Both the position numbers and the translations under genes were made by a program. From Dicyema japonicum (Eukaryota; Animalia; Dicyemida): a stretch of DNA of 64,000 nt. The notes under the pieces are model-generated. The model made no database searches, had not been told where the DNA came from, and was given only the letters and a program-made list of their open reading frames with translations. Positions 1 through 64,000 of this stretch are shown piece by piece; positions within the stretch are counted from its first letter, which is position 1; each line of letters starts with the position of its first letter. The stretch covers positions 1,176,410 through 1,240,409 of the forward strand of contig RDEW01000004.1 in assembly GCA_011109175.1 (NCBI GenBank). The letters run 5' to 3'.

Positions 1-1030
1 TTGTGTTTGAAACTTCGTGTGTAACTGAGCCTGTCAACAGAGGTATCTTCGAGAAATCTGTACCACAATCTCTTTAAGGTAAACATAATTAAAGGTATGT
101 CTTTCCCATCTAAATACACATGGGAAATTTCTTGTGGCTGTGATTAAGAGCACGTAAAGTTGTCTCCTCAGCAAGACACTCGCGGGGACTTTTTGTGAAG
201 GTCATTAGAGACGTATGAAGTCATTTCTCCCATTAAAACATCAACGATGAATCTCTTGTGGAAGTAATTAGGGGTTATAATGTTGTCTCCCCCTCCAAAA
301 CATCCATTAAATTGTCGCAAGAATCACCGACAAGTTAGTATGGAACCACGGCAGTCAGGTGATCATGGCCTCCTTAAGCAGCCATCTCACCTTTGCTTGC
401 TGCTCGTCCCGCACTTTTTGTGTTCACATGCTACTTTTGGAAACTTGGAGGTTCTCCTCAGAAGTATTTCGAATGGAGTTGATCTTAGCAGCGATGAGAA
501 CCTTTGTAGAGCCGTAGTGACTGTTGCTCTAAAAAATTTGATCTTTTTTAGATTTGTATTTGACAGGTTTGTACCTCATGAGCACAGTCATAGCTGATTG
601 TCGGTTGTATGTATTGCTTAGAGAGTGAGTTCCAACGTTAAGTGAAGCAGCATTTGTAGTGTCCAAGGAGTGTTTTTAAAAAGTTCAGTTTTGATATTGT
701 TGCCGTGTTTACTGAATGTCATAAGGGGGTCGTACATGATACCCTGTAACTTAACTGAGATTATGAGAGGATATAGCTCCATTAAGGGTTAAGACCGGTG
801 GAGAGTTAGTTATTCTTTTATTTGAAAAAATTTTGTAATTGGGCAGCACAATATGAACATATAGCTGTGATGATTATATTGACATTATTTGCGAAAACTC
901 GTGTATCGTAGTTGGTCTGGGTGGCATATCATTCATGAAGAGGTTGAACAAAATGGGCGACAGAGGAGATTCCTGTAGGTCCAGTTGGGCCCTCAGTGAA
1001 GAATTTTGTCGGGGCTGTAAGATGAATTGT
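1..1030 (-). mobile_element. Degenerate non-LTR retrotransposon (LINE) RT fragments
   Basis: Minus-strand translation fragments resemble RT motifs, e.g. 'QESPLSPILFNLFMNDMP' near 930-990, followed by C-terminal LINE-like segments. There are many stops and frameshifts. Confidence 0.6.
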
Positions 1031-1136
1031 GGAGTCTCCCTTATCTATGAAATAATTTTTAGGTTAAACAAAAAATAATTTTATGGAAAAATAATTTCAA
1101 TCAAAACTTGGTTTAATTTTTTCATAATTGAAAAAA

Positions 1137-2658
1137 TTATAAAATTGTGGAAAATCTAATGTTCTTATTCGGATTAATTTTATGAACGACGAGAGCTGAT
1201 AGGTCGTTCAAAAAATTAATATTTTTCTTCAAACATTTATTCACAGATTCAGAAAAGTTGTCTGCCAAATCTTGATTGATAATATTTCCAACCTAAAATT
1301 AGTTTTAAATTAACATATTCCTTTAGTCCTGTGAAATTCTTGTTTTTCGCTAAATCATCTCTAGAATCCTCTTTCTTTCCGTTTCCCACAGCAAAGTGAT
1401 CCGTTTCATTACAAAAATCCTTAATCTGTGTTTGATTTACCACGGAAGGCTTTATGTTCTCAAAATCACTTATTTTTCTGGTTTCTTTCGTTTTATCAAC
1501 TTTTTTGTGCAAATTTGTGAGAATAGATTTTCTCACTTGGTCCGTAATGGTAGTTTCCATGTCAACAATCACGTACTCGTGGTCGTTTTCTATTCTTCCA
1601 TTATCCTCGATATCCTTTTTGATTGAAAGGTCGAAATTAAAGGGTTTTGTGGACTTTTGTGGCTGCCAATTTACAAAGCAATTTTGCTCCTTCGTTCTAC
1701 GGAAAATCATTAACTCTGTAAACTTTTTTATTTTAAGATATTTATCAATAAGCGGTAAAATAACTGACTTTTTCTTGGCTTTCTTCAAAAAGGGATGCTT
1801 CAATAAAAGGGAGGCTGAGGGTCTCTAAGAATATAAACCAAATCTGACATCTTTGGGGTCTTTATTCAAGCAAAGGTCAATAAATTGCTGAATTAAGGCA
1901 GAAAAAACAGAAATTGGGAGTTTAGGAGTGTCCCTCAAAGGGATGAGAAACAAAGCCTTCATTACATGCAGATTGTGAAATGGGGGATGACCTGTAGCCA
2001 TTTCTACGCATGTAATCCCAGTACTCCATATATCAACCTAATTAAATCAGAAATTGCTGCCTTGTAATTATATTCTGATTCTTTGATGATTTCAGGAGCC
2101 ATCCAAAGCGGGGTCCCAATGAAGGTATCAAATTTATTGAGAGTGTTTGTGAAGTTCCGACTGAAGCCAAAATCAGACAATTTCACATCGCCCGTAGCAG
2201 AAATGAGGACATTGGGCCGCTATAGTTCAAACTGGAAATTCTACATTTTATATCTCTGTGTATGATTCCGCAGTCGTGGAGATAAGCCAGTCCAGAGACA
2301 ATTTCCTTGCAGAATACTCCAATTTCATACTCTTTGAATATCCTCATTTTTATCATTTCCGAAAGAGTCCCTACTTCCATATACTCCATGACAATCCACA
2401 TGGTGGAATCCAGTCAATTCATAGACATATTACCTGTAGAAAGGCGTGGTAATATGTGACGATGTTGTTACATTTGCATTCCAACAAAATATTGATTTCG
2501 CTTTGGATATTTTCAATCTCAAAGTCGCCGAAATTCAAATCGACGATTTTCACTGCCACGTTTTTTTTTGAATTTTGTTCAACCGCTCGGTAGACTAAGG
2601 CAAACGAGCCTTGGCCAATTTTCTCTCTAAGTTCATAATTCTGAACATTCATGGCCAA
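1137..2658 (-). CDS. STE20-family (GCK-III/STK24-25-26-like) Ser/Thr kinase, 7 exons
   Basis: Motifs: GQGSFALV, VAVK, HRDIK-x-N, DFG, GTPLWMAPE, DIWSTG. Six tiny introns: 2411-2433 GT-TG, 2220-2244 GT-AG, 2038-2060 GC-AG, plus three GT-AG. There is one apparent extra base in the GGG at 2214-2216. Confidence 0.85.
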
Positions 2659-3569
2659 TTATTGAAAAAATTGCGCTTTGTGGAAATAAATAAAATACGA
2701 AATTAGCAAATAAACGCCAACGACGAAAATCTCGTCGTCACAAAGGAGTTAATTATTGCGGTCTCAGTTTTACCACAGAAAATATTCCTTTTTTACTGAA
2801 TTTAATCCTTTATAATAATTTCCAAACTGAAGGAACTATTATTGGGACACTATGACCTCAAACCAGTGACTTGATGCAGGACGAACAGATTACCCCTTAC
2901 CTTCGGAATCAATTTGATTGGCTAATATTTGGTTAAATCCGGTTTTATTTGATTTGAAAAAAATTAGGTTAATGTATTGATTATTTTAATTGCTGATTAA
3001 AACAATTAACTGTGATAGACCTAAGATAATCCTGTTCCATTGTGCCTGCGACGCTTGAATTCCTGAGTCGTCCAGATGCTGGTTATTTTCGCGAATCTCA
3101 CTTTGAGAGGCTGACTTTATTCTACTTTAATAAAAAATTTATCCCCAAAGATAATTAAAACAAAATTTATTTGTCAACAAATTCCCGCTAAATTTTTAAT
3201 TTTGTTAGAAAATACATACATTCTACACGTATTCTCCATAAAATTGATCAGCACACTTTATTGGGTTAGGCTTTGCTTTACCAAATTTCAACACACTTTA
3301 TTTTGTGTTTTATTGAAAATTTCTAGGTGAATTGATGTTTTGAGAAATTTTATCAATATCATTAACGTAATTGCATTATAATTACCTCAAGGTGTTACTC
3401 AATTACATTCCAACTGTACATGTAATAAAAAGGAGCTGATTAGAGTCTTTTATACCCCACGTGAAGAGTAACATAATCATAAAGTCAGTAGATTGATTAA
3501 GGAGACAATCTCAAAAACAGGAATCAAGGTTTGATAAGGAATAAGTTATGACGAAAGTTAGTTAATAGC

Positions 3570-5700
3570 ACTTCCGCGTTCCCATAAGCACGTAGGATGC
3601 CTAGGGGTTCGCTCGTGCCGTACACCCACTATCCTCCCAGTCAGCCTTCATCATCTAGCTCTGTTTCTCGCGCGTTTACGAATATCCTCAAGATCGTCTC
3701 CAGTTTTGAATTGACCGCCAATTCGTGCGTAATCGTTACTAAGGCAGAAGGGAAGCGTACATCTTAGCCGACCCCGAAATCCAATTCCATGATTTGAATA
3801 GTAATCTTCCATGATTTGATTGCAAGGAATCTCTTCATCCATTCTCAGAACATGTCCGAAAAGTCGCCAGCGTGAGGTAATTACTTCTCTGCTTATCGGT
3901 TTGCATTTACATAATTTGTAGAGTGTCGTTTTTGATAATCTGTGGCCATTTGATTCCCACAATTTTTCTCAAATGTGTCTAGTCTGTCAAGGTCAGTTTT
4001 TGATGTTCTTCATGTTCCCGAGTTATAATAGGACTGGTTGCATGAACGCGTTGTATAAGCGCATCCGAAGTTTAAGGAGATAAGTTTTCTGTGAGTCCAA
4101 ATACTCCACATGTTTTTCAGTGCACACGATGCCAACATCTTTCTACGAGCAATGTTTCAGCATCACCCAAAAACGAGCCGAGCATTTTAGTAAACCTCCA
4201 TTTCTCATCAATCCGTGTCGATGACCGCTTAATCGAAGTTAACTCTGTTTTTTCTGAATCGATCTTCAAAGACCACCTCTCCATCTACTGCAGTTCTTAG
4301 TACCTCCACATCCTCAGACACAAAATCGATGTCATCTGCATATATTAATTCCACAAAATGATTAAGTGACCCAATTCTTTTCTAACGTTCCTCAACGCAG
4401 CTTCCAAATAGATTGCAAAGAGAACTGGCGAAAGCGAGTCCCTTGCGGAATACCAATCCCGGTGGTGAATTTTTCCGAATAGCCCTTCCCCACTTTCACT
4501 ATGAGGCTCGTGTCAGCCAGCAAAAAACGCACAATCCTCAAACAGTCCTCATCAATTATGTTTGAGAACTTGCAGTAGTTTATCTCAGCAGACACAGTCG
4601 AATGCTTTCGATAAGTCGACTCCCAGAATATACATTGTTTTTCTGTACTTCTGACATATTGCCGTAAGCCACCGATGACTCCATACTATATCAGCGGTCG
4701 ATCTTCCTGGTCTGAATCCGCTTTGACTTGGTGACAAGATTGGTCAACTGAATTTGATATTCAATGTTGTAATCAACAATGTTTTTCGCAAAGTGGTCAA
4801 AAGCACGATCGGCCTGAGATTTTCAATTGGACCTGCAGTTTTGCCATGTTTTTGTAAAAAAGTAGAACTCCCATCGCGATGTCAATTGAAAAATGAGTCT
4901 CCTGAATATCGTTGAATATAAAGTATCTTTTCTGCTAACTGGGTTGGTGCGTATTTAAACAACTCTCCACAAATATTGCCATAGCCAGCTTCTCTGTTGT
5001 TATTCAGGCGAAGGAGTGCTCCGCGAATCTCGGAATCCGTAAACACGAGGCTGTCCTTAGAATTGTGGGAGAAGTAAAGTATTTTATCGATTGAACTGCT
5101 TGCTAAAGTGTTGGGCTATAAGTCCAGCAGAACGGTAGCGTCCAATACAAAGTGACCGAACTCATTTTGAATTTTTAAATTGGTTTTAGCTGACCCGCGG
5201 TTGAGTATACGCACAGCCATAAATATTTTTGCACCTGAAAGTAATCTTTCAACTTCCAGTCTTGATGAACGTATACAAACAATACATCGAGCCATGTTTC
5301 TCATATGCATGCGCCTCGTGGGGTCCGTCCATATCTTAGACAAATATGAGGAAAATTGAGGAAATGCAAAAGAGGGCTTACAGAGTAACGGAGCGTTGGA
5401 TTTGTGAAGATGTGCAAAGCCCATCCCATAATGACGTGAGTCAGATGGTAGTAGTATTAACCGGTAATTGTCATAGCATACATTTCGTTCTGTCACCTTC
5501 GTCACTTGCAGACATGCCACACCGGTTTTGTATCTTTCTAGATCCGTACATAGAATGTTCTGTTTGATGTTTGAGGCAATTCCTCCGACATTGAAAAATG
5601 TAATGGAAAAAAGCGTAGAGTGGATTGATCGAGAATACGATAAAGACATTACAATGAGAGTGATGTCAACCAACTCAACCAACACCGACGAAGTGTTACA
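3570..5700 (-). mobile_element. Degenerate RTE-clade non-LTR retrotransposon (APE endonuclease + RT)
   Basis: ORF 5116-5685 has an APE start (TFFNVGG...VACLQ...HYGMGF). RT remnants include 'GIPQG' and YADD-like text, and the RTE-type C-terminus is 'SRWRLFGHVLRM...FRGR'. The element is frameshifted. Confidence 0.85.
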
Positions 5701-5714
5701 ATAAATTATAATTT

Positions 5715-5870
5715 AAAGACCGTCGGTTGTCATGGACATAATGCCCTCTCGTGTAGAAGAAATGCAGGACGATTCCCGAGACACAAGGTGGTCAACGGAA
5801 TTGTCAAGCAAGCCTTAGAGTCTGTGGGATACCCGCCATACTCGAACTGCCCCTGTTCTGAGAAATAATG
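5715..5870 (+). mobile_element. CRE-type restriction-like endonuclease (RLE) domain fragment
   Basis: Plus-strand translation GHNALSCRRNAGRFPRHKVVNGIVKQALESVGYPAILE matches the CCHC/RH..N motif preceding the PD-(D/E)xK domain of CRE-like elements. Confidence 0.65.
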
Positions 5871-5945
5871 TCCTTGAAATGCCCGAGAGGTGATCATCAA
5901 GTCATCCACCGTTCTTACATCATCTTCAAAAACAAGTATGATAGC

Positions 5946-6038
5946 TGTTTGTCAGGGCAAAGGGAGTCCGTTAGCCGTCTAAGGGATTGGTTGCATGAGA
6001 CAGTTCTTGTTTAGTTGATGACCATCACTTACCTGCAA
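5946..6038. repeat. 93-bp direct repeat, copy 1 (probable target-site duplication of the RTE at 6039-7868)
   Basis: Identical to 7869-7962 except for one indel (gggattgg vs gggacttgg). Confidence 0.9.
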
Positions 6039-7868
6039 TTATATTATTATTTATTATTTAAAGCACTCCCGAGAAGTCATAAAATTAATCAAGCCTCCCT
6101 TGTGCCGTATTTCTAGCCATCCTCTCTATCAGCCTTTTCCAGGACCCTCTACTTCGTGCCAGTTCCCTTAAGGTATCTAGGTCGTCTGCGGAAGTGAGCT
6201 TCAGTCCCACAGCCGACAGGTCTCCATTCAAAATAGTTGGGAGTGTGACTCTTGGTCTTCCACGGAAACCGGCTCCCGTATGCATTAGGTAGTTTTCCAT
6301 GGCGATATTCGCGGGTACTTGAGCATTTAGACGTAAGATATGTCCAAAGAGACTCCATCTTGATCTGAAGATCTCCTCGGATAGTATACCAGATTTGCAC
6401 TTCGAGTAGAGGTCATTGTTTGAGATCTTCTTAGGCCACTTGATCTTGATTACTGATTTCAATTGTGTCCTGTGGAAAGCGTCAAGACGGTCCATCTCTT
6501 GTTTAGAGATTCCCCAAGTGCCTGAATTGTAGGTCAGGACGGGGATGACAAAAGCCTTATATATTCTGAGTTTGGTGTTTAATCCCATCCTCTTCTTATG
6601 ACCCCACATATTCGATACTTTCTTTAGTGCACACATTGCGAGGATTTTCCTCCGAGAAACATCTTCTGAGTCCCCGAGAAGCGAACCCACCTTCTTTTGC
6701 TTTCTCCAAGACTCGTCCGATCTTCGATCATTGCGTGTAAGTGTTGTGAACTCTGTTTTATCGGTGTTAACGGTTAAGAACCATTTCGAGAATACGTGTG
6801 GAAGAACGTTAAGCATGTGTTGAAGTACTTGAATATCCTCAGAAACAAAGTCCAGGTCGTCCGCGTAGATTATCTCGTTATAATTGTTGCCAACCAGGGG
6901 TCTGAACTCTCTTAGTGCGGCCTCAAGGTAGACAATAAAGAGGACCGGGGATAGTGAGTCCCCCTGTGGAACTCCACGTGAGGTCGAAAAAAAGTTAGAG
7001 GTAGAGTCACCAATTTTGACGGCAAGTTGAGTGTTCCGCATGAGTAAGTGTATTATTTTGACATCGTCAGGCAGTAGAAAACTCTCCAACACTTCCATAA
7101 GTTTTCCACGGTCCACCGAGTCGAACGCACGGGACATGTCGATACCAAGTATCTCAATAGATTTTTTGTATTTTTGGCACAGGGCACAATACCACCTGTG
7201 CCCCCATACCACGTCAGCCGTGGACCTGCCCGTCCGGAATCCACTTTGGCCGTCCGAAAGAAATATGTTCACCCTCTCCTTTATTCGGTTTAAAGCAATG
7301 AGGGATAATGTTTTTCGTATGGAGGTTAGGAGTATAATAGGTCTGAAGTTGTGAGGGGGGCCTTTACTTTTTCCCGGTTTTTGTAGTGGAATTAGCCACC
7401 CTTTTCCCAGTTCCAGTTCATCTGCACCCTCGAGAGACCGGTTGAAAATGTTAGTAATCATTTCAATTAGCTCCTCCGGGCCGTATTGTAAAAGTTCTGC
7501 AGTAATGAAGTCTGGTCCGGCAGATCTTCCGGTATTTAATTTTTTAATAGCTTGTTGAGTTTCGGATATGGTAATAGGGCTAGTTAGAGTGTACTTGTAA
7601 GACTTCCGAGATTTCATTGCTTGGTCAGCCGCGTCCTGTTTGTTGAACATAAGGTCAAAATGGGATGCCAGAACGTTTGCTTTGTTAATGGTTCCGATAA
7701 CGTCGTGACCAAGGTTGTCATGGACAGTTAACGAAATTGGACAGTTTTCTCTGCTAAGAAGCCGGATTGCTTTGAACATTCTTGGTCCGTTCTTGTACTT
7801 TAATATGTCTGAGATTTTCTCCTCAGCTTCATTTTTGGCAAGGAATCTTTGTATTTGTTTCTTTGTAT
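6039..7868 (-). mobile_element. 5'-truncated RTE-clade retrotransposon with intact RT ORF (564 aa, 6085-7779)
   Basis: RT motifs NFRPIILL, QSGFR, DMSRAFD, GVPQGDSLSP and YADD are all present, with an RTE-type C-terminus. A short 3' UTR ends in a TAA-rich tail. The endonuclease is absent and the element is flanked by 93/94-bp direct repeats. Confidence 0.95.
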
Positions 7869-7962
7869 TGTTTGTCAGGGCAAAGGGAGTCCGTTAGCCG
7901 TCTAAGGGACTTGGTTGCATGAGACAGTTCTTGTTTAGTTGATGACCATCACTTACCTGCAA
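7869..7962. repeat. 94-bp direct repeat, copy 2 (probable TSD)
   Basis: Matches 5946-6038. Confidence 0.9.
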
Positions 7963-8079
7963 CAAAATCAATATATGATAAATTTTTTAGTTAAAAATTA
8001 AATATTTTATTAATAATTTCCCACGATTAATTTTTTAATTTTTAGTAATGCTTTTGTGAGTTGTTGTGAGTACTACCCA

Positions 8080-9625
8080 ATACTCAAGAACAACAAAGCC
8101 TCCTCCTTGCCCTCTTCGTTCAGGCCAATTTCCTTAACATCTGTTGTCTCAAAAATCCTCGAAAGGATCATTCTTAACGAAATCACTCCCTACCTCGACC
8201 TCTCCGATTCATAACATGGTTTCCGTCCTTTACACTCGACCACCACGCACTTACTGACACTAACCCAATACATCTCCAACGGTTTCAACAACTGCAAACC
8301 CCCGGAACGAACTGTCTTGGCCTCTATTGACCTAACTAAAGCTTTCGACAGAATCTCCCGTGTGGTCCTCTGCAACAAGATCTATTCTACAAATATTCCC
8401 TCTGTATGGAAGTCATGGCTCACAAATTTCCTCTCGGGAAGACTGGGCCATACGTGTCTATATTCAAATATATCAAGATATCGACTCCTACCAAACGGTG
8501 TTCCCCAGGGATCAGTCCTTTCACCCTCACTTTTCAACCCTTTACGTCAAAGACATCCCAACAACCCAAAATACGTTACTATTGACATATGCGGATGATC
8601 TAGTAATCGCATCCAGGAGTGGCGATGTTCGACTGGCCACCGAAAAAGTGCAGTACCACCTGAACTTGCTATCCGACTGGATGAACTTAAACTGGATGAG
8701 TGTTTCCACCTCGAAGTCATCAGCTACCCTGTTCACAACCGATCGAAGACAATTCAACCTAAACCCCACACTCTCGTTGGGAGACGAACCACTCCCCTTA
8801 AATAAATACCCGAAGATCCTTGGAGTTGTCTTCGATCCTTCACTCTGTTTCAACAGACAAGTGGAGGAAGTAATGACAAAAGCCAAGCGGAAACTTAACA
8901 TATTACGGGCAGTAGCTGGCCACTCAAACGGTCAGCAAAAAGAAAACTTAACTCTTCTCTACAAACAGTTCATCAGGACTACACTCAACTACGCCTCACC
9001 AAGTTGGGCCCCCTCAATCTCCTTGTCCCTTTCTCAAGAACTGCAGAAAGTGCAAAACTCGGCGCTGAGAATAATAACTGGCTGCTTAAAGTCAACCCCC
9101 ACCGACCATTTACATTGGGAGTCGAAAATCCTCCCGCTCTATGACCACCTGGAAATGCGTAATTTACAATTCCTACGGCAGTCGTTCGACCCGAATCACC
9201 CAGTTCACGCTCTGCTAAGTAACAATAACCGCAGATACATACGCAGGACCCTCTTTGACCTACAAAGAGCCTTGTCGAAGATCACCCCCCTCAAGAAGAC
9301 TCAACTTGGACCCGCCGAATCCATGATTTCATCTCGACACGGGCCATTAGGACACTTCAATATAACAAAGTCTTGGAGCGCTTCCCCCCTGATATCAGTC
9401 CAACGGAACAATCGCTCCCGAGGAAGATCAGAATCGGACTGGCTCGCCTACGATGTGGACACCACCCTTTCCTGGCTGGCAGAGTAGTTCGGGACCTTTT
9501 TCCCTGCCCTGGACCACCGGATGCAAAAGTCGAGGATCTCTGGGAGCGGCCTGTCCGGACTGCACGCTCTCTGATGGTCGCCGGCTTCCCACTTGCTGGC
9601 GAAGCCGGGGTTAATAATTTAATTT
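8080..9625 (+). mobile_element. 5'-truncated LINE (APE-RT type, I/Jockey-group-like) RT and C-terminus
   Basis: Motifs IDLTKAFD, GVPQGSVLSP, YADD, KILGVVFD, LYKQFIRTTLNYASPSW and RIGLARLRCGHHP. One frameshift occurs near 8540. The element ends in ggggttaataat. Confidence 0.9.
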
Positions 9626-9699
9626 GTTGTGAGTACTATTCATGGTGGCGCTCAGTGTAGAATAACACTAAAAAGAACCATTTGCTCTTCCCCACCCAG

Positions 9700-11900
9700 A
9701 CTCCTTATGCCTGGATGGTATACCTCAACTGGAAACTCGAGATGTTGTTTGTTTCCCCTGGATTCTACTGCTTTCTGGAGATATTGAACATCTTATTCTA
9801 ATCAACATTTACATTCCACCGCCGGGATCCTGTCCTAATAACTATGTTCCGAAGCTCGACAAACTACAAGAAATTCGAAATGTGTTACTATGTGGGGATT
9901 TCAACGCCAAACATCCCCAGTGGCTCAGTACCCAGTCGGCAGACAAGAGGGGGAGTCTAATTATTGACTCTCGAAAAAAAATCTGAATTACCCGAACATC
10001 TTCACAAGGACACCAGTCCGAAGAAATGACAACTCAACCTCCCCCTATATATCCTTTGCTTCTTCTAGGATTGCCCCGAAGATTTCATGGAACGTCTCCT
10101 ACGATTTTCATAGTGATCATAATCCGATTATATTAAAACTGAGCCAATTCAATAACTCACGTAGAATTAAAGCAACCTTCAAGGTCTACAAGAAAGCTGA
10201 CTGGTCGAATTTCAAGCTCTTCATTGACCATAACCTAATACATTTTGATCCCACCTCATTTTGCTCCATCGACAAACCAGTGGATCATCTAAACCATGTA
10301 TTCCTTCGAGCTGAAAAGTTGTTTGTATCACCCACGTACAGTTTACAAATCTTACAAGCCTACTCTGGACTCGGACACTCGTCTCCTCGTCAAACAAAGA
10401 AACTCCCTGAAGATGAATCATCAGCAAACCTCTTCTGATTTGGAAAATATAAAATGCTTAAATCAGAGAATTACAAAACTCATCAGAGAAAAGAAGGATC
10501 GGGCGTGGAATCGCCTATCATCATCTATTGGACACGTGAAATCCACGAGTCTAAAACCAGGAAAACCGAAAACCTTACCTTCTTTCTTCCGAAAAATTTC
10601 ATTAACGTGCGTCAACAGATCCCACCCGTGAGGCGACGAGTCCTTCTGGCACGATACAGTTGTTAAAAGGGATCTTCCTACCTTTCTCTCTGACCAAACC
10701 CTCTGATGAAGATTGGATTATGAAAACTATTCCGCTAAAGAGTGAAGTGATGTCCGCGGCGGTAGGACGTGGGACAAAAATGGAAAAGCCTGTACCTACT
10801 TCTCCATTTCTCTTCGGAAGCGGAAACCTGTAATGAAGTATTGGAAGATGGATTTGGTCGGCACAAGCAGACGTTCTCCCTTTGGTGGTTCCTTGGATTA
10901 GTTAGTTATGATTGTTTGTGCTGGGCTTACAATGGTAAGCCTGGGGTTAATAATTAACGTGCGCATTATCGCGCCTAATGGAGAAACTCGTACTATGGAA
11001 AACTAAACCCCATTTGCCCGACTGTCACTTTCGACATGGTTTCAAATGTGAGCGTTCAACTACGACACGTTTGACCTCACTGTCTCAATTTATATCAGAA
11101 GGGTAAATTTTATGTTTCTCACATTAGTCTCTATTTTAATTATGAGAAGGGTTCAACGAACCGAAACGCCATCTACCGACAATATTGGTCTCCCTGGACA
11201 TCAGAAGGCGTTCGAATCTGTCCCGAGAACATTATTCACGAAAAAGGTTTTTGACACCACCATTCAGCCGGCTTTGAAAAGATGGATAGCCAATTTTCTT
11301 TCCGAAAAGAGGAGGTGTCTGTATTGTCCATGCAAGATCGAAGTCCCGTCTTCTACCAAATGGCGTCCCTCAAGGATCGCTCCTCTCTCCGGGGTTATTC
11401 AATTTATTCCTCAACGATTTACATTGCCCTGGAGGATCAGATTCAATGCTTCTTACATATGCTGACTACTTGATTATCGCTAGCAGGAACAAATACGTGG
11501 ATATGGCAAAATCAGAGCTTCAGTCAAATATTGACGACCTGGGAGCCTGTTGAAGTTGAATCGTCTCTCCATATCCAGGGATAAATCAACGTATACTATC
11601 TTCACCACAGACAGAAAAGAAAAATATACAATGGACTTGAACATATTTGGAGACTTTTTACTATTAAAGATTCATCCAACTATCTTGGGAGTGACATTTG
11701 ACCCTTTGATGACATTTTCTCAACATGTGAAGAACGTTATAACAAAGGGTCTCAGGAAACTGAATATAATGAAACCTCTCTTAAAGTCCAGGCCGTCACG
11801 GGAATGCGATGTCGTCTGTTCAATCAACTTCCCAAACCGACGGTAGAGTATGCTTGTGCCTCATGGGCCTATGGAGCTTCAATATCCAATTCATACAAGA
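9700..11900 (+). mobile_element. Degenerate LINE (EN + RT) interrupted by a nested insertion
   Basis: EN motifs NIYIPP, GDFNAKH and SDHNPI are present. Removing 10612-10963 restores the RT1 motif 'FRKISLTCALSRLMEKLVL'. Downstream RT remnants follow (ILGVTFDPLMTFSQHV). Confidence 0.8.
10612..10952 (+). mobile_element. LINE 3'-end insertion (~340 bp) with 11-bp TSD
   Basis: TSD attaacgtgcg occurs at 10601-10611 and 10953-10963. The same sequence family is at 36790-37140 and 38290-38380. It ends in ggggttaataa. Confidence 0.85.
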
Positions 11901-12539
11901 TTAACTCTTTAACAGAATAACTTGCACGTCCAACAAATCCACCCCCGATCTTTCTTCTTTCTTAGTGTTCCCTTTTCGGGTTATTAAATAAATAAAATTC
12001 ATGCGGAAAACAGTTAGTCTTTTTTATCTACCTCAAAATAAAGAAGAAGGGTTACTGGCAAATTTTTGAGAGAGGTATGTGCACATGAATTAATCACCTC
12101 GTTAAAATCGAAATCGGTATTATCTGTTTAATTAACGATAGATAGTGAAGGAATGATAGTAGAGAATGATGAAAGTCTATTTTCTAAGCAAATAAATACT
12201 TATGGAGCATTATTCTTACAGCAATCTAAAATATGGCAGTTGGTTAAAAACTTATATAAGACAGAACACTAAACATCCCCCAATCATACCTTGCAGAACG
12301 TCACTGGGACTTCCCCAAGATGGCAAAGTCCCCTGATCATCCCCTCGGGCCGGACGACTCAAACTATATATGGACGCCTGCCCGAGATATGAGAAGAAAC
12401 TTTCGCCGTTGTGGAGATTAATCCAGAACATCAAAACTAATCGCAGGAAAAGTACTGGTATGGACACCGGGATCACTTAATTAGACGATAATTTTTATCC
12501 TCTTCGGGGTTAATAAATATGGTAGCGAGGATATTCGAC

Positions 12540-12780
12540 TAGCAATCTTCAAGACATAGGTTTCGAATGACTGTCAATCATCGTTATACCTTTATTGACC
12601 CGAGTACAAGTGCCCATACACAACATATAGAAAGGTTTAATCTCACTAAAATTATTTCAGAATGTGGGGTAGTGCTTCATAAGAACTTCGAATTCAAAGC
12701 ACTATTGGTAGCAATAGGGAATTTTTAGCCCCGACATTCAATTTCTTTTTGAATAAATTTATTGATAATATTTATTTAAA
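12540..12780 (+). mobile_element. Merlin/IS1016 (ISXO2-like) transposase fragment with a 26-nt intron
   Basis: TVNHRYTFIDPSTSAHTQHIER | GT-AG intron 12635-12660 | MWGSA matches the Merlin 'VNH...DP.T..HTQ.IE..W' motif. A premature stop follows. Confidence 0.7.
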
Positions 12781-12841
12781 ATGATTGAAAGGTTGAAATT
12801 ATTTATTTAAAAAAAAATAAATATTGATAATACTTTTCGTG

Positions 12842-13639
12842 ATGTCCTCCAATTCGCTACATGATCAGTGCCTAAAATATTTTAAAACATCTGATTTTTA
12901 TGAAATATTATGCGTAGAAAGGACGGTTAACGAGAAATCCAGTAAGTCATTTACACATAACTTGATTAGTCAAATCGGCATATTACAAATGTGCTAAGAA
13001 ATACCACCCTGATCGTTCCTCCGACAAAAATGCAACAAAAAAGTTCCAAATACTATCAAACGTGCATGCCATTCTTTCAAATCCAGAAAAGAGGCTGATT
13101 TACGACCAGACAGGTATAAGATAAATCATTTTCAGGCGAATGTGAAGACCACGGCCTGCTTGATGACGTAAAAGACTGGTATTCATACTGGAGGGAGATG
13201 TTTCCGCCAATAACCACAAACGATATCGACGTCTATTTGTCAAAATATAAAGGTTTTCATTAAATCTATGCCAGGATCCGACGAAGAAGTTAAGGATTTG
13301 AAAGAATCTTACATCAATAACTCTGGAAGGATCAAGGGGATCTTAAAGGAAGTCATCGGTGCCTCAGAGGATGACAGGGAGCGATTTATTTACATTCTCT
13401 CCGATTTACTCTTACGTGGGGAACTAAAAAAATTTAAGAATTTTCCAGCCATGACTGCGGAAGAAGTCGAGGACTTTAAAAGGAGGGAAAATTTAGAGGA
13501 TTCGAGTAGTAAGAAAGGTAAAGAAAAGAAGGGGGATGACGATCTTGTGAAAGAGCTAATGAATAGCAAAGCCAAGAGAATGGCTAAGACGGAGTCTTTC
13601 TTAGATTCGCTAGAAAAAAAATATTCAAAGAAAAAGTGA
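12842..13639 (+). CDS. DNAJC9: DnaJ homolog subfamily C member 9, 4 exons
   Basis: J-domain with HPD (KYHPDR), then DWYSYWREMFPPIT, YKGSDEEVKDLKESY and C-terminal FLDSLEKKY. Three GT-AG introns of 28, 22 and 22 nt. Confidence 0.9.
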
Positions 13640-13837
13640 TTTTTTAGAATTTTCCTTTCTGATTTGTTATTTAGTAGCTTGTAAAATTGTCTTTTTTGAT
13701 TTTTTTCACTTGTGTATTTATTACATTTAAGAAGGATAGCAGCACGAGAGCCTAGCAGGTGAAGAGTCACGCTTTATTTGAAGACTAAAGAACAGGTATG
13801 TTTATTCATCTTTAGAAGGACCAAGGTTGGAAAATAA

Positions 13838-14305
13838 CTTTTTTGCTACGTGTGGGTACTTGTGACATAGGTTCTGCAGTGAAGTTTCACTGATGACGAT
13901 GTCTCTCGTCTAGTCAGCAAGTATCGTAGTTGCATGGGATCTTCAGCCTGAATAGACAGCAGCAAGATTTCTAATAGACAGCAGCAAGAAACATCTTTAA
14001 CGCTTAAGACACTGCGACATCCACAGTTAAGTGCGCGGTTTTCCAGATAATAATTCCCCTGTTCCTGCTCAAGACAAACATATCCACAGTTCTCCACTTT
14101 ACCAGAGGGGATTTGAATCCATACATAATTGCATCTGATGGTTCCTTGTATCCGAAAGTTGCGCATCTCCTAATCCAAAAAAGGAACGCAGTGTTACATC
14201 CATATTGAGGAGATAAGACGTCAGGGGTACTGGAACTGTGTCATAGTGCACCAGAGTTATGTCACCTGCTCAATCACCCAACCAATTAACCACTAGGTTG
14301 ACTGG
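13838..14305 (-). mobile_element. Long/composite SINE copy (A-box-like head, SINE body and A-rich tail)
   Basis: The 3' ~150 bp aligns with the SINE copies at 16300, 18808, 24590, 59030 and 59758. The 5' head (accagtcaacctagtggttaa) resembles 59420-59520. Confidence 0.6.
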
Positions 14306-14899
14306 TAATTAACGTTGTGCTCTTTTAGGTCAAAATTATGAAGAAACTAAACGAATTTATTTTGAAGAAAAGGGGAAGTGTTATATTATTAATTCTCAAA
14401 GGTTAAGGAGTCCATTAGTTAGTTAAATGAACTTATGAATACAAAGGGTTTAGTCTGTGTCGTACTCTGCTATCCTTTTTATATTTTCTTTCATATAGAG
14501 TAGACAGAGTTTGATAAGACAGGGAATAGAGAAGTGTCAACCTCACAATTAAAGCAGAGAGTAGTCTCAGAAGACATCTACACGGACTATCTATTAACCC
14601 AGTGAACAACAACTCCACCCGAACAACAGTCATCAAACGTACTGCACTTGTCTGTACCTAGCTCACTAACAAACTGACGCATACTCGTTCTATCATCTCA
14701 GTAATGATCTTTCTGCCGGTTTACCTACAGAACCGGTTTACAAATCTACTTCTACCAGGAACAAAATTGTGGGAACTCTTCAAGAAATAATCCAGCCAAG
14801 TGGGAGACATCTAATGATTTTTGATGCCGTTCTGAACTATTTGAGACAAGTGGATCACATGACGTCACGGTAACGAAAAAAAGGAGAGAGGAAACTGAA

Positions 14900-15220
14900 A
14901 AAAGGAGGGAAACCCTTCAAACTACCAAATATCTCGTATGTCTACACAAGAAGACGACTCCAACAATGAAGTGACGTTTAACTGCGTAAAATGCGTAGTG
15001 TCTTATCGTGTAAGGAGCCGATTTTGTCTAAAGATGACGCCGAGAGTTCATACTTCCATGAAGCACAGGCATATTTTATAATGGCAACAATTGTTTGACT
15101 GTATACTTCACGTATGCAATCTTCCGTACGGACTCTTCGCAACAATTGCCTTGACGATATTCACTTCTTGTGTTCTTTCGTTTGGATCTAACGAGGATAG
15201 TTATTTTCTAAAGCATATTT
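14900..15220 (-). mobile_element. LINE RT C-terminal fragment
   Basis: Translation 'EVYSQTIVAIIKYACASWKYELSASSLDKI' parallels 'LYKQFIEP.ISYAC.SW' in other LINE copies here. Confidence 0.6.
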
Positions 15221-15333
15221 CAATTGAATTTTTTTTTGAAATAAAGTAAATTAAATTAAAATTATTTTAAAATTTTATTTATCGTTAAAAAAGAATAATA
15301 TTAACAAAAAATATAATATAAAAATTAAAAACC

Positions 15334-16210
15334 ATGACGACCAAACATGATAAGTCTGAATGTCTACTTGAAAGGACACTGAAATATTTAAGTAGTTATA
15401 TTTAAAATTACAGATAAATCGAATTTTGTGACGTTGCTAGGTCACAGCAAAAACCCACCGTCCTCTACTGCTGAGATTAACATTTGGAACAGAGTACATT
15501 CCTAATTTCAGAATTTCAGGTAAACGAGTGTAGTCTACCAAACGATATGAGTCAATTTTACTTATTTTCAAACGGTCTTGAGATATCCTGGAAGTTGACT
15601 GATCCTTGTATTAATTGGACTCAACAAAATAGACAATCTAATACAACTTGGCTGCATTTATATTAGTCCACTCAATAAGCTGAATCACTTCAAAGTTGAA
15701 GGGGAGATGAATATTCTTAACGAAATAGCAGGTTTCCAGTTTTCTATATTAAGAAAAATCAGAGGTCAATATAGCCTTCACAAGACTTTTTGTGCTCCAC
15801 CACTGCAATGGAGATGGGAAAATCTGTTTGGCTTACAAAAAGAGTATTTTATAAGAAATTCATTTTAGGAGGGAACGAGTTTATTGGAATTTATTACGCG
15901 GACAGAGGTTTTAGATTGCATTTCATTTCTGCCTCGTTCACAAATTACTATCGGTTACTTCTCTCCCACCTAGGACTGAGTCAATGGTACTATGCGTACA
16001 CAGATATGGAGATACCCAAATCCACAGCGGTTGATATTTTTCGTAAATTCTAAGTATTGGCTCAGAATGCTCACATCACGTTTGTCAAATTCTCGTGCTG
16101 TTGTAGAAGAGAAAAGGAACAGCTTTGACTCAGAAAAAGTCTTAAAGTATTCTGTAAATGATTTTAGTTTATTAAACAATAAAGCCAAAGTCAAAATTAT
16201 TAAAAAATAA
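15334..16210 (+). CDS. TPGS2: Tubulin polyglutamylase complex subunit 2, 7 exons
   Basis: Spliced product contains LPNDMSQFYLFSNGLEISW, HCNGDGKICLAYK and FISASFTNYYRLLLSHLGLSQWYYAYT, matching TPGS2 blocks. Six GT-AG introns of 22-26 nt. Confidence 0.85.
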
Positions 16211-16299
16211 ACTTATAAATTTTCATTTTTTTAAATAATAAATTTACTTCAAATTTGTTAAAGTATTCTAAATTTATTTTTATCAATGTGTTTGTGTAA

Positions 16300-16455
16300 T
16301 AAGTGCCGATGGTTCCGGGTTAGAGTCTCCCTGCTGTCCATCTCCCTGATTCCACTCATTTTCTGGGATTGACGAGTGACTCCGTGATCAGTGATTCATC
16401 ACTGGGGAACCGGATTGTCTCAGACTCGCACGTAAGCAAAAAGAGAAGAACAAAA
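16300..16455 (+). mobile_element. tRNA-derived SINE copy
   Basis: Degenerate B-box, conserved CAGTG-loop-CACTG stem and A-rich tail; homologous to 18808-19003. Confidence 0.7.
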
Positions 16456-16630
16456 CCTTAAATGTTTTGGATTAATTGGCATGACTGTTCTTTACTTGTA
16501 AAATAAATGTGAGTTATGTCTAAATTGAGTAATGGAAACATTAGTAGTCATTGGCAGAAGGGCTAAATTATTTAATCTGTTTGTATCTTATACAAAACGA
16601 AATAAAAATAAAGCCAAAACTCAGAATCGT

Positions 16631-17120
16631 CTAGTTTTCCGAGATACTAGTAGTAGTGGCTGTTAAGGCTTGAATGTTGAGGATTTTTTGTTTGTTCGTC
16701 CAGGACAGATTAATTCCCCATGACATACAGGCATAGCTGACAGATGGCTCAATGAATTGTTTGTACAACAATTTCAAAACTGGGAAAGGGGTTTTAATGC
16801 CACCGAAAATGGTTTTGATTATCCCTAGCTTTCTTGAGCAGCTTCCAGAGACAGCGTCGACGTGGGATGAAAAGGACATGTGTGTGTCGAAAGTGATCCC
16901 CAAGATTTTCAGTTTCTTCGTGAAAGGTATTTTTGTCTGGTTGATAAATATATCCACTGTCATTTGTCCAAGTCGTTTGTCTGAGGTAAATAAGGACAAA
17001 AATTTTTCAGTAGATATATCAAGCCTGTTATAATTTAGCCAAATTTGAATCTTGTGAAGGTATTCTTGTGGTCTTTCTGATGCCTTTGGGATATCTTGAT
17101 TGCGGGATTCGATTAATAGG
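16631..17120 (-). mobile_element. LINE RT 3' fragment
   Basis: LLYADD, KILGITFD and LYKQFIEPSVSYAC in ORF 16631-17197. Confidence 0.85.
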
Positions 17121-17979
17121 TCATCAGCATATAATAGGAAGTAGTCGTCTTTATTATCGGGTTGTGGTAAACGGAAAATAACCCCTTCTGAATCCATGTT
17201 GCGAAAATAAAAAAGGAAAAGACGGGTTTATAAGATAAGAATCAATTTTTCCAATAATTTTGGTCGAAATGATGCAAGATTGTTTTTTGGCTTCCCAGAC
17301 TAAAGGATTGGGCGTATATAGGACAGTTTCCAAATAGTTGGAATTGTATTCATGTTTATTGAATTGTTGAAAACCACTGTGATTGCATCATTCCCAATAG
17401 GTCAAAGGTGCTTTAGTAACAGGGATATAATCAGGCCCACATGAGAAAAAAAATTCATCTTTTTCAAACCCTCACTGACATCTGAATGTGAGATAAAGTT
17501 ATTCGGATAAAGAAGGTCCATCCATTTTCCTGAAAGTTTTCTCTTCGGTCTCATTGAGGATAAAGAAGGCCCATCCATTTTCCTGAAAGTTTTGTGGCTT
17601 AAACTGTTTGAGCAGTCCAGACGAATGCAGTAGAATCCTAGAAGATGCGGGGTAGATGATGATGGAGTGAGTTTGTTTTCTTGAAGTAAAGTCATGTCAA
17701 TGTTCTGTTTTTTAATGAAAGACTGTAGTTCGAGAATTTTGCTTTTGATTCCGTTGATGTTTATCTGCAGAATAAGAGTGGACCTGGATTAAGTTCAATG
17801 TCACCAACGAGAAAAATTATCAGTAACCCATTCAGACGAGGAGGATTAAGAAAGGGAAGAGGCTGTCGTCCGAAAAGTCTTTCTTTGAATGGGAGGTAGT
17901 TAATGGTCCTTTTTCGCAGTGCATTAAGTGCACCGTGAGCGCCTCCATAACTTTCATAACTGGTAGACTACATAACGCA

Positions 17980-18695
17980 CGTTTTAATATTTCCACCACA
18001 TTTTAATAATGTCGAATATGCTAAAGACTACAAGGAATACTAAATAACATATTTGGATGGTTGTGCGAAAATCGATTAAATGCATGTTCCAGAAAGTCAG
18101 TAGTCACTCTGTTTACTAAGAATAGAAAGATGGGAATGCAAACAATTGATGTCACGTTAAATGGAGTGCCTATACGCCAAAAGAAATCGCAGAAGATACT
18201 GGGAGTAACTTTTGATACTTTCCTTTGCTTTTCAGCCCATGTGGAATCTATCACATTAATCTGTGCAAAGAAGATCAATTTTGTAAAAGCCTTCCTTTGG
18301 AACTGTGGAGGAATTTATCCGCCAGGTATCGGGACTTTCTACAAGCAGTATGTCGAGCCAACAATAGGCTATGCATGTGCTGGATGGGGATCTAACCTGT
18401 CGGCAACGAACCTAACAAAAATTCAAGAGATCTAGTCAAGAGCAATAAAATTACTGGAAAAATATACAGATAAAGAAATTGCCCCCAGAGCACTCGAGTC
18501 TATCATGGAGGCAACTGGAGGTAATTTCAGAAGAGGAAAGGAAAAAGACTCCCTTCCGTATAGAAAATGCGTGGGATCACGGTCGGAGCATCAAGAAAAA
18601 ATGGCCCGATTTTTGAGAGATGCCAAGATCACCTGAATCTTAGTTAGAGGTTAAGACGGTTTTTCTTTGGATTAAATAATAATAATAATAATAAA
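17980..18695 (+). mobile_element. LINE RT 3' fragment with (TAA)n tail
   Basis: KILGVTFDTFLCFSAHV and FYKQYVEPTIGYAC are present; the tail taataataataataa is at ~18676-18694. Confidence 0.85.
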
Positions 18696-18807
18696 GCCTT
18701 TTCACGAGAGCCATAATATTTATAGCTCCGCATAGGCAGGACACACACTTTATTTAAGTAAATAACAGTTAATTTTAACTAATCGTAGAACCAAAGAATG
18801 ATCACTT

Positions 18808-19003
18808 CCTTTTTTTCTTTTTCTTGTGTGAGTGTCCTTTCTAGACAATCCAATTCCGCAGTGAATTTCCACTGACGACGGCGTCACTCGTCAAGCACTT
18901 GTTTGCATAATAGATGCGTGGAATCTTCCACCAGGTGAACAGCAGCGAGAATCGAACCCGTGACCTAAGCAACTTATGCCCAACACCTAACCACTATGTT
19001 ACT
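18808..19003 (-). mobile_element. Full-length tRNA-derived SINE (~195 bp)
   Basis: On the minus strand: A-box TAGTGGTTAGG, B-box GGGTTCGATTC, then a non-tRNA body with a CAGTG..CACTG stem and an A-rich tail. Confidence 0.75.
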
Positions 19004-19118
19004 CATTTTAATAAGGAATTGAATTTTTCCAAAAGTCCTATTTTCAAAGGAAAATAAATATAAAAATAATAAAATTAACTTATTTTACAAGTAAATAATT
19101 TAAATTAATAAAGATTAT

Positions 19119-20587
19119 TTAACATTGCGTTTCTTCTTAGAGTCACTCTTAGCTTGAAATTTCCGCTTACTACACTAACGAATCAACCAAACCCGCATGA
19201 CTTCAGGAAACCCAAACTCGACGAATTAACAATCTTGGCAATACTAAAAAATCAACCAACAATAAACTGATCAATTCCATTCTCCATGTCCTCCTCAGTA
19301 TAAAACGTCAGGGCCTCCCCTTGCCTCCCGGCTCTTCCAGTCCGTCCCACACGGTGGATATAGTCCACCCCACTCTTTGGCATGTCATAGTTCAGCACAA
19401 AATTCACAGCACTAAAGTCCATCCCCCGTGCGACCAACTCGGTAGAAATAAGCACGTCTATACTCCCCATACGAAATTTCTCTACCACTGCGTCTCTCTT
19501 CCATAAAACTGAAAATCACCTCATTTTTCGCCCTCCCAGCGTGGAGCACATCCATAGTGAGCCCATCATATAGGAGCTCATTTAGCAGCAATTCAGCACG
19601 AACCTTTGAAGAGACAAAAATCAATGCTGGAGTCTTTATCCCCGACTTGATGTGACTCCGGATGGCGAAAAGCTTCCCAATATCGTCGCTTACATATAAC
19701 AATTTGTGGTCGACAGTATTTACAGCAGAGTTACTAAAGGATCATAGAACGTAAGAACCGTTCACCCACGTGCATAATGATGACGTCTTCCAAGTTAAGA
19801 CGGCACCATTCTTCCACTTCCTGGTCGAAGGTGGCGCTATAGAAGCACTTTTTCAACAGGGAATTCGTGCAGAGGCTAAAAATCTCACCGAACTGTTGTC
19901 GAAATCCGCCTTTTCCCGCCTGAAAAAGCTTGTCAGACTCGTCTGCGACCAAAAAAAGAATCTTTGAGAGGTCAACAAATTGGTATAAAATCTTGTTTGG
20001 AGTCCCCACAAGAATGTCTAAATAAGAGGGAAATTTAAACCAGAATTTGAAATTCGTTTCGACGTGGAATTTTTTGTGGCAACTAAAGTTCTCAAAGAAA
20101 TGCCATAGGAAACTCTTTTGATATCCCCAAAAATTTGCATCGCCAGCTCCCACGTGGGCACAAGAACCAAGGCTCGAGGACCACCAGTTTTGTGTTGTTT
20201 TAAAGCGGCCAAAATTGGTAGAACAAAACTCAAAGTCTTCCCAGATCCCGTGGGAGCACATCCGAGGAGATTCCTTCCCTCCATTTGAACAGGGATCGCT
20301 TGCATCTGAATTGGAGTGGGGGTCACAAATCCTAGGGTAGTAAGATTGTTGAGGATTTGCAATGGAAATCTTCGGGAAGTCAGATCCGAAAATTCGCTGA
20401 TGGGATTAGGAACATCCTGCCCAAAGATGTGTATCTGGTGAGCTTTTCGTACTTCCTCAGCATCAGTTGGTCCCCTTTCAGGAATTTTGTCAGTTTTTCC
20501 ATCTTTTAGATCAAATCTGTTGGCATCGGCAGAAAAACGGTTCAAATCAAATTTTGCCCCTTTTGATATAGTTCGAAAAAAATCCAT
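19119..20587 (-). CDS. DDX52: DEAD-box RNA helicase DDX52/Rok1, about 6 exons
   Basis: N-terminus [14 protein letters not shown]; motifs [36 protein letters not shown] and [13 protein letters not shown]. Five GT-AG introns; the last two and the 3' end are tentative. Confidence 0.9.
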
Positions 20588-20739
20588 CCACAAGATTATT
20601 GTGTCAATGCACGTGACTCAAAAATTATTTATTTTTTATTATTTTTATATTTGTTAAATTTTTAAATTAATTTAAATTTAGAATTCTTTCATTTTTTCAA
20701 AAATTATAATATTTATTCATAATAAGTTATTGGGATTTC

Positions 20740-23190
20740 TGTACAGACCACTCTCGGAACTATTATTATTGCCAATGTCTATGTTCTCTCTCCAGGTTCC
20801 TGTGCAAAAGAATTTTCTATGGATTTGTCTGCCCTAGATATGATGGAAAACTTGTTGGTGTCCGGGGATTTTAATGCCAAGCACCCTTCGTGATATGAGA
20901 AACAACCTCCCGACACAAGGGGATTTCATATTATTTCCCAATTAGACAATCTGTCCATTATGAACGACCTAAATAGGAATACACGAACTCCGTATAATAG
21001 AAAGGATTAGATTACCTCGCCGGATATAACGTTATGTTCACCACGGCTTGCCCGCTTATATGCTGATCAGTAAATTATGACTTACGAAGCCGACCAGTGC
21101 CCAGACCATAATCCCATTATGATCAATTGTACACAAATGACGCGGTAAAAACAAGTAAATTTTATGACTATTTTAATGCTGACTGGACAGGATTCAGAAG
21201 ATACGTGGATTCGTCCCTATTTAATTTCCATCCAAATAATTTCAACTCAATCAATAGAGCAGTCTATCATTTTAATAAGGTGATTCTGGAAGGGTGAAAA
21301 CTATTTGTCAGAAAAGGAATTTTAAAACTCACCGAGAAGAAATATGATGCTAGCACAATCAAACTAAGAAAAAAAAGGAATTGTCTCAAACGTAAAAAGC
21401 ACCTAATAAAACATGATAATAATAGAATCCGTGCACTGAACATTAAGAACAACGAAAAGACAAAACTTCTCCAAAAAACAAAACTGGGCCGAATTTCTAA
21501 TCCTATGAAAAACAATTGTTCACTTACCAAGATGTGCTGCGAAATGTCAATAACGCTAAAAACAATACCGAGGGAGACCGTGAACAAAAGATTGATCTGA
21601 ATAAATTTACAAACATTTTCTGAGAATAAGCCACAAACCATATCAAAGGATAGATATTCCTACACACAAAAAACCGAAATCGAAAAGGAAGTATCCAACA
21701 ATGTATGTTCTACCGGGAGATGTCGGACTGTGAACAAAAGATTGATCTGAATAAATTTACAAACATTTTCTGAGAATAAGCCACAAACCATATCAAAGGA
21801 TAGATATTCCTACACACAAAAAACCGAAATCGAAAAGGAAGTATCCAACAATATATGTTCTACCGGGAGATGTCGCTTTGGAAATCTATCGAACAGAGAA
21901 CACCATTCCTATGGACCGGAAGGGATCCCGATTATTCTGTTGAAAAATATGGGCACAGTGGGAGTATCAGCACTAACATGCATCTTCAACTACTCAATCA
22001 ATTTCAACTGTATTCCAGCTATATGGAAATTTTCGAATATTCATCTAATACTGAATCCTGGGAAACCAAGGGAGGATCCTGCTTCTTACAGGCATTTGTC
22101 GCTCTTGTAAGTCCAGAGAAGATTCCTAGAGAGGATGGTTATGACACTCATTTACGCCAGATATAAGCATGGTTTAAAAAGGGAAGATCACTATCACACA
22201 TCTAAATACATTAAAGGAGTCCATAACAAATGGCCTTAACAAAAGACCAGGACAGAAAAAAACGATTGTATGCTCAATTGATATACAGATGGCTTTTGAC
22301 TCTGTTTCGAGAAAAATTATCACGCACAACATATATTCGTTAAACATTGACGCAAACCTGGTTGGGAAATTTTTTTAGTGGTCGACGAGGACGAGTACAC
22401 TGTGGCAATCGGTGTTCCGTATCAAGACTATTAGCAATTGGCGTTCCTCAGGGCTCCCCGTCATTTCCCCTTTTGTTTAACCTTATGATGAATGACTTGC
22501 TACTCCCACAAAGGGACGATGACATATTATTAACGTATGCGGATGATATAGTCATTGGTTCGAGGAATGTGAGTATTATCGAAGCAACGAGAAGAGTAAA
22601 GGACAATCTGAATAAACTTAGTTTATGGCAATGGGAAAATCAATTGACTGATAGCCAGGAGAAGTCGGTGTTGACCCTATTCACACCAAACAGAAGACTA
22701 GGGATAATATCAATTAACGTCACACTGGATGGGAAAAATATTCCGCAAAACAAATTCCAAAAAATCCAAGGAGTTACCTTTGATACCTTAACCTTTACAA
22801 AACACGTCGAAAATATGTTATTGACTTGTAAGAAGATAATCAACTTCCTGAAGGCGTTCTTGGGAAACCCAAGATACAAAAAAGATTTGAGTGGACTGGA
22901 TGTCATACACAAACTGTTCATCGAGTCTACAATAGGATACGCATGTAATATCTGGGAATCTAACCTTGCTGCAACGAATTTGGACAAGATCTGCAATATT
23001 CAAGTGAAGGCAGCAAACCTACGAAGGAAATCTTCCCGTGTGAAAACCTGCCCAGAAACCTTGAAAATATGATAGAGGCGACTGGAACAGTGCCCCTGAA
23101 GGACTCGAATATGCGGACCCCGTCCATTTCAAGGAGACTCATCAACTACTATAATACTGTTGAAAATTTAATGTACCATTAGTATTCATT
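20740..23190 (+). mobile_element. Near full-length degenerate LINE (EN + RT)
   Basis: EN motifs NVYV, GDFNAKH and HNPI are present, as are RT motifs GVPQGSP, YADD and GVTFD. There are many frameshifts. A close relative lies at 44580-45560. Confidence 0.85.
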
Positions 23191-24589
23191 GATTTTGTCT
23201 GATCACTCGGCGGTCCTAGCAGTCTCTGAACCGTACAGCAATTCTCGGCAACAACACCTTTACTTAAAGTCCCAACACACCTGAGATTACGGGAGCGATT
23301 AAGAAGTAACAGAATATGTGTGATTGGAAAAGTCAACACACGTGAGGCCTCACATTGAAGACCTTCCGTCGAAGAGCATTAAGATCATCTTGCCTCTTCC
23401 CACCTCCGCGATCAAAGCCGGGGGCTCCACTACTGAAGAAAAATTAACCGTCCCCAAATGTCGTTCTATGATTTCATTTAGGGTCTCGTCTTTAGGGAAC
23501 TTTCCAGTACATATGTAAGAGAGGGGATTGGCCTTTTTACGTTCTTACTCGAGGTGGAGGCAAACTTAAGTATTAAGGATTTCAGTTTAAATTAGTGTTC
23601 TAACAGATAGAAGGGAATGCATTAAGACAACTTTTTCTGTCTTCAGCAGAATGGAAGCAAGCAAAACGATCTGATTTAGATACTTTTCTGTTTTCCAAAG
23701 AAAGATTGAGTAAAATTTCATCCATTATTTTTCAGACCTATTGACCACCCGGGATGTCTAAATCAAGTCATTCCAATACTGTCCGCACTCGAAGAGTTAA
23801 CAAGATCTCAGACGAGAGAGAAGTGCGATATCTGTTACAGACCGAAGACCACCCAGGTGGTTAAAAATTTATACTGAGCACAGCCTGGTATTGATGATCT
23901 CTTCAACAGAATCCTTTATTATATAATCTAGGAAAACAACATCGATGCTACTAAAAGACAAATATATTGGACGTAACATGCGAATCGAATTATTTCAGCA
24001 TTTGTGATAAAAAAAAAACTCAACTCTTTCCCCTGAAGAGACGATTTTTATCGTTTTTGTCTCCGAAGAGAACACCCGGGAAATCCGATTCAAGGATCCT
24101 CGCGTCTAATAGCAATTTTATGAAACTCTGTTTTTAAATAATTTGACAGAATTCCCAGCGCTTTGGGATCGACGTGCCAGAAAACGAATTTTCGGATTTC
24201 TAAAGACCGCCATACTCATACCTCATGATTGAGTCCTATTTAACGACACTGAAAGAGTTGGATATGTTCAAATTTAAACAAAACCCCCAAGTTCATAGTT
24301 AATTATCTGACAGACCTCAGTGTCCAATCGTTCTAGGAGTCAATAGATGGAGTGATAAATCAGATATTTCTACGTCAGAATAGCTTAGAGTTGACACAAA
24401 ATCATCCAGGATGTTTTAGCAGAAAACATTTTCCTTTTTGATTGGGGGTCACACTAAGTAAAATAATAATGGATAATATGCTTATATTAAAAAATCAATA
24501 AAATTTTACTTTAATTACTAAAAAATTCAATTTTGTGGTGCAGTGAAATTACAAGTTTTAATATTTCTACATTCTACATGAAGGCTTCA

Positions 24590-24690
24590 CAAGTTTAGCA
24601 AATGATGCCGTCATCAGTGAGTACTTCACTGCCGAACGAAATAGACTAAAAGGACTCACTTAACAAAAATAAGTAAAGGACATTCCTTGG
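24590..24690 (+). mobile_element. SINE 3' fragment
   Basis: gccgtcatcagtgagtacttcactgc...aaaaataag aligns to the SINE body. Confidence 0.6.
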
Positions 24691-25039
24691 TTCCCTTCCT
24701 ACGATAAGTCATCATAATTGTTCCTTACTCTAATAAATTTCGTATCCTGTTTAGGCGGAGATATAATTACAGTAAACTCTCTCAAATTTGCCGTTTTTGG
24801 TTCCAGCGAAATTGTGGCAAATTGACAGATTTCAGAAAAAATTATATTTGAAGTTTATCAATTTGAACTTATTGATTCATGTGGTGCGTAATTGCACCAT
24901 CATGGAACGTCGTTCATATAACGGAGCAACACATATTAGACCCAAGAGACTGAACACTACATGCTTTTATGCTAATACACGCAAATATGGACTTTTTTGT
25001 TAGTCTTGCAGTGACTTTTTCTACCTCTGATGCATAAAG

Positions 25040-25760
25040 ATGTCTCAAGGGGCTGCATGCTCGCTGTGCATGTGGAACTGCAGTGTCTGCATGGGCACTG
25101 GTCGGAAAACCCATAGGATCATTCCAAACGAGCATGTCGAACCGAATGACCCTCTAGACTTCAATGATGTGGACAATATTTTGCACTTCTTGTCAGATCT
25201 AAAGAAAGCCAGGAAGATTCCAATCAGGATACCAAGACCCGTCCGGATCCCCGCGGCTACATGCCGGGTCTCTGCAATTGACAATGCTGTGACGTCCGAC
25301 GACCAGAAGGCTTAGCTAAAACTCCTCACTTTCTCCCCAATAGCACTTGGAATTCCATTTATCAACTCAAAAGGAGATCAACGGAACACAGGAAAAAGCA
25401 CGACACTTGGAAACTCCTTCCTAAAAAATGAAGAAGAACGTTTAGGTTTTCCATATACATTCTCTCACCATGACGGAAGTCATGAAAACAAAACACCCTG
25501 ATGCCAATCCTCCGGTTTCTTTGAATGGCCCCGACAAACTTGGAGAGAGAGTAAATCGTAGACTATTTGAAGGCGACGTCCGAGAGACGTTGCTCGTCGT
25601 TGCCAGCGACGATACTGTGATGGCCGCTACGCCTGAGGTGCTTGAACTACTCAGACGAAAATATCTATGTCCTCCGGCAGATTACCGCACATTCGTACTT
25701 TCGGGGAATTTGTCAAGGGCGACCGTCACCGAAGGCGAAATGCGGCGCGGCATTTATTTA
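25040..25760 (+). mobile_element. CRE-clade retrotransposon fragment (pre-RT region)
   Basis: 'RIPRPVRIPAA' and 'RVNRRLFEGDVRETLLVVASDD...LELLRRKY' resemble the region preceding RT in CRE-like elements. Confidence 0.6.
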
Positions 25761-25789
25761 AAGATAATTAAACTATTTAAATCAGTAAA

Positions 25790-26345
25790 TTTTATTTTTA
25801 AGGAAAAAGGCTCTCATCTTTTCTCGGTGTTGATCCCTTGAGCCTACACAAGTTCGTTGCGGACGAGCACTTTTTTTTGGCATTGGTGTCCATTCTTGTT
25901 TTTTCGATTAGTTTCTCCATGGGCGTCGGTGATTTGATGTTTTCCCTTGTGTACCATATCTCCGTTAGTTTGAAGGTTATTTCCTGGGTTGCGGAGATTT
26001 TCTGGATGTTCGTATAAAAGGCCAGTGGTCCCCATGAAGTACACGCATATGAAATGCATGGTTCGATGTACTGTGAGTAGAGCGTTTTAAGTATAGGGTA
26101 TGTCCAATTTTGCATAGACCTGTTAGGCATTTCAGAAGGTTGATTTTCTTCTCACATTTGTTCAGCACGTTAGTGACATGTCTCGTGAAGTTCATGTGCG
26201 TATAGAAAGTAAGACCCAATATTTTTTGCCATTTGCTGAACGGCAATTCTCTTCCCTCCGCAGTAACTTATATTGTCCTGTTCGACAATCTTTTGTCCGA
26301 GGTATAGAGTTGTAACAGATTTTTCGATATTGATTGACCACTCGA
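25790..26345 (-). mobile_element. LINE 3' fragment (family also at 37140-37500 and 38380-38810)
   Basis: KILGLTFYTHMNFTRHV and LYSQYIEPCISYAC; near-identical to the other two copies. Confidence 0.85.
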
Positions 26346-26436
26346 GTAGTCGATCCATGTGGTGTTGTATTATTAAAGTAATACTCCATTCCCAATTTTT
26401 TATTATTAGAATTTATAATATTTTCTTTATAACTTC

Positions 26437-27360
26437 TTATTGAAGTAATGAATTCTGCATCATTGCCATTTTCAATGTTTTCTGGAGGATAATTTTCAAT
26501 CTCTCTCTTAATTTTAAAAGCATTTCAGCCTTGTTTAATGACTCGTGTACTTCTACACAACCGGATTCTTCCTGTTCCTCAATAGCAATTAATTTCTCAT
26601 CTTCATCAATTGCCTCCTCTTCACTGTAATCAATAAACTTCTTCCATTTCAATAGGATCATAAATATCTGTTCTGGATACGACTTCCTCTGTTACATTTA
26701 TGTTAGTAAGTTCTGATTCGTATTCTGTACGTTCTAGACGATTAAAACAGTTTGAAATTGTTTGAAATTTGACATCTTCCCATGCCATTTTACAAACAAT
26801 ACAGTATCCCTAAGATTTAGCTTATATGATTCATATACTCAGTTCTTCTCGCAGTCCAATATAACTGTTAAATATAATAATTTGTGCCTTGTAAAATGAA
26901 CTTTGAAAGATTCGATGATTCCAAGATCCATAGGTTGAATAAGTCCTGTACTTTGAAATAAACATAATTTTAATATTTTCCAGATAAAGAGGTGGGTAAT
27001 GGATATTGGGCAATTATTCGTTAATAAAAAAATTGATCTTTTTTCAATAGATTGTTATAATTCGTAATCCAATTCGCGAAAATTTTAAGTCATCCATGCT
27101 TTTTTAGAATTGTAATAAGAAACTAAGGAATTATTATCATTATTTTTGAAACATCGGGCATCTTTGGTTTCCCGATTAATAGTTGCTTTAACTTATGTGT
27201 CCCTGAGATATTGGCGCAAAGTATGACTGAAGCTCTATCTTTGAAATTTTTATATCCACCGAAAGATGATTTGCAAATATTCCGAGAAGGAATCAATTTA
27301 TAAATATAAAACCAAACTAATAATTTTGTGATCTTGACGCGTTCCATTAGAGCCAACATC
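26437..27360 (-). mobile_element. Tigger/pogo (DDE_1) transposase remnant
   Basis: KDRASVILCANISGTHKLKQLLIGK, KKAWM and IQPMDLGIIESFK motifs, followed by an acidic C-terminus; frameshifted. Confidence 0.8.
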
Positions 27361-27799
27361 TAAGCATACTGATCCAGAGGACATTATCGAGAAGTTGAGG
27401 TTGATGCTAAAACTCGTTACCAGGGAGGGAAATTGTCTCCCAGGGAATGAGTAGATGGATCTTTTTGAATGCCGGCCAGGCGTCTCCTGAGTAAGGTGGA
27501 TCCAATGACGCCACCAGAATAAGAGAAATCTTGAATCAATTAGTAATATGACACCACGTGGCCTTTTAATTTAAATTTAGCTGTTATTCTTCACTGTACG
27601 TCATCGATGGAAATAAGGTCAGAAATACTGTCATTTCCATTATTTTATAAGAGAAATCTTGAATCAATTAGTAATATGACACCACGTGGCCTTTTAATTT
27701 AAATTTAGCTGTTATTCTTCACTGTACGTCATCGATGGAAATAAGGTCAGAAATACTTCATTTCCATTATTTTATTATTTCATTAACATTAATTACTGG

Positions 27800-28005
27800 A
27801 TGACCGAGAACAACCCTCCCGGTCGTTTTACAAAACGATCTGAAAGCCGTAAAAAAACATTGCCATCTAGCGACGACCTGGAAACACTGAGGGATGTGAC
27901 TAAGAACAGAAAAGCCTGGAACACGCTAACTAATTCTCTTATATTTTTTACTGCACATGCTATAAATATTATGGTTCTCGTGAAGTGCTAATAATAATAA
28001 TTACG
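27800..28005 (+). mobile_element. RTE 3'-end fragment
   Basis: DDLETLRDVTKNRKAW parallels DDLDTLRELARSRGSW of the 6085-7779 ORF; a (TAA)n tail is at ~27990-28002. Confidence 0.7.
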
Positions 28006-28453
28006 ACCTAATCACAGATAAGTCTTTGGGGTAGGATTTTATAATCTCAAGATTATATTTCGTTTCTAATTTAAGTGGACAAAAGAATCGTCGACGAAAC
28101 CAGAAATGCAATTGGAGGCATGACCTATAATTTCCCGTGAAAGGTGATTTCTACTGAATAGCAATTGTCCCATCAATGACCATCATCACGAGTATGATTC
28201 GCCACAAAACACCAATTTTATTTAAAATTTAAATTAACCAAATTCAAACCACAAAAAAGATTGGGTAGTGCCAAATAATCTAATAAACGGCAAAACACTA
28301 GATCATACAAATAAGACAAAACACTGACAGGTTGTAACTAAAACACACTCAGCATACAAAATCTGTTAAAGCTAACAAAATAAATTTTAACAAAACGAAA
28401 ACCCCTTCAAAGAAAATAAATATATAAATTCATATCAAGCAAATCAGAGATAC

Positions 28454-29546
28454 TCAAAAATACCACTGTGAACAATCCTCCGACAAAGCGGGTACCGAAG
28501 AACCCGAAAAACAATCATCACTCGGCCAGTGAGAGTACCCTGGAATCACCCAAACCAATACTTTCTGTTGTCTCATCGGATTGATCGGTTGCCACGGCAG
28601 GAGAGTATTCCATGGAGTTCGATTTAACCGAGGAGATCGCCAGGCGACGAGCCAAGTCCAATTTTTTCCCACTAACTATACAAGACCGATGTTTAAGAAG
28701 GTCCTTTAGCTCAGAGACAGTAAAATTGTCCATAAAATAAGAGATCCTGTCAGTCAGCTCGTAGTCGACGTCATTAAAGAATCCGCTGTCATTCCTATTA
28801 TTCGAGGACCGCCCAGACAAATAGATCTGCTGCTGCTCCATGGCCCCCAAATATCCCGATTTCGGATGCTTGGGTCTATTGTTGTTCTTCTTGTCCACTA
28901 AAACCCCGTCGTAGTAGTAAAATTTCATTCCCTTCAAGATTACTACGGAAATAACGTTTTTTCCTGCTTTTGTCGAAAGAACCTTGTTGCACTGAACTTT
29001 AACCTCCATATCCTGAGTTTCTGACTTGGAATTGTCACAGATCTCCTCGCTGTTCAAGTGCAGGAGCATGTCATCATCCGGTTTGAGAATATTCCCAGCC
29101 ACCAGTTCAAGAGGACCTGGTCGTTCCTTCAGCTTTCCGTTCAGATTCGTCTCAAGGAAAGATCGCTTCAGTTTCGGAACCCTCTGCGAAATCAAAGGAT
29201 CGAAGCGCTCAGAGGCTGAAATTTTGGGCACAAGACTACCAATCAATATACTCTGTTTCTCCAACTCCGTCCGTGGAGGTCTCCGCTCGAATTTGTGTTG
29301 GAGGTAGTCTTTAGTCTAGAAATTTCCAAATATAAGGACCTGGGCCAGTATGAGTTTCTTTCGCTCATTGGAATAACGGACGGGTCCATGCAGAGCTAAA
29401 TTTGGTTTTATTTAAGTATACGAGGGTAAATGCCGTTGTTTGCCAATTGGGACAGTGTGGGACGTTTTTGGAGGTTTTTGTTGAGTTCTAGGTAATTTTA
29501 AACAACAACCTAATGCGTGTTGACTGATGCTAGAGTCATCATACAT
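28454..29546 (-). CDS. MRTF: Myocardin-related transcription factor (MRTF/MKL family): 3 RPEL + basic/Q + SAP
   Basis: After three GT-AG introns (22, 26, 24 nt) the product reads LQKRPTLSQLANNGIYP, TKDYLQHKFERRPPRTELEKQSIL and LNGKLKERPGPLELVAGNIL (RPEL repeats). It continues MKFYYY (basic region), MEQQQIY and FTVSELKDLLKHRSCIVSGKKLDLARRL (SAP). The 3' exon structure is tentative. Confidence 0.85.
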
Positions 29547-29669
29547 CACACCGAATTATAAGTTATACAAAAACTAATATTTATTAAAGATAATATTAGA
29601 TTCAAAATTATTTTTAATAATTAAAACAGATTAAAAATAATTAATAATTAAAACAGATTAAAAATAACA

Positions 29670-29890
29670 TCATTCGTAGGACGATGTTGTCGTCTATTGC
29701 ACTTAACAAACTGGAGACTACCTGGTTGCGTCAACATAAAATCTGAAAGGTATCACGTGCTAAATTATATAATGCTTTTGTTAAGACAATCCTTTTTGTT
29801 CAATGAATGGACTTGGGTGCATCAGAATCTAAACTACCACCCTTGACGTATTTCACAAAAGACAACTAAGATTGCTGACTGCTGGTCAAA
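29670..29890 (+). mobile_element. RTE RT C-terminal fragment
   Basis: 'IALNKLETTWL...KLYNAFVKTIL...LDVFHKRQLR' parallels the intact RTE ORF. Confidence 0.65.
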
Positions 29891-30859
29891 AATATTAAAA
29901 AACTTTACATTTTACAAGATATGCAACATTTGTCAGCTGCTGAACCGTTTACTCTATTTTTTTCTTCAATAAAATTTTAATTTAATTATTTTTTGAAAAT
30001 TAAGATTTGTCATATTTAACAAGCATTAATTATAGTCAATTTCAGCAAATTTAGCTTACTTTTGAGCGATTTTGAATTCATTATAAGTTAGGTACTTTTC
30101 ACAGAATCCATCTGGGCGTATTGACTGGAATCTTTTGGGCGAAAAGTCTCAAACGAAAATTTATATACTCTATGTAAATCTAGACCAATTATCATGGACG
30201 TTATTTATCGAAATGACAACTATTTTGACGTATTCTTAGACTGGACCCGACTACGCCTTGAAACACAATAATGGAGTAATATTTCTACTGCTCCGGAAAT
30301 CACAGATTTCGAGCAGACCAAGAAATAACTTTTAATTTGGTTGTAAATTGGTGTCAGCAGACGATTTGGACGATGTTCAAATGAGGGACAGAAACAATAT
30401 GGCGTGGGTGAGAAAGGCGAGGAGGATGGCTGCAAAGCATGACTCATGCGAAACTAACTAACTTGAATTCATATATTACTCTTCCATGTTTTTAGGATGT
30501 TGATAGTTAATAATGGTTTATCTGATAAAAGCCGATTATTTTTAAGTTGGTAGCTTGGCATTACAAGACTTAATAAAGACTCATGTAAATCTCTCCATTA
30601 ATCGCTGATTTTCAGGAGTTTTACTTCTGTTCTAAGCAAATTTTACTCTAAATTTGTAATTGTGTTGACGATTAATAAAATTTTATGCAATAAAGCTGAT
30701 TATGCGTGCTTATGAATGTTGACTTTGAAAGACATAATTAATCATGACTTTAGACACGCATAACATAATGCTCACAAATTCCCACCATGGCATGAAATAA
30801 TCTAACTCGAAATCTGTTTGCCTTTTACAAAAGACAAGGCTTTTTGGTGAGGTGGTGTA

Positions 30860-31990
30860 AAAATTTTTCGGTGTAAAAATCCCCATACAAAAAATCAACA
30901 AAACCAGAAGACCGCTCGAAAATTTGCGACCCATCATACTACTAAATTCATTACGCAAGGTCTTGGCAAACATTGTGCTTGAACGAATAAAAGGACCTGC
31001 TTACAAATACATACTAGATAGTCAAAGTGGTTTTCGAGAAGGGAGATCCACAGCTGATGCGGTCTGGAGTCACATATGGAAGTGTGCAGCAGATAAAAGA
31101 TATCGTAACGCCATTAATATTCTGGGAATTGATCTATCAAGAGCTTTTGATACGGTTAACAGAAACAAATTAGTTTTGAGTCGAGTTTAAGGATGAGCGG
31201 ATTTCTTGATGCGTCGAGTCTAAGGATGACCCGAATTCTACTTTCCAACACTGAGCTCCTTGTGAGAGTCGGAAAACCTATTCAAGAAAATTTGAAACAA
31301 ACACAGGCACTCCACAAGGAGACTCCCTTTCTCTTCTACTATTCACAATTTATTTGAAAGCTGCTATGAGAGAACTTAGATTGTTATACCAAGGAAAGAC
31401 AAGAGAAGTGATCTACGCGGACGATGTAGACCTTATTTCTGAAGACAAAAAGGTCCTGGAACATTTATTAGAAAAGCACTAGATGTACTAGGGAAATGGT
31501 TTCTTACTGTGAACAGAGAGAAAACAGAACTTACAGAAATAAAAAAGATGAGTAACGTCCTTGAAGAGAAGTGGAGACAAATAAAGAAACTCGGTTCACT
31601 AATGGGAGATAGCAAAGATATTTTACGTAGGAAAACTATAGCCAATGCTGCGTTATATAAACTGAAGAATCTATGGCTCAATCAAAGAGGTATCAACACG
31701 AAAATGAGAATCCTATTATATGACTCATTTATAAAACGTACTATATAACGCTGGAACTTGGGCGACCTTATCAGAGGATATGGAAAGATAGAGGTCAGCT
31801 GAGAAAAATAACAGGAACTACTTGACCTACGAGAATATCGAGAAATACTTTATATAGAAGATGCAGCACTAGACCTATCAGTTTAGAAGTACTGGAATCC
31901 CGATGGAAGCTCTTCGGACATGTGCTGAAGATGGAATTAACATCCCCACCGAACATATCTATGGGAACATACTATGTTAGTCAAGAAGGC
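30860..31990 (+). mobile_element. Degenerate RTE RT
   Basis: LRPIILLNSLRK, QSGFREGRSTAD, IDLSRAFD, PQGD, YADD and RWKLFGHV; several frameshifts. Confidence 0.9.
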
Positions 31991-32329
31991 CGCTATTGTC
32001 TTTAAATAAAGTTGCTTATGAATAAATCAGACCTTTACGCGAGCCATAATACTTATAGCCTCTCAAAAAATACGATGTCAACCTCTTCCATTCTCTCAGA
32101 TTGTTAGGTATCGGTCGCAATAATTCTAAGTTTATTTAAGTGTTTTTAGGTCATTTCTTATGATAACTGGCAGTTACTTATACTTTCCACGAAAACGGCC
32201 TACCTGGTACGCAATAGCTTTTCATGGTGGGTAGACATATTATTACTGCATCCAATCCTAGTCTCTTGTAGACTGTCAATAGAAATATCACATCTCTCTA
32301 GATCAGGGTCCCCTAAAGCAAAATTTAGA

Positions 32330-32920
32330 AAATATCGTCTCTGTATTTTTGCTGACTGAAATAGACTTGATAATATTCTGTGGAGGTTGGTGCATTAATG
32401 AGGTCGACACTTCTCGAATTGATGCCATTATAAGTTCTCCCGGATTGTGTGGGGCGATAAGCAGTCGACAAAACCATCATAGCCACGTTTATTATCAATT
32501 GGAAATATTTTCTCTAACTTTTTTCAGTAGTTTTTCTAAAAACATCCAAGGTTCGTTAGATGAACCTATTTTTATAAATAGACCAATCTTTTGTAATCTT
32601 TCAATCTGGAAGATTTTAGCATCGTTTGCAAACGCTGTGGAGCATATAAAGAATACCACAATGATTTAGCTAGCGTGATTTTAATGTACTCACTTTCCAT
32701 TGTTAGGGAACCTCTGAGACACCGAGAAAAAATGACAAGAGAAATCAAACTATTAGGTGATCCAAGTCCTCCTGTTAAAATATATAAATTTTTATCCCCT
32801 AATTGTAGTTCACATCGGTCCCTGACAACGATTAACTCGTAAACGCCTACTTGAAATTTCCAATTACCCACTTTGGGAAACCCGCTGTAGAAAGTATCTT
32901 TCTCGACGTGGCCTTTGTCA
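32330..32920 (-). CDS. Probable multi-exon gene of unknown function (exon structure unresolved)
   Basis: Open frames are separated by intron-sized GT..AG segments (e.g. gtgagtacattaaaatcacgctag) and one possible GT-TG segment at 32496-32518. No recognisable domain. Confidence 0.35.
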
Positions 32921-33204
32921 TACTAAGGAGCTTTAGGCAGAAACGAGACACGTCATCACAAAAATAAAAGTTTGTCAAAAATATTTTTCAATTTAATAAG
33001 CAACCGCTATATAACCGTTTACTCTCTTTTCGTTCTTAATAAAAACAATTTTATATTAAAAAATTTTTAATAAGCAAAAATTGAGATGGATTACGAAAAA
33101 CCTCTTAAAATGCTAATTTTCTTAACAGTTCCTGATTACAGTTTAGTAATGAAAATTATATAACCGATATTTTCCTTTCAACAATAAACCATTAAAGTTA
33201 AGTG

Positions 33205-33710
33205 TTAAATCCTCGGAGTTCCTGTCCCGTAGTCAGCTCCACTAGCAATCCTAATACTATTCATCATTTCCTTTTCACTTATATCATTTTTATCACTGGC
33301 TGTCTTTTCGATTGCATGAGGCTAGTTTATATAAAGCTGAGAATACAGAAAAGTGATTTGACAGTATTGGTCTCTGATGAATCACGTTTCCCTTTTCTTT
33401 AATCTTTGAGCGATTTCCGATCCACGTAATGAAGGCAAACTTTGTCCTTTTACTGAGCTCATCCCCCGTAAGAAAGCACACGTAGCAGTACAGAATCATT
33501 GAATCTGTACTTTTTAGCAAAAATATTAACCATCCAGAGAATCAAGAAAATCTTGATAAGATGATCCAGTTTTTTCAATACAGAGTGTATTTAGACTGTC
33601 GAATCTGGTAGTTATCCTGGAAGTAATGAAATCAAATACCAATTGATACTATGATCGCAGTCCATTATTTGATCTTTTATAATTTTCATTTGAGGGGTAA
33701 AATCTACCAT
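33205..33710 (-). CDS. COTL1: Coactosin-like protein (ADF-H domain), 4 exons
   Basis: Contains YVCFLTGDELSKRTKFAFITWIG and ends ASGADYGTG. Three GT-AG introns of 23, 26 and 25 nt give a continuous frame. Confidence 0.85.
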
Positions 33711-34499
33711 ATTCTGCTGATTTTTAGCGATAATCGCCGAACGTTAATATATGTAATTCTAAACGTCGATAAATGCTAATTTAGTAATAAATTAAGTTGT
33801 ATTAATAATAAAAATTGTCCATTTTTGGCTCAAAGGAAGGCTCAACTGAATATTTAAAACATTTGAGGAATTTAAGACTTAGTTCAGCATAATCAGTGGA
33901 ATTCTCTTCACTGTCAATTGAAGAGAAAATTGTCAGCAAAATGGTCAATCTACTTACTTAGTGGTCAGCTGACACCGCAATCGAATCTAAAACAATAAGT
34001 CCCTGATAAATCACTTCTATATTAAGATGAGATTATCTTCCATTAATTCTTAAGTTCCAATTCAGTCAAAATACTTGCTAAACTACCACTTTTTGCTAAT
34101 GATGGCAATTATATGTCATTTCATACAATTCTCGAGATAAAGTCTTTCAACAGCGGCCTGACTGCATGGCAGTTCCCTCTCGGGAAGGTGAGCGATAAAT
34201 AACCACAGTGCTTACGGAAATCTGTTTGTGCAGAAATCAGATTCCCTAGACGACCAAAGAATTCCAACGTCGCGTAATTTGCCCCAGATAATCTGAAAAT
34301 CAATTTTTAATATATTAGATTTTAGTTTTCCTAATGAATTAAATTGTTGGGGGAGTATTCGATTGATCGAGATAACGGTAGTTTACTGGTCTTTCCGCAA
34401 TCACCACCAGATGATTTAAAACTCCTGACAATCCGGCCTACAGGTTTTGGCTATACATAAAAGAGGGTCATATTAACCCTCTGCAGTAAAGTTCATTTT

Positions 34500-35300
34500 C
34501 TTAGAACCATTCAGGAAACTAAGACCATTTGTATCTCAAAAGGATCCATGACTGGGTTTCTACTAATGTCATCGAAAGCCTTGTATCATAAAGGAACGTC
34601 TGCCGCCTAACTTTGACAGAAGCAAAGCTTATCAAAGTAAGCATGTTACGGTCATCATATGGCTTAACAGGACTATATTGAAAAAGTCTGTCAATCGGTT
34701 TCATCGCTGTGCCTGTTTTTAAGACGATCACAAGACGGGCCTTCTCTTAGTCCGCCTTTGATTTCTTCGTCAGATATATCCAACTGATCTCTGGGATTGT
34801 GTGCTTTTGGCTGTTACTTTTCTGTTAGTCTGCTAACTTGAACAGACTGGAGTAAATAAACAACGCTCAGTTGATTAAATTCTTGGGGGACTTTAAGCTG
34901 ATGGCTTCTCCTCTCAAACTCAACACTAACAACATTTTTCCATTGATCTGATACCACCAAGGACGAAACATTGAAATGAAAAAATATAAAACCCAAAGTT
35001 GGTAATTCGTCTTCCTGGCTATTAAACCATAGGGCATATCGGAACAAAATTCCATCCCTCTTTATTTAGAAAAAGGTGAAATAGTTGGTAATTGTTTTTA
35101 AGGTCCTGTAGTGAAAAATATCCAAAGCAAAAGAAAACCGATTAGTAAAAAAGTTCCCTTCTCCAATCGTATTCATCTGCAAAAATGAGAGAAGGCTCTT
35201 TCTTACGGTAGTCAAAACAATGAAAGGCCACATGTTGGAGGAAGCAGTTATTTACTGGAACTGGGATCACCTAATTGTTTGACGTATTTTCTGTCTTTCA
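34500..35300 (-). CDS. Possible multi-exon gene, unidentified
   Basis: Coding-like open frames (e.g. DQWKNVVSVEFERRSHQLKVPQEF, PRDQLDISDEEIKGG) are separated by short GT..AG segments. No complete model could be built. Confidence 0.3.
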
Positions 35301-35489
35301 TTCTGCGATCCTGGAGTCCTAGATAAATAAACACGCAGGAATAAAAGCCATTTTGGTCTTAGAACCCACAGATTTCAGTTGGGACTGCCCCAGAAGCTAA
35401 GTATCAGTTGGTATAGTGAATTATCCTTCACTCATATATTAAACATTTAAGGTGAGAAGAAAAAACAAACAAGGACGATAAAAACAAAA

Positions 35490-36443
35490 TCACATATTAT
35501 GTGGTTGAGGGAATCGATCAGGAGGAAAGAACATTCCAGGAGGATACATATATCTCATATCAGGAGGTCCAGTGGGCCGTAACATCGGAGGCACATCAGC
35601 AAACATCGTATGCGGACGGTCTGTCTGAGTGAGGGGGTTTTGAGCTGCTAGTATCCGCTCAGCCACGGAACCGTGTCGTTCACCTTTCACGTCCTTCTTG
35701 AAGGCGTAAGAGATCGTTATAGCTCGATTGCACAGATATTGACCGTTCATGGCCTCAATGGCCGCATCCGAGGACTCGAAGCTGGCGAAATTGATGAAAG
35801 CGTACCCCTTAGATATTCCCGTGTCTGGGTCTCGCATAATCTAGCCTTACTTGACTAATATTACCTTAGGCTGTTGCATAATCATTCCAAAGGCCCCGAA
35901 AGTGTCGTGAATCAATTTCTCGTCCACTTCTGGCGCCAGATTTCCCACGAAAATGTTAGCTCCGACGTCGAGGTTCTTTGCATGTGCAGAGGCCTGGGTT
36001 TGGCAGAAAATAAGTTACTTTATTGACTTTTATGGGTTTTCCGTTGAGTTTTATCATACTCATTATTTTGACAGCGTAATCGGCGTCCTCCTCGCTCATG
36101 AATTCTACAAATCCGAAACCCTAGTTACTTTATTGACTTTTATGGGTTTTCCGTTGAGTTTTATCATACTCATTATTTTGACAGCGTAATCGGCGTCCTC
36201 CTCGCTCATGAATTCTACAAATCCGAAACCCTGATGTCTTCCGGTCACTCGATCCTTTGGAATGTGCACATTTACTAAAAATAGGAAGCATAAATTTTAC
36301 CAATAGGTCCCGTCTGGAGAAATAACTCCCATAATATAGTTTCGTTTATTTTTTCATCCAGTCCCCCGACATAAATTGTTGCATCAGATCTTCAATTAGA
36401 CAGCAATACCTTGATTTCTCTCGGTGACAGGACCAGTAGCCAT
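35490..36443 (-). CDS. SF3B4: Splicing factor 3B subunit 4 (SAP49/Hsh49), 5 exons
   Basis: [11 protein letters not shown]|[12 protein letters not shown]..., two RRMs, and [18 protein letters not shown]. Intron 1 (36385-36409) is GT-TG; the other three are GT-AG. A 110-bp duplication (36013-36231) interrupts the assembly. Confidence 0.95.
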
Positions 36444-36789
36444 AAGGCACCACAAGGATAGAAAATTTAAAATTAAAAATAAATATTTAATTTTCCTTAT
36501 ATATTTATATTCAAATTTCATAACATTAAAGTGGTTTAATGACAATCGAATGTTAATCAACACCGAAAAATTTTTACATCTCTTTATCAACACCGAAAAT
36601 CTGGCCTTCTGGCTGAACGTACCTCTGATGACATCGGATCTGAGTTAATCAACACCGAAAAATTTTTACATCTCTTTATCAACACCGAAAATCTGGCTTT
36701 CTGGCTGAACGTAACTCTGATGACATCGGATCTGAAAGTGTGGGTTCGAATCCGAAAGATTGAATTTTCAGCGAAGGAAAATTCTTATC

Positions 36790-38810
36790 AAAAAGATCCC
36801 ACCCGTGAGGCGACGAGTTCTTCTGGCACGACACAGTTGTTAAAAGGGATCTTCCTACCTTTTTCCCTGACCAAATCCTCTGATGAAAATTGCATTATAA
36901 AATCTATTCCGCTAAAGAATGAAGTGATGTCCGCGACAGTAGGACGTGGGACAAAAATGGAAGAGGGTGGACCTACTTCTCTACCTCTCTTCGGAAGCGA
37001 AAGCCTGTAATGAAGTATTGGAATATGGAATTAATCGACACAAGTAGATGTTCTCCCTTTGGTTTCTCCCTTGGATTAGTTAGTTATGACTGTTTGTGCT
37101 GTGCTTACAATGGTAAGCCTGGGGTTAATAATAATAATACCTCGGACAAAAGATTGTCGAACAGGACAATAGAAGTTACTAAGGATGGAAGAGCATTGCC
37201 GTTCAGCAAATGGCAAAAAATATTGGGTCTGACTTTCTATACGCACATGAACTTCACGAGACACGTCACTAACGTGCTGAACAAATGTGATAAGAAAATC
37301 AACCTTCTGAAATGTTTAACAGGTCTATGGAAAATTGGACATACCCTATACTTTAAACGCTCTACTCACAGTACATCGAACCATGCATTTCATATGCGTG
37401 TACTTCATGGGGACCACTGGCCTCTTATACGAACATCCAGAAAATTTCCGCAACTCAGAAAAGGGCCTTCAAGCTAACGGAGAGATGGTACACAGGGGAA
37501 AACANACTGACCCACCCAAACCGCCGCTAAGAAAACCGAAAAGGGATCAATTAACTTATTTCACGGAAAAGGAGGTAATAGCATCCCTAAACCAAACAAA
37601 AGTAACACATTCTCATGGTCCAGACGGAATTCCCATAATCCTCCTGAAAAACATAGGAAATGAGGGATTTGGTACTCTGACCAAAATCTACAACTGGTCG
37701 ATTGATTATAACTCAATCCACGATATGGAAACTTGCAAACATTCACCGAGGATTGAAGCCAGGAAAACCGAAAGAAAACCCAGCTTCCTTCAGGCCTATT
37801 TCTCTCTTATGCTCCATGTCAAAAATTCTGGAAAATCTTATCCTCGCAAAAATCACTGAAAGAACTTCCGATAAACCATTCCAGCATGGTTTCAAAACGA
37901 GCTTCCTCACATCCCTGACTAGCTTTATTAGCTCTGGATTTCTGTGCAAGCCAAGACACCAGAAAACTGTTATGCTCACTAGACGTCTACAAAGCTTTCG
38001 ACTCTGTGCCGAGGAAGAACCTAATATGGAAAATTTACCAATCAGATATCCCTGAAAACCTCTAACGCTGGCTGATGAACTTCCTTAGCGGACGAAGAGG
38101 TAGAGTGTACATTGGAAACATTCACCTGTCTCTCGTTTATTCCAAAGTGGAGTACTCTAGGGCTCGCCGCTATCACTATTACTATTCAATCTGTTTATGG
38201 CTGACATTCCGACGCTGAATTGAGAAGACAACCTGCTTTGACTTATGCAGACGATATAGTCTTAGCCTCACGGGATCAGAACACCCAAACANTCTCCCTT
38301 TGGTTTCTCCCTTGGATTAGTTAGTTATGACTGTTTGTGCTGTGCTTACAATGGTAAGCCTGGGGTTAATAATAATAATACCTCGGACAAAAGATTGTCG
38401 AACAGGACAATAGAAGTTACTAAGGATGGAAGAGCATTGCCGTTCAGCAAATGGCAAAAAATATTGGGTCTTTACGCACATGAACTTCACGAGACACGTC
38501 ACTAACGTGCTGAACAAATGTGAGAAGAAAATCAACCTTCTGAAATGTTTAACAGGTCTATGGAAAATTGGACATACCCTATACTTAAAACGCTCTACTC
38601 ACAGTACATCGAACCATGCATTTCATATTCGTGTACTTCATGGGGACCACTGGCCTCTTATACGAACATCCAGAAAATTTCCGCAACTCAGAAAAGGGCC
38701 TTCAAGCTAACGGAGAGATGGTACACAGGGGAAAACATCAAATAACCGACGCCCATGGAGAAACTAATCGAAAAAAAACAAGAATGGACACCAATGCCAA
38801 AAAGGTAGCC
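36790..38810 (+). mobile_element. Cluster of LINE fragments, including a duplicated junction
   Basis: A LINE 3' end with (TAA)n is joined to a second family at both ~37140 and ~38380. RT fragments (LKPGKP..SFRPISLL, QHGFK) lie between them, and there is an n at 37505. Confidence 0.8.
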
Positions 38811-39650
38811 CCTTTCTCCGGCGTTTTTTAACATATTCTTGCGACTTATCCTTCCCTGGATGACCTAATTCAATGCTTCTAAAATATGCTGACAATTTAA
38901 TCACTAAACAGATATGTGGATATGGCAAAATCATAACTTCAGTCACACCTAAACGATCTGGGGGCTTGGCTGACTTTGAATCGAATTTCCGTGTCAACAG
39001 AAAAATCTTCATATCCCATTTTTACCATCTACCAGAGACAAGGATACACTAGAAATCAACTTTTATCGCGATATTATTACCATGCAGAGACATCCAAAAG
39101 TACATCCTATAATAGGGAGGGCCCGTGGACTCTGCTCTCTTTTTCCCAACATGTAAAGAACGTTCTGGTAAAGTAGAGCTTCCGGAAACTCAACATTAAC
39201 TTTAACAAACTTTATTAATAAAAAAAGTAAAGCAAAGAGTAGAACTAAATGTGTGAACCCAGTAAGAAACGGTGGCTGATTCGAACCCACGGGGAGTGAT
39301 TAAATAGGCAACTCTATTGGCCGTGTAGTCGATTGATTATGAAACAGTTAATACAATCCTATTAGTGTATNGGTAAAGTAGAGCTTCCGTAAACTTAACA
39401 TTAACTTTAACAAACTTTATTAAAAAAAAAGTAAAGCAAAGAGTAGAACTAAATCTGTGAACCCAGTAAGAAACGGTGGCTGATTCGAACCCACGGGGAG
39501 TGATTAAATAGGCAACTCTATTGGCCGTGTAGTCGATTGATTATGAAACAGTTAATACAATCCTATTAGTGTACAATCACTGTGTTTGTTAATCTAAATT
39601 ATGTTAATATTAATATCATTAGTATTCATTATTAGCTATTATTTGTTTTT

Positions 39651-42159
39651 CTAAACCATATTTTGATCCAAGTTTTCATCATCCTGCTTTTCTCCATTCT
39701 TTGACTTGTTCTCTCCAGATTCTTCACTTTCATTCATTTCGTCATTTAATGGAACATCCTCGTTCGAGGGATTCTGACTGGTTGGAGCTTCCGTATTTTT
39801 CACATCCTGGTCGCTGTGACTCTCGTCTTTGTCTTGAGAAATCTCAGGTGATTCTTCTGCCTCAGTATTAGCTAAAATTCTAATTTATTCTGTACAGTTC
39901 TGAGATTCCTTGATGCATTTTAAATATGTTTCGAATTGTTGGGAATTTTTAATGCAGAACATTCCATTGAAGCCATTTTCTCTCCCATAATGCGCGCGTA
40001 TACTGAAATAGAACGGAGATAAACCTGCTTGGAGCTTCATTTCTTGCTGTCTCCAAATCCTCAGGACCAGCGAGTTTCTGTAACTCAGATATTGCGTCTA
40101 TTTTGCTCACCACAACACACGTCATTATTTTACTGAGCAAATAATTATTCCATAAACCCGGATATCTCGTCGATGAGATCCATGTTAACTTCTTCGCTAA
40201 ATATAAGTTTCAGGAGATCCTCAGTCCCCCTGAAGCTGATAGATTCATGAACAGTAAACTGCTCATCTTGTATCCTTCCCATGATGGAATCTAATTCTTA
40301 GTCTACCAAACCGACCTTGATTTTCGTCGGACAAAATAATTGCCAGGGACTGTTGTATTGGAAAAAAGTACTCAATTTCCTTATCAGCTTCAGCCTGCGA
40401 GCTTGAACCGTGGATTAAGTTGATGGGGACATCATTGAGTTTAAATTTTGCGCGTAAACTTATATTAAGAAGATGAGAACCAGCCAGGGTCAAAATTGGC
40501 AGCATTTATTTTTGGGCCCAATAATTTGCGCCACTCAGAAACTGAGTTATTCTTTTCCAGAATAAGAGCCATTGAAACTCCAGAGGTCATTTTTTCGATT
40601 AGAGTCTCATAGTGGTCCTTTCCCTTTTGGTTTTCATAAAAATCTTCTGCTTGGTTTCTCGACAATTGGATTTCTTTACTCGCAACAACTTTGAATCCTT
40701 GCTGTTGAATGTCAGAGAGGATTGAGTCTGCCCATAACTGAAAAATCAAAACCCTTAAAGTTTGCGACCCCATCAGGCCGAATAAGTGCAAGAGTATGAT
40801 TATTTTTGGACGAAGTATCATCTTGGGAGCCGATTTGAAAGTCGGGGAAGAAATACGAAAGTTCACTGTGGGCTTCGTATTCGTCTGAACTGCCATGGAT
40901 TGCGTTGATGAGTTTACTCTTTCCATATATTGCCCGCACACAAAATAGTTTCACATATTTTACCTGTTGGGCTCAGAGGTTTTAGCTTCCTCCACGTTTT
41001 TGGGACCAATAATTTTACGGATTTCGTTGATGACGTTGGAGTCGGGGGAACTTTTATTTTACCTGTTGGGCTCAGAGGTTTTAGCTTCCTCCACGTTTTT
41101 GGGACCAATAATTTTACGGATTTCGTTGATGACGTTGGAGTCGGGGGAACTTTTTGAAATGGCGAGAATACAGCTTATTCCACTACAAATGTACTCAATT
41201 ACGTCATTGTAATATTCCTATATGAAATATTTTACAATATAAACCTCTCCTTCTATGTGGGTGTACAACTGGCGGGCTTCGACCTCAGTAAGTTGACGAT
41301 CTTCTCGTTTGAGAATCTCTATTCCGGAACTTGTACTCAATTACGTCATTGTAATATTCCTATATGAAATATTTTACAATATAAACCTCTCCTTCTATGT
41401 GGGTGTACAACTGGCGGGCTTCGACCTCAGTAAGTTGACGATCTTCTCGTTTGAGAATCTCTATTCCGGAACTTTTAATCTAAAGTAATTTCAACTTTAA
41501 ACAATTTCAAGTATTTCGTCCAACTTTCCTTGCTGAATGACGTCCGGTTTGACGATAGCCACAGCCACAATTTTGTTGGCTAAGTAAATAAATAGGATAA
41601 CTATGATCCGTTGTAGCCGATTCTGTTTTCTCCACCTGCACGGTCTTTATGTTGGGATCTTTGATCTAACATAGATAACATAGTGGATCACTTCTTTTCT
41701 GACAATGTCTCCACTAATCACCTTGTGTTCTCTTTGTAGCTCGTCCACGATCATTTTACTCAATAACGGGGCGTCTAGTCCCCTCTTTTGAGCTACCAGA
41801 GTTCCTCCCTCTTTTATTGATTTATAATTACAGCATAAAATAGAAAACAAGGCTGGCAACGACCTCTGTAGTGAACGAGCGAATCAACAGTGTCTGATTT
41901 AGCCTAATCTTTGTTGAACTAGACTCTATTTAACATACCACGGCAAATTGTAGTAAATCATCTCCCAATTCATTTTTGATTCTCTTAAAGATGCTCTCAA
42001 TCGCGATACATGGTTGACACCAATCCTGATAAACGTCCACAACTAAATACCCTTTATTGTAATTTATCAACCACAAAGTCCAGGCTTTGAGAGCATAGCA
42101 TTCCAATCTTCCTGATTGTCGATTGGTATTCTTAACTGGGTTTCTCTTTTTCTTGCCAT
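39651..42159 (-). CDS. NME8: Thioredoxin domain + three NDK-like domains (NME8/NME9, TXNDC3/6; dynein IC1-like), about 15 exons
   Basis: N-terminus MARKRETQLRI..VVDVYQDWCQPC..YRGRCQPCFLFYAGG, then NDK blocks IVKPD, VRAIYG..NAIHGS, LIRPDG and LRAKF..NLIHGS. Fourteen introns of 19-35 nt, one of them GT-TG (40941-40963). Duplications lie at ~40956-41152 and 41190-41475. NME8 versus NME9 is not resolved. Confidence 0.85.
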
Positions 42160-42789
42160 TTTAAATTGTCATGACAACAATATTTTATTTAAAGTTGAGA
42201 TCGATTATACTCATTCTTATAACTCGATGATTGTCGATTGGTATTCTTAACTGGGTTTCTCTTTTTCTTGCCATTTTAAATTGTCATGACAACAATATTT
42301 TATTTAAAGTTGAGATCGATTATACTCATTTTTATAACTCGAAGAAATTATGGACTCGGATAAAGGAAGAGACATGTACACTACGTGCTATAGGTTCCCG
42401 TCTAGAACAATGGCTTTAAAGAAATAAGGGAATTATTGATTAGTTACTAACCACAGATCAGAGTGATATGCATTCCTTCCAAGATCACGTCCATCCATAA
42501 CCACCATTGCATCTCTGTAATATGATATTTCAGATTTTTGAACATATTTCCAACTTTCTCGATACATTTGTAGAATTAGGATAAGGTAAACCTTCATTAA
42601 TCAAAACAAAAAAAATTTGGATGTCTTTCGAATTGTGAGGGTTTCGGATTGTGAGAGGAATAAATATACTAATTTTATTGAATTAATATTTATGTTTTCA
42701 TGTATAATAATCTCTCCATTTTCAGATCAATAATTTCGACATTATAATCTTCAAAAAAATGGTGACACTTTCGTTTGTCGAGCAATTCT

Positions 42790-43080
42790 GTTTGAGTTAT
42801 TTTTTCTTAATTAGAAAATGAATCAAGGCATTTAATTGTCCAAGTCTTTTTTAAACAATTTTTATTGTGTCTTGTTTACTTTATCATGAGATACCATAAT
42901 GACGGCCTTCCATAAATTGACAGAATTTCTTTTCCAAATCAAGGGCTTTCATATAATCCCAAATAAGCCTATTTCATAGTAATTCTTAAAGTTCTTGATT
43001 ATGCCTGAATTGATTAAAGATAAGCAGTTGTATTTTTGGAAGGAATAAAATTTTAATTTTCAAAAAATTTCGTTATCTAT
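42790..43080 (-). mobile_element. Tigger/pogo DDE remnant
   Basis: Frameshifted 'FLPKNTTA....GIIKNFKNYY' and 'TIKNCFKK'-like motifs. Confidence 0.6.
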
Positions 43081-43189
43081 CAGTAAAAAGAACTGGTTTC
43101 CTTAACATTTTAATTCATCACTAAGATGACTGATGATATTAAAAAATCCAGTTTCATCCATTTTAGAATGCGTCAGGGTCAACTTTTAA

Positions 43190-44550
43190 CTTACAATCAT
43201 ATTTTTTTGGACGGAATCCCTGCAATAGTTCTGAAAAACATAGCCCCCTATGCTATCATGGCTTTCATCAAAATTTTCAACTTTTCAATCAACGAAAATT
43301 GTATTCCTTCCATATGGAAGCTATCAAACATACGACCAATTCTGAAACCCGGGCGACTAAATGGATCACTAACCTCATACAGACCAATATCTCTTCTATG
43401 TGTTACATCAAAAATTTTGTAAAAGCTGATTCTTGAACTAATCAAACCATACCTTCCTGATGCACCTTTTCAACACGGATTCAGGAAAGGACACTCAACA
43501 GAAACACATCTTACATATCTTACAAATTTCATCAAGGATGGCCTAAAACGCAAACCTCATCAGAAGTCTTTGTTATGCTCCATCGATGTAGAAAAAGCTT
43601 TCGACATTGTCCCAAGAAAACTGTTGATAAGGAAGATCTTTACGTCAAAAATCCCAAACAACCTGAAAATCTAGATTGCAAATTTCCTAAATGGAAGAAG
43701 AGGAAGAGTGACTGCTAGAAAAACTATGTCAGTGACCAAGTTTTTTCCAAATGGGGTCCCTCGAGGATCTACACTGTCACCACACCTGTTCAACCTATCC
43801 CTAAATGATATGTCCTTCCTTACCAGTGAAGATACTCTGATTCTGACATATGCGGATGATATAATCGTCGCAGTCAAAGACCAGTGCGTTAATACTGCTG
43901 TATACCAGCTTCATTGGACGATCTGAACTGCTGGCTCGTTAAGAACATTTTACATACAAGTCCCGAAAAGTCTTATACAACAATTTTCACAACAGAAGAT
44001 TGACAAACTCCACTCCATGTGTAACCATAAATGGAAACTCAATCACCACAACCAACTCGGTCAAGATACTGGGCATAACATACGACCTTCAGCAAACACA
44101 TCGACAACGTCATTTTTTCGCCACAAAGAAAGTTAATTTTTGTTAAAACACTTCTTGGATAATATAAGTGGTGTTTCAACTCAAATCTGGACTCGCTCTA
44201 CGTGCAGTATATTTAACCGTCTCTAACTTACGGGTGTGCTGCATGGAGAACCAACCTATCAAACGCGAATATGGAAAAAATCAATGCATTCCAAAAAAAT
44301 GGTCAGTAAGGCTCTGCAAAGGTTTTCCCAGACACCTCAAAACCCTACACCATTTAAGGAATTAGTGAGGAAAACCGGAGCCTTACTACCCCCAAAAAAG
44401 TTAGAAACCCCTATCCAATCCGGAAATGCGTTGGAACTAGGAAAGAACATTGAGCAAGAATGAAATGGCTATTTGAAGCGGCCGGAATCATTTGACGGCT
44501 ATTAGTTATTTAATTTGTCGGTGACTTTTGGATTTAATAAATAATAAACA
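43190..44550 (+). mobile_element. Degenerate LINE RT with 3' end
   Basis: SYRPISLLCVTSKI, QHGFRKG, IDVEKAFD, GVPRGSTLSP and YADD; ends in a taataaataataaa tail. Confidence 0.9.
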
Positions 44551-44579
44551 CGACGTGAGATATGCATTGAAAGACATTG

Positions 44580-45560
44580 TTTTTATTGTTATTGAACCAG
44601 AAAACCACCGTCAAATCCAAAATAAACAAAATTCAATTGATCCCAGGCTCCCTCAACAGTCTCCGTACCTTTTCTCGGTGATCCGACTGCGTTCCTGCGC
44701 ATTTCCGATATGGACAGGGTCCGCATATTGAGTCCATTGCAAGAGCACTGTTCCAGTCGCTTCTATCATATTTTCAAGGTTTCTGGGCAGGTTTCCACAC
44801 GGGAAGATTTCCTTAGTAGGTTTGCTGCCTTGACTTAAATGTTGCAGATCTTGTCCAAATTCGTTGCAGAAAAATTAGATTCCCAGACACTACATGCGTA
44901 TCCTATTGTAGACTCGATAAACTGTTTGTATATGACATCCAATCCACTCAGATCTTTTTTGTATCTTAGGTTTCCCAAGAACGCCTTCAGGAAATTGATT
45001 TTCCTCGTACAAGTCAATAACATATTTTCGACATGTTTTGTAAAGGTTAAGGTATCAAAGGTAACTCCTTGGATTTTTTGGAATTTGTTTTGCGGGATAT
45101 TTTTCCCATGCAGTGTGACGTCAATTGATATTATCCCTAGTCTTCTGTTTGTCGTAAATAGGGTCAACACCGACTTCCCCTGGCTATCAGTCAATTGATT
45201 TTTCCAAAGCCATAAACTAAGTTTATTCAGATTGTCCTTTACTCTTCTCGTTGCTTCGGTAATACTCACATTCCTCGAACCAATGACTATATCATCCACA
45301 TACGTTAATAATGTGTCATCGTACCCCTGTTGGAGTGGCAAGTCATTCATCATAAGGTTAAACAAGAGGGGAGATAATGAGGAGCCCTGAGGAACGCTAT
45401 TTACGTTTGAGACAATTCCTTTCTTTTCTTAGTTTGATTGTGCTAGGATCATATTTTTTCTTGGTGAGTTTTAAGATTCCTTTTTTAACAAATAGTTCGA
45501 ATTCTGACATATAACAAGTGTTTTGAATTTCATCATCTAAAAAATGTTCAGTTCTCTGGG
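44580..45560 (-). mobile_element. Internally deleted copy of the LINE at 20740-23190
   Basis: The RT 3' half is near-identical to 22440-23150. It is fused directly (ctcaaacgtaaa|tagcgttcctcag) to linker sequence matching ~21300-21395. Confidence 0.85.
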
Positions 45561-46199
45561 CTGGTAATTCGATCACTTTAATATCAGACACAAAAACAGT
45601 ATTGAATCCCGAAGTTACAAATAATAGTCTAAAAATAAATTTTATAAAACTAACCTGAAAGGTGATTTTCCAGTAGCACAATGAATAGAATATATTTATA
45701 AACAGTATTTTCAATCCAATTATTAAATTTGGATTGAAATAGAGTTTTCGCTAACCAACACTTTATCGTTTGATTTTAGCGTTCCACCTGCCCTTGTGAT
45801 TGAGGGTGTCTTGGTCTACCATGAATCGCCGTTATCCCCCGATCACAAAATAATGTTGAAACTTCAGTGTTACAAAACTCTTTTTCAACCCTTTTTACGC
45901 TTAATCGCTTTATTGACTCAAACTAAAATTTTTTGTTTTTTGAGGGAACAAGGGACCGATCCTTCGACCTCTTCTATTTTCGACCCTTTTCACACTTAAT
46001 CGTTTTATTGACTCGAACTAAATTTTTTTGTTTTTTGAGGGAACAAGGGACAGATTTTTCGAAGCAAAACTTAGTGGCTGTTAATGTTTTCAAGTGAAAA
46101 ATTTGTCTTATCAACCCGGACATCACATACGACATTTATTACAACTTAGACAATCACTGTCAGTTATTAAAGTTTCTTAAAGGCAAGCATATGTCAAGC

Positions 46200-46520
46200 T
46201 GACTTATTTTGGATCTCTTTCATGAATAACATAATCGTGTGTGGGGACTTTAATGGCAGGAATCATCCATGTTCTCTCAAAAGGAAACTAAATAAACAAA
46301 GGAACTATATCTCGTCGCAGATTGAAATCCTCGTCGTCCTAAATAACCTTCTCCATGACACGTACAGTCTTACTACTCGGCAAATCCAACACCTCCATGA
46401 TATCTCTAGTTGCTAACCAGAAATACTCTCCAGATTTCCAGGTCAGTAGTGTATGACCTTCTTTTTGACCACAACCCGATATTCTTAAGTCAAAAGATTC
46501 AATCAAATTAGAACTGCTAA
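46200..46520 (+). mobile_element. LINE endonuclease fragment
   Basis: IIVCGDFNGRNH and DHNPI motifs. Confidence 0.6.
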
Positions 46521-46779
46521 AAAGACTTTAATCAATTAAAAAACGGATTTTGGTTCCAATTCGAACAAGAAACTGGCCTGTGCTTTTCGGAATTTGAAGT
46601 CGAACATTTTTGCTCGATTAATTCCGAAAATAAACATTTCAACAAATGCATACTCACAGGAGACAGAAAATACGTTTCCAAGAGATTCATCCATTGAGAA
46701 AAAACACTCTTCACTAAGGATAACATCGAACTTATAAAAGAGGCGCGTTATAAAAAAGAGTGGCGTCCGAAATACCAAT

Positions 46780-47360
46780 TCAGCCGGCAGACGATGGAAG
46801 GTCGTTAGAGTACACACGTCGATTTTGACAGAAACAAAAGTCCAATACAATAAACCTGATATTTTTGTGTATGACAAAACAAAGAAGGAAGTAACTTTAA
46901 TTAAAGTGGGGATTATTTCACAAGACCGACTAAGTTGAATTTGAGAAACTTCACAAATATGACTTGCTAGCAAATGAACTTTCGCTGCTCTATGAATGCC
47001 AAGTGAAGATTATTCCAGTGGTTTTGACATGGGATGGAGTTGTCTCAAGATGCTTCAAGAATCATATGGATAAATTATCTATTGAAGAATCAACGAGGAC
47101 TTACATCCAATCGGTTGTACTGAAGAGAACGCTCGAAAGTATGCTCATTGAACATAAGCATGGGATGAAGGTATACGATGAAGAGTACGCCTCTGCTTCC
47201 TCCCAACTTGTGGAACTGGCATGCCGTGAGGACAGCCCACTGGACTCTAACGGAGATATTTTGACTGAATCTGATGTGGAGATGCGGAGTAACAGAGAGG
47301 TTATGGCACATTCTTCTTCTAAGAGAAGAAGAATGATTACCAACAATCTGGATTAAAATA
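46780..47360 (+). mobile_element. RLE-type non-LTR retrotransposon C-terminus (R4/NeSL-like PD-(D/E)xK nuclease)
   Basis: NKPDIFVYDKTKKEVTLIKVGIISQDRL ... YDLLANELSLLYECQVKIIPVVLTWDGVV; one stop and a frameshift. Confidence 0.8.
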
Positions 47361-48299
47361 CGCTTAATTAGTTGATTTACTCGTTATTGTCTTAAAAAAA
47401 TAATAATTGCTCCCCGAGAGAAGGAGAAGACAGTTACCACGTATGGGCGCTTTCTATCTCCACGATCCAGAGACGACGGGAATCCAACCGCCTAGTCATC
47501 ATGAGTGATGTTAAAAACTTATCAAAAATGCAAAAAAAACTCTCCTGCCAAAGACCTGATGGAATCTTTATTTAAAACACATGGGAATGCAGGGACTTAA
47601 AGCGATTACAAATATCATTTCTGTCTCCATCAACAACTTTCGGACATTCTTGCCTTGATTTACTTAACCAAGGCGTTTGATCGAACATCAAGGAAAGTCA
47701 TAAGTAGGGCGAATTTTTATAAACATAAAAAATAAAAAAATTAACTTTATTAACCTAAAAACTAAAAAAATTAACCCAAAAATTTAACTAACAATAAAAA
47801 CACTAAAACTTTTTGTTGCACATACAAATTACATAATTTTCTAAATTTCCTTGTAGAAAATGTCTGTTGGATCTTAGAAAATTCTTTATCTCAGAGAAAC
47901 ATCGCTCAACCGAGCACTAAGTTGGCTGACAATTCAGGAGTAATGAATACTCGGTAGGNAATAAAAAAATTAACTTTATTAACCTAAAAACTAAAAAAAT
48001 TAACCCAAAAATTTAACTAACAATAAAAACACTAAAACTTTTTGTTACACATACAAATTACATAATTTTCTAAATTTCCTTGTAGAAAATGTATGTTGGA
48101 TCTTAGAAAATTCTTTATCTCAAAAAAACATCGTTCAACCGAGCATTAAATTGGCTGACAATTCAGGAGTAATGAATACTTGGCAAGAGATATGTGTGAA
48201 TTAGTCATTTTAATTATGTTTGAAATATCATTTTTTGAAGCCTTTTATTTATGTATTCTTTAATAAATTTGTTGTCATTTCCAAATTCCAACGATTCTA

Positions 48300-48600
48300 A
48301 TCCATCACATGCTTGTTTAATTCTGAAGCGTGTACTTTGATAATATCTGCAATAGCGACATTATTCGGAAACCTGGAATGTTCGAATAGCTTCAGATAAG
48401 GTCACATAGACAGCTAACTAACGGTGAGGGAACTCGTACAGAGCCTCCGTAAAACAGTTCTCTAAGCCACGGCATAGATAGTTTGTTTAGTGGAATATCA
48501 GATTTTATAAATGCTCTGGTAACTTGTAGAGCCCAATCATCATTTTTGGAATATTGGTAAATGTGTGTTTGGTGCGATTCGGTCAGATTATCTAGAAAAA
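48300..48600 (-). mobile_element. hAT-like (CGGBP1/DUF659-related) transposase fragment
   Basis: Translation DDWALQVTRAFIKSDIPLNKLSMPWLRELF matches the 'F...NIPL.KL..P..R.FL' motif. Confidence 0.55.
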
Positions 48601-48948
48601 ATAATTGTTATATCGCAAAACTCAATGAATTTTCATCAAAATAAATTTTGATGGGAATTCACAAAATGCCTTTTTTTGCCTTTTCTCGCATATTTTATTA
48701 CACAAACAGAGTCGACAATATATCACACCATCCTCAAGAATCATAAATTCTTTAGGATAATACTTTACAATGGCCTTAGCTTTAATTTGGTACTATTTTG
48801 CTATCTTATATATGTCAACCAAAAATTTTAGTGGCAAAATATATTATTAATAGTTAATTTAAAAAAAATAAATTAAATCAAAAATTATAAAGTTAAAATA
48901 ATTTTAACTTTATAATTTTAAATTTTAACCTAATAATATTGTTTAATA

Positions 48949-49951
48949 TGTCACATGGGCCAAGCCTTACCTATGGGAAGCCTGCTACATTACCTTGAAC
49001 CAAGATTGACTTCAATTAATTTTATAAATGATTTATTAACCACAAAAAATTAAATTTAAGTAACTTTTTTTAGTCTACTGATTAATACAGTCAATATTTC
49101 TCCTTTCGATTTTTTATCTATCAAATTAAACTATTTAAAACTACCTCCACGCGATTATTCGATAAAATATTAATTATTTCTGCAGCTGGATAATACTGAG
49201 ACTCAAACTTATCCATTCGCAATGAGGGATTTGTTCCAAAGTCCTTTTTAGCTATTTATTAATGTTTTTAATTCATACTTTATCTCCCATGTTAAAAGTT
49301 TACTATTATGAACATTCATTATCCTGTTCATAGCTTTGTAATAATTCGAATTTTCTTTAATCGATTTAATTTCGAAATTGAATCTTTTCGCATTCGGACA
49401 CAAATTATCTAACTGGGAATTATCTAGATATAAATTTTTTAAATCAAACTACGTGAATTTTCAATAGATTCTGAAGTCGATCAATTAACCAATTCGGTTT
49501 CATTATCCAGGGATATGATCAACTTGGAATCAGTTGATTTAAGATACAGTCTAAAATTATTGCAAATTTACAATACCTGTCATTGATAATGGAAAAATTC
49601 TCTATCTTCTTTACAAGCCTATATTTTCGGTGCCTCGGAAGATTTTCGGGAAATTTATCACGCAAAGCATCTTTTAAAGTTAGATATTCTACGCAATCTA
49701 TCACAAAACCCTTGTAAGAAGCCATTGCAACAAAATAATCTTCCATGCTATAAATCACGCTAGAAATCTAGGTTTACCGCTATAAAAAATAAAATCTTTA
49801 TAATCATAACATTTATGAATAAAAAACTAATTTAACAGGATTAAATCACGATATAAATCGGATATACAAAATTAAATGTCGGATAATCAAAAGACTTTTT
49901 AAAGGTCGAAAAAATGTAACAGGCTGTCCATGCGTTACGCGCCATGTGACA
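48949..49951 (-). mobile_element. Ginger-like (integrase-type) non-autonomous DNA transposon
   Basis: 10-bp TIRs TGTCACATGG / CCATGTGACA, with TAATA on both sides. The internal decayed integrase N-terminus (YL...FPENLPRHRKYRLVKKIENFSIIND|RLYLK ... FVSEC) contains a 26-nt GT-AG intron at 49551-49576. Confidence 0.6.
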
Positions 49952-50159
49952 TAATATACATTTATTTATAATAAAATATAGTTAAAAATCATTTTAATGA
50001 TTATTTATTAACTATTATTAAATTTTAACTTTTTTAACTTAGCCCTAGTCATAAGTAACAAAATTCTTGCATCTTGAATTCCTACACGTTTTCAAAATTT
50101 TTCAACGAATTTTCTCTCTAGAAGAATTGGTCAGGCTGAAATGATGTAATGTATATCTA

Positions 50160-50790
50160 ATCACTGATTCCTTCCAAGCGGAGTCCTCCAAGCCTCCGTT
50201 TTGTCTCCTACCTTATTCAACTAGCACCTAAGCGATATTCCAACCAATTCTGAGACATTTCTATTATATGCGGTTGACCTAATTATCGTCTCTAACGACA
50301 ATGAAGTTACGAAACAACGAAGGATGTTCAGAACCACTTGAACTCTCTTGAAGAGTGGCTTGGAACAAATCACCTATCCCCTTCTCCGTTGAAATCCACC
50401 GTCATTGTATTCACGTCCAACCGCTTCCAACTAAATTTTCAACCAATTTTAACAATTCATGGACAAACACTTCTCATTACGAAACATTGGAGTCATCTTC
50501 AACCAACTACTGACTTTCGAAACATGTGGAGGAACAAGGCCTCTCGCAAAATCAAAATACTGAAAGCTGTCTCAGGCCATTTCTTCGGCCAAAGCAGAGA
50601 ACCTACTCATATGTAAACAATTCATCCGAACCACAATTAACTATGCAAGTCTTTGTTTGTCAACCTCTGCCTCCCTCACTTCTATCGACAAACTACAAAA
50701 AGTCCAAAATATCGCGCTCAGATCAATTACTGGATGTCTCAGATCAACCCCTATTGATCATCTTCACTGGGAATCAAATAACGTGCGATT
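50160..50790 (+). mobile_element. Degenerate LINE RT fragment
   Basis: 'SVLSPTLFN', YAVD (for YADD), SPSPLKSTVIVFTSNR and ASRKIKILKAVSG; closely parallels the 8080-9625 family. Confidence 0.8.
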
Positions 50791-53700
50791 TTCATTGTAA
50801 TAACTCGAGCACAATTTTGTCTAGATAATTTATTGGTTGAACTATAAAATATTATTAATTAAACAATAAATAAAACTAATTCTTCTATATGTCCGTCTAA
50901 CTCAATCTTCTCTTTTTGGAGCCAACCCCTATTGCCTTTATAGGCGTGTTCACGTCGTTGCATACCCCACATTCAGAGACTACCCTCTGTCACTTTAGGA
51001 AGGATAAAAGACCTGTAAATGAACAAAGTATATGTAATCTGAAAGAGATTTCCCATTTTTTCTAAATAATATCGGGATATCAAATTTGAGATCAGTCCAA
51101 GTTCGACGGCAGTTAAACCTTTAGGTCAATAAATTGCTATAAAACCTTGTTCCTCCACAAGACATACATATCCAGGGTCCTCCAAGTTCGAACCCTGACC
51201 TTCGTGCATCAAATTCTCCCTTGTGTCCGAAAATTCGTGTATCTTACGCTTCTAGAAACAGAGATCAGCTGGAGTAGCTATGGCTTCTGAGTTTAGACGT
51301 CTCATCTTTTGAGAGCTGATAAAGACTTCCTGATTATACCTCCAGTTGTCTCGACAACAATCACACGGAAAGTGCCTCCTAGTCCGAAGAGCCCTCCGTA
51401 TATGTTCCCTTTAAACTCATCTTTTGAGAGCTGATAAAGACTTCCTGATTATACCTCCAGTTGTCTCGACAACAATCACACGGAAAGTGCCTCCTAGTCC
51501 GAAGAACCCTCCGTATATGTTCCCTTTAAACTTCTTATCATTTCTGTTGCGGATAATGCGTTTGCTGCTCTTCCGATAATGTTTGTAGAAGAAAGGCAGT
51601 CGAATCTTCTTCATAATATACATTATAATGTGCTCGTAAAAATTAGATTTTTTTGGAAAGTTTCTATTTTTAATGACAGGGACCTTCGAGAAGCGGAAAT
51701 ACTTAGTCCGACCTCAACACCAAGTGCTCCAAAAATCGAAGTTTTAACTTAGTTATAAATAATCATAACATTATGAAATAATAATAATCTCCGTCGAATT
51801 CCAAAAAACTTAACAAATTTCATTTGGTTTATTATAAAATGTTGGATTCTACTCCCAATTACATAATTATTCTTAGAGTTTAGCTGTAGTTTTTTCCTTA
51901 ACGAGTAAAACTTTCAGGGAATCCGGAGTGATAACTAAAATGGATTCTTCTAAATTATTATTTTTTGAGGGTTCCTTTTATTGTTTGATTCGCTATTTAA
52001 CTTCAACTCGTATCTTTTTTTAAGTTACCACCAATTTGATGCCTTAAAAATCTTAAAACGTTATGTGCAATGCTTAACCTAAGGGTCAAAATGGAGAATA
52101 CGAATTCTTTAATGAATGCGGCACTAAATGTGACAATTTGCATCCTCAAGTGCTGAAATACATCGAGAACCTTTGAATCAACAATTTAAAAATGTGTATT
52201 CATTATTCTCATGAGTTTCAGTTTTTGAACTGATGTTCCCATAACAATCACTAGTGGCATTATATTTTTTTATTCGAGCTATTGGTTCAATGCTCGTTCC
52301 AAAATTTTTGCTAAGAATCTGTGAGAAAATTTTATTTCGATATGAGTAGAACTATTTCAGTTTTTCATGGTATTTTAGGCTCATTTCAAGAACGCCACGA
52401 GAATATTAAGTCAACATGTAATTTTCTTTTAAATTAAAATAAACCATTAAATTAGTCATAATTAATTAATTCTGTTCCACATCGAGTTTTTTTCTGTAAG
52501 GGTCTTTTCCATTTCTACGCCAATCCTACCAAGTGTTCCAAAAACCAAAGTGAGGTTTTTTTTCGAGTCGAGGTTGGACAGTATTCCTATTATAATTTAT
52601 CAAATTTTTGTAACTTATTTTTACACTCAAATTTTTAGCTGAGGGTTTTATTCTTACATATCTCTACTTTGTTGAATGATTTCCTTTCTGCTCTATTTCT
52701 CTTTCCTATAGGGGTTATTGGATGCAACTACCTCAAGAGATACCCAATGTCTGGCTTGTGTCTAAAAAGATTTCTCTATTCCCTACTCCAGCGGTGATTT
52801 TCTCACAATGGTGGATACTTGAAAGAATTTGTCTCACTCCAACCGGGGGAATTAGTAAAATTTATTTTAGGCATATCTTGCGTTATTACAGAATTAAAAA
52901 TCACTCAATGATTAAAATTTTTTGACATTCTATCATGGTTGTAGTTTTTGTGGGTCTTCTAAATTTGCCAGAAAGTATTAAAAAATGATAAAAATAATCT
53001 CAATCAAGCAGCCATCAAGCTAGTCCAGAATCATTTTGTGTAAATTCAAGGATGCATCAATCACATGTGTCATATTGGTCATCTCAACATTTTAGTACAT
53101 TATATTTTGAAATGTACAATCTCGCTACTCTGGTATATTCCCAATGATGAAGAGAACATTACTTTGGAAGGCATCAATTCTAAAACTGGAGAGAAAATAT
53201 CTAATTACTTTTTATTTAAAAATAAAATTCCAACAGAATACAATTATTATGGACGGAAACTTTCTCTTTCATGAATTTAGCTCAAGTCTGGTTCCGCGGC
53301 GAGCAGTTCTGAAGATTCGAAAAAGAGGGAGTACTGCGGTATTGGGGATCGGTTCACATTCCAGTCGATCTTTATTGAGATATTTTTCGTGCTTGGTTTA
53401 ATTACATCTGAGTTTATCAGTTTGTAAGACTTCGGAAAGAAAACCCTAGAATAACACGATGGCTCGTCCAGAACATTGGGCTCGCAATAATGAGGGGGTG
53501 CTCAATGCCTGCAGGCCATAATGGAGAACGTAATAACTGACTTTATTGATTTCTAGTAATATACCATGAAGAAAATGCATTTTTCTGAGTTCTGATTCTA
53601 ATTTTTCTAACAGTAAGTTCAGTTCTTATTTATATCGAGTCCTGAAAACCTTTCTAAAAATACTTTTTGCAATTCTTCAACGAACTTAAAATTCTAGATC

Positions 53701-53968
53701 AGTCTTTTCTTCAGAAAAATTCTTATAAACGTTTGAAATGATAAGAGGACCCTTCAAGCTGTGCTTTAAAAAATAATACTTTTCTTCGAAATGCTGTAAT
53801 TTTTGTAACAATCACAAATGAGGTTTGTCTCCCAGTTTTAAGGTTAATTCTTTCATGCTTTAAATATAGGGTTTCCAGATTATTAGCATAACTTTATAAT
53901 CATTAGTGAAGAATGAAAAGAGCATCTTAAAAGTCATAGTAAGGTAGGATTTTCAGTATCCTATAGAC

Positions 53969-54130
53969 CAGAGATTGTCAAACGGTGTGCCGCGAGACAA
54001 TTTCTAGTGTGTCGCCAGCCAAATACAATTTTAAATAAATGGTTCCTAGCAAACCAAATATACTTTTACTTCCAAGCATCCGGACTATTCCAAAAAATCT
54101 GTGTCTTTTCTGTAAGACCTGCGAGCATAG
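53969..54130 (+). mobile_element. hAT (Charlie/Buster-like) left end and transposase remnant
   Basis: Terminal sequence cagagattgtcaaacggtgtgccgcg resembles Charlie-type ends. It is followed by frameshifted MVPSK...TSKHPDYSKKSVSF, similar to the Buster N-terminal zinc-finger region. Confidence 0.5.
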
Positions 54131-54469
54131 GGGTTAGTACATTTATTTCCTGACAATGCCAGACGATTCGAAGTAAGACGATCCCCGTCTAGACAAACAA
54201 GTAAAATAATTGTCCACCCTGATATCTTTAGACACTCAAAAGAACAATACTGCATATTAACAGGATGAAAAGTGGTCACGTGGAGAAACAGTTGTTACCA
54301 TCAAGTTTGAATTAAGTGTTCGCCTGTAAGTGCTCTCATGTCGTAATACACACGATTTAATTAAATTTGACTCGAAATCGAAATTTCAATTAAAAATATG
54401 TTCTATAAATAATATTTTGGATTGATCAACGAAAAGTAATTACTAAAAAACATATTTCATTTCACAGGA

Positions 54470-55530
54470 GGAAACTGGATAAATATTCTGCGCTTGGGAG
54501 CCGTTTCTGCTTTGTCTCAGTCTGATTCGAGACATCAGGTGTGGTCGGGACTGCCAGCAAAGGTGTTCTCCGAAAGAATGGATGCGCAATCTCCTCAAGT
54601 CTATGAGATCCTCGTGAGCGGCATTGGTTCCGCTAACATCTTGGAAATGCCATCATTCGCGGCGATGTCCACTGTCTCTTGGCATCTGATGCCTGACTTT
54701 CTTTTCTTAAATCGCTTATCGAAATCTTAAATCTCCCTTAAGACTAAGTAATTAATTAATCGGAAGGTTAAGGGGGGTGACGTAGCTCTATTGCACAGAA
54801 TGTCTACTCATCTACATATGTATAAAAGCCCTTATCTTCTTTCTTGTGAGTATGTGAAGGTGACATATACATGAGATACAGGAAACACACATTTCTAAAC
54901 AAAGGAAATGCACGTAGAAACCAGATTAGAATCTCATCCAGCTTAAAACTCGGAGGATCATTTCTCAGAAGCTTGCGTAAATCTCCTCTCTGGGTGACTG
55001 CTTACATTTGAAAAAGTAAAAATCATTAAGAAAAATGTGGCGGATTCTAATATTTTTTGGAGATTTCTGCATTTTTTGTATATGAAGAATTTTAGAGGTT
55101 TTGCCGTATCATAGTTTGATCGGGTTCTTAGTGACTGATAAATTGATCTGTTTCTAATTCTGACCGAAATGTAACCGAAATGACCTTTAATTCACGAAAA
55201 TACGTTCTGAAGGTTCGTCAGAAAAACCTCAGAATTTTAAAAATTTTCAAATTTTTGAATAGTTTTAGTCATTTAATAATTTAAATGAAAAGTATGTCAG
55301 GTATCAAATGCCAAGAGACAGGTGCCATTACTGAGGACGATGGCAATCCCAAGACGTTTGTGAAATCATCGCCGCTCGCGAGGATCTGCCAGGCTTGAGG
55401 AGATCGTACTTCCAATCTCTCGGAGAACACATCTGATGATAGGCCCTGTTACACCCGAAGTTTTGAATGCAATTTGGACTAAGTATAAACAGTCCCAAGG
55501 CGCAGAATATTAATATAATTTCCTTCGTTC
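54470..55530. repeat. Diverged inverted pair (~250 bp each): 54470-54730 (+) and 55281-55526 (-)
   Basis: Gap-free colinear alignment in one frame: GN[WY]INILRLG...VFSER...SPQ..IL.SG...VSWHL.PD. The second copy has two in-frame stops. Confidence 0.8.
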
Positions 55531-56536
55531 GGCAGAGTCACAGTGGGCCATCTGAAGGTTTACTGGGTACCATATTTGCCAGAGAAAAGTACCAACAAAA
55601 GTAATATCCCATTGTAAATAGGGAGATCACAGTTAACTGTTTCCACAATAGAAATGCTAATCGTACCTCTCTCACGAATGTCTGAATCTCCTCAAGATTT
55701 ATGTTACCCTTCTCCTCGTGTGGATGTACAAAATGATGATAATGAATATACAAAGTTTCAAAACAATAAAGTGTCGGATAAACTTGTCTCTAGATTCGAG
55801 TCTCAAAAAATTGGGGAAAATTGAAAAGTCGCCTTAAAGTGAATTACATCATTAATTCCTGAACGTTCTTAATGGTAATGAAGTTACGATCAAAATTCCG
55901 TCAATATTTTGATCAAAATTCTGGTTTAGAATCAGGACAAATATTAAGTCTGTGTAACATATAACAGCAGTTAGTTAATTTCGCTGTAACATATAACAGC
56001 TTTAGAAACAAGTAATGATTCAGATATTTTCACGACACAGTTTGAAGACCCCCCGAGAGCGAAGATATTTCAACATTGCCTTGGAATGCCCAAAGTCTAT
56101 TGGTAGTTGATGATTTTTTAATAACGGGTCCTTTCCTAGCATCCGGCATTATAAGGACCTTAGTGGAGTACAAAAGAGAAGGAGTCTCCCTGATATTCAC
56201 CTAATAAGATCTACTATATTTCAAGCTTTAAAATGATAAATTATAAGCCACAAAATAAAAATCGACAAAATATATTCTTTCATCTGTCCTTAAAAAGCAG
56301 CTACGAGGAGTAAGATTAAATTACAAGGATAATTCAATCTAAAATTTGACATGATCGATATGATGTCCTTAATGAGAGCTAAATCGCATTATAATTTCAG
56401 TCATTAAAAGCAATTAAACTACACTCAGACTGAAATAAGGAAGATAAGTTTCCGCTATAAAACCAAAAACCATTAAAACAACCAGTTATAGTAAAAATAT
56501 AGTGGGTTCATTGCAGAGACATGAATTTAGACCTCA

Positions 56537-57789
56537 CTACAAAACCGTTTCTAAATGAGAAAATTCTCTTACCTTCTCACTGCTTAGTGGCTCCCAGACT
56601 TGGAGATCATGGTGGTCCTTGGAATCACGGCATTTAAAAGCCTGATAACCAATCGAGGATAATGTGGGAATTTCAGGGCGGATTACCGGGAAGATAACAC
56701 GGAAACACGTTTTGAGGTCAGAAATAGAATAACAGGTCAAATTCTTCCATTCCTCGCTCTTCGACTTCCTTGTTAGCATCATATAAATGGTGGAGGCTAT
56801 TAGAGATCTCGGGAAAAGAAAACAGCAGGGATCAAACAGGACGACATTCAAAAGCTAAAAACTGCTAAAAGAACTCACTTTTGCTCCCCTGAGTAAATTA
56901 TAGCAGGAATAATTCGGCTTTTCCGTGGTAAGTGAGCCATCCACATGCAATTGTAAGAGTATTTTCAGCCAGTTATAGCTGGTAACCACACTTAGATTCC
57001 AGTCGAGACTCTGAAGAACTCTGAGTTCCATAGTAACAACTTCCTGGGCCGTGAATGCCCCGTCGGTCATCGCTGCATATTTCTCGACTTCGCAGAGATC
57101 AACAGACTAGGGTATCAAATCCACAAGAACCTCATATTTTGCTGAAATAAACAGACATGAGATCCCAACCAGTTGAAAATTAGACGCCCGTAGCTTACGT
57201 GCACCGTTTGATGCCAGGAATCGATCGAGAATGTTCACCGAGAGGAAGAAAACTTCTCGGGTCAGTTCGAAGTTCTCACATACCTATTGACCATGAAATC
57301 CAAAAAGTGACCTCAGTGATCCAGCTGATGAGCTTAGCCCTCATGGAGTCTGTTATATGAGGAGAGGAACGGTCACGGAGAAATTCAGCCGAACACAGTT
57401 CAGATTCCATTTCGAGGGCTGCGGAAAGGAATTTTCCGAGAGCATTCCACGGCTGTAATTGGGGATGTTTATTAGCGATTTGAGTTTCTGAGGTGTTTTG
57501 AATATTTTGAGTTTTTTCGATCGGGAGTAATGAGGAATTTATGTTTTCCTTGTTTTCTGAGACTTCTATCCCCTTTTGGACAATTCGGAGATTCCCGGAG
57601 ACGAAGGTGCTTCGTTGGAAAAGGGACATTTCGGAACATACTTTGTCGATGGGAATCCAGCCGTGGGTCTTGAAATTCAGCTAAAATCAGACCTTTGTTA
57701 AAAAGGCAGATTCATGAGTTTCGACGTTTAGGGGTTGCAAAGGAAGAAGACTAGGGATTAAGACAACAAGCAAACCGTTTGACACTCAT
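56537..57789 (-). CDS. CCNE: Cyclin E-like cyclin, 6 exons
   Basis: Cyclin box MRAKLISWITE|VCENFELTREVFFLSVNILDRF, then FQLVGISCLFISAKYE, TDGAF and YNWLKILLQ (cyclin E-like). Five GT-AG introns of 24-28 nt. Confidence 0.8.
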
Positions 57790-59029
57790 GAATTAGTCAG
57801 AAGGCACTATATATGATAATAAAAGACTACATTTTTGTTAAAAATAAAAATTAAAGCTTCCCTTAGGATATTAATCACACCGATTAGGTCACACAGCGAG
57901 TAAGCCGTGAAATTATATTCTTATTTAAGGCTTAAATTGTTAAAATAGGATTAATAATTTATTTATTTTATAGAACAAATGCTCATTTTTTCGTAAATGA
58001 GCTAAAAAACATAATATACCATTAAAACAATATTTATCAAACGTACATTGATTTGAACCCTCTTTTAGGTCACATCTTTGTCTATCCAAATAGAAAATCA
58101 ATCTTTGGAGTTTGTAGGCCAAAAAATAAATCTCATGAGCTCGTTTAAAGACACAAAACAGCCATTAAATGAACAAATTATACATCTGGTGATTCTGTGT
58201 CGTACTAGAGAAAAGTACCCGGAAGAAAATCATTTTCCGGAAAACTGCCCCCTCGTGTTCAGTTAGCTTATTTGTGGTTATTTTAAATTTGAAAAGTTCT
58301 GATTTTTCCCTAAAATTGATGAAATCTAATTGATCTCAACAATTTTCTGTCAATTAAATAAAGTAATCAATAATAGACTGAATAATCGTTTTTCTGTCGC
58401 ATGGAAAAGCAGTTGGAAGCCATTTTGTCTAATTTATTCTCTGGAATGTTCAAAAAATATCTGGGATCTTAAATTCGCTGTGAAACAACGTCATCTTTAA
58501 AGATGTCTAGTATTATGAGAGCCATAGTTTACTTTTGTGGAAGTCAATGCTGGTTGAGTAATTTAGGTGCAATAATGGTTTTTTAATATGCAACTTTGTA
58601 AGGTCGGATAGAATAACGTTGGCTATGAAGATGTCTTTTGGTTAACTGAGGAAATACTGTTTTACGAAATTATTATCGTTCGACAAATTTCTGGTCCTTT
58701 AATTTGACTTATTTGTTTTACTTTATGGATAAACGTCTATCATACGGCTAATTTATCTTTTGACACGTCCAAGAATATCAGAAGTTCCAAATTCGCGGAT
58801 TTGGCAAAACAACGTCATCTTTGAGCATCCGTTATTGGGACATCTGTTTCTATATTTTTATGGCACTTAAGGCTTAAAAGTTAATAATATAATTCAGACC
58901 TTCCGTTGACTACTAAAGTTTCCATTACTCTTCTCAGCTTAGGCAGAACTCACACTTCGTTAAAGAAGTAAAGAACTGTTATGATGATTAAGAAAAGACG
59001 TAATCCAAGAAATCGAAGACGTTGTTGAC

Positions 59030-59125
59030 TTTTTGTTCTTTTTTTTGCTTGTGTGTGAGTCCCTGAGACAATCCGGTTCCCCAGTGATTAATCACTGATG
59101 ACAGCGTCACTATTCAAATCGATGT
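59030..59125 (-). mobile_element. SINE 3' fragment
   Basis: Near match to 16380-16450 (gagacaatccggttccccagtgatt..cactg). Confidence 0.7.
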
Positions 59126-59757
59126 ATTTGATGAATTTATGCTTCACAATTTGCATCATTTATATTAATATTCTAGTAAAACTTACCCTTAAATGCAAAG
59201 TAATAGTTAAACCATTAATATTTGAAATTCTTTATTGAATCTTAGACTGCGGTCCTCTAATTTTGTGTTTCTGAAACCATAATTGTTTCCCCCGTGAGGT
59301 TAAAGTTTTGTTGGCGCCCATAAACATCTTCATGAAATTATTTGGGATGAAATTGGTTAATTTTTATTTCTAAAAGTTGAGTTTTTCAAATAAGTGAATT
59401 TTTAGTTTAAAATACAACCCAACCAGTTAGCCTATTGTGGTCGGGAGGTTGAGCTCGTATGTAGTTCTAGTGCACCCATGCCTTCGTCTCCTCAAGGTGG
59501 ATATAACCTCTTTTTCCCTTCTTGATGGACAGAGAAGACATTGAATGCATGAACTTTCGAAAATAGGAAACCATCGGATTATTCAGTGTCTGTGTTTCTA
59601 TTTCGTCTTTACAAATCGGAAGAACTCAGATGAGTCTACCTTGAGAGAACAAGAGAATTATTAGTAGTTATTAATTCTCGAATGTTCTTAGTGATGTAAC
59701 TCGAAATTTTTAAATTCCCAAGTTAATCTTGAAGATAGAATCAGGGGATTTCTCAAC

Positions 59758-59895
59758 TTATTTCTTTTTTTTGTTGTGTGAGAGTCCCTGTAGACTATCT
59801 GATTCCTCAGCGGCCTTATTTGTCATGGCATGAAGTAGATGCATGGAACCTTCTGCCGGGGAGTGGGCAACAGCGAGAATCAAACCTGAAAGCTT
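59758..59895 (-). mobile_element. SINE copy (internally deleted)
   Basis: Carries the A-rich tail and the B-box remnant 'cagcgagaatcaaacc' shared with 18808-19003. Confidence 0.6.
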
Positions 59896-60399
59896 CTAAA
59901 TTCTTTCCGTACATATGACACAGCGACATCCCGATTTTTAATAGTAAAATCTAATAATCCTGTTATTCTCATTTTTCTTGGTGTTCTTAGAGTAATGAAA
60001 TGTCAAATTGAATACTTTATTAAATTATGCCATAATTTAGCAATTTTATTGTATAATATTGTTAAAAAATTAAACTTAATCATGATGTTCGATTTCATTA
60101 TTTGGTAGCTATTATTTTAACAACAAATATTTACAAGTTTGCAAAGTTTAACTAAATTTTTGTGGAATTACAATTTCTTTGCATAAAGTCTTAAAATAGT
60201 AAGGAAAAATGTTTGCAAATCGAATTAAAAGGGTTCCCACAGCTAATACAAACTCAAAGTTTCCTTCTCTCCTCAGATTTCGACTTTTGTGACTCCAGAA
60301 GTAGTTGGCGATCTGTGAGAACTTGATAAGCCTAGGTGTTAATTTCTTCTTACAGTATCCTGAGTTAATAGATTGAGATAGAAAAATATTTTATTAATT

Positions 60400-60500
60400 T
60401 GAATTTATTGAACCAGAAAAACACCGTCTAGCCATAATGAAAAAAATCAAGTGATCTCGGCCTCCCTCAGACATCTTCGCACGCTAGGACTTAAAGGAAG
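60400..60500 (-). mobile_element. LINE 3' UTR fragment
   Basis: ttattgaaccagaaaa.caccgtc is shared with the 3' end of the 44580-45560 element. Confidence 0.5.
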
Positions 60501-60913
60501 TTCTATCCAAACAAAAACCTTCAATTCAGGTAGCCACACAGCACCATATGATGGCCATCCTGTATAAATTGAAAAGACATATAGTGTATCATTATAGAAA
60601 ACCCCATCAGACTAATACAAACTTGTTGGTTCTCTTTGTCTAATTAGTCTCTAGTTAGTAACGAGTTTGTTTTGCCAATAAAATTATCTTTCTGTTTGAG
60701 GATCCTAATATTAAATATTTACCATATTATCTCCACCATTCCCAGCTTTTTGCATATTACTTCAAATACTATGTACCGTAGGTTTATCATCTTTTTCAAC
60801 ATAAAATATTAATGGTCTTAAGATCACTCAAAACATAGAGTTCCATTTAGTCGATTATAAGAATTAACTAAATGAAATGAGTCTGTCTCTATTAATTTGT
60901 CTTCTCTTTGAGC

Positions 60914-60997
60914 NNNNNNNNNNNNNNNNNNNNNNNNNNNNNNNNNNNNNNNNNNNNNNNNNNNNNNNNNNNNNNNNNNNNNNNNNNNNNNNNNNNN
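60914..60997. other. Assembly gap (84 N) flanked by overlapping duplicated sequence
   Basis: N run; the sequence on each side (atttagt.gattataagaattaactaaatg...tttgagc) is repeated. Confidence 0.95.
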
Positions 60998-62949
60998 ATT
61001 TAGTTGATTATAAGAATTAACTAAATGAAATGAGTCTGTCTCTATTATTTTGTCTTCTCTTTGAGCTGCCCAAACACTCATGCGATCTTCTCGATCTGAG
61101 TTTTCATTTGCCAAATTCCTTTACTTAAACTCTCTAGCATGAAATGTGTACTCTGTTGACCGTCATAATATTGATATCAAATTCCTGTGAGTCGTCCAAT
61201 GTAACTAACTCATATTTATGTTATTATTTCAAGAGTCTTCTTGGTCATGATGATCGAATTTTATTAATAAAAAACAGTTAACAACTACTATAAGTTAATT
61301 TCAGTCAAGACCGGCTGCTCTCAGAAGTAAAAAACGTATTTCTCATGACGATTTGTAAAGAAATGCGCTCAATGAGCACCTTCTTTCTCTAATCCTTTTT
61401 TCATTGCGGTAAGTGATACGATTCGGTTCATTGGTCTGCTTCCTATGACTTTTGATGTTTCCACGACGAATGGTTAAAAAATGAACTGTCTACCAAGACA
61501 TTTGTATTTATTAAAATAATTAATGATACTTTAAGTAGTAGTGAAATTTTACGATTGAAACTCTTATATATATTCTCCAGTCTCTTTAGGTAAAGGAATT
61601 TACTCTGGTAATGATCAGAGTAGAGATTTAGTGCATGTGGCATGTTTTTCAAATGACAAACAATTACAAATACCAGACATAGTATTTTAGGGTTTTGATG
61701 ATAGAAGGTGGAGTTTTGTTTATGAGGAAATAGAACGGTAAGAAGAGGGGTCAGAAGGATGGAGGATAGCTTAAAATTGGAATGATTGAATATTTTTTAG
61801 AAAGTATAAGTACCGATTAGTAATCAATTGACTACTCTATTAATTTGTTAAGTAAAAAATCTGTGAGGATCGAGATTTTTAAGCAAGACCGTTGACCCCT
61901 TGCATTAGAGTTTAGAAGTTAGCGACAAACTGCGTTTTTAGAGATTGTATTATACTGAAAAAGTCCACCGACTTCAGAAATGTGGTCTCTTATAGTGGAT
62001 GCCTTTAAAGTAGAAAAGTGGCACATAAGTAAGTTATCAAGACTCGGAAAGATATCGTAGATTTGTTGCAGAGGCAAGTTTCATGGTAGTTTGGTGGGAC
62101 AGAAAAAATGATTAGTTAACTAAATAAAGTAACAAACGCCTATCTTTGATACAAACCAACTTTTTCTATTCTTTAAGGCCCTTGCATCTCCTAAGTTTTC
62201 CTGATTCAACAATGTATCAGTTCACCTAAAAAATTTGACATGGATAAAAAATTATCTAATTTTTACATGAGCCAGGCTCCCAAAATGATTAAAAATTATA
62301 ACGGACAATTCTTCCTTTAGCCGATTTCTGTTGAGACGTTTTGAGTGGTTGCTCCAACACGATGGAGATTGTTGAAACAACCAATGGCTTGTAGGAACAA
62401 GGAATGGTGAACCAAGAACAACGTAATAGTTCTTTCAAGGTATAGACTTAGTCATTATTATTATTTTTTTCAAAAATAATAATTCTGTGATTGTAGCCAT
62501 AAACTTCCCAGCTAAAGCATAAATGACCTCAATTTGAAGATTTTTTATTGTCAACGGGGTTCTTATGGCTTTATGAAAAAAGGAATCGAACCAACATATG
62601 GACACTAGCTTATTCCACAAACTCAGTGATACTACGTCAGTCTTTCCTTTATGTTTCTCTGAATATTGAGTGTAATTCTCGCCAGAAACCCTAAAGTTTG
62701 TATTTATTAGACACACCATTGGTTCCCATGGTCAAATGACTCCCTTACTAGTTATCATGGCTATAAGGGAAGATGTCTACTACACATAATTGTAGAGTTA
62801 TAAGTCTAGATGATGTGCTGGTTCTCTCAAATTAGTCATCAGTAATTTTCTTAATTTATTCGTAATATTGATTATTCCTTGAATTTGACTATCGCTATAA
62901 TTACCACAAAATGACGAAACTATGTCAAATATCAATTATAGAGACTGCA

Positions 62950-63957
62950 ATGATTTATCGACTCCGATTCTTTGCCGCGAAAATGAACAGTCCTATGATG
63001 GCCTTAAACAGGTAACCAGTGAAGTATCAAAAGGCCACTTTCTGACTTTTCAAAATTCAAAATTGGGTTTATCGGCTGTGGAAATATGGCCAAAGCAATC
63101 ATTGATGGAATGCTTAAAACCGGTCTGAGAAATTATCAATTTTAGAAAAGATAACTCAAGATCAGTTAAAAATTACCGAAAAAAATGAATTTGAATACAA
63201 AATTAAAGTAATTTTATATCCGTTTTAAGGACTTGGGACTCACCCCGTACTCATTAGGCGAAGTGCTCGAAACTGATGTTATTTTTCTATGCGTGAAACC
63301 GAAAGATTTGAAAAATGTTTTGCCGAAAATCAGCAACTCCCTTGTTGTCTCAATGGCTGCTTCGACTTCAATTGAGAAGCTCGAATCTGTCGTTATTTCG
63401 TTGAATAATCTCAGATGATTCAAGAAACGTCGCGTGTTATAAGAATTATGCCAAATATCGCAAGCGCTGTGAATTCAGGGATCACTGCAATATCAGTGGG
63501 AGAAAAATCAACTAAGGAAGATTTAGAAGTTGTTAAAGTTAAATTTTGTTTCAAGTTTAAGAAACTCGTGGAGACTTTTGGAGTCAGCGCTATTCTCTCT
63601 GATGATCTTTTAGATTATTTTGTCGGAATTTCTGGCTCAGCAATAGCATTTGTAATTAAAAGTAATTTAGTCAGTTCTTCATGGCTATTGAGGCATTGGC
63701 CGACGGGGGAGTAGCGTTAGGATTTCAGCGTGAATTTGCCATAAATGGTGGAGCTTCTGCTATGCTGGTTTGTTGGTATTAGAAATTTTAAGGGAGCAGC
63801 AAAAATGATATTAGATCAAAAAAGACATCCAGCAGAACTGAAAGACTCAGTTGCCTCACCAGGAGGAAGCACTATGGCTGGAATATGTGCCTTGGAGGAA
63901 AATAAGTTTAGAAACGCAATAATTAAAGCTGTTATAGCTTCAGCTCGACATAAATGA
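62950..63957 (+). CDS. PYCR: Pyrroline-5-carboxylate reductase, 8 exons
   Basis: IGFIGCGNMA (Rossmann fold), IFLCVKP, RIMPN, GISGS, EALADGGVALG and LKDSVASPGGST. Seven GT-AG introns of 22-26 nt. The start codon could be 62950, 62983 or 62995. Confidence 0.9.
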
Positions 63958-64000
63958 CTAAAAGAATTTTATCGATATTTTCATTCCTAATTGCCTTTTT

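What the first reader, a model, noticed from the sequence alone, without database searches (positions are those of the whole stretch)
2411..40963. Recurrent GT-TG introns: about 5% of introns in conserved genes end in TG, with no usable AG
Seen: three tiny introns restore conserved protein sequence exactly only with a TG acceptor. (1) Kinase 2411-2433, gtaatatgtctatgaattgactg (23 nt, no AG inside), gives AFLQ|DSTMWIVME. (2) SF3B4 36385-36409 (25 nt, ...gatctg) gives ERNQ|DATIYVGG. (3) NME8 40941-40963, gtaaaatatgtgaaactattttg (23 nt, no AG inside), gives PNS|VRAIYG. All end YTG, mimicking YAG. That is 3 of about 56 hand-parsed introns. Random A>T errors at this one position at ~5% are not compatible with otherwise nearly intact exons. 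The next in-frame AGs would delete conserved motifs: the kinase DSTMWIVME strand and the NDK VRAIYG segment. Established: TG 3' splice sites are very rare in studied eukaryotes and are mostly minor alternatives beside an AG. Inference: this lineage's spliceosome, working on 19-35 nt introns, may pick the 3' site by distance and tolerate obligate YTG acceptors. That would be a relaxed or altered 3' splice-site recognition system.
Basis: partly seen in the sequence, partly recalled or inferred. Interest (0 to 1): 0.92.

Follow-up and report, generated by a model that had tools for sequence, protein, structure and literature searches.

The report
Tiny introns ending TG, not AG
In this stretch of a tiny-intron animal genome (most likely the octopus parasite Dicyema japonicum), three otherwise normal 23-25-base introns in conserved genes end in TG instead of the near-universal AG, which suggests this animal can splice at TG, though I could reach no RNA data to prove it.

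Summary
All three GT...TG introns are present as written, on the minus strand. Removing exactly those bases restores gap-free protein: kinase exon 1 ends at Pfam Pkinase position 69 and exon 2 starts at 70, and the spliced SF3B4 N-terminus aligns residue for residue with human SF3B4 1-39. In my own parse of nine host genes, 3 of 43 introns are GT-TG (39 GT-AG, 1 GC-AG). That is far above the 0.02% reported for human TG sites, which are never the sole acceptor.

For the SF3B4 intron, Illumina-derived contigs of three runs show no other letter at the TG, so it is not a consensus error. The kinase and NME8 sites could not be checked in reads.

Introns cluster at 22-26 nt, and 22 of 40 AG-ending introns skip an internal AG. 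This fits choice of the 3' site by distance.

Caveats:
- No RNA run was reachable, so splicing at TG is inferred, not shown.
- The assembly is imperfect: artefactual 100-200 nt tandem duplications lie inside these genes, and the kinase's second intron has a 1-nt frame problem.

The scan has noted the same thing many times elsewhere in this genome (35 notes). One follow-up claims RNA support. I found no paper describing it.

The parts
2411..2433 (-). GT-TG intron 1 of a STE20-like protein kinase gene (23 nt, phase 0, ...AFLQ|DSTMW...)
   Evidence: Sequence. Pfam Pkinase: exon 1 ends at about profile position 69 and exon 2 starts at 70. No AG inside; the next AG is at 50 nt. Not checked in reads.
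36385..36409 (-). GT-TG intron 1 of SF3B4 (25 nt, phase 1, ...ERNQ|DATIY...). An internal AG at nt 19-20 would give a frameshifting 20-nt intron.
   Evidence: Sequence. The spliced N-terminus is colinear with human SF3B4 residues 1-39. DNA contigs of runs X1, X2 and X4 span 36306-36635 and list no other letter at 36385/36386.
40941..40963 (-). GT-TG intron of a thioredoxin/NDK (NME8-like) gene (23 nt, phase 2, ...SEPNS|VRAIYG...)
   Evidence: Sequence. The flanking exons match Pfam NDK positions 77-97 and 101-134. My gene finder, with all 16 acceptor pairs allowed, chose this intron. Read depth was 0 here, apparently from a silent filter, so it is not checked in reads.
1249..2652 (-). Protein kinase gene. 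All catalytic motifs are present (GxGxF, VAVK, HRDIK, DFG, APE, DIWS). Its introns are GT-TG, one problem intron, GC-AG and GT-AG.
   Evidence: Three-frame reading. Pfam Pkinase hits on four exons cover profile positions 1-249.
2220..2244 (-). Kinase intron 2. The 25-nt GT-AG intron leaves the frame off by one. 26 nt must go to give the two residues between HRDIK and N.
   Evidence: Exon 2 ends at Pkinase profile position 125 and the N of exon 3 lies at 128; sequence. It is either an extra C in GGCCCAAT (assembly indel or real frameshift) or a second odd boundary (TG..AG or GT..GC). Unresolved.
2038..2060 (-). GC-AG intron (23 nt) in the kinase gene (...YNYK|VDIWS...)
   Evidence: Sequence. 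Exon 3 ends at Pkinase profile position 176 and exon 4 starts at 178.
35490..36443 (-). SF3B4 gene (two RRMs) with four introns. The other three are GT-AG, of 24-26 nt.
   Evidence: PDB match to human SF3B4.
39651..42159 (-). NME8-like gene with 14 introns, 13 GT-AG and 1 GT-TG
   Evidence: Gene models; intron list.
36013..36232 (.). Exact 110-nt tandem duplication inside SF3B4: an assembly artefact
   Evidence: Tandem Repeats Finder. Contigs of X1, X2 and X4 skip one copy (joint 36012->36123).
40956..41154 (.). Exact 99-nt tandem duplication whose edge lies inside the NME8 TG intron (its first 8 nt). Probably an artefact of gap closing.
   Evidence: Tandem Repeats Finder; sequence. If it were real, the reading frame would hit a stop. 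Two similar duplications were shown to be absent from read contigs, and the published pipeline used GapCloser. This one was not tested directly.

Best explanation
These are ordinary U2-type micro-introns of a dicyemid, most likely Dicyema japonicum, in which the last-but-one base is T instead of A. They are most likely removed in vivo at the TG.

In this lineage introns are about 22-26 nt long. The 3' cut is placed mainly by distance from the 5' site or branch site: the first suitable YNG inside a narrow length window. AG is strongly preferred there, but YTG is tolerated as the only acceptor in a few per cent of introns.

The invariant final G is kept. Published spliceosome structures (recalled, not checked here) show the 3' G pairing with the 5' G and the -2 base contacting the branch adenosine. 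That would explain why TG is the non-AG ending that survives.

Shown here:
- The TG ends are in the DNA, read-confirmed for SF3B4.
- The protein is exactly colinear only if those 23-25 nt are removed.
- The frequency is 3 of 43.
- Intron lengths fall in a narrow window, and internal AGs are skipped.

Inferred: that splicing actually occurs at TG, and how it works.
For: - The sequence is as described.
- Kinase exon 1 and exon 2 abut at Pkinase profile positions 69/70.
- Spliced SF3B4 aligns to human SF3B4 residues 1-39 without a gap.
- Retaining any of the three introns gives a stop within 1-5 codons. Yet the downstream exons are intact and conserved: all kinase catalytic motifs, both RRMs, the NDK motifs.
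- The SF3B4 TG stands in Illumina-derived contigs of three runs, with no alternative letter.
- 3 of 43 curated introns are GT-TG. No other non-AG acceptor is needed, apart from one unresolved frame problem.
- In transposon regions, the same gene finder's spurious non-AG introns scatter over 7 different dinucleotides in 10 introns, which is noise. In host genes TG dominates.
- The TG introns have typical length (23, 25, 23 against a median of 24), GTA donors and AT content.
- 22 of 40 AG-ending introns skip an internal AG, and 'first AG at or beyond 22 nt' predicts 34 of 40.
- The published annotation used TopHat and AUGUSTUS. By my knowledge of their defaults they model only canonical sites, so such introns would have gone unseen.
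- Unchecked leads: 35 scan notes report TG introns elsewhere in this genome, and one follow-up (s1-326533) reports RNA support for one of them.
Against: - All four runs laid were DNA-type contigs, and the protein collections appear not to hold this organism.
- The TG at the kinase and NME8 sites was not checked in reads.
- The assembly differs from read contigs at about 1% of unique positions and carries artefactual duplications.
- The kinase gene has a further frame defect at intron 2, so either it is not perfectly assembled or it is decaying.
- The sample is small: 3 introns in 9 genes.
- For SF3B4, an AG 5 nt upstream means the TG may not be independent of an AG.
- A second, AG-bearing copy of these genes elsewhere in the genome was not excluded.
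Confidence: 0.7

Rival explanations
1. Sequence artefact or minor allele: the real or common sequence has AG at these positions, and the TG comes from assembly error or from picking a rare haplotype.
For: - The assembly merges Platanus and unpolished PacBio Falcon contigs with GapCloser and HaploMerger, and heterozygosity is 1.24%.
- Read contigs disagree with the window at about 12 of 1,265 unique positions, with several indels.
- Artefactual tandem duplications lie in SF3B4 and next to the NME8 TG intron.
- There is a 1-nt frame problem in the kinase.
Against: - For SF3B4, three runs' contigs show TG with no other letter.
- At about 1% discrepancy, with one third of changes being A>T, about 0.14 such changes are expected among 43 acceptor A's, against 3 seen.
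- Random errors would hit other splice-site bases and other substitutions equally, but all three are A>T at position -2.
- The same pattern is noted in many other windows (unchecked).
Confidence: 0.07
2. The TG is real DNA but is not a working acceptor. These copies are broken or decaying genes, or yield mostly unproductive RNA, and function comes from another copy or isoform.
For: - The kinase gene combines a TG intron, a frame problem and a GC-AG intron.
- No transcript evidence was obtained.
- In human genes TG is never the sole acceptor (PMC2374985).
Against: - All catalytic and binding motifs are intact, and long exons stay open, including a 191-codon last exon in AT-rich DNA.
- SF3B4 is an essential single U2 snRNP protein. 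Its read depth is like that of neighbouring unique DNA.
- Three independent genes carry the same single defect, while the other 39 acceptors are perfect.
Confidence: 0.13
3. The TG is used, but only as a weak or regulated site that depends on a nearby AG for the first splicing step, as in the human AG-TG tandem class. It would not reflect a general relaxation of 3' site recognition.
For: - The SF3B4 intron has an AG 5 nt upstream of the TG.
- The human precedent shows a distance-limited dependence on an AG.
Against: The kinase and NME8 TG introns have no AG inside, and none for 22-27 nt downstream. The tandem model therefore cannot hold for two of the three.
Confidence: 0.1

Closest known systems
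[quoted passage not shown] 2007, PMC2374985)
   Same: A GT donor, a U2-type context, and TG used in place of AG with the final G kept. The SF3B4 intron even has an AG a few bases away, like the human tandems.
   Different: - In human, TG sites are about 0.02% of acceptors.
- They are always alternatives beside an AG and never the sole acceptor.
- Here TG ends about 7% of parsed introns, and two of the three have no AG within 20 nt.
Micro-introns of dicyemids (Ogino 2010; Lu 2019, PMC6736024; Zverkov 2019, PMC6543705) and myxozoans (PMC13644364)
   Same: Same organism group and same intron size class (median 24 nt here). The 2026 survey reports weak 5' and 3' motifs for D. japonicum.
   Different: None of these papers mentions non-AG acceptors. 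The published gene models came from TopHat and AUGUSTUS, which to my knowledge model canonical sites only.
Lineage-wide non-canonical splicing in tunicates (Oikopleura, Fritillaria; PMC13326754, PMC7072748)
   Same: An animal lineage in which the major spliceosome handles many introns that break the GT/AG rule. In tunicates this is tied to divergent U2AF function.
   Different: [quoted passage not shown]
- Here the donor is canonical, only position -2 of the acceptor changes, and only in a few per cent of introns.
- No spliceosome component was examined here.
U12-type (minor spliceosome) introns
   Same: A rare intron class that can carry non-AG ends.
   Different: The donors here are GTAATA, GTATTG and GTAAAA, not the U12 /RTATCCTT consensus. 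There is no TCCTTAAC branch box, and 23-25 nt is far below U12 intron sizes.

Membership tests
U2-type spliceosomal micro-introns of Dicyema | GT (rarely GC) at the 5' end | tested here: met
   All three start with GTA.
U2-type spliceosomal micro-introns of Dicyema | Length in the lineage's narrow class (about 20-30 nt) and AT-rich | tested here: met
   Lengths are 23, 25 and 23 nt against a window median of 24. AT content is 0.64-0.78, like the AG introns.
U2-type spliceosomal micro-introns of Dicyema | AG at the 3' end | tested here: not met
   They end in CTG, CTG and TTG. For SF3B4 this is confirmed in read-derived contigs.
U2-type spliceosomal micro-introns of Dicyema | Removal from the mRNA at the stated boundaries | not testable with these tools
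This is inferred from exact protein colinearity.
Human-type TG alternative acceptors (AG-TG tandems) | A functional AG acceptor within a few nucleotides, with the TG as an alternative to it | tested here: not met
   SF3B4 has an AG 5 nt upstream, but using it breaks the frame. The kinase and NME8 introns have no AG inside, and the next one lies 22-27 nt downstream.
U12-type introns | Donor /RTATCCTT and branch box TCCTTAAC near the 3' end | tested here: not met
   The donors are GTAATATG, GTATTGCT and GTAAAATA, and no TCCTT is present in any of the three.
Tunicate-type non-canonical introns | A non-GT donor (GA, AG and others) as the main departure | tested here: not met
   42 of 43 donors are GT and 1 is GC.

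The most novel reading that the evidence does not exclude
Dicyemids have a major spliceosome that no longer needs the A of the 3' AG. The cut site is set by a molecular ruler about 22-26 nt from the 5' site, and YTG serves as the only acceptor in roughly 5% of all introns, on the order of a thousand genome-wide, including essential genes such as SF3B4. This would come with loss or divergence of AG-reading factors (U2AF35 and second-step factors). It would be the first animal with obligate GT-TG introns as a regular class.
Probability: 0.5. Interest if true: 0.85.

Novelty: new variant of a known kind. Interest (0 to 1): 0.78.

Why it matters
The AG at the end of introns is among the most constant signals in eukaryotic genes. 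In human genes a TG is used only as a rare alternative beside an AG. An animal in which about one intron in twenty ends in TG with no AG to lean on would show that 3' site choice can run largely on distance. That would give a natural system for asking what reads the 3' AG: U2AF35, Prp8, Slu7/Prp18, or RNA-RNA contacts in the catalytic core.

There is also a practical side. The published Dicyema gene set was built with tools that, to my knowledge, model only canonical sites. Genes with TG introns, SF3B4 among them, are therefore probably mis-modelled or counted as missing, which would feed into claims of gene loss in this reduced genome.

Tried and rejected
- Both run searches returned only runs X1-X5. 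The single read-laying run showed that all four runs laid are DNA-type contigs with introns retained. X5 holds only the high-copy repeat at 36.7-38.8 kb.
- **NME8 in reads.** Depth was 0 over 39880-41850 in every run, although those runs hold 85-87% of the gene's words. The likely cause is the tool's silent filter, so nothing can be said there. I sent no DNA pattern search from that part, only two exon references to Pfam.
- **Transcript-derived proteins.** A search of 1.84 billion representatives with the kinase's lineage-specific last exon found no self match. The protein collections therefore appear not to hold this organism.
- **Counting ORF junctions without a coding model.** This was pure noise: AG was not enriched.
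- **Self-training the gene finder.** It converged on transposon ORFs. A flat score gave wrong frames. Very lenient intron penalties over-spliced, for example a false TG intron in the cyclin gene that removes the cyclin-C motif, and I rejected it.
- **A 20-nt GT..GA variant of the kinase intron.** The gene finder chose it. I rejected it because it adds one residue, whereas the 23-nt TG version is exactly colinear with the Pfam profile.
- **Hairpin idea.** Folding energies of the TG introns (-2.4, -1.0, -0.6 kcal/mol) lie within the range of the AG introns.
- **Rfam and tRNA scans.** Neither found an snRNA or any other RNA gene in the window.
- **Literature.** I found no paper reporting non-AG acceptors in dicyemids.


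Full report
**What is in the sequence.**

- Kinase: ...CTACAG|GTAATATGTCTATGAATTGACTG|GATTCC..., 2433->2411, 23 nt.
- SF3B4: ...AATCAAG|GTATTGCTGTCTAATTGAAGATCTG|ATGCAA..., 36409->36385, 25 nt.
- NME8-like: ...CCCAACAG|GTAAAATATGTGAAACTATTTTG|TGTGCG..., 40963->40941, 23 nt.

Retaining any of them brings a stop within a few codons (VICL*, GIAV*, R*). Sliding the boundaries by one base gives the same mRNA but only with GG..CT or TA..GG ends. GT..TG is therefore the only version with a normal donor.

**Do the junctions restore real protein?**
- Pfam places kinase exon 1 (residues 6-71 of 73) on Pkinase profile positions 1-67, and exon 2 (residues 2-55) on positions 71-125. The exons therefore abut at 69/70, with nothing missing or added.
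- A 20-nt GT..GA variant that my gene finder preferred would add one residue, so it fits the profile worse.
- The spliced SF3B4 N-terminus aligns to human SF3B4 residues 1-39 without a gap (E = 6e-20). Only removal of exactly 25 nt does this.
- The NME8 exons on either side match Pfam NDK positions 77-97 and 101-134.
- The junction ...TSEPNS|VRAIYG... has the spacing I recall for NME7-type domains. That comparison is from memory and was not tested.

**Which organism, and how good is the assembly?**
- The window's GC content is about 37% and its introns are about 24 nt.
- These match Dicyema japonicum as published: GC 36.7%, the shortest introns among bilaterians, 49% repeats. Earlier scan notes name the same species. 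I did not test the identity further.
- The published assembly merged Platanus and PacBio Falcon contigs, then used GapCloser and HaploMerger. Heterozygosity is 1.24%.
- Tandem Repeats Finder finds ten near-exact two-copy tandem duplications of 92-229 nt. Four lie inside SF3B4 and NME8.
- Read-derived contigs skip one copy of both duplications that I could test, the 110-nt and the 204-nt one. These are assembly artefacts.
- The edge of the 99-nt duplication lies inside the NME8 TG intron, in its first 8 nt. The intron itself is continuous within the right-hand copy.
- In about 1,265 unique bases, the contigs differ from the window at about 12 positions and by a few indels.

**Read evidence.**
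Both run searches gave only X1-X5.

Contigs of X1, X2 and X4 span 36306-36635 or more and list no other letter at 36385/36386. The SF3B4 TG is therefore in the reads and is not a consensus slip. The sample is probably the one the assembly came from, so this rules out error but not a strain peculiarity.

Depth was zero across 39880-41850 (NME8) in every run, although the runs hold 85-87% of that gene's words. The tool warns that a filter drops records silently, so this is no finding. The kinase lay outside the stretch. No RNA evidence could be had.

A search of 1.84 billion protein representatives with the kinase's lineage-specific last exon found no self match. Transcript-derived proteins of this animal therefore seem absent from the collections.

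**How common are TG introns here?**
I wrote a small Viterbi gene finder. I trained its codon table on the three genes and then on the host genes it found, after removing the duplicated copies. It recovers nine host genes:
- the kinase;
- a DnaJ protein;
- a DEAD-box helicase;
- a SAP-domain-like protein;
- a coactosin-like protein;
- SF3B4;
- the NME8-like gene;
- a cyclin;
- a pyrroline-5-carboxylate reductase.

It also finds many LINE fragments. The curated list has 43 introns: 39 GT-AG, 3 GT-TG and 1 GC-AG.

P(>=3 of 43) is 1e-7 at the human TG rate of 0.02% (PMC2374985). It is 2e-3 at 0.58%, the rate for all minor non-canonical sites in animals (PMC7072748).

With all 16 acceptor pairs allowed at equal cost, the ten spurious non-AG introns in transposon regions scatter over seven different dinucleotides (one of them TG). 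In host genes the only non-AG needs are the TG sites and one unresolved site in the kinase.

If the roughly 1% mismatch with the reads were all error, about 0.14 A>T changes would be expected among 43 acceptor A's.

**How is the 3' end chosen?**
- 36 of 43 introns are 22-26 nt, with a median of 24.
- 22 of 40 AG-ending introns contain an internal AG that is skipped.
- The rule 'first AG at or beyond 22 nt from the 5' end' predicts 34 of 40.
- The signals are otherwise weak. The donor is little more than GT plus A or T. The acceptor has T or C at -3 in 33 of 43, and G at -1 in 43 of 43.
- The TG introns sit in the middle of the length peak.
- For the TG introns, the first AG beyond 21 nt lies at 50 nt (kinase: in frame, deletes DSTMWIVME) and at 45 nt (NME8: frameshift; the 47-nt version deletes VRAIYGKS). 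SF3B4 has none within 80 nt.
- SF3B4 has an AG at nt 19-20, and a 20-nt intron there would shift the frame.

This picture fits placement of the cut by distance, with AG preferred and YTG tolerated. It does not prove it.

**Mechanism (inference).**
The final G is invariant here. From published structures of the post-catalytic spliceosome, as I recall them and did not check here, the 3' G pairs with the 5' G, and the -2 base contacts the branch adenosine. A U at -2 would then be the mildest change.

In human genes TG works only beside an AG that is thought to license the first step through U2AF35. Two of the three introns here have no such AG, so first-step recognition would have to be independent of AG.

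A tunicate precedent links mass non-canonical splicing to divergent U2AF. No spliceosome gene other than SF3B4 lies in this window, and no snRNA gene was found.

**Weak points.**
- The kinase gene is odd in three of its four or five introns: the TG intron, a GC-AG intron at 2060-2038, and intron 2.
- At intron 2, the 25-nt GT-AG intron (2244-2220) leaves the frame off by one.
- The Pfam profile needs exactly two residues between HRDIK and N (positions 125 and 128).
- Dropping one C from GGCCCAAT would give HRDIKSANVL, a normal STE20-type loop. I therefore think an assembly indel is the likeliest cause.
- A real frameshift, or a second odd boundary (TG..AG or GT..GC, 26 nt), is not excluded.
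- All catalytic motifs and a 191-codon last exon are intact, which argues against a dead gene.
- I could not exclude second copies of these genes elsewhere in the genome.

**What is known.**
I found no paper reporting non-AG acceptors in dicyemids. The gene models of the genome paper came from TopHat and AUGUSTUS. By my knowledge of their defaults, these would miss such introns.

The scan has seen this before on other DNA of this genome. 35 notes mention TG introns, in PMS2, PSMC3, an E2 enzyme, an activin-receptor-like gene, XPF, ALDH3, SLC17 and ZSWIM7. One follow-up (s1-326533) reports RNA reads spliced at a TG. These are unchecked leads. I did not test them, and they are not counted as evidence in my scores.

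**Verdict.**
- The decisive RNA test remains to be done.
- I put 0.7 on TG being a working, often sole, acceptor in this animal.
- I rate it a new variant of a known kind.

Noticed in passing
window 21576-21875, 27519-27775, 36013-36232, 36552-36735, 39166-39573, 40956-41154, 41190-41474, 42113-42342, 47731-48180, 51301-51532: Ten near-exact two-copy tandem duplications of 92-229 nt, several inside exons (SF3B4, NME8), where they would break the frame. Read contigs skip one copy of the two that could be tested (110 nt and 204 nt). They look like gap-closing artefacts of the assembly.
   Followed up: partly
window 2214-2250 (minus strand): Kinase intron 2: the normal 25-nt GT-AG intron leaves the frame off by one. 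26 nt must be removed to keep the two residues between HRDIK and N. This is either an extra C in a CCC run (assembly indel or real frameshift) or a second non-canonical boundary (TG..AG or GT..GC).
   Followed up: partly
window 2038-2060 (minus strand): A 23-nt GC-AG intron in the same kinase gene (YNYK|VDIWS), the only GC donor among 43 introns.
   Followed up: partly
window 36700-38800: A very high-copy repeat. Summed contig word depth is 10^4-10^5 against a few hundred in unique flanks, with many joints and loose ends. It is the only part of the stretch held by the small 2017 run X5.
   Followed up: no
whole window, 43 host-gene introns: More than half of the AG-ending introns (22 of 40) contain an upstream AG that is skipped. 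The used site is the first AG at or beyond 22 nt in 34 of 40. The donor motif is little more than GT.
   Followed up: yes
window 35900-36700 and 38860-39640: Read-derived contigs differ from the window at about 1% of unique positions (for example 36446 G>C, 36549 A>G, and a cluster at 39049-39100) and by small indels (36621/36623, 39132). This is in line with the published 1.24% heterozygosity or with assembly error.
   Followed up: partly
window 39880-41850: Read depth was zero in all four runs across the NME8-like gene, although the same runs hold 85-87% of its sampled words. It is not a deletion.
   Followed up: no
window 33205-33710 (minus strand): A small ADF-H / coactosin-like gene with three GT-AG micro-introns. 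The gene finder picks it up only at low thresholds.
   Followed up: no

Follow-up and report, generated by a model that had tools for sequence, protein, structure and literature searches.

A candidate TG acceptor in the first micro-intron of SF3B4 from Dicyema japonicum, five nucleotides downstream of an AG

TG acceptors and ultra-short introns in described systems

As far as we know, TG acts as a 3′ splice site only rarely, as an alternative dependent on a nearby AG. In the TG-AG tandem 3′ splice sites of human U2-type introns, TG is always an alternative and never the sole acceptor, and the used AG lies within 28 nt of it (Szafranski et al., 2007; PMC2374985). The first intron of the SF3B4 gene of Dicyema japonicum, as read from its sequence, is similar to these tandems in combining a GT start with a putative TG acceptor and a nearby AG, here at a distance of 5 nt, and also in that position −3 is a pyrimidine and +1 a purine (cTG/A). 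Unlike in the human tandems, however, the Dicyema TG must yield the productive and presumably main mRNA, and it is the AG that would be unproductive. Moreover, two other putative TG introns of Dicyema have no AG at all, and the TG introns considered here are only 23–25 nt long and lack a polypyrimidine tract.

Dicyema japonicum is a parasite of octopuses, and the only other animals that we know to have such tiny introns are myxobolid cnidarians. The ultra-short introns described for dicyemids and myxobolids (Ogino, 2010, as cited in PMC6543705; Lu, 2019, PMC6736024; Hadjez, 2026, PMC13644364) are similar to those considered here in their length of 22–28 nt, a 5′ signal reduced to GTa, conserved positions, and an A-rich zone whose position is fixed relative to the 5′ end. 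The difference is in the 3′ signal, which in the published descriptions is AG. In the searched papers on dicyemid and myxozoan micro-introns, we found no mention of TG acceptors; these papers give AG only. SF3B4 intron 1 fits the dicyemid type in its GT start, its length within 20–30 nt and its shared position, but not in its in-frame end, which is TG. The length classes of Hadjez et al. (2026; PMC13644364) start at 20 nt, so that 20-nt introns may exist, and their observation that conserved A residues lie farther from the AG in longer introns agrees with an A-rich zone at positions 12–18.

The first-AG rule has known exceptions, among them AGs located near the branch site (PMC9284458). As in the AG exclusion zone (PMC9284458; PMC1431707), the AG of SF3B4 intron 1, within a few nucleotides of its probable branch point, would remain unused, and a downstream site would be taken. 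Here, however, the downstream site is a TG rather than the next AG, and the branch point is a predicted one.

Many splicing-factor genes regulate themselves by unproductive splicing coupled to NMD, and SF3B4 is a component of the U2 snRNP. The likeness to such systems is that a spliceosome gene carries two close 3′ sites, one of which is predicted to give a premature stop. By contrast, we know of no conserved regulatory element in SF3B4 intron 1 and of nothing that links it to dosage, and the TG architecture is found also in genes unrelated to splicing.

The SF3B4 locus and its first intron

The analyzed stretch of the D. japonicum genome (64,000 nt of contig RDEW01000004.1, hereafter the window) has a G+C content of about 37%, is rich in decayed LINE copies, and contains cellular genes broken by introns of 22–28 nt. 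For comparison, the published genome is 36.7% G+C and 49% repeats, and its introns are tiny (PMC6736024; PMC13644364). Myxobolid cnidarians are far more A+T-rich, with 29% G+C in Henneguya (PMC13644364).

SF3B4 is encoded by the minus strand, between 36443 and 35490. With a 25-nt intron 1 removed by script, its five exons encode 247 residues in a frame that is open throughout. Exon 1 (36410..36443) starts with the ATG at 36443-36441 and carries 11 codons and the first base of the Asp12 codon, its last base being G36410. It is followed by intron 1 (36385..36409; 25 nt, GT..TG, phase 1, gtattgctgtctaattgaagatctg) and by exon 2 (36301..36384), where RRM1 starts with the motif IYVGGL. Intron 2 (36275..36300; 26 nt, GT-AG) precedes exon 3 (36129..36274), and intron 3, as assembled, spans 35994..36128. 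Exon 4 (35865..35993) contains the start of RRM2 and is separated by intron 4 (35841..35864; 24 nt, GT-AG) from the coding part of exon 5 (35490..35840), which ends with the stop codon TGA at 35492-35490; the 3′ UTR extends to the poly(A) site (35460..35489). A protein search with exon 5 yielded matches to SF3B4 of many animals at identity of 88% or less, with no dicyemid entry among the matches; the short matches of 115–121 aa are exon fragments from other animals.

The RNA evidence is one RNA-like contig of run X5 (731 nt, depth about 320). It covers positions 36301-36354 of exon 2, supports exons 3 and 4 together with the reading frame, and carries a poly(A) tail at 35460, where a run of 20 T is loose. 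Introns 2, 3, and 4 are absent from it, excised exactly as modelled. SF3B4 transcripts are thus polyadenylated, and expression of the locus is high. At intron 3, this contig skips 135 nt, and the DNA contigs of Illumina runs X1–X3 skip 110 nt. The 135 nt are comprised of a 25-nt GT-AG intron and an exact 110-nt tandem duplication (TRF 36013-36232), which is missing both from the X1–X3 contigs and from the X5 contig. Hence, intron 3 measures 135 nt in the window only through its duplication.

Intron 1 starts with G36409 and T36408 (gtattg). It contains an AG at A36391/G36390, ending 20 nt from the 5′ end in the context gAAG, and a TG at T36386/G36385, ending at 25 nt. Both sites, 5 nt apart, have the sequence and coordinates that an earlier note on this DNA had described. 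Only the removal of 25 nt (36409-36385) yields the conserved SF3B4 N-terminus with the same spacing as in human and beetle SF3B4. If 20 nt are removed by cutting at the AG at 36390, the frame shifts and a stop follows after 25 codons, and if the intron is left in, reading stops immediately; both outcomes were obtained by script. Near the junction of exons 1 and 2, reading by eye, we found no GT-AG or GC-AG pair that keeps the frame.

Comparison with other animals leads to the same boundary. Exon 2 aligns without gaps to human SF3B4 over residues 13-39. As this match starts at residue 13, exon 1 and the split Asp codon fill residues 1-12 exactly. The N-terminus encoded by exon 1 matches that of beetle SF3B4 (P0078, MANGPIAERNR). 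In the gene of the beetle Gonioctena (L001, 1501-1680), intron 1 is a 57-nt GT-AG intron that interrupts the same Asp codon between its first and second bases, and the exon following it opens with ATGCAAC, identical to the start of Dicyema exon 2. The position of intron 2 is also common to the two animals, in the same codon and phase. The coincidence of both introns means that both positions are older than the split between the lineages, and since intron 1 is ancient, its 3′ end is expected just before ATGCAAC. Frame and homology thus support the view, proposed in the earlier note together with the opposite frame outcomes of the two cuts, that functional SF3B4 from this locus would need a GT..TG intron 1, with the canonical AG 5 nt upstream bypassed. 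The TG at 36385-36386 would then be the productive 3′ splice site.

Toward exon 1, the RNA-like contig reaches only as far as 36354, which is 30 nt into exon 2, without any loose letters, and no contig of run X5 covers exon 1 or the joint between exons 1 and 2. This end is uninformative about the choice between AG and TG, as a contig broken by a branch at the joint would stop at 36385, and one broken by use of an alternative TG at 36356-36355 would stop at 36355. It may be a coverage dead end of a 3′-biased library.

Distance from the 5′ splice site in the micro-introns of the window

We compiled 31 introns in the window, most of them from reading frames and homology and a few from RNA. All 31 are 22–28 nt long; 28 end with AG and three with TG. 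The AG-ended introns start with GT, mostly GTa or GTt, in 27 cases and with GC in one. A is enriched at positions 12–18 from the 5′ end.

The two TG-ended introns outside SF3B4 are both on the minus strand, both 23 nt long with a GT start, and both placed by homology joins. One is in an NME7-like gene (40941..40963). Compared with the NDK chain 9d5n_CM, the upstream exon ends at residue 191 and the next one starts at 193, the split codon corresponding to residue 192; removal of 40963-40941 restores the block PNS-VRAIYGKSKLINAIHGSSD. The other (2411..2433) is in an MST4/STK24-like kinase gene. There, residues 9-72 of the upstream exon align to positions 13-76 of the MST4 chain 4fza_B, and residues 2-55 of the downstream exon to positions 79-132; removal of 2433-2411 joins without a gap the residues that align to MST4 positions 77 and 78. 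Neither intron has an AG inside or in the next 20 nt, which argues against dependency of TG on AG in this genome. As the assembly carries lesions, namely tandem duplications and, in the kinase gene, a probable 1-nt frameshift, these two TG introns, known from homology only, are less secure than SF3B4 intron 1.

Internal AGs are commonly passed over. Leaving SF3B4 intron 1 aside, there are 18 bypassed AGs in the 30 remaining introns, all ending 4–19 nt from the 5′ end. Three of them are in SF3B4 intron 4, at 10, 15, and 19 nt. The last of these, an AAG, sits 5 nt before the used TAG, and the 24-nt cut is seen in the X5 RNA contig; the geometry, with an AG skipped 5 nt before the cut, equals that of AG(20) and TG(25) in intron 1. 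A bypassed TG is found in the 26-nt intron of the NME7-like gene (41691-41666), where a TG ends at 22 nt and the AG at 26 nt is used, which suggests that AG wins where both are in range.

We propose that SF3B4 intron 1 is an old phase-1 intron reduced to 25 nt in an animal with tiny introns, and that the ordinary (U2-type) spliceosome would remove it by cutting at the TG that ends 25 nt from the 5′ splice site. The 3′ end would be set mainly by distance: an AG at 22–28 nt wins, and otherwise a TG at 23–25 nt is accepted. The AG at 20 nt is probably no true competitor, being nearer to the 5′ splice site than any used acceptor (22–28 nt). The branch point is probably in the A-rich zone at positions 12–18 (A13/14 or A18/19 in intron 1), which would place this AG within about 1–7 nt of it, so that it would be bypassed like the other internal AGs; under the distance rule, it would be invisible to the spliceosome rather than a rival of the TG. 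The simplest history would be one point mutation, from AG to TG, at the former acceptor, without loss of function. Since GT..TG introns are found in the unrelated NME7-like and MST4-like genes with no AG nearby, intron 1 of SF3B4 looks like one member of a genome-wide TG class and not a gene-specific device. We assign this explanation as a whole (an ancient intron cut at TG by distance, with the AG ignored, in a class not specific to the gene) a probability of roughly 60%.

Within it, the idea that distance sets the 3′ end, giving TG at 25 nt precedence over AG at 20 nt, is only slightly more likely than not. The earlier suggestion that a minimum intron length or distance may override the preference for AG fits both the 31 introns of 22–28 nt and the 18 bypassed AGs. 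Still, the length rule is partly circular, as the introns behind it are mostly derived from frames and homology. Moreover, no used acceptor is nearer than 22 nt and the longest distance of a skipped AG is 19 nt, so that 20 nt falls in between and is left undecided by the census. Overall, the sequence, the frame outcomes, the shared intron position, the recurrence of TG introns, and the bypass of an AG in the RNA of intron 4 are observed; from these patterns we infer TG use in intron 1, a rule of distance, and where the branch point lies.

Other approaches did not separate the two sites. A weight matrix for positions −8 to −3, built on 28 acceptors, fails to distinguish AG(20) from TG(25). When the RNA surrounding intron 4 and each of the three TG introns was folded, z-scores ranged from −0.5 to −1.2, with no significant structure masking the AG. 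An ab initio dynamic-programming scan based on codon usage, in which each of the 16 dinucleotides was taken in turn as the acceptor, was uninformative: it gave similar gains for all of them, because decayed LINE copies dominate the window.

If about one intron in 10–20 ends at TG, the choice at the second step of splicing in ultra-short introns would depend on geometry more than on the AG dinucleotide. A TG acceptor in an essential spliceosome gene, with an AG 5 nt upstream ignored, would, if true, bear on how minimal introns are recognized. It would also mean that gene prediction limited to GT-AG would break or drop such genes in dicyemids and perhaps in myxozoans. SF3B4 intron 1 could serve as a ready-made substrate for setting distance against sequence at the 3′ splice site.

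Alternative readings and the state of the assembly

In the strongest of the alternatives, which we still consider unlikely, AG(20) and TG(25) truly compete and both are used, the AG product with its early stop being degraded or left untranslated; possibly, a sizeable share of SF3B4 transcripts is wasted in this way and responds to SF3b or U2 activity. AG is normally much preferred over TG, the TG sites known in human function only when paired with a used AG no more than 28 nt away (PMC2374985), AG(20) is just 2 nt below the shortest used intron of the window, and the AG form has its stop after 25 codons. However, the NME7-like and MST4-like introns, which have no AG, indicate that the use of TG needs no AG partner here, and in SF3B4 intron 4 the RNA contig demonstrates the bypass of an AAG 5 nt upstream of the cut. 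Used introns in the window are never shorter than 22 nt. The A at −3 of AG(20) is a minority context as well, being found in 3/28 used AGs, compared with T in 21/28. Finally, no isoform was seen, the X5 contig ending before the joint, and nothing connects AG(20) to SF3B4 dosage.

Another possibility, to which we give little credence, is that the sequenced copy is broken or non-representative: the acceptor was lost by an AG-to-TG change or by a 5-nt insertion and another allele or paralogue is functional, or the consensus is in error. The window does contain eleven two-copy tandem duplications in 64 kb, one of them within SF3B4 and absent from the contigs derived from reads, as well as the probable 1-nt frame lesion in the kinase gene. 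We compared the window with contigs of runs X1–X3, which come from one sample, possibly the source of the assembly. These span from 36289/36306 to 36578/36600 in a single contig path and differ from the window in this region only at 36446, 36462, and 36549 and by the insertion of one base behind 36461. Between 36385 and 36410, there are no differences and no indel. A base missing after the AG, named in the earlier note as the case that would restore canonical splicing, is therefore not seen in these contigs, and the sequence of intron 1 is not an assembly slip. The X1–X3 contigs diverge from the window at about 1% of positions, which means that they are no mere copy of the assembly, although the same pooled sample may underlie both; thus, another haplotype or consensus carries an identical intron 1. 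Also against a broken copy, the locus is highly expressed with introns 2-4 spliced correctly, the remainder of the 247-aa frame is intact, and the TG ending recurs in other conserved genes.

The least probable reading, raised in the earlier note, is that of a feedback sensor specific to SF3B4, in which a small AG(20) share would track SF3b or U2 activity and SF3B4 output would report the stringency of 3′ splice sites; TG acceptors recur in unrelated genes of the window that have no AG nearby, and we consider this reading unsupported and highly improbable.

In the NME7-like gene (40465-40963, minus strand), a 45-nt GT..AG alternative to the 23-nt TG intron would open a 158-aa frame. This frame would bypass the conserved NAIHGSSD block and the next intron; it may be open by chance or encode an alternative product.

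The kinase gene, also on the minus strand, has a 23-nt GC-AG micro-intron at 2038-2060, whose removal gives the YNYK-V-DIWS spacing expected of STK24-type kinases. At 2214-2244, a 25-nt GT-AG intron (2244-2220) is followed by the catalytic-loop motif HRDIK-xx-N-VLIS, which is in frame only if a CCC run loses one base. This probable 1-nt frameshift is either a consensus error or a real lesion.

The eleven tandem duplications have about 2.0 copies each, with lengths of 92–229 nt and identity of 89–100%. Apart from the one in SF3B4 intron 3 (36013-36232), they are located at 40956-41154 and 41190-41474 and, further, at 21576, 27519, 36552, 39166, 42113, 45882, 47731, and 51301. Two of them consist of an exon end and the first ~7 nt of its intron. 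The duplications are probably artefacts of contig joining or gap filling, or else polymorphisms, and would break naive gene models. The one at 36552-36735, a 92-nt repeat with 97% identity, lies about 110 nt upstream of the SF3B4 ATG, and at its edge the coverage of run X2 becomes twice as high.

A DDX52-like DEAD-box helicase gene (19170-20563, minus strand) contains five canonical introns of 22–25 nt. Its 22-nt intron has two more AGs behind it, at +2 and +4 (gaagagag), and its last intron bypasses an AG ending at 18 nt.
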